Below are positions 1 through 64,000 of a stretch of 64,000 nucleotides of DNA, piece after piece. The notes below the pieces were generated by a model. The model did no database searches and had not been told where the DNA came from. It was given only the letters and a program-made list of their open reading frames with translations. Source of the DNA: Mizuhopecten yessoensis (taxonomy: Eukaryota); contig NW_018408787.1 of the NCBI RefSeq assembly GCF_002113885.1, positions 775,319 to 839,318 of the forward strand. Reading direction: 5' to 3'. Every line of letters starts with the position of its first letter. Within the stretch, counting starts at the first letter, position 1. Made by a program: the position numbers and the translations under genes.

Positions 1-31
1 GATCCACTGAAAGGATTCGTCAATGTAAATA

Positions 32-191
32 TAAGGAATGATATTTATTTTTTCAACATTTATGAGGTCATAACAACAATGGGTTTTTGGACATATTTTA
101 CATGAATCGCTAACGCGATTCATTCAATATGTCCATAAACCCATTGTTGTTATGACCTCATAAATGTTGAAAAAATAAAAATCATTCCTTA
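32..191. mobile_element. Fully palindromic MITE (~160 bp) with ~10-bp target-site duplication, Mutator-like
   Basis: TAAGGAATGA...TCATTCCTTA inverted repeat spans the whole element. Flanks are AATGTAAATA (22-31) and AATGTAATTA (192-201), 9/10 identical. Confidence 0.85.
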
Positions 192-1218
192 AATGTAATT
201 AACAAAGAATCAACCGCTTCAATACAATCGAAACTGTTACAATCGTAGGTAACAAAAATCAAACTGTATAAAAACTGTACATGATATAACGTTACTTATA
301 ATGATTTGCTTACTTTCATGAATAATGATGAAAATATTAATATCACGCACAAGTTATTATTCAAAATCTTAACGTATTCTGAATGGAATAACATCTTCAA
401 AGCAAATAGGAATTTGAAATAAAACGCTAACACATACATAGTTTAAATATTTTAGACTCAAAGGTGGTTATGATTAAATTCCTTCTCCAGGCTAGCAGTA
501 TCTTTGAGAAAAAAAATTTTTTGACCTTAATTAACTGTCCGTGTGATTATATTTAATCAACAGCCAGTAAAGCCGATATATCTCGATGAATTGACATGAA
601 AGTAACATGCAGAGAAAGTTGAAAACATAAAAATACCTGTTAGAACTTTAACTACATGTTACTTTCCTTGCCCGTTTCCCCACAAATGTCGCGTTTTGGG
701 TAAGCTTACAGTTACGTTACGGTACACTGATTAACGGCAGAACATCTGTGAAGAAAATATTATTTCAGAACTTAGGCAAATTAGATTCCGAAGTATTTGT
801 TTAATTCATGTAAAACATGTATATGCCTCGTGTGTTTATAGTACCGAACCCATACAATGCAAAACGTCCATGAGGAAATAAATACAAAACTTGTATCCCG
901 ATTGGAACCTCAGGCAGAAGTTACGGATCACCGTCATTCAACTTGCCATTTAGAATGTCTCCAATCGTCCTTGACCTTTCGACCAGCATGACAAATACTA
1001 GGCTAAGCCACTACGGGATCAGGACCTAACGGTAACCTGTAAAACGTCGATGTTGATCGTTGTGAAACTCCTGAACATGCTGTAGCAAGGTATGAGCCTA
1101 AATGTAATAAAAGAAAAAGTCTAACACATCCGCCATGTCACGGTTAGATATAAAACATTTTAAAGGCTACAGTCATGATCATGTGACAATGAATGAATGT
1201 GTCCTAAATGATACATCC

Positions 1219-1347
1219 TAGCCCGAGTTTCCACTGGCCTTAACACCAGACTTAGACATTATGACACATAGATGTCTGGTGAAGGACCAGACATATATAT
1301 GTCAAAATGTCTAAGTCTAGTGTTAGGGCCAGAGGAAACTCGGACTG
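1219..1347. mobile_element. Palindromic MITE (TAGCCCGAGTTTCC family), degenerate 9-bp TSD
   Basis: TAGCCCGAGTTTCC...GGAAACTCGGACTG hairpin. Flanks GATACATCC / CATACGTCT match 6/9. A second copy lies at 58042-58128. It sits in the probable 5'UTR intron of gene 1. Confidence 0.8.
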
Positions 1348-1605
1348 CATACGTCTGTGTTACAATCTTAGTTATAGTTAACCCCTGTAAATAGTAAACA
1401 CACCTTGATGCATATGGGCTCATCCATATAAAGTATGGCTTATTAAGTAAAATGTTGCAAAAAGAATTATTGTTATTGAACCAACATGTATATGATTATG
1501 TCCGGTTTCTTTTACAGATATTACATCACTTAAATAACGGTTTTATTTATGAAAACATATTGCTTATCTTGTTACTTTATCCTCCAGACAATAACAGACT
1601 TCATC

Positions 1606-3192
1606 ATGCCAAGACGAAGGCTTCGGTCCCCTAGGACCAGGGTCCGATATGATTCACCAGATGATTGCTGTACCGGATGCTGTGCTACATGCTGCTGTTG
1701 CTGTTGTTGGAGCCGGGCGATGGTTGCGAGAAAATCAAGAATCAAGATGTTGTGGATGTATGTACTTATGATTGGACTTGTCATTGGTATAACGATAGGT
1801 GTTGTCTTCTATGGAAGCCTGTTCACTGATATTTCTGCATCAGACATGAAAGTGATAGACGGAAAGTTATCACATTTATTCTGCGATAGTGTTAATATTG
1901 ACACAGCTAATCCTACAAGTGACTTTGCCCCTTTTTCTGCATATATTGTGGGAACTCCACTCAAAATAGATCCAACTCACAAAGAAAATTATGGATTTCA
2001 ATTGAGTTTTGATTTTCATCAGCCATGGACATATGCTACCCGCCAGTTTTATCTACTGTCAGGGTCATCGGCCAAACTGTTTTGTCCTCAAGTTACTGGC
2101 ATCATGGGTGTTGTCATTATCAAAGGTCAGGCAAATTATACAGAATTTATACAAGATTCACCTAATTATCAATGCGTTGGATGTGAGTACGCACATGTTA
2201 TCTATAATGAACGACATTCTGGACCAAATTCCTGGACATTTTCTGACACTGATGAATACTTCTTTGTATTTATTGGTCAGGAATCATTGTGGGCATCGTG
2301 TGAACTTGATCTTACCAGGACAGCATACAAAACTGACATCAGTACATCCTCTTGCTACAAGGTAACCACTTGTGAGTTTAGTCTTGGTCTAGAAGAAAGC
2401 AATCCCCCCAAACAGATTATAGTGAAACTGGAGCCTGATAAGGTTGCGTCGGGTAAACGGTACATGTACTCGACCACGTCTATCCAGTCCACCTGTGTGG
2501 CCAGACTGTGGGTCTATATTGTCCTGTTTCTGTGTTGTCCAGGAATTGTTTGCATCATTTTAAGTGTACTTATCTACAAATTTTGTGCCGACCCTGTAGA
2601 AGATGATGATGATGATGATGATGATATTTCTGATGAACAGTCTCCGTTGCTATGGGACAGTGCCCCTAGTTATTCTGGAGTTGTGGTTACAGAACCTCCT
2701 AAATACGAGGACATAATGGCAGATAATGACAATCAATTACCTAGCTACGAAGAAGCTGTTGCATCCGGAACTTTTCCAGCAGGAAATTATGGAGCTGTAG
2801 GAAACGTGGGTATAAACCATTCAGAACCATTAAGGAACACTGATGTCCCTGTTAACCAGGCAGACAATCTGAGACATGTCAGCATCATTGATGTTGGTGC
2901 TACCAGCCGTGGACCTAATCAGGAGGCTAATGAAACAGATAACACCCAGGGACCTGAGTCTCTTAACAACTTCCCCGAAGTGTCCAGTAGTGTCAACCTC
3001 GACCAGACCAGCCGTGTGCTTGTGATGAATCTGTCTGATGATGTCCATACAGATGACCTTGTATCGCCCAGTGATGACCTTGAACCGTCCAGCAGTGACT
3101 TTGACTCCGACTCGTCTGACAGTGCCGATAGTGTTATCATAGACGATGGTTCAGAACAAGTCAGAAATACCTCTACAGATACGAGGAAATAG
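1606..3192 (+). CDS. APD1-4-like (DUF4792/4793-type) two-TM membrane protein with PY-motif tail, paralogue 1 (~528 aa)
   Basis: The ORF track starts at 1549, but a splice acceptor (CCTCCAG, AG at 1586-1587) precedes ATG 1606; candidate donor AAG|GTATGA at 1090. Order of features: Cys string CCTGCCATCCCCCCW, TM1, luminal domain with SASDM..LFCDSV and FYLLSGS..IIKG..DEYFFV, TM2, poly-Asp, EQSPLL, PPKY, LPSY, then a long acidic/Ser tail. Confidence 0.85.
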   Translation: MPRRRLRSPRTRVRYDSPDDCCTGCCATCCCCCCWSRAMVARKSRIKMLWMYVLMIGLVIGITIGVVFYGSLFTDISASDMKVIDGKLSHLFCDSVNIDTANPTSDFAPFSAYIVGTPLKIDPTHKENYGFQLSFDFHQPWTYATRQFYLLSGSSAKLFCPQVTGIMGVVIIKGQANYTEFIQDSPNYQCVGCEYAHVIYNERHSGPNSWTFSDTDEYFFVFIGQESLWASCELDLTRTAYKTDISTSSCYKVTTCEFSLGLEESNPPKQIIVKLEPDKVASGKRYMYSTTSIQSTCVARLWVYIVLFLCCPGIVCIILSVLIYKFCADPVEDDDDDDDDISDEQSPLLWDSAPSYSGVVVTEPPKYEDIMADNDNQLPSYEEAVASGTFPAGNYGAVGNVGINHSEPLRNTDVPVNQADNLRHVSIIDVGATSRGPNQEANETDNTQGPESLNNFPEVSSSVNLDQTSRVLVMNLSDDVHTDDLVSPSDDLEPSSSDFDSDSSDSADSVIIDDGSEQVRNTSTDTRK

Positions 3193-3383
3193 TTCTGCAG
3201 AGACAGGTCCTGAGCAATTTTTATTTATTTATGAAACTGAGCAGTAGAAGGGAGATAACTTGTTATATATAATAATTCTTGTTATGCCTTATGGTTTAAA
3301 TGTTGTTTCTTAAGTTGAGATCGAAAAATATCAAAAAGATTTAGATGTGTTAATGTTTTGCATATAGTTGACATGGGGTTGCA

Positions 3384-5010
3384 TTTTTAGCTCACCTGGT
3401 CCGAAGGACCATGGTGAGCTTATGCCATACCGCAGCGTCCGTCGTCCGTCCATCAACTTTTCCTTTAAAATGTACTAGTCCTGAACGGCCTAGTACATTT
3501 TGACTAAATTTGGTCTTGAGTATCCTTAGGCCAAGGGGACTCAATTTTGTATAAACGGTGGGTGTGGCCCCCCTGGGGGCAGAGGGGCGGGGCCCAGTAG
3601 GGGAAATAGAGGTAAAACCTTGAAAATCCTTCTTCTCCCGTAGGGATTAAAGAATTTTATCCTTATTTAGTCTGGAGCATCCTTGGGCCAAGGGGACTCA
3701 AATTTGTATAGACGGTGGGTGTGGCCCCCCTGGGGGCAGAGGGGCATTGCCCAATTGGGGAAATAGAGGTAAAACCTTGAAAATCCTTCTTCTACCGCAG
3801 GGATTAAAGGATTTTATCCGAATTTAGTCTGGAGCATCCTTTGGCCAAGGGGACTCAATTTTGTATAAATGGTGGGTGTGGCCCCCCTGGGGGCTAGGGG
3901 ACGGGGCCCAATAGGGGAAACATAGCAAATTATTCTTTAAAATCCTTCTTCTTCTGTAGGAATGATTTTTTTTACCATATTTGGTCTGAAGCATCCTTGG
4001 GTGAAGGGGAACCAATTTTGTATAAAACATGGGTCTGGCCCCTCAGGGGCCTGATGGGCGGGCCCAATAGGGGAAACATAGCAAATTATTCTTTAAAATC
4101 CTTCTTCTTCTGTAGGAATGAAAGGATTTGGTCCATATTTGGTGTGGAGCATCCTTGGGTAAAGGGGAACCAATTTTGTATAAACGGTGGGTGTGGCCCC
4201 CTCGGACCTGAGAGGCGGGGCCCAATAGGGGAAATAGAAGTAAAACCTTTATAATCCTTCTTCTACCATATGGATTGAGGGATTTTATCCTAATTTAGTC
4301 TGGAGCATCCTTGGACAAAAGGGACTCAATTTCTTATAAACAGCGAGTGTGGCCCACCTGGGGACAGAAGGGAGGGGCCCAATAGGGGAAACATAGCAAA
4401 TTCTTCAAATACCTTCTTCTTCTGTACGAATGACAGGATTTTGTCCAAATTTGGTATGAAGCATCATTGGGTGAAGGAGAACCAATTTTGTATAAACGGT
4501 GTGTCTAACCCCCCTGGAGGCAGAGAGGCGGGGCCCAATAGGGGAAATAGAGGTAAAACCTTTAAAATCCTTCTTTTACCATAGGGATTAAGGGATTTTA
4601 TCCTAATTTAGTTTGGAGCATCCTTGGGCCAAGGGGACTCAATTTTGTATATGCAGTGGGTGTGGTCTCCCAGGGGGCAGAAGGGCGGGGGCCAATAGGA
4701 GAAAGAGAGGTAAAACCTTTTAAATCCTTCTTCGACCATCGAAATAAAGGGATTTTTTCCATATTTAGTCTGGAGCATCCTTGGACAAAGGGGTCTCAAT
4801 TTTGTATAATTGGTGGGTATGACCCCCCTAGGGGCATAGGGGTGGGGCTCTGTTTGAAGTTTGTTCTGCTTTATCTCAAGTACTGGATGGATCTTTCTGA
4901 AATTTCATATGTACTTACAGCACCTACCATGGATTGCTATATCTTTACTTCATACTAATTATTTTAAACATATTCAGGTGAGCGATACAGGCCTTCTGGG
5001 CCTCTTGTTT
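3384..5010 (+). mobile_element. Non-autonomous Helentron-type element (HINE) carrying an internal ~157-bp tandem array (~8-9 units)
   Basis: 5' end TTTTTAGCTCACCTG with a short palindrome and a (GTCC)n-like microsatellite. 3' end CAGGTGAGCGA (4975-4985), hairpin AGGCCTTCTGGGCCT, then CTTGTT in a T-rich site. The unit GGCCAAGGGGACTCAATTTTGTATAAACGGTGGGTGTGG recurs every ~157 bp. Confidence 0.85.
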
Positions 5011-5099
5011 TTTATTTTACAAAGGGAAAAATATTTAACATTTCAGAGACCTGTATTAATGTCTACACAGTTACCCCTCAAAAATACTGTTAATGTTAA

Positions 5100-5870
5100 T
5101 TAGCACACCTGCCAAAAGGATGTAACCTTCCATTGGGCAGAGGGACATAACCCATTCGGAAATATCACATACCAGGTACATGTAGAGGCAGATCTTTAAA
5201 GTCCTACTCCTTTAGTACAGGTATGGTGATTTATTAGGTATAATTAAGGATCTTTAGGCCAAGGGATTTAGTTTTATAAATGTATGTTAGGAGGAGGATG
5301 TGCCCTACCTGGGGCAGAAGAGTGTATTGTGATGGGGGTATATCTCTAAAAGTCGTTCTATTCTAACAGTTTGGCTGAAGGAATTTAACCGAACTTGGTG
5401 TAAGGTATTTGCTATCCCAATGACTGAATTTTGTATAAAAGAAGGATGTACATACTCATAGACCCTTGGGAGCAGAGGGACAGGGTCCATTTTGGGAAGT
5501 TAGCTTTTAAGACTACTGAAAAGATTTATTCTAATTTGGTAGAAAGGATCCATTGACAGAAGTGGACACATTATTTTATAAACACTAAGTGACAAAGTCT
5601 AACAGTGGTAAATGTGTAGAGGTGGAGGATTACGCCTTCAGTGGAGATGATTCCTTGGGTCAAAGAAGGTTTGTTAGACAAGATTATAAAGAGTGGGGAC
5701 ATAATAGTTCCAAGTATAACATAGGATATCGGCTAAAACAAAGTAATTGAACACCTCCATTGGTTCATTCCTCTTCATGTTAGCCTGAATTTATTTAGCT
5801 CTTTTGAAATGCTCGTGTTACAAAGTAATTTAAGTAAAGAGCAGGCTATGTATTCAGACCATAGGGCCTT
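5100..5870. repeat. Decayed remnant of a related HINE-type satellite
   Basis: Degenerate versions of the GGCCAAGGGATT..TTTATAAA and AATTTTGTATAAA motifs, with a similar layout to the adjacent element. Confidence 0.4.
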
Positions 5871-6368
5871 TTCTATCTGGCTATTTTATATATTAATACT
5901 ATTTTTTATTGTTAAATCAGATTTTATTTTCTTTGTGTTTGAATGATCAAACCATTTATTATCAATGTGGAAATTTTCTCTTTTTTTTAAATTTATTGCA
6001 TAAAAAATACCCTCCTCCCTATAGATAAAAAAATGTGTGAGTGCCTATTTTCTAGCTGATGGCAGTAATGTCAGAGGAAATGTTAGAGAAACATTCTGCA
6101 TTGTAAAATGTTACAGTTGATTTTGTCTGTGATTGCTTATTTTGTGATATTATTGATTTAAGGTCATCATTGTCATTGTAATTTGAACTTCATTATGACA
6201 ATCTATGTATTTGAACATTTAAAACAATATACCTGAACATTGATCAGATATGATTTAGTCAGTATAACAATTCAGACTTGAATCAGCCAGTCATTAATGG
6301 CATATATAAACAGTAGGTCTATATTACATTCAATAGATCATATGAATTATAGTCTTTTTCACCTGGAA

Positions 6369-6760
6369 CATCCTCCATACTCCAGGGGCTGAACTCACTA
6401 AATGCCCTCTGCACCCTTGGAACATGTCAAAGCCAAATTGTCAGCATGGGGCTAGCTATTGGATTTGTCTGGGTGAAAACACCTGACCGATCGGTGAAAA
6501 CACCTGACCAATCGCTAAGGCTGATTCCTGTCCTTTGAAGATTACAGAAGAGCTTCACCAAACTCCAAAGCCAGTCAATTTTACCTTACACTACCAAAAG
6601 ATTCTTGTTTAGATATGTATATTAAAAGATCAAACTAGTCTTTTTGTCTCATCCACAAGGTGGCACACATTGAGCCTTCAAAAACTAAATCTTGAGTGTC
6701 ATGACAAAAACCAGTGGTGCAGAGAACGTAAGTGGGTATAACCCCTGAGTATAGAGTATG
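6369..6760. mobile_element. MITE with perfect 9-bp TSD (Mutator-like)
   Basis: TIRs CATCCTCCATACTCCAGGGGCTGAACTCACT / AGTGGGTATAACCCCTGAGTATAGAGTATG. CACCTGGAA is duplicated at 6360-6368 and 6761-6769. Confidence 0.85.
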
Positions 6761-7677
6761 CACCTGGAATCATGAGTGCAGATAACCCATTCATTTACAT
6801 ATTCATTGATTTGAAAAAAAAAATGTTTTGTACATATTTTGAAATATATATCCTCATAGCGTAATTATATAAATGTAAAACACATTTAGGATCTGCTAGT
6901 ATGACTTAAAATTATTTTAATGTGCCTTTTATTGGAACATCCATAAATGAATAAAGGTAAACAAATATCTGGCAGAATTATCAGAGGTCACAGTGTTCAC
7001 CTTACCTGATCATACAAGCAAGGAAAAGGGTGAATTATTTTGCGTTGTCGGTGTTCACTGAAGAAAGGTCAGTTATGTACAAGTAGACCCTATCTTGAGA
7101 AAATGTTATGTTATGAAAGGTATATATGGTGGTTACCATATTGGTAAAAAAAGAACAATAAGAAAGTAAAACATGGAAATATGGTAACAGGTTTTTTCAC
7201 CATTCCTACATATTATACTTTAATTATATAATGTATAAATGTATTGTATTTGTAATCTTTATGCATCCTTACAGTCACTGCATCTAAAGGTACATTAAAA
7301 TATTGGTGACCAGGTATGGATCCTTTATTGATAAAAACAAAATAGAAAAAGAAAGAGAAAAAAATCTCACAGTTTCATGTTTAATTAATCCCAGGTCAAG
7401 GCACATCTAACAGAGTATGCTATGCATTTAAAAACCAGAAACTATGTCAGTATTCAGGTCAAAAATAAACAGATTCCATTTTGTAAGTGCACTTGTAGCT
7501 CTGTATATATAATACCTAACTTTATGCCAGTCTTAAGATTTACATTGCAATGCATAGGTGTATGTTTATTTATTATAAGATGCAGATTAGAATGGCGGAA
7601 TAGAACCTCGTAATTACAAGTAAATATAAGGTATGGAATCTTGTATTGAATAGATCTTTTAGGAAACATAACTCTTC

Positions 7678-8030
7678 TGTGACAGGAGAGGACAAATGTA
7701 CGATCAGACTGGGATTCGAACCAAGGGCCCTCAGATCTCTAGACGGAAGCTCTCCCAATTGAGCTACCTGGTCGCCAGCAAATGACCAAGCCCAATTCCA
7801 CTACACTCCTCCTCCCTCCTTTTTCGAAGTCTTTAACCATGTAAACATCATTATTTACAAACCAGTCTCAGGTTAGGGTATCCCCTTTCCAAGCATACAC
7901 CAAACGCTTGAAAAAAGTTGGCAAGCCCCCGAATGTATTAAAAGGAGGAAAAGAATGTACAGCCAGACCTGATAATTCGAATTGAAGACCCTCCAAACTC
8001 TTGACAGACGCTCTACCAACTGAGCTACCA
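7678..8030 (-). mobile_element. Miniature non-autonomous LTR retroelement (TRIM) with tRNA-like LTRs, Helenus-like
   Basis: Minus-strand order: truncated 5' LTR 8030-7934 ending ..ATACA; PBS-like TTCGGGGGCTTGCC; ~95 bp spacer; PPT AAAAGGAGGGAGGAGGAG (7824-7806); 3' LTR TGTAGTGG...TGTCACA (7805-7678). Both LTRs contain an A box (TAGCTCARTTGG) and a B-box-like TTCGAAT. Confidence 0.75.
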
Positions 8031-8125
8031 AAATAGTAACAAATTTTTGCAGAAACTTTAATAAAAGTTAAAATGTTGGAAATGTATGCTAAAACAACTC
8101 AACATTTTTGGGAGAATAACATTAG

Positions 8126-8380
8126 CATACTTGCCAACCATCCCTATTTAGGTGGGAGACTCCCAAATTTCGGACCCTTAAATTTCGCATTTTCAACCAA
8201 TGAATTTGCTAAACTATTCCTACATACAAAGGTATAATGATTTCATCTGAAAGAACAACTCAAAATATGACTTTGAAAGGGTTATTTTGTCTCTGGGGGT
8301 ATACACACACATTTTATAGGTTTTAATTTAGAGTGTGCTGAATCTCCCAAATGGAAATTTCAAAATGTTGGAAAACTATG
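8126..8380. mobile_element. Possible non-autonomous DNA transposon
   Basis: Imperfect TIRs CATACTTGCCAAC / GTTGGAAAACTATG. No clear TSD. Confidence 0.4.
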
Positions 8381-9589
8381 GATAATTTATTAGTTTAATC
8401 AGCAATATGTAATTACTGTGCATCCTAAATATAGCATGCCATTCAAACATTGTCACTTAGGCAATATGTTCCATGATCATGAAAACCTTATCTATGCTAA
8501 TACATGATTTTAAATGTATAAAGCTATCAGCAGAGGATTTTTGTAAGTCCTATATAACCGGAATTAACTTTGTGTACTCAACATCAGCAGATCAGGGCAA
8601 TATATATATATGTGTAGTAATTCTTGTTTAAACAGAGCAATGCATAGTCTAGGAACTCCTATAAACCGGAACTACAAATTATCATTGATCCAAAAACATA
8701 GATGTTCTTTTAGACATAGATTTTGGTATATAATGTAAGATATGTTTTGCATTAATTGACAAAGTTGACTTGGAATTCAAATATCCTTCATTCGCACACA
8801 CTTAACATCTTAAACACTAAACAGGGATATTGAAATTGCTTTTGTAAGGAACTTGTTTGTGAATTAGTTTTATTGATACATCTATATAATTAAAGACAGC
8901 AGAGTCTAAAGAACAACAGGAACGATCGTCTAGAAGAATCCTTATTTGATCTGTCATGTAGTGCTAGCACAATACACGATTTATTAGCTTATTACTGAAA
9001 CAACAAATAAATCATCTAGTGTTTAGAAATATGTTAAAGACAAGCCAAGGTCACTACCACACTCACCGAAAAGGTCGTAAATTCATAATACGTTATAATT
9101 TCACTTTGTTGAGAAGATACATAGTGCCAGATTTTGTTTACATTAAATACATTTTGGATATGATATAGACATATAATGTAATATTAACACATTTGTATAA
9201 GTACAACATATGAAAGTAGAATATTTGTTCACTTCCATATAATTATTTTAATCATATTCAGTGTTCATGACCCGTTTATCCATGTTTATTAAAGGAGAAA
9301 AAAACAATTAACTATTGAATATTTGAGAGAAGATCAAAATGTTCACACTGAGTTTAGAAGTAGGAATAACATAAGACATACTGTACAGCACTACTCGTTT
9401 ATATACATTTTAGTACTGTATTGCAACATTTGAAGTATCAAGCAATCTGTAGGAACGTCATCAAATGTTTTAAACTTGTTCTCACAATTAAACTCCACCA
9501 CGAGGTAAATGTTTAGTCTAAGTCACACATTTACATCATTTAAATTATCAATATTTTCAGCCAGTAGATACATATACAATGTAAGCATG

Positions 9590-9940
9590 CAACTACGTGG
9601 GTATGTAACTGATATACCTTCACATATATGAACTAACGATGTGTATTTACATGTTTATATTGTCCCCGTGCATTCGATTGACGTACCTACACACGTGCAT
9701 GTGACTGATATAATCCACGTGTATGTGACTGATTTAAGTTTATGTGATCGATATAAACCACGTGTGTATGTTACTGATATAAGTACACGTATGAATGAGT
9801 GATGCATCTACACATGTTAATATCGCCCGTGTGCATGCGATTGGCGTACCTACACACGTGCATGTGACTGATATAATCCACGTGTGTACGTAACTGATAT
9901 ATGTGCACGTGTGAATGAGTGATGTATCTATATATGCTTA
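9590..9940. repeat. Degenerate minisatellite with an internal larger duplication
   Basis: Recurrent CACGTG..TGTGACTGATATA. The block CGTACCTACACACGTGCATGTGACTGATATAATCCACGTGT occurs twice. Confidence 0.6.
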
Positions 9941-10743
9941 TGTAATGTAAAACTGTTATAAAATCATCTGTTTGGCAATGATTTTAAATGATATCTTATT
10001 TGTACATAAACAACATATTACTACGCTTTGGAACCAGCTGGTATTTTGTAAAGCTAGGACGAGATTAACGGTACGTTTTATTGACAGGTTGTCATTCTGT
10101 CTACATCCCTATGACTGATCACAGGTACTTGGCGTCATACGATGTAAAACAAATAAGCCAAAGAAAGGCCCTTTTATTTTCCTTCATTCTAGATTTTGTT
10201 ATTTGGAATTGCACCTTTTTATCCCCTTTCATCACCGATAAGTTATAGAAGGGCAAAACAGATGTATGGTGCAGTGTAATTCGGGTTTTTTGGCAAACTG
10301 TATCATTTACCAAATTTTGCACCAATCAACTTGTGTGTGTGTGTGTTACGTTCTATCTGAATGATGTTAGTACACACACGGGTGGAGTAACGTATTATTA
10401 CATGATATGACTCTGATGTAACTGTAGACGTGAACGTATGGTTACGTGTGTTTTATGTAAAAGTGAGTGATTTTGTTTGATTAAAGACTGGTATTATTTA
10501 AATATTAAATATCTAGCCTCTCAAGTCTTTCATTACCAATGTACATTACTATTTATGTTATGTTTTCAATCAAATAAATACTGATAACTTCGTCTAAATT
10601 GTTTTCGGGGTTCATTAATTTGGATTAGAAGTATACTATATATAGGTACAAAATGTATCCGAGGAGAGAGTAGAGGGGTATCAAATTGCCTAGGAATTTC
10701 CAATTGAAGAAATCATGAAACAAAATGTGTATGAAGAAAAAAC

Positions 10744-10850
10744 ATTTACATTGAGACCCTTGAACAAGAAGAATCGATAAAATATTTACATTGAGACCCT
10801 TGAACAAGAAGAATGGATAAAATATTTACATTGAGACCCTATAACAAGAA
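10744..10850. repeat. ~40-bp tandem repeat, ~2.7 copies
   Basis: ATTTACATTGAGACCCTTGAACAAGAAGAATCGATAAAAT repeated. Confidence 0.85.
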
Positions 10851-11211
10851 CAATAACGCAAGGTGTTCGTTGTCATGATATTCGGAGCACGCTTTTAATA
10901 CAGATTCACGATCGGAAAGTCGACATCACTCTCTCGCAGTGTCCATGGTGAGGCGTAGGTTTGCACACAATGCATCAGTACCTTGACATTTACATTTAAG
11001 TTGGTAGACAAATCTTAACATAAGAGCGGGTGCTCTGCATGTCCAGCATTTCTGGCCGAAATATGGAATCCGTGAATTTAGGTACTTTGTAAGCCGAGGT
11101 ACATAACCATGATGTAGTCATGACTTCAAGTTCTTCATGGAAATAAAAAAAAGTACTCCTTTTATGATTTCAGGATTCCATTTAACACCAATGGAAAACT
11201 GTCTTCAATGC

Positions 11212-13620
11212 GTTGTTATAATAATTTATGTTCTGGTGAATGTATATTATTATGATAATTTATGCTCTGGTGAATGTATATTGTTATGATAATTTATGTT
11301 CTGGTGAATGTATATTGTTATGGTAATTTATGTTCTGGTGAATGTATATTATTACGATAATGTTCTGGTGAATGTATAATATTATGATAATTTATGCTCT
11401 GGTGAATGTATATTATTATGATAATTTATGTTCTGGTGAATGTATATTGTTATGATAATTTATGTTCTGATGAATGTATACTGTTATGATAATTAATGTT
11501 CTGGTGAATATATATTGTAATGATAATTTATGTTCCGGTGAATGTATATTATTACGATAATGTTCTGGTGAATGCATATTATTATGATAATTTATGTTCT
11601 GGTGAATAGATATTGTTATGCTAATTTATGTTCTGGTGAATATATATTGTAATGATAATTTATGTTCCGGTGAATGTATATTATTACGATAATGTTATGG
11701 TGAATGTATAATATTATGATAATTTATGTTCTGGGCGAATGTAGATTATTATGATAATTTATGTTCTGGGCGAATGTATATTATTATGATAATTTATGCT
11801 CTGGGGAATGTATATTGTTATGATAATTTATGTTCTGATGAATGTATAATATTATGATAATTTATGTTCTGGGCGACGAAGTGATAATTAATGTTCTGGT
11901 GAATATATATTGTTATGATAATTTATGTTCTGATGAATGTATAATATTATGATAATTTATGTTCTGGGCGAATGTAGATTATTATGATAATTTATGTTCT
12001 GGGCGAATGTATATTATTATGATAATTTATGTTATGATAATTTATGTTCTGGTGAATATATATTGTAATGATAATTTATGTTCTGGTGAATAGATATTGT
12101 TATGCTAATTTATGTTCTGGTGAATGTATAATATTATGATAATTTATGTTCTGGGCGCATGTAGATTATTATGATAATTTATGTTCTGATGAATGTATAA
12201 TATTATGATAATTTATGTTCTGATGAATGTATAATATTATGATAATTTATGTTCTGGGCGCATGTAGATTATTATGATAATTTATGTTCTGGGCGACGAA
12301 GTGATAATTAATGTTCTGGTGAATATATATTGTTATGATATTTTATGTTCTGGTGAATATATATTGTTATGATATTTTATGTTCTGGTGAATATATATTG
12401 TTATTCTAATTTATGTTCTGGGGAATATATATTGTTATGCTAATTTATGTTCTGGTGAATATATATTGTTATGATATTTTATGTTCTGGTGAATGTATAT
12501 TGTTATGGTAATTTATGTTCTGGTGAATGTATACTGTTATGATAATTTATGTTCTGGTGCATATATATTGTTATGCTAATTTATGTTCTGGTGAATGTAT
12601 AATGTTATGGTAATTTATGTTCTGGTGAATGTATAATATTGTGATTTTTTATGTTCTGATGAATGTATAATATTATGATAATTTATGCTCTGGTGAATGT
12701 ATCTTGTTATGATAATTTATGTTCTGGTGAATATATATTGTAATGATAATTTATGTTCTGGTGAATATATTCTATTATGATAATTTGTGTTCTGGTGAAT
12801 GTATATTATTACAATAATGTTCTGGTGAATGTATATTATTATGATAATTTATGGTCTGGGCGAATGTAGATTATTATGATAATTTATGTTCTGGGCGACG
12901 AAGTGATAATTAATGTTCTGGTGAATATATATTGTAATGATAATTTATGTTCTGGTGAATAGATATTGTTATGCTAATTTATGTTCTGGTGAATATATAT
13001 TATTATGATAATTTATGTTCTGGGCGAATGTATATTATTATGATAATTTATGCTCTGGTGAATGTATATTATTATGATAATTTATGGTCTGGGCGAATGT
13101 AGATTATTATGATAATTTATGTTCTGGGCGACGAAGTGATAATTAATGTTCTGGTGAATATATATTGTTATGCTAATTTATGTTCTGGTGAATATATATT
13201 GTTATGATATTTTATGTTCTGGTGAATATATATTGTAATGATAATTTATGTTCCGGTGAATGTATATTATTACGATAATGTTATGGTGAATGTATAATAT
13301 TATGATAATTTATGTTCTGGGCGACGAAGTGATAATTAATGTTCTGGTGAATATATATTGTTATGATATTTTATGTTCTGGTGAATATATATTGTTATTC
13401 TAATTTATGTTCTGGGGAATATATATTGTTATGATAATTTATGTTCTGGGGAATATATATTGTTATGATAATTTATGTTCTGGGGAATATATATTGTTTT
13501 GATAATTTATGTTCTGGTGAATGTATATTATTATGATAATTTATGTTCTGGGCGAATGTAGATTATTATGATAATTTATGTTCTGGTGAATGTTTATTAT
13601 TATGATAACTAATGTTCTGT
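11212..13620. repeat. 34-bp minisatellite array (~70 units)
   Basis: Unit ATAATTTATGTTCTGGTGAATGTATATTATTATG with recurrent variants. Confidence 0.95.
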
Positions 13621-14235
13621 TTTATGTATATTATATGATATGATTTACTTTGTTATTGACATTTCCGTAATGAGCAATGAGAGGAACGTATTTTCACAAA
13701 TAAATTCCTTTGGAAAACACTGTTGTAGCATCCTTGAAATTACAACAGACACATTTTACTACCAAAACAGTAATAGGTGTGTTTTGATTTTTCTGAAATA
13801 TAGTTAATTTATATTATGAGTCGACATCATAAGTATTACGCATGGTGTAGATGACGTTGATTATCATATCTACGTAGTTTATATCCATATACATGTAGAT
13901 GGTATATAAAAATATATATCTATGGTTAGAATCATTTATTAGGTAAACCATAAATTGTGACATATTATGAAAATAATACAAGTAAGTGTTGTTGTATCTC
14001 CAGCTCTGTAGAATTGTTGCTATATCAATGTCACGTGAAAGAGATTTTGTATCAGGAAATGAAGCTATAAAATTTAAATATAAAGTGTCAGGTATCTGTT
14101 AGTTGTCCAGGCTACATTCTCTGTGCACTCTCTTACGATTCTGATGCTGTTAACTGGCTTTGGATCGGCGTTTCTCTTACCGTCTTTATTTACACAACCT
14201 TCCTGTATTTGCCAGGTGTTCTGTGAGTAAATTCA

Positions 14236-14283
14236 AGCCACAGCTAAGAACAGAGCTTCAATGTGGCTGCATGCCTCACCTTG
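14236..14283 (-). pseudogene. Possible SWIM zinc-finger fragment of a decayed transposon gene
   Basis: The minus strand translates to QGEACSHIEALFLAV after an AG acceptor-like site, resembling the xGExCSHxAALLF second half of SWIM fingers. The surrounding frame is broken. Confidence 0.3.
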
Positions 14284-16913
14284 ACTTTTAAATAACTCCA
14301 ATGCAGGGAATCGTTTAATACATGACAATGCCATAAGGAGTATGTCTGTTTGGATTTCCAACTCAAACGTTTCTCTAAAGTGTTTTATGTTTCATTACTA
14401 TTTTAATATTTCATCTTTTATTTTGACGTTTTTTTTGTAGCGTATTTCTGAAACACTGCCCGAATAGTTGTTTTACCGTTAACATACCATTAATACATTT
14501 TTTTATTTTCTTATACAGTTCTTATAAACAGCAACAATCGCTTACTGCACCTGTCGTGTTGCTGTTGTTAAATGTCAATTTCGCTATTAGCTTGTAGATT
14601 TATTATGAGGTTTTGCTGTTTAGGTGTCGACGATGACATCCTTCATTTTTTTCCATCGAAACCCCTTATATTTCTACTCAGATTTTTTTATATTATTATC
14701 TTATAATTATCTTTCAGTAAATTGTACAGCGTTTCGACCTATTACTCCGCATGCCAAAATGAAGAGGGACTCATTTTTAAAGTGTTATTTGGATGTGACA
14801 TGAGCTTGTCAATCACAGCTGCCGACATCTTACATGTAGATATCTATATTTGACTCAAAGTGACAACGACGTTCCGAAAGAAAACAGTTGAATTAAAACA
14901 ATGCCGATGTATCATAGGATTCGGAAGCATGGGTATTAAACCCTCTTGTAAAATATTTATAAACAAACATCATCCCAAACTCTTTACTACTAGCTATTGT
15001 TTGATTAAATATGGCGTATAGAATATATTACCCCAGCCACGAGTTAATGAAATGATCTTAAGTGTAAAATTGTCCCAAATTTTGACTTTGCCAATCACAA
15101 ATAACATTATGAAAAGTACAATCATACGTGACAATTAAGACTACTTTATGATCCCGGGTCCAGGAGGATTGATATTAAGAAATGACAAGTTGTTGTAACA
15201 ATGGAGTAACATTTACATACATTTTGTTGAACAAAGTTTGGCTTGATACTCTTCAGTCATTAACTATGACTTGACTAAAAAGGTGGCATGGTGTGGTATT
15301 CGAGTGAAAATATAATAAGCAATGGGAGATTGGTTTAATTCTGAGGTTTTGACGCATGACTACACTTTTCAGGAATGGTGATACATGTAAGTACGGATAA
15401 ACGTCACTATCCTATACTCAAAGTGTTTTGTTCTCACATCATGTGATACTTTTCACATTGTGAAATAACCAACGCAATATTCCATCAAGCTTGATTAAAA
15501 ACATTTTGACCCGCTGTGGGATAGACGTGTTTTTCCATATACATTGTTTACTATCTGACAGCTGTTCGAGGTCACACTATAACACACGTCTAACTCGCGG
15601 TGAAGATTGGCTATATTCACTTACCATGTAAATATCAGCTGACTATGACCGTATCGCCAGTCACGAGACCTTTATACTTTGTAATCAAGTACTATTACCT
15701 GATACCGACAGTACATAACGCATCTCGTATCCTGATATAATTATGTTTATATAGATATAGATTTACTTTAGGACTTTAACACTTGTATGTTATTAGAAGT
15801 TTATTGATGTGCTCTAGGACCTTAACACTTGTTTGATATAAGAAGTACTTTGAAATACCTTGAAACTTTATAAGGTACGTGATATTTTTCTTCAGGTTTT
15901 GAGTTTTAAAATCAATGTATAAGTATATACATTATGTTACACCTTTTAAAATAATAATGATGTGGAATTCTAATTGTTTTTATTTAGGTGTGATTTGATA
16001 AGCTTGGGGTGTATTGTTTTGGATGTTATGTACCTTTTTCTATCTCGCCAGAAATATTAAATTGCCCAACATTTTCTCATACTGGAGATGCATCACATGA
16101 TAAACAAACATGAATTGGGTCAAGTCTGTATGCCGTCTATCACAATGACGTAGTTCGTATAGGAAAGTGTAATTAAAAAATGTTATTGCCGAACACAATA
16201 ACAACTTTCTGTGAATCTGTGCAATTCAATGGCATGGTGCCCTAAAGTAAACTTAGCTGTATAACTTCTGTGATACCTGTAATACAAAAAACGTGTTTAC
16301 ACCGAAGGTAAACATGTGATGAGACAAATATACTGTCGATTAAAACACTTTCACTGAACATGCTAATAGTTTATGTAACATTACTTGTATATTATCAGAT
16401 ATAAATACAGTTAAACGTATTGTTTTTGTAAGGATTAAGACACTTACAGAATAATGCTGACACAAATTTTAAGGACGGGATATATTCTCAGGCAACGGTT
16501 TTATAAAGTTTTGTCTTTCCATATTTAATATGACGAGAATTATATTTTGAAAACTTTCATAACTTCTACCGAAAAGAAGCTATCAGGGGCATATTCTGCA
16601 ACACCCTAACCTGGCTTACTCCTTAAGTATATGACATCTTATCTACTCACAAACATACATATTGTTACCGACCATCAGTAGGTTATACTAGGGTAGATGC
16701 AAGTGGTGTCTAACAAGTGGTGTCTAACTCATTCAGTTCATGACGACAAGAGATGTGCCATCGAGTTGTGCACTGTTGTATGTTCATATACTTGTATAAA
16801 CATTCCTTTCTGTGTATTTTTTGTACGTCATATATCATATTATGACTAATAGAGTAATATTTTGACACTCACATAAGTTCAGAAAGTATGTTTCTGTTGT
16901 GTAGGGGTGAATC

Positions 16914-18122
16914 ATGGTACATGGTGGAGGGGCCTGTTCTGGAGGAGGAGGTGGCTACAGCTCAGGTGTTTTTATGTCCACCAACAATTACTCTCACTTT
17001 GGTAACGGCCGTGGACACAGGAATGAAGATTGCGAAAAGTGCATGGGAGGTATATGTCGTTGTATCGCAGTTTGTGTCTGCTGTGTGGGTCAAGGGTATT
17101 TTAAGACAATATTGATATTCTGGACGTGGCTAGTAGTGTTGTCACTTATCACGGGATTGTCAGTGGGTCTCGGGAGATTCGGTCCTACCGACATCCAAGT
17201 CAGTCCTTCAGACATGATTCAAATGAAAAGAGGGATCGACCCGGTTCTGTGCGAGGGCGTAAACGTCCAAACCACCCTCCCTGTTAGTACATACCTTCTC
17301 CCATCAGCTCCAGTCGTTACGTCAGAGCGTGTGAACTATTCCTTTAACGAAACAGCACTTATCGCCCATGACAGGTACGAGTACTGGGGTTTCTACCTAA
17401 TTGCTGGTTCTGATGTGGACATTATAACCTGTTCACCCTTCTATCGCACCCTTTATATAATCAAAGGGGACGGACAGTTCAATAATTGGAAGAATGACAA
17501 TACAGATTCCGATAATAGTCAGGTGCAACACACAATAGGCGGGTGTTCTTATCCGCAATACCACAACACAAGGATTTCGTACCACATCGGGAGCACGGAA
17601 GAGTATTACTTTGTCGTTGCCAATGATGGGCACAGAACGGTGGATGTCAATATTTTGTTCAATCTTAGGCGTGCTGTGTATGACTTGGGGGGTGATAAGA
17701 ACATCGTTTGCAGCAACTCTACGTCATGTAAGGTAAATTTCGCGGGAACTGGCTCTAATAGTGCCATCGTAGTGTACGTACCACATTCCGAAACATTTGA
17801 CTTTGTTATCAAGACAGATTGTTTATCACGCGTTTCTGTTTTTATTGCAATATTCCTGTTGATTCCTTTTACGGTGGGCAGTCTCTTTACTGCTCACATG
17901 CTGTACAAAAAACGTAAAGAATCGAACACTACCTCTATAGGGTCAGTGCAAAGGAGGGAACAACGGACATTTACATCCTATCCACCCGAATACCAGACAA
18001 TGCAACGCGAGGCGGAACCAAACGGGAAATCGCCACCCCCTCCCTACGGTTGCCATGACGATGGGCTAGCTGTAAAACCTCCCACCTATGAAGAGGCCGT
18101 CGGACGAAGTGGAAGAGTGTAG
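16914..18122 (+). CDS. APD1-4-like two-TM membrane protein with PY-motif tail, paralogue 2 (402 aa)
   Basis: Acceptor TTTCTGTTGTGTAG (AG 16903-16904) lies 9 nt before the ATG; candidate upstream donor AAG|GTACGT at 15875. Features: MVHGGGACSGG start, Cys cluster, TM1, SPSDM..LCEGV, YEYWGFYLIAGS..YIIKGD..EEYYFVV, TM2, and a tail with PPEY, YQTM, PPPPY and PPTY. Confidence 0.9.
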   Translation: MVHGGGACSGGGGGYSSGVFMSTNNYSHFGNGRGHRNEDCEKCMGGICRCIAVCVCCVGQGYFKTILIFWTWLVVLSLITGLSVGLGRFGPTDIQVSPSDMIQMKRGIDPVLCEGVNVQTTLPVSTYLLPSAPVVTSERVNYSFNETALIAHDRYEYWGFYLIAGSDVDIITCSPFYRTLYIIKGDGQFNNWKNDNTDSDNSQVQHTIGGCSYPQYHNTRISYHIGSTEEYYFVVANDGHRTVDVNILFNLRRAVYDLGGDKNIVCSNSTSCKVNFAGTGSNSAIVVYVPHSETFDFVIKTDCLSRVSVFIAIFLLIPFTVGSLFTAHMLYKKRKESNTTSIGSVQRREQRTFTSYPPEYQTMQREAEPNGKSPPPPYGCHDDGLAVKPPTYEEAVGRSGRV

Positions 18123-19046
18123 CATAAGAAATATCTCCTGAGCATCATAAGATGGCGGCGCTGGTAAATGTGACACAGATAGAGTTGGCCCCAGCCCACA
18201 TTGAACAGATATCCGGTAAATGCAGGATATATGTAAAATATTTAACTTTCCAATGCCGCTAACTAAAGTAAATGAATGAGGCTGAGAAAACCCCGTTAAT
18301 ATAATACAGTGTATATCAGAGACGTATAATATGTATTATACGTCTCTGTGTATATTTATTATTCATAAATTGAATTTGGAGTATGATTCGAACATTTTGA
18401 AAGTTTTAGTCTTTGGAAAATAGTCACTTTAAAGACATCCTTATATCACAACTCAACATAAAATGATTACACAAAGTTTGTACAATTGTATATAGCAAAC
18501 ATTATTACTTTGATACTTATGTATATATATATACTACTGTTTTAGTATTGAACATGTCTCTTATGGCATGTGTCTCCTGTTACAGGTACACGTAACTGTT
18601 ACAAGGGGAGAAACAATTTATTGTAATTGAGAAAATTGTTTGTATAATTTTTCACATGAAACACTGAAGACAAAAACGGGAATTTAAGATTTTAATGAAA
18701 AACCGGTAACTAGTGATGAAATACACTATTTATATTGTTGATTGTTGTACCTCTTTTGAATATTGATGTAATAATGTTTAAATCATCAATTCGTATTTAT
18801 TTATTGTTGCTGCGGATCAGCTCGTCACATGAAAGGTGGTATCACAAGTCAGAATCGTGTGAGTGTGAGGATACTTTGTCTGTGCTGGCCTCCAGGCTAT
18901 GTCTGATCTGCTGGCCGTTGTTTGAAGCAACCCTTTTTTCGCATTACATTTACAGCAATTGCTAATCTTATCGTAGCTATTATAATTTGTAATTATCATG
19001 AACATATGTTTATACATGAATGCACTACAACACGTGTATGTAAGGT

Positions 19047-19275
19047 GTTATAAGCTTATTTACAAATTAAAAAAATGAATGATTTTTATGTGATATTTTA
19101 TAAGCTTATTTACAAGTAAAAAAATGAATGTTAATTATGTGATATTTTATAAGCTTATTTACAAGTAAAAAAATGAGTGTTAATTATGTGATATTTTGTA
19201 AGTTTATTTACAAATAAAAAATGAATGGTAATTATGTGATATTTTATAAGCTTATTTATAAATAAAGAATGAATG
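19047..19275. repeat. ~50-bp AT-rich tandem repeat, ~4.5 copies
   Basis: TATAAGCTTATTTACAAGTAAAAAAATGAATGTTAATTATGTGATATTT repeated. Confidence 0.85.
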
Positions 19276-22256
19276 CTGTTTTTGCGTTCCAGTGCCTTGC
19301 TATTATGAAAACATCTAGCAGTAATTGCTGATGCAATACCTCCTCCTAATCATTGCTTTCAATTATGTGTAAACCAAAGCACGTACCATTATCATTCAGC
19401 TGACAAGATATTTGTGTGTTTAAGTCTTATGAATTAGTCTTTAAGCGAAGCAATTCGTCTTCCCCAATCCCTTTGATGACAGATGACCATCAACACGGGT
19501 TCGTTATGAGGCAAATGATAATTGTCTTCGTATTGTGTAATAAGCAAAATCTTTCAAGGGATGGGCTGCATCCGCTATCAACATGTATCGAAACTTTTTA
19601 AGCCATATTTATAGAAATATAATTGTGTAGCATGCCGGTGTCGTACACCCGACAAAGCTGTTCAGCATATATATCAGCGAATCTCTGATACACAGTTTTC
19701 ATTATGATTGAATGTAATATTTTTCCACTTGGGACCTTTGGATGGACAAACATTGCTTCTTCAATGTAGAAATTACAGTCATCATATACTAACTTTTTAC
19801 CGGCGGGAATCCGTTAAGTTATGTATCACTTAATAACCGTGACATTCAAAAAGGACTCACTAAAATCTTTAGCAAACAAACTTGATGATGATTCAAGGGT
19901 GATAACTCTTACATAAATTGTGATAATTTCAATTGATTCGACACATGCGATGTCATGCCGTCATTGTCATTTATATAGATCGTACGTAATACAACACTAA
20001 AAAACGAAAGCACGACTTTAGAGACACATATAAGCACAAGTGCGAACTTTTATACATGTACAATTGTAAATAATCAAAATCACAGTAATCCGAATCAACA
20101 GAACTACAAGAATAAAACACTGGTGCAGCAACATGATTGCTAAGCGCTTTAGGAATGTCTCGTACAATCTTAACTCTTTTTTTTGCAGGCAAAGGCATAG
20201 GAGTATCATGAAAACGATATTTCCAGAAGCCAAAATGGCAAACGAATTTAATAATGATGAATTATTAAAGAATAGTTTAACTTTAATTTTAAAATCACTT
20301 CAATTAAAAAATACCCAATCAAAACTCATTTACAATTTGCAGGATCATTGTCTCTGAGAACAGTGATCTTGACGACTGATCAAGCTCCTGTAAATACTGA
20401 GGATCACCAGTACACCAGATGATCGTACTGCGGATTTATCAAACAGGTTACCCATGTAAAGAATATGACACTGGTGTAATGAGCTCTCTTTTTCAGTGTA
20501 TGACCGTACGGGTAGGTCTATCACATGCTTTATGAAATCATCCATATATTGTAGCTAGAGAACTGACGAGCATCAGCATTTGTTGTAATGTTAGGTCAGC
20601 TGTTTATAAAACCAATTGTTCATGATCACTTATGACAAAAATACACAGTTTCAGCCATCAATATTAATACGATCTCCTCTCTTCTCGTCAAGATCAATAA
20701 CTAGACAGATCCTTCCCGTTTTAAAACAATATTTTCCCGCTATAATGTTTTGAAATATTGGAATCTGTGAACATGAATCAATTCTGCTACGAAACGCAGG
20801 TGATTGCATTAGGGACATAACGTTTAATTACAAAAAACAGAAACCCAAGAAGCATCATAGCGCATCGGGTTGGATGTTGTGACGTGGGCGTGAAACAAAT
20901 ATTGAATTATACACAGGAGAGATTCAGACACATTGGTGTCTTGTTATCAACAATCAATTCAAGATCAACAGGAAATGTATTCCTAAAGCGGTAAAGTAGC
21001 AATAATAATACGTCCCGTAAAACATTACACTACTAGTATATGTAATAAACAAACAATACTATAGTTTGGTCATGATGTCGAGAAAACTGTTAGCTGATTC
21101 AGTGAGGTTTAATTATAAACACTATTATCTGTTTGCTAGATATATTACTCTCGTATAAAGTGTCCATATTCAATGGTATATGTAACCTAAAATGGTCGTT
21201 TCCTCCACTATCTAATCAGGTGTATCACTTGCATCCTGTACCGACCGTCTTTTGTCCACCTGTGACTTTTTCGGACTGTCGTTGTTTATAAACAACGCGG
21301 TAGACTTGTTTTGCTATTTCACTACAATATTTCTGTTATAGCGAGTATAAGTTTCCCCCATATATGTTAATGGTTAAAAGATCGTTACGCTTAAAAGATA
21401 CTGCGTTATATGACTAGGTGTAGTGATACAAATACATGTAGCTTCTTAGTCAAGCGAGACCGACAAAAGCGATGTATGCTATGTACGTTTAGCCTGTCAG
21501 TATCATCGACATTTGTGTCACTATATAGGAGGTTCATTGTTTACGGTTTCTATTGAACACATTCTCAGTATTAAAATGTTAGTTACCAGATCGTAGTTAC
21601 GGTAACGTTGGTATTTCCTTATAACAAAATCGATTTCCAAACGTGTGTACAAGCTAACCAGTCATACAAAACAACTAACCGCCAGTGAATAGCGTCAACA
21701 AAGCGGCCATGTTTACCACCAGATCCGGTGTACTCAGTTTATAAAGTTATATCCAGTGGGGAGGATAAGGCTACACGTCGGTGGAGAAGGATTCACACGT
21801 TATGGTATACACCACCTGAAGTGGACTACGCTTTATTGTGATATAAGTGACAACAATCAACACAGGTATGTAATCCTTATCTGGACATGTGTTACCATTT
21901 GATATACCTGTGAATTGTAGTCATATGCATAAGATGTACACATAGTTCTTTACATACTGTACTGTGAAGCTAAATATAGACTGTCGTCATGCAATGGCCG
22001 AAATATTCTTCCTGAATGAGTACATGCTATAAATAGCATAGCGTTTAACCAGTTTGTACTGAGAAATATATACTGTATATAATGAATTATATACATTGTT
22101 CATAGGAATTGTACACTAAGGTAGGCTGTTTATATACATGGTTCAACTGATATAGGTATGCTGTTTATACTAAAATATATATATGTCTATACTTAGCTAA
22201 ACATTTCATACGTAGGAAATTTTTATATATGAATACCCTAGATAATGAGATATATG

Positions 22257-22422
22257 CAGTGGCGGATCCAGAGGGTTTTTTTGGGCTTCAGGAAAATCCC
22301 CCACCCTGAGAATTTTCTTTAAAAATCATGTATTTTCACCATTTTCCTCAATTTTTCCCTACATGGAAACCCCCCCAGGAAATTTGGAACCCCCCCCAGA
22401 TAGGTCTCTGGATCCGCCACTG
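22257..22422. mobile_element. MITE with CAGTGGCGGATCCAGAG termini (hAT-like), 5-bp flanking duplication
   Basis: Perfect 17-bp TIR CAGTGGCGGATCCAGAG / CTCTGGATCCGCCACTG, with ATATG on both sides. It lies in the probable 5'UTR intron of gene 3. Confidence 0.85.
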
Positions 22423-23004
22423 ATATGTATGTTGTTTTAACCTGAAACATGTATACAAAATGAATGTATTTGAGTCACATCATGCTTTTTTGTTTGTTGC
22501 TTATTCATTACGTATATCATACGCTCTAACGAGGTCCTTATTTGGTAAATGGGATTTTAATACTGGTATATATTTTTGACAAAATCATTAACAACAGAAA
22601 ACATATATGAATACATTGTAAATTATCAATGTTGATTTTGCATGGTTTGGAACGTCTTATCCCATAATGATAAATATTACTTTCGTTATACTGACAAACG
22701 ATTCCATTGTTATGAATATCAAATTTGCCTTGATTCGTGATCGATTTCTAGGATTTATGTTTAGGGATAGGAATATAACTTTTAATTCCTATCGGGGACG
22801 GGGGCCAATAATGTCATTGTTTTTGTTTTGTTTACAATGTCTCCTCAATGCTGTTATATACAGTGTTTTTCATTTTTACCTTTCATAATGCTTATGAAAA
22901 TATCAATCAAACTTACATGTCAACATCAAAAATCAATATATCCTATACTGATTGTTTATGTTTTAACAACTGATACAATGATATATTTCGCTGTCAGGTT
23001 GACC

Positions 23005-24186
23005 ATGGTTCACGGCGGTGGGACCTGTTCTGGTGGTAGTAGTGGAGGATACAGCAGTAATCACACATACGTATCTACTACTCACTTCCGTCACAACGAC
23101 ACGCCAGGCACACCACTAACCTGTGACGACTTTAAGCGATGCTGTCTGTGTCTTGGTCTGTGTTTTGGATGCAGAGGCAAGAATAACTTCCACAGGATAT
23201 TCAGAATTTGGGGATGGATTGCGGTCTTGTCTTTAGTGACAGGTTTGGCTGTCGGATTTGGGAAATATGGTCCTACTGCCATCCCCGCCAGCCCTTCAGA
23301 TATGATCCCTTTGACACACGGGATTCACTCGTCCTTTTGTGAGGGTGTAATAGTTGATACAACATTTCCTGTTAATACGTACCTCCTACCATCACCACCT
23401 ATTGTGTCGACAAGACAGGTGAAACACACCATCAATCAGACGGCAGTAGTTGTCAGGAATAGGTATGAATACTGGGGATTTTACCTGCTTTCTGGCTCCA
23501 AAATAGAAATAGACATTTGTGGGGACAATGACGGGGATTTGTATCTCATCAAAGGTGATTCCAAATTCAGCTCGTGGAAGGAGGATAACTATGACCCCGG
23601 GACATACAAAAAGACTGTACGTACAAAGTTATGTAAATCACCATCCCATTCCAGGACTAGACTAACCTACAGTGTCGCGCTCACTGACGAGTTCTACATA
23701 GTTTTAACCAATCATAACCGCCACCCGTTGAGTGCTAGTATCACATTCAATATAAACCGTGCAGTGTTCGTTTTAGGAGACGGAACAGAAGTTTGCCACA
23801 AGTCCCTGAAGTGTCACGTCGACCTCTCGGGAGATAATGCAGACGGATCTATTGTGGTCTACGTACCAGAATCTGATGATTTTGACTTCGACGTCAAAAC
23901 AGTGTGTTTACGGCGTTCTTCGGTGTTCATTGCTATATTTCTGATCGTACCCTTGGTTATAGGACTTCTAATAACAGGATATCTGGTTTACATAACACGT
24001 AGATCTAACTCACTGATCAGATTCGTTTATAAACGTGAAAATCACCCTCTAACATCTGTCCCGTCTGCTACCCAATATCAGACGCTTGACAATGATACAC
24101 GAACCGAGCCATCTGCTCCATCCTACAGCGACGAAATGGAGGCCCCGCCTTCCTATGATCAGGCAGTAAAGTTACAGCATAGATGA
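23005..24186 (+). CDS. APD1-4-like two-TM membrane protein with PY/PSAP tail, paralogue 3 (393 aa)
   Basis: The track start at 22828 is probably intronic. Acceptor CTGTCAG (AG 22996-22997) precedes ACCATGG at 23005, which gives MVHGGGTCSGG and aligns with paralogue 2; candidate donor CAG|GTATGT at 21866. Features: YEYWGFYLLSGS, two TMs, and a tail with YQTL, PSAPSY and PPSY. Confidence 0.9.
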   Translation: MVHGGGTCSGGSSGGYSSNHTYVSTTHFRHNDTPGTPLTCDDFKRCCLCLGLCFGCRGKNNFHRIFRIWGWIAVLSLVTGLAVGFGKYGPTAIPASPSDMIPLTHGIHSSFCEGVIVDTTFPVNTYLLPSPPIVSTRQVKHTINQTAVVVRNRYEYWGFYLLSGSKIEIDICGDNDGDLYLIKGDSKFSSWKEDNYDPGTYKKTVRTKLCKSPSHSRTRLTYSVALTDEFYIVLTNHNRHPLSASITFNINRAVFVLGDGTEVCHKSLKCHVDLSGDNADGSIVVYVPESDDFDFDVKTVCLRRSSVFIAIFLIVPLVIGLLITGYLVYITRRSNSLIRFVYKRENHPLTSVPSATQYQTLDNDTRTEPSAPSYSDEMEAPPSYDQAVKLQHR

Positions 24187-24522
24187 GCCGGCAGACTGTT
24201 CTCAATAACTCAACAATTCAACTGTTCTGATAAGCGGTTATACATAATACGTAACCCAATATGTATTTATTTATGACTCTTGTTTCATGTAAATGCTACA
24301 TGACAAACATTAATTTATGAAATTGTTGATTCGTATATACGCACAGTGTCGCAATATATGCAAATATTTTACATGAATGTTGTTTGATTTTCACTTAAAT
24401 CGAGCAATACAGTGTCTTGGAATAGATTTGCTTTTTTACATAAAATCCTCTATGATTCCAGCCGTGTTATTGTCTAGCAAAGTCATCTGGACAGAACGTT
24501 AGCTAGGGTACCAATGGCCCTT

Positions 24523-24911
24523 CCAACGTTTGATAACAGTACATTATCTGCAACACTTATCCAACGTTTGATAACATTACATTATCTGCAACACTTATCC
24601 AACGTTTGATAACAGTACATTATCTGTAACTCTTGTCCAACGTTTGATAACAGTACATTATCTGCAACTCCTGACCAACGTTTGATAACAGTACATTATC
24701 TGCAACACTTATCCAACGTTTGATAACAGTACATTATCTGCAACCCTTATCCAACGTTTGATAACTGTACATTATCTGCAACTCCAGTCCAACGTTTGAT
24801 AACAGTACATTATCTGTACTCTTGTCCAACGTTTGATAACAGTACATTATCTGCAACTCCTGACCAACGTTTGATAACAGTACATTATCTGCAACACTTA
24901 TCCAACGTTTG
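24523..24911. repeat. 38-bp minisatellite, ~10 copies
   Basis: Unit CCAACGTTTGATAACAGTACATTATCTGCAACACTTAT. Confidence 0.95.
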
Positions 24912-27900
24912 CTTATATATAGCAAAATTACTAGCAAGATCAGAGGAAGTTCGTTCCAAAGGTGATGTGCGTACAGCGTATTCACCTTTCCTTGAAGTAA
25001 ATTATTAAGAAAATAATGTCCGAAAAGAGCACTCGTTCTGTAAGACTGGAAAAATTAGATGCACGACGTCAGCACAGATATTGTACGACGTTGGCAATGA
25101 TAATGTGTACGTGAAAATCGACGATTGAACTAGTTTCCGTTGGTAGCAAGAAATAAAGAGGTATTTCCATCTTTTGTTCAATTTAGTTTTTATCTATTTC
25201 CAATACATAGCAAGTGTTGGTTTACAATTGGCCTCCTACTCCCATAGAAACATTTGGGATTCAGGTCACTTCTTTCATTTCTTATTATTCTAGAAGAATT
25301 GGCTTGAGATGATTGTAAGTGGTGATCAATTTGAAGCCCTTTTTGATGAAAGTGTTCTCCGGGGCCCATATGTGAGTGATACAGACAAGACAACATTGCA
25401 TTGTCCACATTAGAAAGATCAAGGTTAGATAGTTGTCAAACACAATGTGACATAGAGGGGCGACATGCTACTCTACTGTGTCCCGATCACACTAGGCAGG
25501 GATACCATTTAACTTTGTTCTTGGGGGGTCTTTCGATATGTGGACACCGTCGACCTTAACATGCTAAGCTATATTTTTGTTATGCATTATTTGTTGATAG
25601 ACTGTTGTTTGAAACATCACAATCTAAAACGTTTGATTATAATAGCATGATTTATAAAAATGTTGAAAACATGGGCACATCGCTTCAGGAAGCATTGTTA
25701 TCTATTCATTATACGTATTATCATACGTAATATGCATATTTAACTCCAACGTTGAATTGGTCCATATTACTTTGATAAAAGTACGTTTCTTGACTGTAAC
25801 ATAAACTACCCAGGATCTATATTAGTTATCCTCGGCATTCGAAAGTACAATCGCACAGTTTACAGTATACACTTTGTGATGTACATTACATTTGACTAAT
25901 TCAAAAACATCTGTACGGAAGAAAGTGCAAGTCATAAGCATGTTTATATGCACATCATTTTATGAGACTGTGAGGAACATACTTTGTTCACGACTTCAGT
26001 GTTTTTATGAGGCTGTACATACCAATGTCAAGTTGTCACTTAAATGTGTTCTTTACTCAGGCTTTCTCATTCACATTTCAGTCGTCATGTACACAGGTGG
26101 GATGCGCGTTCACAGAAATTTACGTTCCGCTGAAGCGATTATGCATTAATTATGTTTTTAATGACACCTCATTATCTAACAATAGCAAGTGCAATAGTTA
26201 TTCTATCGCATATAATTCAATCGTTTAAGGGATTTCCATTCGCTCGCTACTTGACCGATCAAAGAAACAAATATGTGTGATTCGATAAGCATATGCAGAT
26301 TTCCACTGATCTATCTAATTCAAATATAAGACAAAACATGACAATATGTCGGATAACCCTCTTAGGAGCCCCTTTTACCATGGTATATCGGGTAACTATG
26401 ATAGGTGTGTAACTCTATGCGTCATGTACATGTGACACTCGCTTCACAAGAGAGCTGGAATGCTTATAAAAGATTTTAAAACGCATTAAACTTGTCTCTT
26501 TATTTTGCCGTATTTATCGTATTTTATGCAGGAGGGATTTTACAACACTTCTCTCGAAACTGTCATACTAAACAAATTCACTTTTGAATGATGAAAATTA
26601 ATCAGTACGGAGTAATACGAAATTTTATTATATGTATTGGCTTTTACCTAAATATAAGGAATAACATTAAATTATTTAAGTATTTTACTGTCAGTTTGGT
26701 TAGTTGTTTTTTAGGATCTAAATGGTACTGACCAACTTCAACAATTTGAAGATAATTGTTCGACCTGGGGGAATCACTTAAGCAGTTTTGAGTAAGCAAT
26801 TGAACAATATCCTTTATTAATCATTAACAATACAAAGGGGATTCTTTGTCTTAACACAAACCTCGTCTATATAGGGAAACATGAGTAGCAATTTGTATCT
26901 AAATTTGCATCAAGAAAATTCATAATAATGTTTAAAGTAGTTTTCTTTCATATTTTAATGCATTAATTGTTTTTTCAAATTCCTAATATTGCTCTCTAAA
27001 AACGACAAAAACACAGTTGTGATTTAGACAACGATTGTAATTTCAAATGAATAGCTGTTTTTTATACCATCTCTTAAACGTCACATCAAAACCAGCAAGG
27101 TTCAACACTTTCACGAGAATATGTGACGTTTTTAATACGAAACAAGGTTTAGCCGTCTAATTTGGTTTATCATTTTATACGATTGTGAACGATGTTTGTG
27201 AAAGGTTTAAACACTGTTTTAACATCGATCGAAGTAAAAGGAGGGGTTCAATGAAGATCTGAATCATATGCTGTGGTGAAGATTGCATCACTAACTGTAT
27301 TACACTGTGGACGAAAAGTAAAAACAAAACATGGAATGTGATATTAAATAATAATTTTATTATGCCATATATATTTAAAACAATTAAAGTAAAAGCAAAT
27401 GTCCTTAATCGAAAGATATATAATTGTCACGAATAACAATAAACAAGACGGTTGTCACTGGACGTGATGCACTCGTCAAACATCTTAACATTCACATCAG
27501 AGCACCCCAGTATGAACTATAAATCGGTTTGATTTCGTGAGAATTGAGTATTGAGGGAAAAAAACATGCTCTAATCCCGAATTCAGACATTCGCGAATAA
27601 GTATACCCTACCGAACATAAAGACATTGTTATTTCTGGTATATCATAACACTGTTAAACATGTCAGTAGAGATGTGTTGTATGCCACTTTTTATCAAGGT
27701 TTTTTAGTCGAGATGTAGAAAGCTTCTTAAATGTTTTGATGACAATTTCAGCCTTAAAAAGGTATTTGCTTGTTATGTTGTCATGGTAATTACAACAATG
27801 AGAAAGATATTCCGTACAAACGATACGTTTTTTCTTATCATAACATGATTGACTCGAATATATACTGTTTGTAGAAGAGATCGATTGAGGGAGGATTATA

Positions 27901-29842
27901 TCTAACTTCCACGATATTGTATCTCGTGTATACAAAAATTGAAAGGACATTCATATGAATAAAATTGTCAACTACCATCACATATAACCACCACCGTGTT
28001 GGCAGTACGTTACCTGGAGTATTCGGGTGTATATTAAACTCCATGTATTTCTCGTGATGCCAAGTAAAGGTTATTTTTAAATTAACATTTTAATTGTTGT
28101 CTCTTTTTTTAATGTAATTGGGAACTTGTACAGTTTTAGTAGAACAGTTAAATCAGCTTCAAACTCTTTTAAAACGAAATTTGCTTTAAACAATCGCCGT
28201 TACAGGTTCAAAAAGGACTGAAACGCATATCGACTGCAACCTGATATTTCATGTATAATCATCCATGGAGGAAAATACAGTGTTCCATAGCCAGGTCCTG
28301 AAATCAAATAGCACTTACTGTACAATCACAATACACCGTGTTACTGTTATGTAAGAGAATCAGACACAAACACTTTTTACTACACTTGTACAAGTAATAC
28401 ATATATTCAAAACTTATGATTGTGATCCAAGAGGTGCACGGCCCCCTGTGATGGAGATATCAAGTAATACTGATTTTATTAACCCGGGTACCGTGATAGA
28501 AATAAAAATATTTATTTACATAGTTTATCCAGGCCTCAATGTAATAACTAATCAATTTCTTATGAATTTATAGATGTGAAGTCGGGATATTATTTTGAGT
28601 TAATATGAGTTTTTAGTTAATATGTAATAACCAAATTTAGCATGAAGACTTTAAGTGAATTATATTTGAATACCATTGTAAATCTAATGTAAATAGAATA
28701 CCATCAGCACATTATATCAAAGGAAGCATAATTGGAAAAAAAAACGTAAATATCAGCTTAGAGTGACACGCAACGTATTTTGCCCTATCTGTAATATATT
28801 CAGAAATACTCAACCATATCCACGCTGGAAACTATGCTGACCTCTATGGCCAAATTGAAATTGATAATATTATACAAGCCACATATAGGCATCACATTAC
28901 ATGATAGCAATGTTTTAAGAGGAAAGATCTTTTGTTGACATATATGACAACCTGTGAGGTCCTTTCATTAGAGCGTTCCAATGAAGTACACGCGATAAAC
29001 GTAAGGTAGCATACTATAGGAAATCAACTTCCTCGTGTAACACAATCATTGAACATGCACGTGCAAATAACACAACTCGAAGTACACGCGTGGCAAACTA
29101 AAAACAGCTCGCAAAAACGCTGACGAGCGTGATTAAAAGGTTTTAATATTTTTTGAAATAATGAAAAACAGTTTATGAATTACAGTTAAGACCCAACCTA
29201 CCAATTTGAAATATTTCCTTTTCATAAATAAAAACGTTCACGGATGTCCTTTGTATATTTTTTAAACAGAAAATTTCAAGTTTATACAAACATAAATTTG
29301 ATTATGTTGAAATGGTAACAGGAACAAATTATCGCATAAGCATAATTTGAGTTGCTTTGAAATTATGAAGATTACGCAGATAGTGATATCACCTGTTTAA
29401 TAACAAAGGAAACACAGCAATGCGTATAATACAAACTTGTAGAATGTGACGCTGATCTCCCCAATGCTTGTTTGCCATACAAGATCGGTTTGGTATTGAA
29501 GAATTGTTCTAGGCAACGAAGTGGTGTCAAAATAACTAACATATATGTCAAAGTGAAAAATACTTCAGGAAAGGATTGATCAGGAAAACGGCAAAAACGC
29601 AGTACACAATGTACATTTAAGACATTGTGACCAAACAGTGTGTATCACATGAGAGATCCTTGGAAATGACTTCAAATAACAAACTTATTAAAGTACTTAT
29701 CAACGATATAGTAAATATGAACAATTACTTAGGTCAAATAGGTCAAACTTCCGCGTTCAAACATCCGTGTCGTACAACAGTAGAGTGGGTAGGACACATT
29801 GTGTAGTAGGGTCGTAAAATACTCTGTCTGCTTAGATCAATG

Positions 29843-30171
29843 ATAATAATAATAACTCGAGGTTCTTATATACCGCTTTATCACAACCTAGTTCGTAGAT
29901 CGTCTCAAAGCGGTTCACAAATTATTATCCGTGGTTATATCTTTCTCAACTCCCTGGGGAGCATACAGCAGGTGCTGCCATTTCGGCGCTTACCGGTAGC
30001 ATTCAACAATTCTAGCATTGCCCAACCACGTACTCATTAACAGCTTAGTAGACTGGGACAAGCGGGGTAAAGTATCTTTCTCAAAGATACAACACAGTGC
30101 CGTGTTGTGACTCGAACCCGCAACCCTTCGGTAGTGAGTCCAGCAACCTATCACTACACTACTGTGCCTCC
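29843..30171 (-). mobile_element. tRNA-derived SINE with CORE-like centre and (ATT)n tail
   Basis: Minus strand: head with A box and B box GGTTCGAGTC; CORE-like GTATCTTTGAGAAAGATACTTTACCC..GCTGTTAATGAGTAC; CTCCCCAGGGAGTTGAG; L2-like tail CGCTTTGAGACG..TAAAGCGGTATATAAG; then (ATT)n. Confidence 0.8.
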
Positions 30172-32109
30172 TTTACCGCACTATACATACATTGTGTGGT
30201 TAGATTTTTTCCAACCCCTATCCATAAATTGTCCTTTACCGTTATGATCACACTACGTCCAAACGACACAAGAGGGCTAATTGTTCACACACGGAACAGC
30301 GTCCTTATAACACCTTTTCACAGAAAAGTAAAACGAAAACAGGAACATAACGTACATCTACTACGATAAACGGTGTATAACAGGATATTTGTGATCAATG
30401 AAAAATGTTAAGTATCACTTTCACTTCAAGTCAGAAATGATCGACCATGAAACTAAATTCATAACATAGAATTGACAGTAATACAAGTAAAATCTGAGCT
30501 TGAGTGTACTTTTTGTACAAAATTACGGGCGGAAACGTTAGTTATTGGGTGTTCTACTCGATCTTCTAAGTTCCTATTTACAAAAATTGAAAGAGAAATA
30601 AGAATTAACGATTTAACAAGACTTACCGGTTATTGAACTTTAATTAGATAAAGTACAAGCACGAAAGTGAAAAACGGCCTCCTTTATCGGTGAAAATGAC
30701 ATTGATTTTACTACTAACCGCAACGTTAAACAGGTAATGCCATCAAACAAATGTCCGTTATATCACCCACTGTGACGTCACACAGAACCAAAGGATGACC
30801 TCATAATTTTAAGGCAAAATTGGTGCAGGTTGTGGTTGGGTTAATGATGAAGAGGATTACACACTCGTTCCAATTTCATCACTACATAATAAGGCCTCGT
30901 CTGAGATCTTCTGTGTATAGTGTCATTAACGTGTTTAAAACTCATCTCAATCAAAACAGCAATATGCTGGAATATTATTTATAATTAAATTAGTTTATAA
31001 TGGAACTACCACTTCGTTTAATATCGGGAATATACTGTTATCATTTAAGACCCCTTTGTGCTGCCTTTAGGGCAAAAAAGAGTGAATGCTGTAAGCTGAT
31101 AAAATTTGTTCCAATGTTGTTATAAAATACAATGTACATAAAACTCACTATTATTATGACTATCAAATAACATGAGATTCGAAACTAAACAAGGTGAAAC
31201 AAATCTCGTAAAAATCTTAACCGATTGGTTATATAAAATTGATTGTTGTAATAATCATCCGCCTGATCTACTCGAACGTAGCATTTATAGTGTCTGCAAT
31301 CTGTACGACTATTTTATACCTAAACTTTATTACAGAACACCGCGTACAGTAACAGGCTCAAGTTTGCACACGAGTGGTAAACAAATCTGTCTATTTAAAA
31401 TCCCGTCACACGTGGAATGAAAGTATACATATACACATTTACATAGAGGATTATTAATACATTAGTAATATACACATGGTAAAAGTTGTTCAAACAATTT
31501 CATAGATGGCAACGTAAATATACCAACAAAACATCAAATACATGCTATACCTGTACAGTTCATTTAACTAAATATGTAGCGACTCCTACCAACAACATTG
31601 GTTCAATCATGGAAGAAATCTCATACATCGATATATCCTCCTACATAGTTATATATATATAGAAGAAGTGGTATTATCTACAATACGTTTTATATTTCAA
31701 CCACTATATATGATATGATATATATAAGAGTTGCTCATCAATATCGGAATAATAAAAACTTAATCACAATTAATCCTGTGGAAGATAAAGATATTTTTAC
31801 AATTATTGATCAAACGCGTACAAAACAAACTAAATTATACGGGGAATGTATTTTCCACAAAAATAGTACGAACACATCAAAAACGATATTGAAACGTCAT
31901 AAAAACTTGCTAAAAGGCGATATGGTATGTAGTAAAAGTGCAGTGCCTAATGAATCACGTTTGAAATACTAATGATGCAAACAAATCCGCACTGGCAAAC
32001 TGATTAATGAAAGACATGTTATCTTTTCTTAAAATGGTACAAAATTACATTATTGTGTAGACAATCACTAAACGGAAACCGCTACTGGCTGAACGTGAAA
32101 GAAACCTGT

Positions 32110-32530
32110 ACTTGTCGTAAGTAAAGGAAACCTCCTTTTATCATAAGCAAAGTTGTCCTCTTGATGGTACAAAGTAAAGGAAATCTCTACTGGTCATAAG
32201 TGAAGGAGACACTATAGGCCATGGGGGTTTGATACCTCTACTGATAAAGGAAACCTCTAATGGTCAAAATTAAAGGAAACATGTACTGGTCATAAGTACA
32301 GGAAACTTCTACTGGTGATAATTAAAGGAAATTCTAACGGCTGTGTAGTAAATAAAACATCTACTGGCCACAGGTAAAGGACACCTCTACTGGTTATCAG
32401 TAAAGGAACACTCTAATGGACGAACTTAAAGGAAATATCTAATGGTGGTGTAGTAAAGGAAATCTTTACATGGTTATCAGTAAAGGAAATCTCTGAAGGC
32501 TGTGTAGTAAAAAGAAACGTTACTAGCAGC
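32110..32530. repeat. Degenerate ~26-bp minisatellite
   Basis: Recurrent AGTAAAGGAAACCTCTACTGGTCATA variants. Confidence 0.75.
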
Positions 32531-33053
32531 AAGTGTAAAACTCCTTTCGGCATTCCCTGTTAAACAACAGGTATTCCTTGTGAAATAACAAATTGCGTAG
32601 ATTGAAATATTTACAAAGAATTCAATTGCTAAAGGCCTGATTATACTTACGGCTATCTTGTATACAAGTGAATTTGTAAAAATATATTAAAATTCAAAAG
32701 TCAAACGACATGAGTACGAATTAAAAATTATCGTTCGAAGATAAAATATAGTAATATATTTACAAATTGTCAGACATTTTTTTAAAAACTAGCATTTTGA
32801 ACTTTTGCGTCGATCATTATTGTCACCACAACAAAGCTAACATAACATATACTAGAGAAGGTTGTAAACTTCTGTAATTAAAACATCGAATAATATAGAG
32901 CGAAAAATAAAAATTGTGTAGTTTATGTATTTTTGTCTTTCAAAGCTGAGCAAGACATACTAGACCATCTCAATGGTGACTGTAGGTGTCGTTCATAAAA
33001 TAAAAAGTAAACTATCCTTTTAGCACATACCAACGGCGAAGGGGCGACAATCA

Positions 33054-33321
33054 AACCACATACAGGTAAACACACATCTATAGTAGATTGGTTCTGGAAC
33101 CACATACAAGTAAACACACATCTATAGTAGATTGGTTCAGGAACCACATACAAGTAAACACACATCTATAGTAGATTGGGTCAGGAACCACATACAAGTA
33201 AACACACATCTATAGTAGATTTGTTCTGGAACCACATACAAGTAAACACACATCTATAGTAGATTGGTTCTGGAACCATATACAAGTAAACACACATCTA
33301 TAGTAGATTGGTTCTGGAACA
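33054..33321. repeat. 44-bp tandem repeat, 6 copies
   Basis: Unit AACCACATACAAGTAAACACACATCTATAGTAGATTGGTTCTGG. Confidence 0.95.
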
Positions 33322-34910
33322 TGGATGCTTTTTTATACAAATGTCATACTTGGTTAATGTTAGAATGCGTAGCCTGGAGAATAAAAGAAAAATTATATTA
33401 ATGTTCTTTCGTAAGAGATCAGCGTATTTGGGTTTTAAAAAGTACACACTTGCATGTCTTTATTTTACTAAAATTTCTGAGTATATAACCTTTACAGATC
33501 TGATATATGTCTATTATTTCAATAATGCCATAAGCTACAAACTCAAGTTAAAAGTCAGCCTTGCTTAATGACTTAATTTTAGCGTATTCAATAAAACAGT
33601 TGTTAATCAAAATGTGTGATTTATGTTGCTTGTTTACAATGGTTTAACATCATCGAATATGCAACTGACGCCTTAGAACAGAAAAAATGCTATTAATACC
33701 GTTTACGTCTACACCACTGTAATAGACGACATCAGCTCACTGTTTGTGAGTCGATAGCTAGTGTTAATGCAAAAAATAAGTAGATTCCGAGAAGATTAGC
33801 AAGGCTTTAGCAAAACGCTCGATAGCAAGATAGCAGAATGGACTGAAATATCCATTAGACATACATCATTTCGAAACATAGCACTCGTGATGAAAAAGGT
33901 GCTGTTATCGATACCAGTTTCCTTACAGGGACACATTTCGTCAACTATCTATACTGAAATAACACACAAATGATGTATTGGAATATAGTAAATGGTGGGA
34001 GTTTTGTCTCAGTCTTTATCAAATGAATATAACGATAAGCAATAGTTCCTCCGATGACAATATTCTCATTATAACGCACATGAATAGAGGTGCTTGCTGA
34101 TGGCTGTAATGTAGTTCCAATGTATAGTATACACATCGGTATGGCCTAAATACCACTGATAAACTAGCTGCACTGATTTCTAAGTGCACTTTGTGTCTGA
34201 TTTAAAATTCACCCAACTAAAAATGTCCACTGCTTGTAATTTGCCGACAGTCTAAAAGCGCTATTTGCTGCCTAGTTTTCCTGTTTAAATTGGTAAAGGT
34301 CACTGGTATACGGACAGTGAAATGCATCATTGATCTGATAATGTAAGGTATCCTACTATGGTCAGCCTCGGACCTCTAGGAGTCACGCTCTCTAACCATC
34401 TCCTAACAGAACATGAAGTAACCCCTGGAGTTATGAGGTTTCTCTGTGGTATATTGTACGTGTTGCTAGTATAAATACCAATCACACTGTTCTCGTCTGG
34501 CTATTCAGTCAGATTTGGATAACGTACATTACTGGGTCATGCATGCATTATAATATATCCCTTCTTTTTTTGTTAAGCTGGTTTTACCATACTTAGCAGG
34601 AATAATATATTTACAAAAAAAAGTATCAACCCTACAAGTTGTTATCAGGGCTCATAATAATTTACAAATAGCCAAGTTTTCTTCGCTAGACTATGAGATT
34701 TTCTTTGTTAACTTTATATGTGGTTTTGATCTTTTTAAAGGTTTATTATACCTTGCTGTTGTCTGTAGTGTTGTGTAATAAATCAGTTAGATTTATTATA
34801 GGGTTAAGAATAAAATTATTCATAATTTCCAATACCAGAATGTTGAACCCCGACGGGTTACCAGTACAATTTCATGCCAATTTAATACGTAGCTAAGACA
34901 ACATTCCCGG

Positions 34911-36452
34911 TCACATGTCCCTTTCAAGGTCGCTCATCCTCAGCTTCCGGTCTCCCGACGGGTAGTCGCTGTACTCGTTGTCCACAGTAAAGGGAACGTC
35001 ATCTGTCTGGCGTGCGTAACGGTAGTACCTCCACCGCAAAACCATTGTGCGGCGGAACCGGAGGATGATAGCAACAATCGCAATCAACACTATCGCGACA
35101 ATTGCGAATATAATACCGTTCGTGATCCTATTGGACACTTCCGTGTGGTCAACACAAGGTAAAGTATCGTCATTAAGATCCCACACACTCTTATGTTTAA
35201 ACTCTGGCGGACTTGCGCACATCAGCTGCGATATTACGTTTTGGTTCGCAGGCTGATTCCAAGCATGCGGCTTTGAAAGCCATTTCAGCGCGCAGTCACA
35301 GTGGAGCGGATTGTTTATTAGGTTTAACACTTTCAAGTGGTCCCAGTTCCCAAGACTTTCCGGGAAAGTTGTAAGGTTACAGTTGCCTAGAAATAGTGTA
35401 TGTAATTGTTTCTGGTTTTGGAATAAACCATCCGGGAGACTTTGCAAGCCTTTGTTACCATTCATATGTATTGTTTTGAGCAATTTTAACATTCGGAAAG
35501 CACCTGGTTGTATATCTGTCAGGTTGAGATTATAAGACATCCTAAATTGAAGAAGACCTGGAAATCCGATCATTGCGTCGGAGGGAATAGAGTCAATCAT
35601 ATTGCCACTTAAAACAATACCATGCAGGCGATTTAAGTTGTTTAACGGTGGGAACTCGGTCAACTTATTGTCTCCTAAAAAGATGAAGTTGATCTTCAAG
35701 GATTGGTTGCCTCCGGTTTCGTTAACAACAAATGCTTTGTCGCTTAATATCGAAATTTGATTATCCGATAAATACAATGACCTGAGGGTTAGGCAGTGGG
35801 TAAAATCGTACGCGTTCACGGTCTTGATACGATTTCCGGAAAGAGTGAGTGCGTATAACCTCGGAAAGTTTTGTAGAATTCTCTTCGGCACTGTTGCCAA
35901 TTGGTTGTGTCCTAGGTCCAGAACTGTTACGTTGGGAAGACGTCCAAAGCTGTCAGAATATATGACAGTTATCTTGTTATACGACAGATCTAGTATTTTA
36001 AGATTAGTCATATTCCAGAATGTATGGGCGTCCAACGTGGATATATTGTTGTTTGGCAGTTCTAATGTGGTTAGCACTGGTAGGTCAACAAAGGTCCCGG
36101 GTCTTACGAACTCGAACAAATTCTTGTTCATCATAATCCACTTTAATTTGTCCATTCCTTGAAAAGTATCATTGTCTACCATTTCAACACCGCTACTAGT
36201 AATTTGCAGAGTTTCAAGATTCTTAAAGATATATAGTCTTGTAGTGAGACTAGTCAGATTGTTTCCTATTATACATAATGTTTTTATCAAGGACGCGTTC
36301 GGGAATTTTTCCGGAAAGTCTGTTACTCCGGAACAATTTTCGACTTTACCGTTCGTTAGATCGCAATCACAACTTCCGGGACAGCTAAGGACTACACTCG
36401 AGGAAAGGCCGAAGAGTGCTGCTAGACACGTCAGTAAGAATACAGTCGCCAT
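34911..36452 (-). CDS. Type I leucine-rich repeat transmembrane protein (SP-LRRNT-LRRs-LRRCT-TM-short tail, no TIR/Ig), 513 aa
   Basis: Acceptor TTGCTTTCAG (plus-strand 36465-36466) precedes ATG 36452. Features: signal peptide MATVFLLTCLAALFGLSSS; CPGSCDC LRRNT; ~14 LxxLxLxxNxI repeats; NPLHCDC..CASP..LPC LRRCT; TM GIIFAIVAIVLIAIVAIIL; ~49-aa Tyr-rich tail. Confidence 0.93.
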   Translation of the reverse strand: MATVFLLTCLAALFGLSSSVVLSCPGSCDCDLTNGKVENCSGVTDFPEKFPNASLIKTLCIIGNNLTSLTTRLYIFKNLETLQITSSGVEMVDNDTFQGMDKLKWIMMNKNLFEFVRPGTFVDLPVLTTLELPNNNISTLDAHTFWNMTNLKILDLSYNKITVIYSDSFGRLPNVTVLDLGHNQLATVPKRILQNFPRLYALTLSGNRIKTVNAYDFTHCLTLRSLYLSDNQISILSDKAFVVNETGGNQSLKINFIFLGDNKLTEFPPLNNLNRLHGIVLSGNMIDSIPSDAMIGFPGLLQFRMSYNLNLTDIQPGAFRMLKLLKTIHMNGNKGLQSLPDGLFQNQKQLHTLFLGNCNLTTFPESLGNWDHLKVLNLINNPLHCDCALKWLSKPHAWNQPANQNVISQLMCASPPEFKHKSVWDLNDDTLPCVDHTEVSNRITNGIIFAIVAIVLIAIVAIILRFRRTMVLRWRYYRYARQTDDVPFTVDNEYSDYPSGDRKLRMSDLERDM

Positions 36453-36771
36453 GCTTCCCTGGGTCTGAAAGCAATTGAACATTATAAAAGTGTATGTTTT
36501 GTTTCACTTTGCCCGAAATCGGTACATTTTCTTTTTAATTTATTCAGTCTTAAAATTATTTTTACATCTACAAAATATAATAATAATAAAAAGATAATAA
36601 ATCGACTATTGCTTAATGTATTATTTGTGGTAGTTGCCATACACTATCATTACATAGAGATAAAAAACAGACCTAAAGTAAGAAACTCTCTGTGACAACT
36701 CATATGATAAGAATACAGACACAAAAGACCCATTGGTACCTACGATCTTTGTAAGGCTTACTTGTAATTGT

Positions 36772-37100
36772 TTTAGTTTAGTTAGGTTTTATATTGTTAT
36801 TTAAGGTCGTACCTTCAAGTGTGTTGTGTAAGTGTGCATGTGTGTATGTGTGTCGGAGACAGGGTATGTTGGTGAATTTGCCTCCTTGTGATAGCGCGGA
36901 TCTCATGCCGACTTTATAGTAGTGCTATCTCATTGAACCTTCCGTCCCCGTCACATTATACTGACAACGGGTGAACCAGTTGTTGCCATTACGCAAATGC
37001 TGAACGTTAAGCAGGGAATAACAACTACTATTTTTAAGGTCTTTGATATGTCCCGGCCTGGGGACAGAACATATTGCCTTCCTCATCTCGGCGGACGTTC
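36772..37100 (-). mobile_element. Decayed tRNA-derived SINE (Meta-domain type, bivalve-like) in the 5'UTR intron of the LRR gene
   Basis: Plus strand shows CCCCGTCACATTATACTGACAACGGGTGAACCAGT..AATGCTGAACGTTAAGCAGGG..TTTTAAGGTCTTTGATATGTCCCGGCC, a block I recognise from molluscan SINEs. The tail is (TTAG)n-like. Confidence 0.6.
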
Positions 37101-38378
37101 AAAGTGGGGTGTTGCCAAGCGGTATCACTGAAATGGACATTATAGTATAGAACACCAACTGTGAATGGAGGCTCCATCCCGGATTGCCAGGCACAGACTT
37201 TTTAATGGTTGGTTTGAAAGATAAGATACCCCATTCCCAAAGGGAAAAGAGTTTCGGGGTTTCCATTACCAGAAATATTTTAAATGCTTCATGGATGAGC
37301 TCGTGGTCCATTACGAGTTTCTTGATACATTTTATCACATTACATGGGAAGGCCTTTAGCTAGCTGGGTGACAATGGAACTTTAAACCCTAATATATAGT
37401 GGATACCAGCATGTGTTGTATGATTGAACTTTAACTACTACAACTCATACGCCTTGGGTGTGGTACCTTAAATTATATGACTTCGGCGATTTGGTTTTAT
37501 TTATACAAAGTCAATAAAAACATCCAAACACAAGGTTTGTTTATACTTAGACAACAATCAAAGCGACCCCTGTGTCGTTTTGTCACAATTAACTAGTATT
37601 TACTGGTTTTGGCACATCACTCTTGTTTTATTTTATCTAAATGTGTACTGACTACTGGGGCCGACGTTCGACACTTCAATAAAAATATAGAACGAAAAGC
37701 AACATGAGCATGACACCTACTTCAAATAAGCAATAATGTTCATTGTAGAAAGAATATTATCATATACGGTACGTACTATTCCTGGCTCAGGGCATTGGTA
37801 CTATATAGTATTGTACCTGACCTTTGTCACGTTATGAATGATATAAAAGGAACAGTGAGACAGACGCTACAACCTAAATACAGACCCCTGGGCATGCGTA
37901 CAGACATGTCGGATATATGTGTGACACCTGTACAATAGCCATAACTAAAAAAATGTCCCCAAACTAGTGTAACAAGATACCGGCAATTCCATTTAGTAAA
38001 CAACGTTACGCTGTGACACCACCACCATGCAAGATAACATCGATATATATTGTTAGAAACTCGTTCCGCACATATGAATATACCAGTAGTTTTGCAATAT
38101 TTGTATTTATACATTATGCATAACGATGTGTCTGGCTTCTATATATGTGGATATAAAAACAGAAAACAATATTCCAATAATATTAATATCAAACAAACTA
38201 CATACTGCCGGACCGGCCTATTCCATAATGAGATACCGTTCCATTCAAATCGATATCCATACATGGACAGATATTGAGCAATATATCCAAGTGATTTTTC
38301 TCACATATCTGTTCATACACAGGTACATTACCCGATACCGGTACACACACACGGCACACACCTGTATCTACGACTCAC

Positions 38379-38560
38379 CTGTGCACACCTGAAGGTTGAT
38401 TAAAAGTGTATCTTGGTGTACAGACAGATCTCCGGACGTGATCTATCTCGCTGGTGGATGCTGGAAATATGACGTGATGCCTGGTATCTACATGGGGAAA
38501 TACAACTACAATGCTATTCTACCACTGAGTCAATCAATAAAATGGCGACATCTTCCGGTT
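38379..38560 (-). promoter_or_regulatory. Candidate non-coding first exon and promoter of the LRR gene
   Basis: Strong minus-strand donor CAG|GTGAGT (GT at 38378-38377). An adjacent YY1-like AAAATGGCGAC and ETS-like CTTCCGG lie at 38539-38558. Confidence 0.45.
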
Positions 38561-39699
38561 ATAGGGAAAGGGGCTCACGATGGGGAGTTTAAATATCCAG
38601 TCAGTTTGATTTGACGCGTTATGAGAGGATATTTCATTTAAATCTGTATTACACACTAAGTACAACTACAAACACGGCACTTTAATATTTTGATATACTG
38701 TTATTCATCCACAAACACTCTTTTTCCCCCATACATCACATGACACAGTGAAAGCTTCTTTCCAATATAAGCACCGCACTTTAAGCTATATATTTTGTAA
38801 TGGGCTCATAACTTTCCTCAAAATGAATAAAGTATGGAAATCGCTTCGTAAACTCATGTCAAGAACAATGTCAATAATTACCTTTTGCAGAATTGATTTG
38901 TCGCAAATATTGTTGATTTTGTCTGAAAAGAAACTTTTGTATGCGGAATTTGAATGGCGTCAAATTGCAATGAATAATGAAATAAATGAAAACGTACCGT
39001 TACATGCATTCCTGAAGTATCCATGTAATGACTATTGTCGAGAAAAATGTGAGAAAATGCTTCAAATCTCAAAAATGATGACATGTTTTTTTATTGGATA
39101 TTTTACAACATTCCATAAAGCTAACAAGACTTTTGATACAATTCAAGCCATATTTTACCAGAGAGAGAACCTGTAGTGAATAGTGTACAGGTAATCCAAT
39201 CTCACTTGCTTTGCATGCTTTTTTTCCAACCTCAGTCAGTCTTGTTAGCTTTTTGCTCAGATGAGATTTATTCAGGGGAAATGTATGCCATTATTCTGGA
39301 GGTTTGACACATTTTCTTACAGTTTCCTCGACAAATGCATCTCCAACCTTATGATATTTACAAGTTTAAATGTTTTTTTTCCTGAAATGTTACTTTTATT
39401 TAGCTTGGAAGTTGAACATATAAAAAGTGAGTTTTTTCATCAGTTATTGAATACTTTTTTCTGAAATTTAGTGTAAATGTACCTCAATTATGTTTGAGAA
39501 ATATTGGAGGAGGATTGTTTTGTGACAGGGATTGTTTAATGCTAACGGAATACATTATTGAATCTGATATACAGTTTGGTGTGGCAGCCACATTGGAATG
39601 ACCTTAACGATTCAAAGCAAGTACAGAATAAAGTAAGAAATGCACAAACAAAAACCAACAAAGCTAATTCATCCCGTTCTTAACCTCTTTTTTTCTAGA

Positions 39700-42337
39700 A
39701 AAAATAATTTACTTTTAAAGAGGGTTCTGAAATATGTAAAGGTCTTAAGACAAAACAAGTCTTGTGGTTCGGACGGTCTTGTGTATGAGCATATTAAATA
39801 CTGTAACAGTCAAATGATCAAACATATTACAGTTTTGTTCAATCTCATTATTAAGTATGAGTATATTCCCAAATCATGGAAACTTGGTACAATAATCACT
39901 CTGTATAAAGGTAATCGGAAACCAAAAGATGACCCAAACAACTATAGGGGTATAACATTAATTCCTGTGTTTTTTAATATTTTTGAGACACTCTTGTCTA
40001 CCAGTTTAAGTCCAGTCCTAGAATCATACACATTTCCGAACAGGCATCAATCAGCATATCGCAAAAAACTGTGTAGTTTATGTACTTCTTTTAATCTACA
40101 GGAAAGTGTGAACTATAACCTAGATAATGGATCTGATGTGCTTGTCGCTTTTCTTGATAGCAATAAAGCCTTCGATACTGTATGGCAAGATGGCCTATTC
40201 TATAAGCTTTACAATATGGGTATTAAAGGAAAAGTATGGAATATCATGAAACTGATGTATTCTCGATTTACCAGTAATGTTGTTTTTAATGGTCTCAAGT
40301 CGGACAATGTCGGACTCTATTTGTGAGAAATACAGTAGAAAGTGGAGATTTACATTTTCCTCTACTAAATCTAAAATTGTTGTTTTTACTTCTAAAAAGA
40401 AACCCAATATTAATTGTGATATAACTGTATTTGTAAAGAAACTACCAATCGTAGAAAGTATTACTCATGTCGGAGTTTTATTGAATAGTAGAAATAACAA
40501 TATCGAACGTACAGAACGTGTTTGTTCCAAATTAAAGAGTAGTGTTATGTCCTTAATTCGTTCTGGAGCACATCCATGAATCCTTTAACCACTGCAAACA
40601 TTGTTAAGTGTAAAGTATATCCCTCAGCACTGGATGGGTGTGACTTGTGGCAATTAAAGCAAAATGAAATTTACATGTTCGAAAGAGCACAAAACTTCAT
40701 TGTCAAACCAATCCAAGGTTTTAATGTAAGAACAAGAACAGATATGTGCACGTCCTTGATTGGTTGGTTTTCTGTAGAAGTATCCATCAGCGGAAAGAAA
40801 ATGTTATGTTTTGGTAGAATATGTTCCATGGAAGTTGGCTGTTTAACACGCGAAATTCTTACCAAGCGTCTATTCGAATTCAACCTGTCTCAATTTAGTA
40901 GAGGTTTTGTTCTCGACATTGTTTATATTTGACAAAAATACAATTTGTTTCATGTTATTGATGAATTTTTGAAGAGTGGTGTATTTCCAAACAAATGTCA
41001 ATGGAAGCGTTTGGTCAATGACCATGTAAAAAACTATGAACAGTTTAATTTATGTGAAAGAATGAACGCTAATAGGGACTTCTCTCGCTTCACTCTTTTA
41101 CATAATAAGATACAACCGTATGCGATATGGAAACTTGCTTTACGTTTTCCACAATACAGTCTATGTTTTAAGAAAGTTGTTAAACTTTGTGTTGTAATGC
41201 GCGATAATGAAAATATCTATTTGTGTCATTACTGTGGATCTATGCACAAAGATACTATTATGCATAGTGTACTCGAATGCTCACACACAGAGCTATTACG
41301 TGACCAACTCTGGTGTGTACTCGGTACTGTAAAAGATATAGATTTTGTGTTTTATCTTAATGTAATGTCTAATTACCATCTACTTCATGTTCTTCTTGGT
41401 GGTATTTTCAGCTATGACTTATCCCCATATGAACTGGAGGACTTTGGAATAAAATCCATTGTTATTATTACTAAAATTCTTCAATACAGTGGTATTATGT
41501 AATTTATCCTTAGATATTTGAATGTTGTATACTGAGTAATATGATCACAAATTTACTTGTGTGTACCTCACGCTTCAGCAAGATTAATACATGAAATACG
41601 TATATTTTTGTATTCAAATTAGTCACGTCTCTCCTGTTATACCATTGCACAATTGGGCTGCATGATTAGTGCAACTTACTACCATTCATAATATTGTTTG
41701 TATTGTATGAATTAATCTTGTGATATGTATTACTACAACTGAAATCATTGCATGTTCAAGTTAATTATTATATTGTATGTTGTGTATTTCACACCACTGT
41801 ATGACTATATTGTATGACTTCGTGCAACGTGTTCTACTCAATGTATGATTGTATTGTAAGACTTATGTAACAGTAATACTGTCTAAAATAATGCTGTATA
41901 ATTTATAGTGTGATGCTTGTTATACTGTTTAATACTATGTTGTATGATTGCTTAGTACGAGAAGTGTATTACTGTCTATACTATTATATGATAATGTAGT
42001 TTGAGGAGTGTAAATATGTCTATTATATCAATGTGTGATGTAATGTATGATTAGTGTTATACTGCCCATCTTCATAATTATCACCATATAATGACTGTAA
42101 TAGTACCTATTATATCATTGTGTTGTGTTTATAGTACTTTATGGTATGATGCGGGTACTATTTTTATTCTCTTATGTGTATGTCTGTCCATGTGCATGTG
42201 TGTGTCACTATGTAAGGGTGTGACCATGATTGTGAATGCATTTTCTTCTCTTTCAATATTTTTGAATTGTACGTGTATTGTTCGTTATTTCTGTAACTCT
42301 TCATTTCTGGAGGAAATAAAGGAAATAATAATAATAA
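39700..42337 (+). mobile_element. 5'-truncated, inactivated non-LTR retrotransposon (RT fragment plus C-terminal CCHC finger; RTE-X-like, tentative)
   Basis: RT motifs KSCGSDG, YKG..DPNNYRGITL, QSAYRK, FLDSNKAFDTVW, then KWRFTFSSTKS and HVG across frameshifted ORFs (39640-41502). C-terminal CHYC-x8-H-x4-C. AT-rich 3'UTR ends in AATAAA and (AAT)n at ~42315-42337. Confidence 0.9.
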
Positions 42338-42733
42338 AGAAAAATGCAATTCCTCTTGCCCATCCTCACTACGTCCCGAACCCGAACCAAGGGCTTTGAA
42401 ATCTCTAACAAAGTTTCAACTTGCCGACCCCACCCCCATGATAAAGGTCCCTACGGCCGAGGACACACTACTCGAGCTAGACTACGAGTGAATACAGGGG
42501 CGTAGCTAACCCATGTTAGGGGTGGATTCATGTAGGAGCGGGTCCGAGGTACAAGGGGGTACAACAAGCAGTGTTTTGTTTCGTTTTTCTATTTGAAGAT
42601 TTGATGGATTCACCTGCGTACCAGCGTAAATGCAGTCACGCGCTTGTTAATATATCCTGATCTAATTTAATCAGACAATTGACAGCCTATATCACTCATC
42701 ATTTGAACACAATTGCGGACTATGGAGGAAAGG

Positions 42734-43039
42734 CATCCTCGATATCCAGGGGTTACGCTCACCTTCGCTCTATGCACCCCTGTCAAAGCAAAATTGAAGG
42801 CTCTGTGTGCGCCACCTTGTTGATGAGACAAGGAGACTAGTTCAATCCTTTGAAATACATCAAAAGAATCTCACGGTCGCGTAACGGTAAAAATTGACAG
42901 GCTTTGAAGTCGGGCGTCTCTCCTTTGTAATCTTCAATGGACAGGTATCGGCCTTGCGATTGGTCAGGTGTTTTTTTGTACCTGAGACTAGTCAAACAGG
43001 GGTGTAGAGAGCGAGACTGAGCCCTGGATATCGATGATG
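42734..43039. mobile_element. MITE with long imperfect TIRs; termini related to the 6369-6760 element
   Basis: CATCCTCGATATCCAGGG..CTCTATGCACCCCTGT / ACAGGGGTGTAGAG..CCCTGGATATCGATGATG. No TSD visible. Confidence 0.7.
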
Positions 43040-43715
43040 TTGTTCTGTAGTTTGTGATAGTTAAGATAGTTATATCACCTATACCTGTGTATACTATATC
43101 ACTATTGTTTATTTCAAACTATTCGGGATTTGTCTGTCTTGTATTTTGGTTATATAATATCCTTAATGACATTACACTAGAAGGAGACGATAATATTTAG
43201 ACATTTAGGAGACATTGCTTTGTGCTACCAACTTCTTTAATTATCTTTTATTACCTATATGACGTTGTTGCATAATTGTACCATCAAATAGAAATTATTT
43301 TAAACGCTTGTTAATAGCAATTTCAATGACCACTTTGCTGTGTTTATGTAAGTGTTAACCATGTATCCTTAAGTATATATTAGTGGGTTAACTTGTATAA
43401 ATGCCCTTCAAGGTGTTTGTCATTATTGGTAAGACGTAACTGTGGATGAGGCGTTAAGCAATTTTGAAAAACAAACCAATAAACAAACCTGTATCTGATC
43501 GTCTGTTAGGATTACACTAGAGTAACTTTTAAATAGCTGAAGGGAGGTAACTCCGATAAATAAAATAAGTTTTGTCTTTAAAATGACTAAAAATAATTTA
43601 GCGCAAATTAATGTATACATTTGCAATTATTTACTATCGCTTTGACAAAAAGATTGATGTTTATTGTTTGAAGATAATATTGGTTTAGGTTGGTTTTTTT
43701 TGGTAGAAGAGTTAA

Positions 43716-44743
43716 TGCTACCTTCACATACACGGATTTTTCTTACGGATCCTTACTATGACACGTAAATGTACACGGATCCTTACTATGACACGTAAAA
43801 GTACACGGATCCTTACTATGACACGTAAAAGTACACGGATCCTTACGATGTGTCCACTTTTATGAGCGATTTAAGAGTGGTTACAAGTAATTACGAGCCA
43901 TTTACGGTTTATTACGAGTTATTACGATGTATTTAAGGCCAAAATCTACGATTTGTTCCGAGTTACGAGCAACTTACGACATTTTACGAGCTTTTTATGG
44001 ATTGTTATACTACGGACGGAACGTGGCGATTCATCTTTTCGTGTAAATTACGACCTGTTAACGTGTTGTTACGAATAGTTGCGAGTTAGTTACGAGTATT
44101 AACGAGTCCTTATGTTTTTTGCAAAAAAAGTATGCGATCTCTCTATGTATCATCATTCCTGTTGAGTGCCTTCCTCGTTGGAGCCATGCTTGTGGTATTG
44201 TATACAAGATGTGGAGAGATCTGATTTCTTTGACGTCTTGATAGCAACTGAAAGGAACTGTTCGATTTTGCAGCTTGTATACCTTACCTAAATCGTAAAG
44301 TATACGTATGTATTCGTAAAGTGCTCGTAACTATACGTAAAGTGCTCGTAATAACTCTTAACAATCCGTAAAGTCATTGTAACACGACGTGAATGAAATC
44401 GTAAACATCACTTAAGCACTCGTTATAATCCGTAAACAAATCGTAAACTAACCGTAACAAATCGTAAAAAAAATGTACGAGACATTTACGGAATATTGCG
44501 AGTAGTTTACGGATTGTTACAAGTTATTTACGAGTTATGTACGGAAAATGCAATCCGTCGACAATCGCAAGATTTTTGACATGTAAAAATATTTGCCTCT
44601 ACTTTCACGGATCCTCACGATTGACTGCGAGTTGTGACGAGTTATTAACGTATACCAACGAGTTATGTACGGATACTCGCGATTGACTACGAGTTGGCGA
44701 TCCGTAAGGACTCGTAAGAAAAATCAGTGTTTGTGAAGGGGTA
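43716..44743. mobile_element. Non-autonomous DNA transposon (~1 kb) flanked by TTAA, rich in TACG/CGTA subterminal motifs
   Basis: TIRs CCTTCACATACACGGATTTTTCTTACG / CGTAAGAAAAATCAGTGTTTGTGAAGG. TTAA at 43712-43715 and 44744-44747. An internal 30-bp triplication lies at ~43745-43850. Confidence 0.8.
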
Positions 44744-47302
44744 TTAATCAAGACAATTTTGTGTAATTCATACATTCTTCAAATTCTCTTCCTTTCTCCT
44801 GAAAGAATCGAGCCTGCTTCCCCAATCTAAGTTTCTTACATGTTGCAGTTGCTCTGGTATTCATGGAATTTGTTTTAATACTTCATGTACAACGATTTTT
44901 GTAATTGTTGTCGGACAAACTTGCGGGGTTTCTAAATATGCATGTTGATTAAGGGCAGACTATTCGTCAGCTATATGATCTCCACATGTTATCACAGGAC
45001 GCTATCTTATCTCTGTTCTATATGGATATGGACGTCCTCGGTTTTGCTCATTAGTGGCCCTTGTACATTGAGAAGAGGACATCTCGTGGATTCTACGTAC
45101 GTTAACATGGCCGTTGTTATCAATGATACAGAACACTCCTCTGGAATTTAACCAGCATGTGCAACTGTCTGCTTATTGGCCCAAATTTGAAAAGTATGTT
45201 TCGTCCTTAAAGGCACGCATACATACATAAACCAACAATCAAATAATGCTATTCTTCTTCCATGTTATTGCGATTGCAAGGCCCTTCAATACATTGCATT
45301 TGGTGACCATGCCGCATTGTCTCCGATAAGGAGAGGCATATATAATTCGGTGTAGCTGTTGCAATCTATTTCCATTTTGTTGTCAAAATTATCTTTGTCG
45401 CTTTAAAGTGGTTGATTGGCCATACATTTTAAAATGTCACTAAGACATGCCGCCGCTGATACTGGCAGGTATAGTATTTAGCTGTTTGTTTCGTTGCCTT
45501 TACTGAATCCCGGACTCTCTACTTTGGTCAATGTGAGTTCGGATATTAGACTATAATGTACAGCTGCCACCGAAAGTATGTAACGTGCATGTTCTCAATG
45601 ATTCGTCCTGATCCATTTAAAACCTATTCGATATACTTTACAGACGACAACACTAGGACGGTTGTGTAGCCACACTGTCATAGTCACAACAGAACTCACG
45701 ATTTTTACATCGATAGGTGATTGAGACGTCCTGCCATGCCGCGATATAGGATTGCGTATTAATACCAAACTTACGAGGGAATTATGATGTCCCCGATATT
45801 TCTATAGACGGGACATAACTCCTACCTGTACCACCAGAAGCAGCCCTACTGCTACGTATAGACTATTCATATGTTAATCGATGGTCACATTTATGATATA
45901 AAGTAATGTGTCGGCGTTTTTTCTAGATCATTTCATATACAACAAATAATAAACCTTACAAAAACTCACACAATGAAGTAGTATACAGTATGGCTCTGAC
46001 CTTTTATTCTGGTCCACGCATACAGTGACACGGCGTGCTGTGCCTGCCCTTACAACAAGTGTGAGCTCCCATAATTAAACGAGCCTCACTGGATCCTGTC
46101 TATTCCTCAAATGGGCTGTTGATAACCGGGTATCGCTCCGATCTACTCAAGAAAACTGTGTGAAGCTGCGGACATATTTTGGTAATCATGGTCAACACGA
46201 TTCAAGCATGTGTAACGACCATACTGACCATCCTGGTGGTTTCTGCGGCAGCGACCGACCCGGTAATGACATTTTATTATTTTATTTTTAAATATGCATA
46301 CCATTTTATTTAAAATGGCCTACGTGCGTGAACGTGTTTTCAATGCATGATCAGCTTGATGAATAGTCATCAAGCAATGAAGCTTATAATAGTTATATGT
46401 AAATATAACGACCACACGTGTATCTTAATTATTTGCGTGTATGGATCAAACAGACCCATATGAAGACGGGAACAAAAAGTTTGTCCTTTAGAAGAATACG
46501 AATCTTTTTAGCTGGATAGTCAAGTCATTGTTATAATAGGCTAACAAGACAATAGGGATATGAACCCAGCTAAGTGTTCAAACATCCCTTAACTCTTATA
46601 TCACGTGTTTATTTCAAATGATATTTTTGTTATCAATCATAACACATATTATATTTCGCTAGTGTGTCATTTATGTTCTGTTTACTTACGTTGTTGAAAA
46701 CAGCTTATTAAAACATAGTGAAATATGTGGCTATAACAGTTCACTATGGTGACTGTACTGGAGGGACCGTACTCGATGCAGCTACGATCACACAATAGCG
46801 ACGGACAACTACAAATGTTCCACTCTTTTAAGCATAAATGCACGCAATCGAGTGCAGAACTCTTTATCGAATGCAAGTTGGCATATTGATATTATGCGGG
46901 GTTTTAAAAATCTAGCTTACCTGAAATTGTAAAGTGTGTGTCTTAGTTCTATGTTGACCTTTCTCAATGTCAAGAACATGTAGTATTTGACCGACCGTTG
47001 TACCATTACCGTATTTAAATTTCTACCCGTGTCGATGTACAGATGTAGGGTATTTAAGTATATGATAATTACCAGTACCACTTCAGTATACGGGCGTATG
47101 TAAGTATATGATATTTACCAGTACCACTTCAGTATACGGACGCTTGAGTTTGACGTTCAATGAAATTATAAAAAATAATATATATATATACCGCATGAAT
47201 AGAACACTGTAGAGACTAGTATGTAAACTGATATATTTCAGAAAAAGTTCGCCACCATTTCAGTCTGTGGGAGATTTCAATCTCGCAGTTCCGTAAAAAT
47301 AT

Positions 47303-48470
47303 ACGGGGTGGTACAGAAGTACTCTTTCGGAACCATTTCAACATACGGGGTGCTACATGAGTTCTCTTTCTGTACCATTACAACATACGGGGTGCTACAG
47401 AAGTTCTCTTTCGGTACCATCACAACATACGGGGTGCTACAGAAGTTCTCTTTCGGTACAATCACGACATACGGGCTGCTACAGAAGTTATCTTTCTGTA
47501 CCATGACATCATACGGGGTGCTACAGAAGTTCTCTTTCGGTACCATTACAACATACGGGGTGCTACAGAAGTTCTCTTTCGGTACCATGACAACATACGG
47601 GGTGCTACAGAAGTTCTCGTTCGGTACCATTACAACATACGGGGTGCTACATAAGTTCTCTTTCTGTACCATTACAACATACGGGGGGCTACAGAAGTTC
47701 TCTTTCGGTACAATCACGACATACGGGGTGCTACAGAAGTTCTCTTTCGGTACAATCCCAACATACGGGGTGCTACAGAAGTTCTCTTTCGGTACCATGA
47801 CAACATACGGGGTGCTACATGAGTTCTCTTTCTGTACCATTACAACATACGGTGTGCTACAGAAGTTCTCTTTAGGTACCATCACAACATACGGGCTGCT
47901 ACAGACTTTCTCTTTCGGTAAAATCACAACATACGGGGTGCTACAGAAGTTCTCTTTAGGTACCATCACAACATACGGGGTGCTACAGAAGTTCTCTTTA
48001 GGTACCATCACAACATACGGGGTGTTACAGAAGTTCTCTTTCTGTACCATTACAACATACGGGGTGCTACAGAAGTTCTCTTTCGGTACCATGACAACAT
48101 ACGGGCTGCTACAGAAGTTCTCTTTCGGTACCATTACAACATACGTGGTGTTACAGAAGTTCTCTTTCTATACTACTACGACACACGGGGTGCTACAGAA
48201 GTTCTCTTTCTGTACTATTACAACATACGGGGTGCTACAGAAGTTCTCTTTCTGTACTCTTACAACATACGGGTGCTACAGAAGTTCTCTTTAGGTACCA
48301 TTACAACACACGGGGTGCTACAGAAGTTCTCTTTCGGTACCATTACAACATACGGGGTGCTACAGACGTTTTTTCTGTACTATTACAACATACGGGGTGC
48401 TACAGAAGTTATCTTTCTGTACCATGACAACATACGGGGTGCTACAGAAGTACTCTTTCTGTACCAAAAC
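47303..48470. repeat. 42-bp minisatellite array (~28 units)
   Basis: Unit ACAACATACGGGGTGCTACAGAAGTTCTCTTTCGGTACCATT. Confidence 0.95.
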
Positions 48471-48475
48471 AACAT

Positions 48476-51400
48476 CACCAATGACACAATATATCAACAA
48501 GGTCAACCTTACATCACATATCACCAACGTACACAATATATCAAAAAGGCCAACCTAAACATCACATATCACCAACGTACACAATATATCAACAAGGTCA
48601 ACCTTACATCACATATCACCAACGTACACAATATCTCAACAAGGTCAACCTTACATCACATATCACCAACGTACACAATATATCAACAACGTCAACCTTA
48701 CATCACATATCACCAGCGTACACAATATATCAACAAGGTAAACCTTACATAACATATTACATATCAACAAGGTCAACCTTACATCACATACCACCAACGT
48801 ACACAATATATCAAGAAACCTTACATAACATATCACCAACGTACACAATATCTCAACAAGGTAAACCTTACATCACATATCAACAACGTACACAGTATAT
48901 CAACAAGGTTAACCTTTCACCAACGTACACAATATATCAACAACGTCAACATTACATCACATATCCCCAGCGTACTCAATATATCAACAAGGTTAACCTT
49001 TCACCAACGTACACAATATATCAACAAGGTTAACCTTTCACCAACGTACACAATATATCAACAACGTCAACATTACATGACATATCACCAGCGTACACAA
49101 AATATCAACAAGGTTAACCTTACATCAAATATCACCAACGTACACAATATATCAACAAGGTCAACCTTACATTTCATATCACCAAAGTACACAATATATC
49201 AACAAGGCCAACCTTACATCAGATATCACCAAAGTACACAATATATCAACAAGGTCAACCTTACATCAGATATCACCAAAGTACACACTATATCAACAAC
49301 GTCAACATTACATCACATATCACCAGCGTACACAATATATCAACAAGGTTAACCTTACATCACATATCACCAACGTACACAGTATATCAACAAGGTTAAC
49401 CTTACATCACATATCACCAACGTACTCAATAGATTAACAAGGTTAACCTTCCATCACATATCACCAACGTACACAATAGATTAACAAGGTTAACCTTACA
49501 TTACATATCACCAACGTACACAATATATCAACAAGGTTAACCTTACATCACATATCACCAACGTACACAATATATCAACAAGGTAAACCTCACATAACAT
49601 ATCACCAAAGTACACAATATATCAACAAGGTAAACCTTGCATCACATATCACCAACGTACACAATATATCAACAAGATAAACCTTACATCACATATCACC
49701 AACGTACACAATAGATTAACAAGGTTAACCTTACATAACATATCACCAACGTACACAATAGATTAACAAGGTTAACCTTACATCACATATCACCAACGTA
49801 CACAATATAACAACAAGGTAAACCTTATATCACATATCACCAACGTACACAATATATCAACAAGGTAAACCTTACATCACATATCACCAACGTACACAAT
49901 ATATCAACAAGGTAAACCTTACATCACATATCACCAACGTACACAATATATCAACAAGGTAAACCTTACATCACATATCACCAACGTACACAATATATCA
50001 ACAAGGTAAACCTTACATCACATATCACCAACGTACACAATATATCAACAAGGTAAACCTTACATCACATATCACCAACGTACACAATATATCAACAAGG
50101 TAAACCTTACATCACATATCACCAACGTACACAATATATCAACAAGGTAAACCTTACATCACATATCACCAACGTACACAATATATCAACAAGGTAAACC
50201 TTACATCACATATCACCAACGTACACAATATATCAACAAGGTAAACCTTACATAACATATCACCAAAGTACACAATATATCAACAAGGTAAACCTTGCAT
50301 CACATATCACCAACGTACACAATATATCAACAAGGTAAACCTTACATCACATATCACCAACGTACACAATATATCAACAAGGTAAACCTTACATCACATA
50401 TCACCAACGTACACAATATATCAACAAGGTAAACCTTACATCACATATCACCAACGTACACAATATATCAACAAGGTAAACCTTACATCACATATCACCA
50501 ACGTACACAATATATCAACAAGGTAAACCTTACATCACATATCACCAACGTACACAATATATCAACAAGGTAAACCTTACATCACATATCACCAACGTAC
50601 ACAATATATCAACAAGGTAAACCTTACATAACATATCACCAAAGTACACAATATATCAACAAGGTAAACCTTGCATCACATATCACCAACGTACACAATA
50701 TATCAACAAGATAAACCTTACATCACATATCACCAACGTACACAATAGATTAACAAGGTTAACCTTATATAACATATCACCAACGTACCCAATAGATTAA
50801 CAAGGTTAACCTTACATCACATATCACCAACGTACACAATCTAACAGCAAGGTAAACCTTACATCACATATCACCAACGTACACAATATATCAACAAGGT
50901 AAACCTTACATAACATATTACCAAAGTACACAATATATCAACAAGGTTAACCTTTCATCACATATCACCAACGTACACAATATATCAACATGGTCAACCT
51001 TACATCACATATCACCAACGTACACAATATATCAACATGGTCAACCTTACATCACATATCACCAACGTACACAATATATCAACATGGTCAACCTTACATC
51101 ACATATCACCAACGTACACAATATATCAACATGGTCAACCTTACATCACATATCACCAACGTACACAATATATCAACATGGTCAACCTTACATCACATAT
51201 CACCAACGTACACAATATATCAACATGGTCAACCTTACATCACATATCACCAACGTACACAATATATCAACATGGTCAACCTTACATCACATATCACCAA
51301 CGTACACAATATATCAACATGGTCAACCTTACATCACATATCACCAACGTACACAATATATCAACATGGTCAACCTTACATCACATATCACCAACGTACA

Positions 51401-54222
51401 CAATATATCAACATGGTCAACCTTACATCACATATCACCAACGTACACAATATATCAACATGGTCAACCTTACATCACATATCACCAACGTACACAATAT
51501 ATCAACATGGTCAACCTTACATCACATATCACCAACGTACACAATATATCAACATGGTCAACCTTACATCACATATCACCAACGTACACAATATATCAAC
51601 ATGGTCAACCTTACATCACATATCACCAACGTACACAATATATCAACATGGTCAACCTTACATCACATATCACCAACGTACACAATATATCAACATGGTC
51701 AACCTTACATCACATATCACCAACGTACACAATATATCAACATGGTCAACCTTACATCACATATCACCAACGTACACAATATATCAACATGGTCAACCTT
51801 ACATCACATATCACCAACGTACACAATATATCAACATGGTCAACCTTACATCACATATCACCAACGTACACAATATATCAACATGGTCAACCTTACATCA
51901 CATATCACCAACGTACACAATATATCAACATGGTCAACCTTACATCACATATCACCAACGTACACAATATATCAACATGGTCAACCTTACATCACATATC
52001 ACCAACGTACACAATATATCAACATGGTCAACCTTACATCACATATCACCAACGTACACAATATATCAACATGGTCAACCTTACATCACATATCACCAAC
52101 GTACACAATATATCAACATGGTCAACCTTACATCACATATCACCAACGTACACAATATATCAACATGGTCAACCTTACATCACATATCACCAACGTACAC
52201 AATATATCAACATGGTCAACCTTACATCACATATCACCAACGTACACAATATATCAACATGGTCAACCTTACATCACATATCACCAACGTACACAATATA
52301 TCAACATGGTCAACCTTACATCACATATCACCAACGTACACAATATATCAACATGGTCAACCTTACATCACATATCACCAACGTACACAATATATCAACA
52401 TGGTCAACCTTACATCACATATCACCAACGTACACAATATATCAACATGGTCAACCTTACATCACATATCACCAACGTACACAATATATCAACATGGTCA
52501 ACCTTACATCACATATCACCAACGTACACAATATATCAACATGGTCAACCTTACATCACATATCACCAACGTACACAATATATCAACATGGTCAACCTTA
52601 CATCACATATCACCAACGTACACAATATATCAACATGGTCAACCTTACATCACATATCACCAACGTACACAATATATCAACATGGTCAACCTTACATCAC
52701 ATATCACCAACGTACACAATATATCAACATGGTCAACCTTACATCACATATCACCAACGTACACAATATATCAACATGGTCAACCTTACATCACATATCA
52801 CCAACGTACACAATATATCAACATGGTCAACCTTACATCACATATCACCAACGTACACAATATATCAACAAGGTCAACCTTACATCACATATCACCAACG
52901 TACACAATATATCAACAAGGTCAACCTTACATCACATATCACCAACGTACACAATATATCAACAAGGTCAACCTTACATCACATATCACCAACGTACACA
53001 ATATATCAACAAGGTCAACCTTACATCACATATCACCAACGTACACAATATATCAACAAGGTCAACCTTACATCACATATCACCAACGTACACAATATAT
53101 CAACAAGGTCAACCTTACATCACATATCACCAACGTACACAATATATCAACAAGGTCAACCTTACATCACATATCACCAACGTACACAATATATCAACAA
53201 GGTCAACCTTACATCACATATCACCAACGTACACAATATATCAACAAGGTCAACCTTACATCACATATCACCAACGTACACAATATATCAACAAGGTCAA
53301 CCTTACATCACATATCACCAACGTACACAATATATCAACAAGGTCAACCTTACATCATATATCACCAACGTACACAATATATCAACAAGGTCAACCTTAC
53401 ATCACATATCACCAACGTACACAATATATCAACAAGGTCAACCTTACATCACATATCACCAACGTACACAATATATCAACAAGGTCAACCTTGCATCACA
53501 TATCACCAACGTACACAATATATCAACATGGTCAACCTTACATTAGATATCACCAACGTACACAGTATATCAACAAGGTCAATCTCACATCATATATCAC
53601 CAACGTACACAATATATCAACATGGTCAACCTTACATCATATATCACCAACGTACACAATATATCAACANNNNNNNNNNNNNNNNNNNNNNNNNNNNNNN
53701 NNNNNNNNNNNNNNNNNNNNNNNNNNNNNNNNNNNNNNNNNNNNNNNNNNNNNNNNNNNNNNNNNNNNNNNNNNNNNNNNNNNNNNNNNNNNNNNNNNNN
53801 NNNNNNNNNNNNNNNNNNNNNNNNNNNNNNNNNNNNNNNNNNNNNNNNNNNNNNNNNNNNNNNNNNNNNNNNNNNNNNNNNNNNNNNNNNNNNNNNNNNN
53901 NNNNNNNNNNNNNNNNNNNNNNNNNNNNNNNNNNNNNNNNNNNNNNNNNNNNNNNNNNNNNNNNNNNNNNNNNNNNNNNNNNNNNNNNNNNNNNNNNNNN
54001 NNNNNNNNNNNNNNNNNNNNNNNNNNNNNNNNNNNNNNNNNNNNNNNNNNNNNNNNNNNNNNNNNNNNNNNNNNNNNNNNNNNNNNNNNNNNNNNNNNNN
54101 NNNNNNNNNNNNNNCACCAACGTACACAATATATCAGCAAGGTAAACCTTACATCACATAACACCAACGTACACAATATATCAACAAGGTTAACCTTACA
54201 TCACATACCACCAACGTACACA
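48476..54222. repeat. 47-bp satellite array (>110 units, spans an assembly gap)
   Basis: Unit CACCAACGTACACAATATATCAACAAGGTCAACCTTACATCACATAT, arranged in variant blocks. Confidence 0.97.
53670..54114. other. Assembly gap (445 N)
   Basis: Run of N inside the 47-bp array. Confidence 0.99.
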
Positions 54223-57200
54223 AAATTGCATCAATGTTAACAATCTATCATCAAAGTAAACAAGTATAATCAATATTTTAATTCATATCATGAATGCAAA
54301 CAATTTATCCTAATGAAGATATTTTATTTACAAACAACTAGCTGTGTGAGTGCTCCTATGTAGCTTTAACGCAGGGATCACACAAATGATATACATTAAC
54401 AGACGCTTAAAACACGTTTAAGTCGGTGTTAAATTATTTTAGGATATGTACTACTAGCAGCAAAAATTATAACGCTCCTTACAAAAAACAATGACATTAA
54501 GTACGTGAGAATAGTTCGGGTGTCACGTCATCTAAATAACCTTGATGGTGGTATAAGTTACAGTCGCTCTGTGTCACTGTACGCCGGCGGGACGCTGATA
54601 CGATATGGCAAACAAAAACATTTTTTAAAAGGTAATGTTCACCCCATTATGTTAAAAAACCTATTGTACTTTTCTTTTACTTTAAGGGGTAAGTATGATA
54701 TGTGTTACCACAAAGGTTGTGCATCTCTTAATGTATTTTTTCGTTTTTTTTATTATCGAGGGTTAATACATCTTGTTCGCACGTATGATCCGCCGAGCAC
54801 AAATACACAATATATCTTATACCATATTTACACAAACGATAAACCACGTTCGCACGCATAATATACATTGCGTACTCACGAAACATTCACAAGGCCCCAA
54901 GCATGGATAACTCGATGTAGGAAGTATCACGTCAATTCTTTGTGAAAAAACGCAAGCCAGAATGAGGATATAAATAGCCAGAATGAGGATATAAATAAGC
55001 AATTCCATTGCGTTCTAAGATGTTGAAACACGATTTACAGGTCCCTGTCTAGAAATGGCATGCATAACCTTTTTCCGCTATCGGCATTGGTATGAACATT
55101 TATAAAACTAAACGAGGCGGTTTTTTGTTGTAACCATCATATATCAGTAACAACCACAAATTTAATTGAAATATACACGTAACATTGACAATGAATAAAC
55201 CATGTATAAAACCTCATTTAACTTGAGATTTAACTTCTAGCTTTTCAAACATATCGTCAGACGCAACTACTATTATTTTATGGGCAATGTTGTTGTCGAT
55301 ACATTTGTTTAAACACGGTTCGGGTTCTATATTGGACTGGTGTAAGGCTGTAAGGGATTTAGGTAAACGTTAGTGTTAAAATTATAAAAATGAAATCTGC
55401 CAATTTATTACCCAACTTGTAGCTCATATGTAACCCCTTACCTGTCCTTCCAGTTTCCTCCCGTGGTAAGTACGGTCGGATGAGTCCTGGCTTTATGTTT
55501 AGGTACCGTTCATGTTAGGGACATCAAAGACTCGGTAATCGCTCTGTTTTAAGGGTATAATCAATTTGTTTTCAAAACATTTTCTTCCGAAATAAAGGGA
55601 TTACACAACAGACTTAGTCTGAATAAGTTTTCATTCATTCAAGTTACAGCATGTGATGCATGTACATATCAATATTTAACACAGGGCGTGGGATGGACAG
55701 GTGATATATTGATAATATAGATTTTAGGAATAGTAAGTCGAATTGTTAATTTAAATTAGGTTTGAAAAACAGTTACTAGATTGATAGAAAAATAAGATAT
55801 GAATAGGTGTAATAATTACAAATATCAACATTAACACTCCAACACTACACGTGTAAGGGCATATGCTACTATATTCAACATTCGTGTTATTTGTGTTAGA
55901 GTTACTTCCCTTAGGGTAAAGTACCTCGCATCATTAGCTTTATGAAATTATTCAAGCATTTTCAATTAACTACTAGTGATAAACCCAATTCATCAATCAT
56001 GCGGATCATTTTGCCCTTTTTCGTGGCATGGCCAAGTGTTATCCGATTTTCGCTTATGTCACATGAAGCGCTTACGTCAATGACTTCTTCTTCCAAAAAG
56101 GCCAGTCTTTCGCCCTATAACTTCCCTGTAAGCTGGTATCATTTTGAAAATTAAAGTTTGACGTACTATATGAGAAGACATAACGACAGAAGAAACGTTG
56201 TCAGCGTGATTCGAACCTATGACTATTCGATCGATACCCTGCCTTAACCAGTACCCTTCAGATAGGCCATTCCTTGTAAAACATTAGTTGTATTTTTGAG
56301 TGTTNGTCTTTTCTTCAATGAAGATTTTTTTTTTTTTATCACAGGAGGATACACCCTTAACATGACAATAGTTGTTGGTAATAAACTCCGTGGTAAAATA
56401 TAAACTTTAGACTCACTTCGAGACAGAGAACATGAGGCACTGAACGGCAGACACACGATATGCTTGTACTGACTCCGGCTAGCTAGCCACCCACTATCTT
56501 AACAAGTCTCTGAGCATCCTCATAACGCAGGTCAGATTTCTCACACTCGAGTAAACCTTTATACTTTATCATTATATGAACTAAAAAACTGCTTCTAAAT
56601 CGGTGTAAAAGTAACCCACTCCACCCCAAAGAAAATAGATACATAAATAGAAAAGGCATAGGTACTCGCACGTCTATACAGGCGTATAGACGTAATTACA
56701 TGTACACTTATATAGCTACCTACTCCCGTTCGTAGGTAAATACACAGGTAAAGTAGCATACACTTACGTAAGCACGAACGCGTACTTACACGTATATCAT
56801 TACATAGGTGCATTTGCGGGGTTTGTTTCATACCCTTAGATATGTACATACACGTGCAGACACGTACCTAGACACCTGCATGCATGGTTACATTCAAGTG
56901 TATAGATACCTATACCTAACGTTACATACACCCGCATAGGCACGACAATGGATCAGCCTTACAAAGTTAAAGCTAATAGTTTTTGTTTTCCTAATTGGAA
57001 ATTATAATCAAGATCGGTTACAAAGATTTACATATTAACATTCAACATGGCGACAGGATACAACTAAAAACAAAACGGGCACATATCTAATACAATAACG
57101 CAATCAAATGGCAAACTCTACATACGGTATTTGAATTTTAACGATATATGAAATATGTTTAATGAGTTTTATTTTCCATGAGATTGAGTTACTTGACAAT

Positions 57201-57729
57201 TGCTCAAAGTTTTATGTATCGTAATATTCATGCAAGACGAATGCCACTGCATAGTTTCTAGCTACAACTACACAAATGTGACTTACAATACATGGATATT
57301 CAATTCATACAATTCAAGGTAGTCAATTCCATTATTACAATCCGAGGATTTCATGGAACCTTTTTATCAAGAGCTAATTACTGTTCCTATGCTACATGGA
57401 TAATTATCTCCACAAGTGTGCACTGAGCAAAGCATATTCTTGATTTTACCCACTGCATGGTGTAAGAGGCAATGCGAGAGGCGACTAATGTTGGAACCAT
57501 ATCAGAATTGGGGGTCTGTTTTAGTGCTCTCTTCCTGGGGATGCAAGAAGACCAAATAATTTTGCTATACTTATTGAATAACTTAAGATTTTATATTTCT
57601 TCTTGCTTAGCAATACCTCACATTTATCTTTAGTGTTTCACGTTCGCCCAAGTGAGGAAGGCAAAAGATTGTGTCCTCAGGCCGGAACATAACGAAGTCC
57701 TGAAGTAATGGTAACTTAAGGGAAAAGGT

Positions 57730-58330
57730 CAGGCAGCCCTTCATCATTCAACATCTTCAGAATGTGACAAACCGGTTTCAAGACACTGAGTTTATATATT
57801 CAATCTGGCGATCTTGGACAAAACAACTCTGTTTGAGCCATGCTCCTTCCAATAATTGACAGAAATTAAGTGTATGGGCAACCACTTCGGTATCGATGGT
57901 CGAATGGACAGACTTTCTCAATTTTGATAACCGACGAGATGGTTTCCGAGACATCCTGGCATGCATCAAACGTTTCCATGGAGAGAATAAACTAGGACTG
58001 AAGGTATTCTTACCCACCATGGCTCACCTCTATGCAACGACTAGCCCGAGTTTCCTCTGGCTCCTACACCAGACTTAGACAATTTGACAGATATATGTCT
58101 GGTCTGGTGTCAAAGGAAACTCGGGCTATTCAACGGCATGTGCTATTCCATCAAGCACAGCTAAGGTAGAGAGAGTCTTTCCCAGGTTATATATTTTAAG
58201 ACTTAACATAGTATCAGGATGAGCCAGGATAATTGAACTTTTCGTCGGAGATGTTCAAGTCCTTCTTCCTACAGCAGCAAGAAAATAACTATATGCGAAA
58301 GAAGAAGACTGCCTTCCATTGTTGCTGAGC
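57730..58330 (+). pseudogene. Decayed hAT transposase C-terminal (dimerisation domain) fragment, interrupted by a MITE
   Basis: Removing the MITE and one TSD copy restores LPTMAHLYATACAIPSSTAKVERVF, which matches the hAT xPxSxAxxERxFS motif. Stops and frameshifts surround it. Confidence 0.75.
58042..58128. mobile_element. Internally deleted copy of the TAGCCCGAGTTTCC MITE, 9-bp TSD
   Basis: TAGCCCGAGTTTCCT / AGGAAACTCGGGCTA. Flanks TGCAACGAC / TTCAACGGC match 7/9. Confidence 0.85.
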
Positions 58331-59359
58331 ACATTTGAGACTCTCTACATCAGCAAACAACTGACACAACACTCATTGTGCCCATAGTAATCACTTGTTA
58401 ATTGATCTTTTTCTCATATTTTTTTTTCTTTTCTTATAAATTGATATTTTATCACTACAAGTTCTTATCTTCTTACTTCTTTGGCAACTTTAAAGGACCA
58501 TATTTCCACCCAGTCGACACCTGTGTGTAAAACATATTCTGATGATGTGTCAGCCATAGTGATCAAAGTGGGATTATTTTAATTTGAGAAATGAGTATGT
58601 GATATATATCTCATCTCATTTATGCCAAATATTTGTTGAGCCATCACAGTATAAAAGGCAGCTGTCTGAGTGCCTGTGACAGTGCTATCTGGTTTTGTTT
58701 GAGGTGCTACTCTTGATTGAGATTGAATGAAATAGAGTTCATGTTACATGTTAGATAATACCGTTGATAGTTTTTACCTATGAAAATATTCATGAAATGA
58801 TCACGATCTTGTTTCTCGTCATTCTTTCAAACTTATGCAAAGTTCATTTAAGCCCATGGACATAACCAACGTCTTTTAGAAAAAACAAATTTCAGAAAAA
58901 GGAAAAGATGAACAATTTGTATATACCAGTATTATCATTGAATATAATGGTCAGGATTTGTAAATTTATGATGGACGCAGATGTCTGAATAACTCTGCAG
59001 TAATGGACACAATACAAGTCATAAAGATATTAATATTCAAAAGAAATCAAGACAACATTCAGGCTGACAATACAGTCCTAGGTGTGCACTAGACCTGCAT
59101 ATGACAAGGAGGAAATCGATGATGAACACGTGTGATTGAAGATAATGCGACTGAAAAACATGCCCTCAAACCCTGATAGCGCGCGCAATAAATGCCTTTT
59201 TCGGTCAGTAGCATGCCCTTTTCAAATTCTACCCGGAATACTGAGTAGCACTGTACTGGGTGCATTAAACATGGACTTTCAGTGAGGTAACACTCTTAAG
59301 TCGGCATCAGATCCGAGCAATTGCAAGGATGCAAGTACACCAACATACCACATCAAGTA

Positions 59360-59462
59360 CACACTTACACACATAACACCTCTAGCACACACATACATAA
59401 CACCTCTAGTACACACATGCACACATAACACCTCTAGTACACACATACACACATAACACACA
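59360..59462. repeat. ~28-30-bp CA-rich tandem repeat, ~4 copies
   Basis: ACACATAACACCTCTAGTACACACAT repeated. Confidence 0.75.
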
Positions 59463-59726
59463 TGGAGACACATATCAAACTGACGGTTATAGCTGTAATA
59501 GCACGCATCCCAATACATCTAAACTAAAAACCAGCACTTCAGGTGCGTGCGTGTCCGCATAGGTGCTGGAGGTGTAGTAAGGATGTTTCATCGAGCCACA
59601 TCACTTGAACATTATGGCACAGTGCACAAATACTGAAGAACCCACGTAAAGCAATGCTTTATTCACCTGTAACACTAGAAGAATGTGGATAGAAGAAAAA
59701 CACTTTCTCTAAAAGTACAGTATACA

Positions 59727-59797
59727 ACAATTTCGGGAATTGAACCCGATTGTTTGCATGGAAACCCGACGTGTTCACCACTCCAGATGAGTCCGTC
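59727..59797 (-). pseudogene. Decayed tRNA-like sequence (tRNA-Gly(TCC)-like or SINE head)
   Basis: Minus strand GAGTGGTGAACAC...TTTCCATGCA..CGGGTTCAATTCCCG has an intact T-arm/B box, but the acceptor and anticodon stems do not pair. Confidence 0.3.
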
Positions 59798-60067
59798 GAA
59801 TACAAACATTCATGGTCAATATGAAAGTCAGCAGGAAATGTACAGATTGAACTGGATGTAGAGTCTTCCATTTTGTTATTTGTTTTCAGATGAGATTCAT
59901 TTAGTGCATGTATGTACAAATATGATAATTTGATAAAATACTATCGGTCAACCAGCGATCAGTGGCAAATCGTTATAATTCAGTGTTTATAATAACATGT
60001 ATAACTTGCATGTTTCTTTTAAAATGTATTCATGCAATATTGTTACTTGCTATTTTTTGTCTTGCAG

Positions 60068-60109
60068 CCCGCCACGTCTATACCAACATATACAGTCACA
60101 ACAATACTG
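60068..60109 (+). CDS. Ionotropic glutamate receptor/IR-like gene, exon a (start of S1)
   Basis: TTTTTTGTCTTGCAG|42 nt|GTAAGT encodes PATSIPTYTVTTIL and joins in phase 0 to HEPYTM (compare the canonical iGluR VVTTIL-ExPY). Not in the ORF track frame. Confidence 0.8.
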
Positions 60110-60445
60110 GTAAGTACGACCATCTGTCCAGGGAGGCTGTGTTGAGTGTCGAGACTTGACTTGTTGATAGTTTCATATGAGTTATGAAAGTAACAAGAAA
60201 GTAGGTTTGAACACAGAATCCTTTTCATAAATGCAGGCCCAGGTATTCCCAAAGATAAGCGTCGTCTTCTTCATCGATAACACCCGCTAAGTTCAGCTAT
60301 CAATATATTTATAAACGACAACGGCTCCACAACGTAGATTTTCACAGGATTGACATATTTTTTTTTAATAATTGATTAAGAATTAGAAATGAAAGAAATT
60401 AGGTAGATGGCGATTGCTAAATATATTACGTTGCATTATTTGTAG

Positions 60446-60646
60446 CATGAGCCGTATACGATGTTGAACCCCAAGTCCACAGACAGCTCTACTAAATACA
60501 TTGGTATTGTTAAGGATATCCTCGACAGAATCAGCCATATACTCAACGTAAACTTCAAATTCGTCCATGTTGGTGACAACGCATTCGGTCGACAAATCAA
60601 CGACTCTGGAAACTGGACTGGCATGATCGGCGAGCTTCTTCGTAAA
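60446..60646 (+). CDS. iGluR/IR-like gene, exon b (S1 ligand-binding lobe)
   Basis: TTTGTAG|201 nt|GTAAGT encodes HEPYTML..YIGIVKDILDRIS..DNAFG..GNWTGMIGELLRK. Confidence 0.92.
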
Positions 60647-60948
60647 GTAAGTATATAAACGTATTGTTCTATATGTAGTTTGCATTTTCCTGAGGTAATG
60701 GCCTCAACTCTTGACTGAACTGGTCACACTTACCATTGCACATAGCCAAGTAACATTTACGACTTTATCTTTCCACCTCGGACGGAATAGCCGCAGCAAT
60801 TGTCCATGACGATTAAAAGACTGAGGTCATGGAAAAGTATCGGAGATTACAAATATATAAACCTAGTTCATTCATCTCGAGACTCTGAATGATACTCTCA
60901 GATGATTTGATGACGTCATTCATGACAAATGAATCTGTTTTCCCCTAG

Positions 60949-61181
60949 GAAGCTGATATAGCGGCGTCTGCATTGACAGTATCTGCTGAACGCGCCAAGA
61001 AGGTCCATTTCTCACAGATGTTCACCGACACTGGATTGAGCATCCTATTAAAGAAACCACAGAAACACGCCCAATCACATAACTCCGCCTCTCTCCCATT
61101 CTGTCCATTCACGGTTGGAATATGGGCGTCAATCATCGTTGCATACATCATTGTGTCACTGGTGCTGTACGTAATTAGCAG
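60949..61181 (+). CDS. iGluR/IR-like gene, exon c (end of S1, pre-M1, M1)
   Basis: TTTTCCCCTAG|233 nt|GTAGGG encodes EADIAASALTVSAERAKKVHFSQMFTDTGLSILLKKP..PFTVGIWASIIVAYIIVSLVLYVISR. Confidence 0.92.
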
Positions 61182-61791
61182 GTAGGGTCACGTGGATATT
61201 TGATACCTTTACTTAAGTGCACGACCGGAACTACCGTAGAGAATTATGTGATTGCGCCTCAAATATGTCCTCTGACCACAGCCAATGCTTCCGGTTCGTT
61301 GTACACGAATGTGATGCATTTCTAAGCTTTTATGCTCGTTTTTAAATGAGTTATTATTTCTTTCATGTGAATGAAAGGAATCTTTATGTCACACCAATAT
61401 AAAGCATGATACGTCTCCCGTTAATAAACATGGTTGATTAATTTGTGTGAATGTCATCATGGCTTAATGATACGGTATGTTGTTAGGCCCCTGAGCATGG
61501 GTTTCAGCTCACCACAAATGTGTCCTGGATAGCTGTACAAAACCTATAAAGATCAGGTATCGAGCACTGTGTAAAGCATTTTTCTTTGGTAAGAACACAT
61601 AGGGAAATTAATTGTGGTCTGAGTCCCCGTCTGCTCGTCTTTCCGCCCGATCTTTGATTGTGTACGTTAGAGCGTGTCGGGCTGACCGTATCAGTACGGC
61701 TGTTACTTGTAGACTAAGGTCCCCTGTCACTATTTAAAAATATTTAAAAGTATAAACTTAAGTACATATTATGTCTTTTTTATGAATACAG

Positions 61792-61886
61792 GATGAATCC
61801 AGAGGAGCGAGCGGCTGATCGAGGAGAAGATCACATTACAATATGTACCGCCTTCTTCGTGACGCTCAGCATGCTCTCCCTGCAGG
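61792..61886 (+). CDS. iGluR/IR-like gene, exon d (M1-M2 loop and pore helix); gene continues beyond the window
   Basis: ATACAG|95 nt|GTTTGT. The phase-2 join gives (R)MNPEERAADRGEDHITICTAFFVTLSMLSLQ(G). Confidence 0.85.
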
Positions 61887-63569
61887 GTTTGTAGAATGAC
61901 CGTGGCCACACGCTGATCAATAGCGTCCCGTGCTATATTTTTCATTTATTGCTTTAATAATAAAAAAAATAAAAAAAAAATCAACACAACTCTAACATGA
62001 CATGTGCTGTTTCATCAGTATTTCAGGGGAAAACATCGGCCAATATGGTAAAAGTCTTTTTATACAGCAACTTTGAACAGTATGAAAAAAGCGGACATAA
62101 AATGGCATCTCTATCTATTTGGAACATTTCTGACAAAAAGCAATGAGCGTTAAGTCCTGGAAGTGGCAAAGAAATGCTGAACTATCGTTTGTTCTTGACA
62201 AATCTAGCTAAGAATCGCGAATGACCTCACAGGTTGAGAAGTGGAGGGGTAAGTATACATAGACATGTCTACAGACATGTGTTTGGTACTCAAAATGAGC
62301 AGAATGTGCAGAATATGATTTCTGTATCTTTGGAACAGGTTACGAATGCGTTATATATCATGAATTCCTTGCTTTGATTAAAAAGACGCTTTTAGCAGTA
62401 AAACACATTTTTTTCCTAAAAAATCTTTTGGTTTCGGTTTAAGATGGCAATCGAGTTTCAGAAGAATTCTTTCAATTGTAATTGCAGATGTCTACAGCAG
62501 AATTACAATAAAAACAAAAAAAATAAATATAAAGAGCTGTAGCCAGACCCAGAAACAAGAAGATAATGAAATTTTCGTCATCGGTTCCTTAAAGTGGAGG
62601 CCGTTCATAGGTTTTGCTGGTTGGCCAATTTCTTTTTTATCTACGATCTTAACGTTAAGATATTCTTAAAGGAAATGAAAATAAAATGAAATGGAATCTG
62701 TTCCTTTTCATAAACTGAGTTTAAGAATATAACAAGAACGTTATTGTTTCAAATACCTTTAAGCAGTATAACAATTGTCATCATACATAGCACTTAGTGA
62801 ATATTTTTGCTCTTGTAACATCAATAACCTCATGGAAGCAACACTGCTTTTCATGCAGTCATGACATTTCCGAAGCACGTGCCGAAACCCCATTAGCCTC
62901 TTAAACCGAATCACCGACATATCCATTTAGCAGGATTAAAACGATATATGACTGGTTAAAGGGTTCTTTGTATTATATAGTGCAATTATTAGCCTCTTCC
63001 TTAAATGTATTCTGTACATTGCAATAGATTATAATTTGAGGGAAATGATCGCAAAACGTAAATACCGACAGTGTCCTTGAGAGGTTGTAAACTTCATATG
63101 GAAAATGCACAGCGCACAGAACATTTCCCCAAACCGTGCACAACATTTTGGGAACCAATTCATGTTGAAAAGAAAAAGGAATTTGTATTTTTTTGTATCG
63201 CTTCAGTGCCGCACACCTTATACTGATACCCCGATTATGAGGAGAAACACGGTGAAAGAGACGCTAGAAAATACCATGTCGTGAATATATGAGGAATACT
63301 GTTAATGCTGCAAAATAATACTATTTTTACCTTAATTCCATTTAATGTTTAAAGCTATATTTGGTGGTTAAATCTTTTGAAGTATTCAGTAAACAGGGGG
63401 AAAACATAAAAATACAAACATTGGTCATTAAATAAATCAAAATTTAAATTGCTACAGAAGTTTCTAAGTTGACAAAGAATAATATTTGCCCTTTTATCAC
63501 CTTCAGTTTTAAAAAATTAAGGTTGATTCATTATCGATAATAATATCTTGATTCAACTGTGTTTAAAGG

Positions 63570-64000
63570 TTGCAAGAGTTGGGGAGTTTAAGAGTATTGA
63601 GGTGACAGCCCATGCATTATTTTATACACCATTATGCGTGTGTGTATTTCTTCTTGTTGACAGAGCTTCCCAACCAAGTTCATTATAAAGTTTATTATGA
63701 GATGTTCCAGATCGAAATCCAGTAATGTTTCTGGCTGCTTCTAATGGAATAGATTCTGGAAGTTCTTTAGATTGTTGAGTGTAATTATCCCATACTATGT
63801 CTGCATATTCCAAAATTGGCCTAATAAATGCTATATAAATTTTGATTAATGATTTACGATTAACTTTAGATTTAATGTAACGAAGAATTTTTAATCTATT
63901 ATATGCTTTTTCATATATATTCAGAATGTGTTGTTTTCCAAGATGCATCATCCTTTAAAGTCAGTCCTAAGTGTGTATGTGCTGTTGAGTCAGTGATTTG
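63570..64000 (-). mobile_element. CR1-group LINE ORF2 3' fragment, degenerate, runs off the window
   Basis: HTHLGLTL..ASW, a frameshift, then KSLIKIYIAFIRPILEYADIVWDN..EAARNITG..LYNELGWEALSTRR, typical of the CR1/L2 post-RT region. Confidence 0.85.

Follow-up and report, generated by a model that had tools for sequence, protein, structure and literature searches.

Three adjoining scallop genes encode RING-less two-pass membrane proteins with an APD-type luminal domain and PY-motif tails, candidate partners of NEDD4-family ligases

We analysed three adjoining genes of the Yesso scallop, Mizuhopecten yessoensis, called here A, B and C, which lie as intact ORFs on the + strand of a 64-kb window (the whole stretch of DNA that was analysed). 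A profile search and a tree place their products among two-pass membrane proteins that form a large family in Lophotrochozoa. From sequence, the view that A, B and C are PY-dependent partners of NEDD4-family HECT ligases is well founded.

The gene trio and its APD-type domain

The three genes are as follows.
1606..3192, + strand: gene A, a 528-aa CDS in one coding exon; the frame opens at 1549
16914..18122, + strand: gene B, a 402-aa CDS in one coding exon
23005..24186, + strand: gene C, a 393-aa CDS in one coding exon, from a conserved MVHGGG start; the frame opens at 22828

The original prediction described a same-strand trio of paralogues, and this held: the ORFs lie at these coordinates, and in tblastn comparisons B is 40% identical to C (E 2e-92), while A shares 22-25% identity with B or C (E 1e-13 to 1e-15). 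No fourth paralogue was found with tblastn in the window. A candidate splice acceptor precedes each ATG.
1570..1587, + strand: acceptor-like site 18 nt 5' of the gene A ATG, a pyrimidine run with AG at 1586-1587
16890..16904, + strand: acceptor-like site ttctgttgtgtAG, 9 nt 5' of the gene B ATG
22985..22997, + strand: acceptor-like site tttcgctgtcAG, 7 nt 5' of the gene C ATG, proposed by inference only
The first of these would imply a non-coding 5' exon for gene A. In front of gene B, a contig from another scallop-like source (L002, 2284 nt) has the same 10 nt before the ATG and is divergent further upstream; the acceptor-like site and this point of divergence hint, weakly, at an intron in the 5'-UTR.

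Kinship of the domain between the TM segments to that of plant APD1-4 proteins had been proposed, and a profile check bore it out. With Pfam gathering scores of 25 bits for APD1-4_M (PF16041) and 27 bits for APD1-4_N (PF16040), APD1-4_M was found in A (E 3.1e-9, 37.5 bits), B (E 2e-13, 50.9 bits) and C (E 2e-10, 41.3 bits), and APD1-4_N in B (E 7.5e-9, 35.6 bits) and C (E 8.5e-10, 38.6 bits). Gene A gave no APD1-4_N match at E <= 1, yet it aligns with B and C over that region (in the tblastn matches given above) and, as P0010, reaches 367.9 bits with the family profile. A Pfam scan of 118 relatives found APD1-4_M in 117 and APD1-4_N in 98. The module of A, B and C is bracketed by two TM helices, as seen from hydropathy and, for B, from the AlphaFold2 model. 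Judged by these matches, the luminal domain of the three proteins is homologous to the APD1-4_N + APD1-4_M module.

The family profile search returned 1058 representative relatives. Among the best 150 of these, the named PY-tailed members come from bivalves, gastropods and an annelid, and all are annotated as uncharacterised; we found nothing on animal members in the searchable literature. Gene B has orthologues in Ylistrum balloti (LOC132563314, 62% identity) and Pecten maximus (LOC117342453, 57%), and gene C has one in Ylistrum balloti (LOC132563318). In the tree, gene C is the sister clade of B (support 99), gene A pairs with the orthologue P0028 (support 100), and PY tails are found in almost every clade, among them the two distant ones that contain A and B/C.

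Arthropod APD-like proteins ("DUF4793" or "putative conserved plasma membrane protein") form a separate clade (support 100). Like A, B and C, they have the same Pfam pair and two TM segments, are RING-less and are uncharacterised. Unlike A, B and C, they are 450-1200 aa long, an insert separates their N module from the M module, and TM2 ends the protein, which has neither a cytosolic tail nor a PY motif. Therefore the luminal module can exist without coupling to a ligase.

Topology and the luminal domain

Each of the three proteins consists of a Cys-rich N-terminus, TM1, a beta-sandwich of ~215 aa with six conserved Cys, TM2 and a disordered tail, with two TM segments per protein by hydropathy.
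1666..1707, + strand: gene A juxtamembrane Cys cluster, 10 Cys within aa 21-34
1750..1806, + strand: gene A TM1, aa 49-67, hydropathy peak 2.42
2518..2574, + strand: gene A TM2, aa 305-323, hydropathy peak 3.04
17097..17177, + strand: gene B TM1, aa 62-88 (AlphaFold2 helix 62-88, hydropathy peak 66-84)
17178..17831, + strand: gene B luminal/extracellular beta-sandwich, aa 89-306
17832..17906, + strand: gene B TM2, aa 307-331, followed by basic YKKRKE (AlphaFold2 helix 307-343)
23197..23262, + strand: gene C TM1, about aa 65-86, from hydropathy
23917..23979, + strand: gene C TM2, about aa 305-325, hydropathy peak 2.87
This layout, with a Cys-containing luminal domain between the two TM segments, is the one that had been claimed, and hydropathy, together with AlphaFold2 for B, agrees with it. 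The AlphaFold2 model of gene B had a pLDDT of 83.9 at full length; the domain-only model had a pLDDT of 94.9 and a pTM of 0.89. The luminal motifs quoted earlier were also present, namely S-x-S-D-M...C-x-x-V, YEYWGFYL..GS (degenerate in A), IIKG/LIKG and [DE]E[YF][YF]xV.

The gene B sandwich contains six Cys (C113, C173, C211, C266, C272 and C303) and three N-x-S/T sequons. Each of the six Cys is kept in 91-115 of the 118 relatives, and these six lie in the inter-TM domain only; the sandwich is predicted to be disulfide-bearing and glycosylatable. Across the 118 relatives, K+R counts were 2.46 vs 0.77 across TM1 and 3.12 vs 2.08 across TM2, which is a positive-inside bias. Because of this bias, the six conserved inter-TM Cys and the KKRK right after TM2, the tail is predicted to be cytosolic; a luminal tail, one of the outcomes that the original prediction had named as speaking against it, did not arise. 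The N-terminus is likewise predicted to be cytosolic, with the sandwich facing the lumen or the cell exterior.

The region before TM1 has a Cys content of 18.7% across the family. In gene A the juxtamembrane cluster gave a weak CYSTM match in Pfam (E 0.002, below the cut-off), and we infer that it may be palmitoylated. Many family members have a second hydrophobic, Cys-rich segment ahead of TM1, which could switch the side of the N-terminus without changing that of the tail.

A Foldseek search with the gene B sandwich found GOLD domains as the best matches (5azw, 5gu5 and 7rrm; E 3e-4 to 7e-4). These cover about half of the domain at 9-14% identity, with TM-scores that fall from 0.58-0.76 (normalised to target length) to 0.32-0.36 (normalised to query length), and other jelly-roll domains score nearly as high. 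The p24/TMED cargo receptors have a signal peptide, a single TM and a short COPI/COPII-binding tail. We rejected such a type I single-pass GOLD layout for A, B and C, which have two TM segments, no cleavable signal and tails of 65-205 aa.

PY tails and proposed docking of NEDD4-family ligases

The tails carry the following motifs.
2695..2760, + strand: gene A PY pair, PPKYEDIM (aa 364-371) and LPSYEEAV (aa 378-385), with starts 14 aa apart
17982..18101, + strand: gene B tail motifs, PPEYQTM (aa 357-363), PPPY (aa 375-378) and PPTYEEAV (aa 389-396)
24115..24168, + strand: gene C tail motifs, APSY (aa 371-374, non-canonical) and PPSYDQAV (aa 381-388)
All three terminal motifs that had been read from the sequence, LPSYEEAV in A, PPTYEEAV in B and PPSYDQAV in C, are thus present. 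Gene A also has APSY upstream of its PY pair (aa 353-356) and a long acidic, Ser-rich extension beyond it; its PPKYEDI...[LP]PSY arrangement recurs in P0028, Patella, Mya and Dreissena. The last PY motif of gene B is directly followed by a short helix (392-400, AlphaFold2), and gene C has a single canonical PY motif. The tails also have overlapping YxxPhi signals (YQTM/YQTL in B and C, YEDI in A); in gene B, PPEYQTM is a PY motif that overlaps one.

The terminal P-P-x-Y is invariant across 10 scallop sequences, and in the 50%-identity representative library the terminal PY column holds P in 98/118 and Y in 96/118 relatives (about 81%). Among 117 tails of >= 30 aa, [LP]PxY was found in 88, two or more times in 63, and a canonical PY was absent from 29; when the tails were shuffled 200 times, 7.3 tails on average and at most 15 had a PY. 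The density of PY motifs per 100 aa is 1.68 in tails vs 0.02 elsewhere in the proteins (80 times). Given the conserved terminal column, the enrichment in tails and the excess over shuffles, the PY motifs in the tails are not due to chance, and the expected conservation in orthologues was found there and across Mollusca and Annelida. The family consensus after the PY Tyr is [ED][ED][AV][VTMI], and the last Tyr lies a median of 10 aa from the protein end. The last two PY motifs are mostly 12-15 aa apart (mode 14), a spacing that would suit tandem WW engagement.

The last motif of A, B and C fits the extended form [LP]PxY-[DE]-[EQ]-A-[VL] of Comm and PRRG4. In Comm, GLPSYDEAL is critical for function, and the PRRG4 counterpart is GLPSYEQAV (PMC5578492). 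Nedd4-dependent ubiquitination of Robo1 requires the PY motifs of Comm (PMC12101832), and degradation of Robo1 requires those of Ndfip (PMC6913780). Because the extended motif is functionally critical in Comm and common to PRRG4, the NEDD4 link is stronger than first claimed; the original interpretation as a whole is supported in part.

Like Comm and PRRG4, the scallop proteins have a cytosolic tail that ends its PY series in the extended motif and is otherwise poorly conserved, although Comm and PRRG4 have two or more tail PY motifs and gene C only one that is canonical. Drosophila Comm and vertebrate PRRG4 cross the membrane once and have an ectodomain that is small or of Gla type, unlike A, B and C with their two TM segments and 215-aa APD-type beta-sandwich. 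No Pfam match to the Comm, Ndfip or PRRG families was found in A, B, C or the 118 relatives, and weak WBP-1 matches were seen in 2/118 tails; the resemblance to Comm/PRRG4 is at the level of the motif and presumably convergent. Ndfip1, Ndfip2 and yeast Bsd2, which are endomembrane proteins, share with the trio both PPxY and LPxY and several closely spaced PY motifs. Ndfip proteins, however, have three TM segments, N-terminal PY motifs and no sizeable luminal domain, and are not homologous to A, B and C. Precedents for PY adaptors with a folded recognition domain are Tre1/2 (transferrin-receptor-like) and Ear1/Ssh4 (SPRY), which differ from A, B and C in being fungal, single-pass, of other folds and not homologous. 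These yeast proteins are integral-membrane adaptors of Rsp5 and, as "suicide adaptors", accompany their cargo to the vacuole (PMC6314561), and Ndfip binds and activates Nedd4-family ligases, targeting clients such as Robo1 and DMT1 (PMC6913780).

Our preferred reading, held with moderate confidence, is that these APD-like two-pass proteins, products of expressed-type paralogues, dock NEDD4-family ligases as PY adaptors, with sorting of clients to the lysosome. In the disordered tail, class-I WW ligands ([LP]PxY) number from one to three, and the last is of Comm/PRRG4 type; they would be bound by the tandem WW domains of a NEDD4-family HECT ligase (Nedd4, Su(dx)/Itch or Smurf). The docked ligase would then ubiquitinate its docking partner as well as any client bound to the luminal or TM part of that partner, and the complex would pass through endosomes to the lysosome, as for the "suicide adaptors" Comm, Ndfip, Bsd2, Tre1/2 and Ear1/Ssh4, with the overlapping YxxPhi signals aiding endocytic sorting. 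Since luminal domains are divergent between paralogues (22-40% identity), each paralogue might take different clients. It is by inference that we go beyond HECT binding to an adaptor with its own luminal recognition domain.

That last step fits the sequence no better than a second reading, which is possible though rather unlikely: that A, B and C are regulated cargo, i.e. receptors, lectin- or GOLD-like cargo binders or adhesion proteins, whose PY and YxxPhi signals, acting through NEDD4-family ligases, would control nothing but how much of the protein is at the surface and how fast it turns over. ENaC subunits have a similar layout: they cross the membrane twice, both termini are cytosolic, the ectodomain is large and rich in Cys, and a C-terminal PPxY that Nedd4-2 uses overlaps a YxxPhi. 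The luminal fold is nearest, weakly, to GOLD cargo-receptor domains, and insect relatives, which have no tail, show that a ligase is not needed for the module to function. ENaC subunits are, however, channels of the unrelated ASC fold, and neither an ASC (ENaC/DEG channel) nor another functional Pfam domain was found in A, B or C; moreover, a multi-PY arrangement and the exact extended motif of Comm/PRRG4 are what one typically finds in dedicated adaptors or activators. Both readings may hold at once, and the feature that divides an adaptor from regulated cargo is promotion of the ubiquitination or degradation of a distinct client. PPxY is also bound by WW proteins that are not ligases. As PPxY is a general class-I WW ligand, A, B and C might be scaffolds for proteins such as Yorkie/YAP, Kibra, MAGI or the WWOX type, signalling rather than degrading, but we consider this improbable, because both the extended acidic-hydrophobic context and a layout as membrane adaptor are known best from proteins that bind the Nedd4 family.

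Absence of a RING and implications for the APD family

The trio shares with plant APD1-4 the homologous APD1-4_N + APD1-4_M module; the plant proteins have a C-terminal RING, where the scallop proteins have PY motifs instead. No RING Pfam match was found in A, B, C or the 118 relatives, no RING pattern in the six-frame translation of the window, no RING in the best 150 of the 1058 representatives, and none among the insect and crustacean matches listed (120 of 147). A downstream RING exon, another outcome that the original prediction had named as speaking against it, did not turn up: besides the RING-free window, the gene models of seven other species end at the PY tail (RefSeq models of Pecten, Ylistrum, Mya, Dreissena, Haliotis and Patella, and a protein record of Owenia). 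The lack of a RING is therefore not special to the trio but the general state of every animal member seen. As they lack a RING, A, B and C are presumably not E3 ligases themselves, and intrinsic E3 activity is not expected of them. That they are cryptic RING ligases, spliced past the annotated stop to a RING exon as true APD-type E3s, has the plant transmembrane RING E3s as its precedent (PMC13210498), but is close to refuted and very improbable, given the RING-free frames of the window, the 0/118 relatives with a RING match, the relatives' models ending at the PY tail and conserved PY motifs at the very C-terminus (the median of 10 aa from the end). The statement that the RING was replaced is a claim of polarity, which a comparison of RING-less members from animals on an unrooted tree does not establish.

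For plant APD1-4, V-ATPase and Rab interactors implicate the endomembrane system, and substrates are unknown (PMC13210498). A broader idea, tentative and in our judgement unlikely, is that the APD sandwich is an ancient eukaryotic client-recognition module that was wired to ubiquitination twice independently, through a RING in cis in plants and through Comm-type PY/HECT in trans in Lophotrochozoa, and left unwired in arthropods. If so, the trio and the many mollusc paralogues would be diversified receptor-like "suicide adaptors", each selecting different luminal or extracellular clients for lysosomal degradation, which would hint at the type of substrate to seek for the orphan plant APD E3s.

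PY-motif membrane adaptors determine which membrane proteins NEDD4-family ligases destroy. To our knowledge, known PY adaptors are few (Comm, PRRG4, Ndfip, Shisa-like proteins, and yeast Bsd2, Tre and Ear1/Ssh4), mostly with little luminal structure. The family described here joins the best-characterised Nedd4-docking motif to a large, confidently folded luminal domain, the same domain that plants fuse to a RING. If the proposed function holds, the family would be a new class of candidate degradation receptors for invertebrate cell biology, a natural example of one recognition module coupled to two classes of ligase, and a lead on the "orphan E3" problem of plant APD1-4.

Three genes and their surroundings

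The three long + strand ORFs of the original prediction, with its luminal and tail motifs, were recovered at the coordinates it gave, as genes A, B and C. Each encodes a protein with two membrane segments (TM1 and TM2) flanking a luminal domain, followed by a C-terminal tail. The features of this stretch are listed below.

1606-3192 (frame open from 1549), + strand: gene A, long ORF, 528 aa
16914-18122, + strand: gene B, long ORF, 402 aa
23005-24186 (frame open from 22828), + strand: gene C, long ORF, 393 aa from a conserved MVHGGG start
24522-24911: array of a 38-bp unit x10, after gene C
34911-36482, - strand: intact single-exon ORF, 523 aa, leucine-rich-repeat transmembrane protein
39640-41502, + strand: broken retroelement ORFs
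47301-53669: large satellite block, running into the N run at 53670-54114
53670-54114 and 56305: N runs

The protein of gene B is encoded as an exact copy on NEDP02005460.1 (assembly GCA_002113885.2). In tblastn comparisons B and C were 40% identical (E 2e-92), and A was 22-25% identical to B or C (E 1e-13 to 1e-15); no extra copies or fragments of the genes were found elsewhere in the window. We rejected pseudogenes or chance ORFs on the strength of intact frames, conserved orthologues and high profile scores. Each CDS is a single uninterrupted exon, and RefSeq models of other molluscs are collinear with the scallop proteins from Met1 to the PY tail. An acceptor-like site (pyrimidine-rich stretch plus AG) lies 7-18 nt upstream of every ATG, and in a contig of 2284 nt, from a different scallop-like source, the 10 nt before the gene B ATG are the same and the sequence then diverges, which hints at non-coding 5' exons, with an intron in the 5'-UTR.

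The window is AT-rich (GC 0.25-0.43) and holds several satellites. Two of them lie between A and B, at 3506-4848 and 11216-13640, one with a 157-bp unit x8.6 and the other with a 34-bp unit x72 and GC skew up to +0.5. The block at 47301-53669 consists of a 42-bp unit x28 and then a 47-bp unit x about 110 (93% matches), with strong GC skew (down to -0.64) and long spurious ORFs on both strands. One ORF at 39640-41502 matches the reverse transcriptase family RVT_1 (E 8.3e-10) and the adjoining ORFs had no Pfam match; the region is probably the remnant of a non-LTR element. The protein at 34911-36482 combines LRR_8 repeats (E 1.4e-50) and an LRRCT with a signal-like N-terminus, one TM and a short Tyr-rich tail, and has the appearance of an ordinary LRR receptor of invertebrates; we found no connection between this ORF and the APD-like genes.

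The APD1-4 domain, its fold and its orientation

All three proteins matched Pfam APD1-4_M (37.5, 50.9 and 41.3 bits for A, B and C; cut-off 25), and B and C matched APD1-4_N (35.6 and 38.6 bits; cut-off 27). As these scores exceed the cut-offs, the module is truly homologous to that of the plant APD proteins, as had been guessed from the sequence alone, and on profile evidence A, B and C belong to the APD1-4 domain family. The luminal motifs are present in all three, with the YEYWGFYL block degenerate in A. The published work that we found on these domains (DUF4792, DUF4793, PF16040 and PF16041) concerns plants only.

The APD1-4 proteins of plants belong to the transmembrane RING E3s and have interactors in the endomembrane system; no substrate is known for them (PMC13210498). 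The scallop proteins share the domain and lack the RING. Pfam gave no RING-family match in A, B or C; among the relatives a pattern scan that took in the best 150 found none, as did Pfam (0/118 aligned sequences), and a pattern scan of both strands of the 64-kb window found no RING-like ORF. The claim that the trio is RING-less thus holds and, because a RING was looked for and is absent, A, B and C are, judged from their sequences, not APD E3 ligases. A word-index search with the 118-sequence alignment returned 12 matches, among them no plant or RING-bearing member. The RING may have been gained in plants, or lost or replaced in animals.

Two strong hydrophobic segments were found in each protein, with about 220-240 residues between them. 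Among the 118 relatives, the K+R count of the TM1 flanks was 2.46 on the N-side versus 0.77 on the other side, and that of the TM2 flanks 3.12 on the C-side versus 2.08. The inter-TM domain has six conserved Cys, each in 91-115 of the 118; Cys makes up 18.7% of the 27 residues preceding TM1 and 0.6% of the tail. This charge bias and Cys distribution support an N-in/C-in orientation, in which the inter-TM domain would be luminal or extracellular and disulfide-bonded. The Cys cluster on the cytosolic side is probably palmitoylated. In many members TM1 is preceded by a further hydrophobic stretch rich in Cys, perhaps a re-entrant or in-plane element; the side on which the tail lies is unaffected by it.

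We modelled the gene B protein with AlphaFold2 from the same alignment (full length, pLDDT 83.9). The model places TM helices at residues 62-88 and 307-343 and, between them, an all-beta domain (92-305, pLDDT above 90); its tail is disordered except for a short helix (392-400) right after the last PY motif; the domain modelled alone reached pLDDT 94.9 and pTM 0.89. Foldseek found no close structural relative of the domain in the PDB. The top matches, at E about 3e-4, were GOLD domains from p24/TMED proteins, with a TM-score of 0.7 by target length and about 0.35 by query; other jelly rolls and CBMs scored slightly below them. Since about half of the domain is covered and the margin over other jelly rolls is small, we did not file it as GOLD. 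PDB sequences searched with the family profile gave TM-segment noise only (E >= 0.08).

Residues 1-12 of B and C (16914-16949 and 23005-23040) carry an MVHGGG-x-CSGG N-terminus, near-invariant across the B/C subfamily as well as in members further removed, and modelled with moderate confidence (pLDDT 76). Gene A is without it.

PY-motif tails in the family

The tails carry the following PY motifs (WW-domain ligands of the form [LP]PxY) and related sites.

Gene A: APSY, PPKY, LPSYEEAV
Gene B: PPEY, PPPY, PPTYEEAV
Gene C: APSY, PPSYDQAV

A full HMMER profile search against 1.84 billion representatives gave 1058 matches at E <= 1e-3 and 570 at E <= 1e-10. In 117 of the best 150 relatives the last TM is followed by a tail of 30 aa or more. 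[LP]PxY occurs in 88 of these 117 tails, and twice or more in 63; shuffled tails gave 7.3 PY-bearing members on average and 15 at most. The density of PY motifs per 100 aa was 1.68 in tails versus 0.02 in the remainder of the proteins. Downstream of the Tyr the sequence fits [ED][ED][AV][VTMI]; the median distance between the last motif and the C-terminus is 10 aa, and the final two motifs are mostly spaced by 12-15 aa.

In B (PPEYQTM) and A (PPKYEDIM) a tail PY motif overlaps a YxxPhi sorting signal. We dropped the LAMP-like YQT[ML] form as a family-wide trait; as it occurs only in 12 sequences closely related to B and C, it is at most a subfamily trait.

PY-tailed members, all annotated as uncharacterised, were named from the bivalves Pecten maximus, Ylistrum balloti, Mya arenaria and Dreissena polymorpha, the gastropods Haliotis rufescens, H. 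cracherodii and Patella vulgata, and the annelid Owenia fusiformis, an assignment that rests on the 11 of 30 looked-up proteins with names. The most distant PY-tailed relatives were P0102, P0117, P0122, P0126, P0130, P0143 and P0147.

In a quick, unrooted IQ-TREE phylogeny with SH-aLRT support, B and C form sister clades (supports of 99). Because each clade has three orthologues from other scallops, the tree places the B/C duplication before the split of these scallop genera. In Ylistrum the gene numbers of the two orthologues are nearly consecutive and their contigs both measure 548,089 bp, which suggests that the tandem pair is conserved there. Gene A groups with its orthologue P0028 (support 100) in a distant clade, amid gastropod and bivalve sequences. 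PY motifs were found in almost every clade, and the tail is, on this distribution, old within the family.

A clade of insects and crustaceans (support 100) has longer proteins that end at TM2, without tail, PY motif or RING. This tail-less branch shows that the luminal module serves a role that does not depend on coupling to a ligase. A search from one arthropod member gave 147 matches, and the 120 listed were all unnamed or "putative conserved plasma membrane protein"; the form appears to be pan-insect and entirely uncharacterised. In these proteins (P0086-P0155, P0169, P0196-P0307) an insert separates the N module from the M module, and the chain closes with its second TM at the very C-terminus, usually ending ..FAFQ. 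Some arthropod gene models are joined to an adjacent CWC27 or cyclophilin gene, probably an annotation artefact.

Proposed relation to NEDD4-family ligases

The A, B and C tails end in an extended PY motif of the same type as in Comm and PRRG4. The Comm motif, GLPSYDEAL, is critical to Comm function, and its PRRG4 counterpart is GLPSYEQAV (PMC5578492); Nedd4-dependent ubiquitination of Robo1 and its lysosomal routing need the Comm PY motifs (PMC12101832). The likeness of the scallop proteins to Comm, PRRG4 and Ndfip lies in motifs, without homology. This literature supports, and sharpens, the original prediction that the tail motifs are NEDD4-type, with binding predicted.

The PY tails would dock WW domains of NEDD4-family ligases, the ligase would ubiquitinate the scallop protein itself, and endolysosomal sorting of the protein would follow; we consider this much quite probable. 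In yeast, the integral-membrane PY adaptors Bsd2, Tre1/2 and Ear1/Ssh4 act as "suicide adaptors", which undergo sorting together with the cargo they bind (PMC6314561). That A, B and C recruit distinct clients by way of their luminal or TM parts, and would thereby be true adaptors, is a more tentative proposal, to which we give somewhat less than an even chance. The main rival is that the scallop protein is itself the regulated cargo, as in the case of ENaC, and the tail-less arthropod branch keeps this explanation alive.

The genes themselves are already in databases, as uncharacterised proteins. The combination of APD domain and PY tail is a real, well-conserved and undescribed one. With architecture, homology, topology, conserved PY motifs and RING absence read from sequence or prediction, and functions that we infer, A, B and C are best classed with a known kind of protein, the PY-motif transmembrane partners of NEDD4-family ligases.
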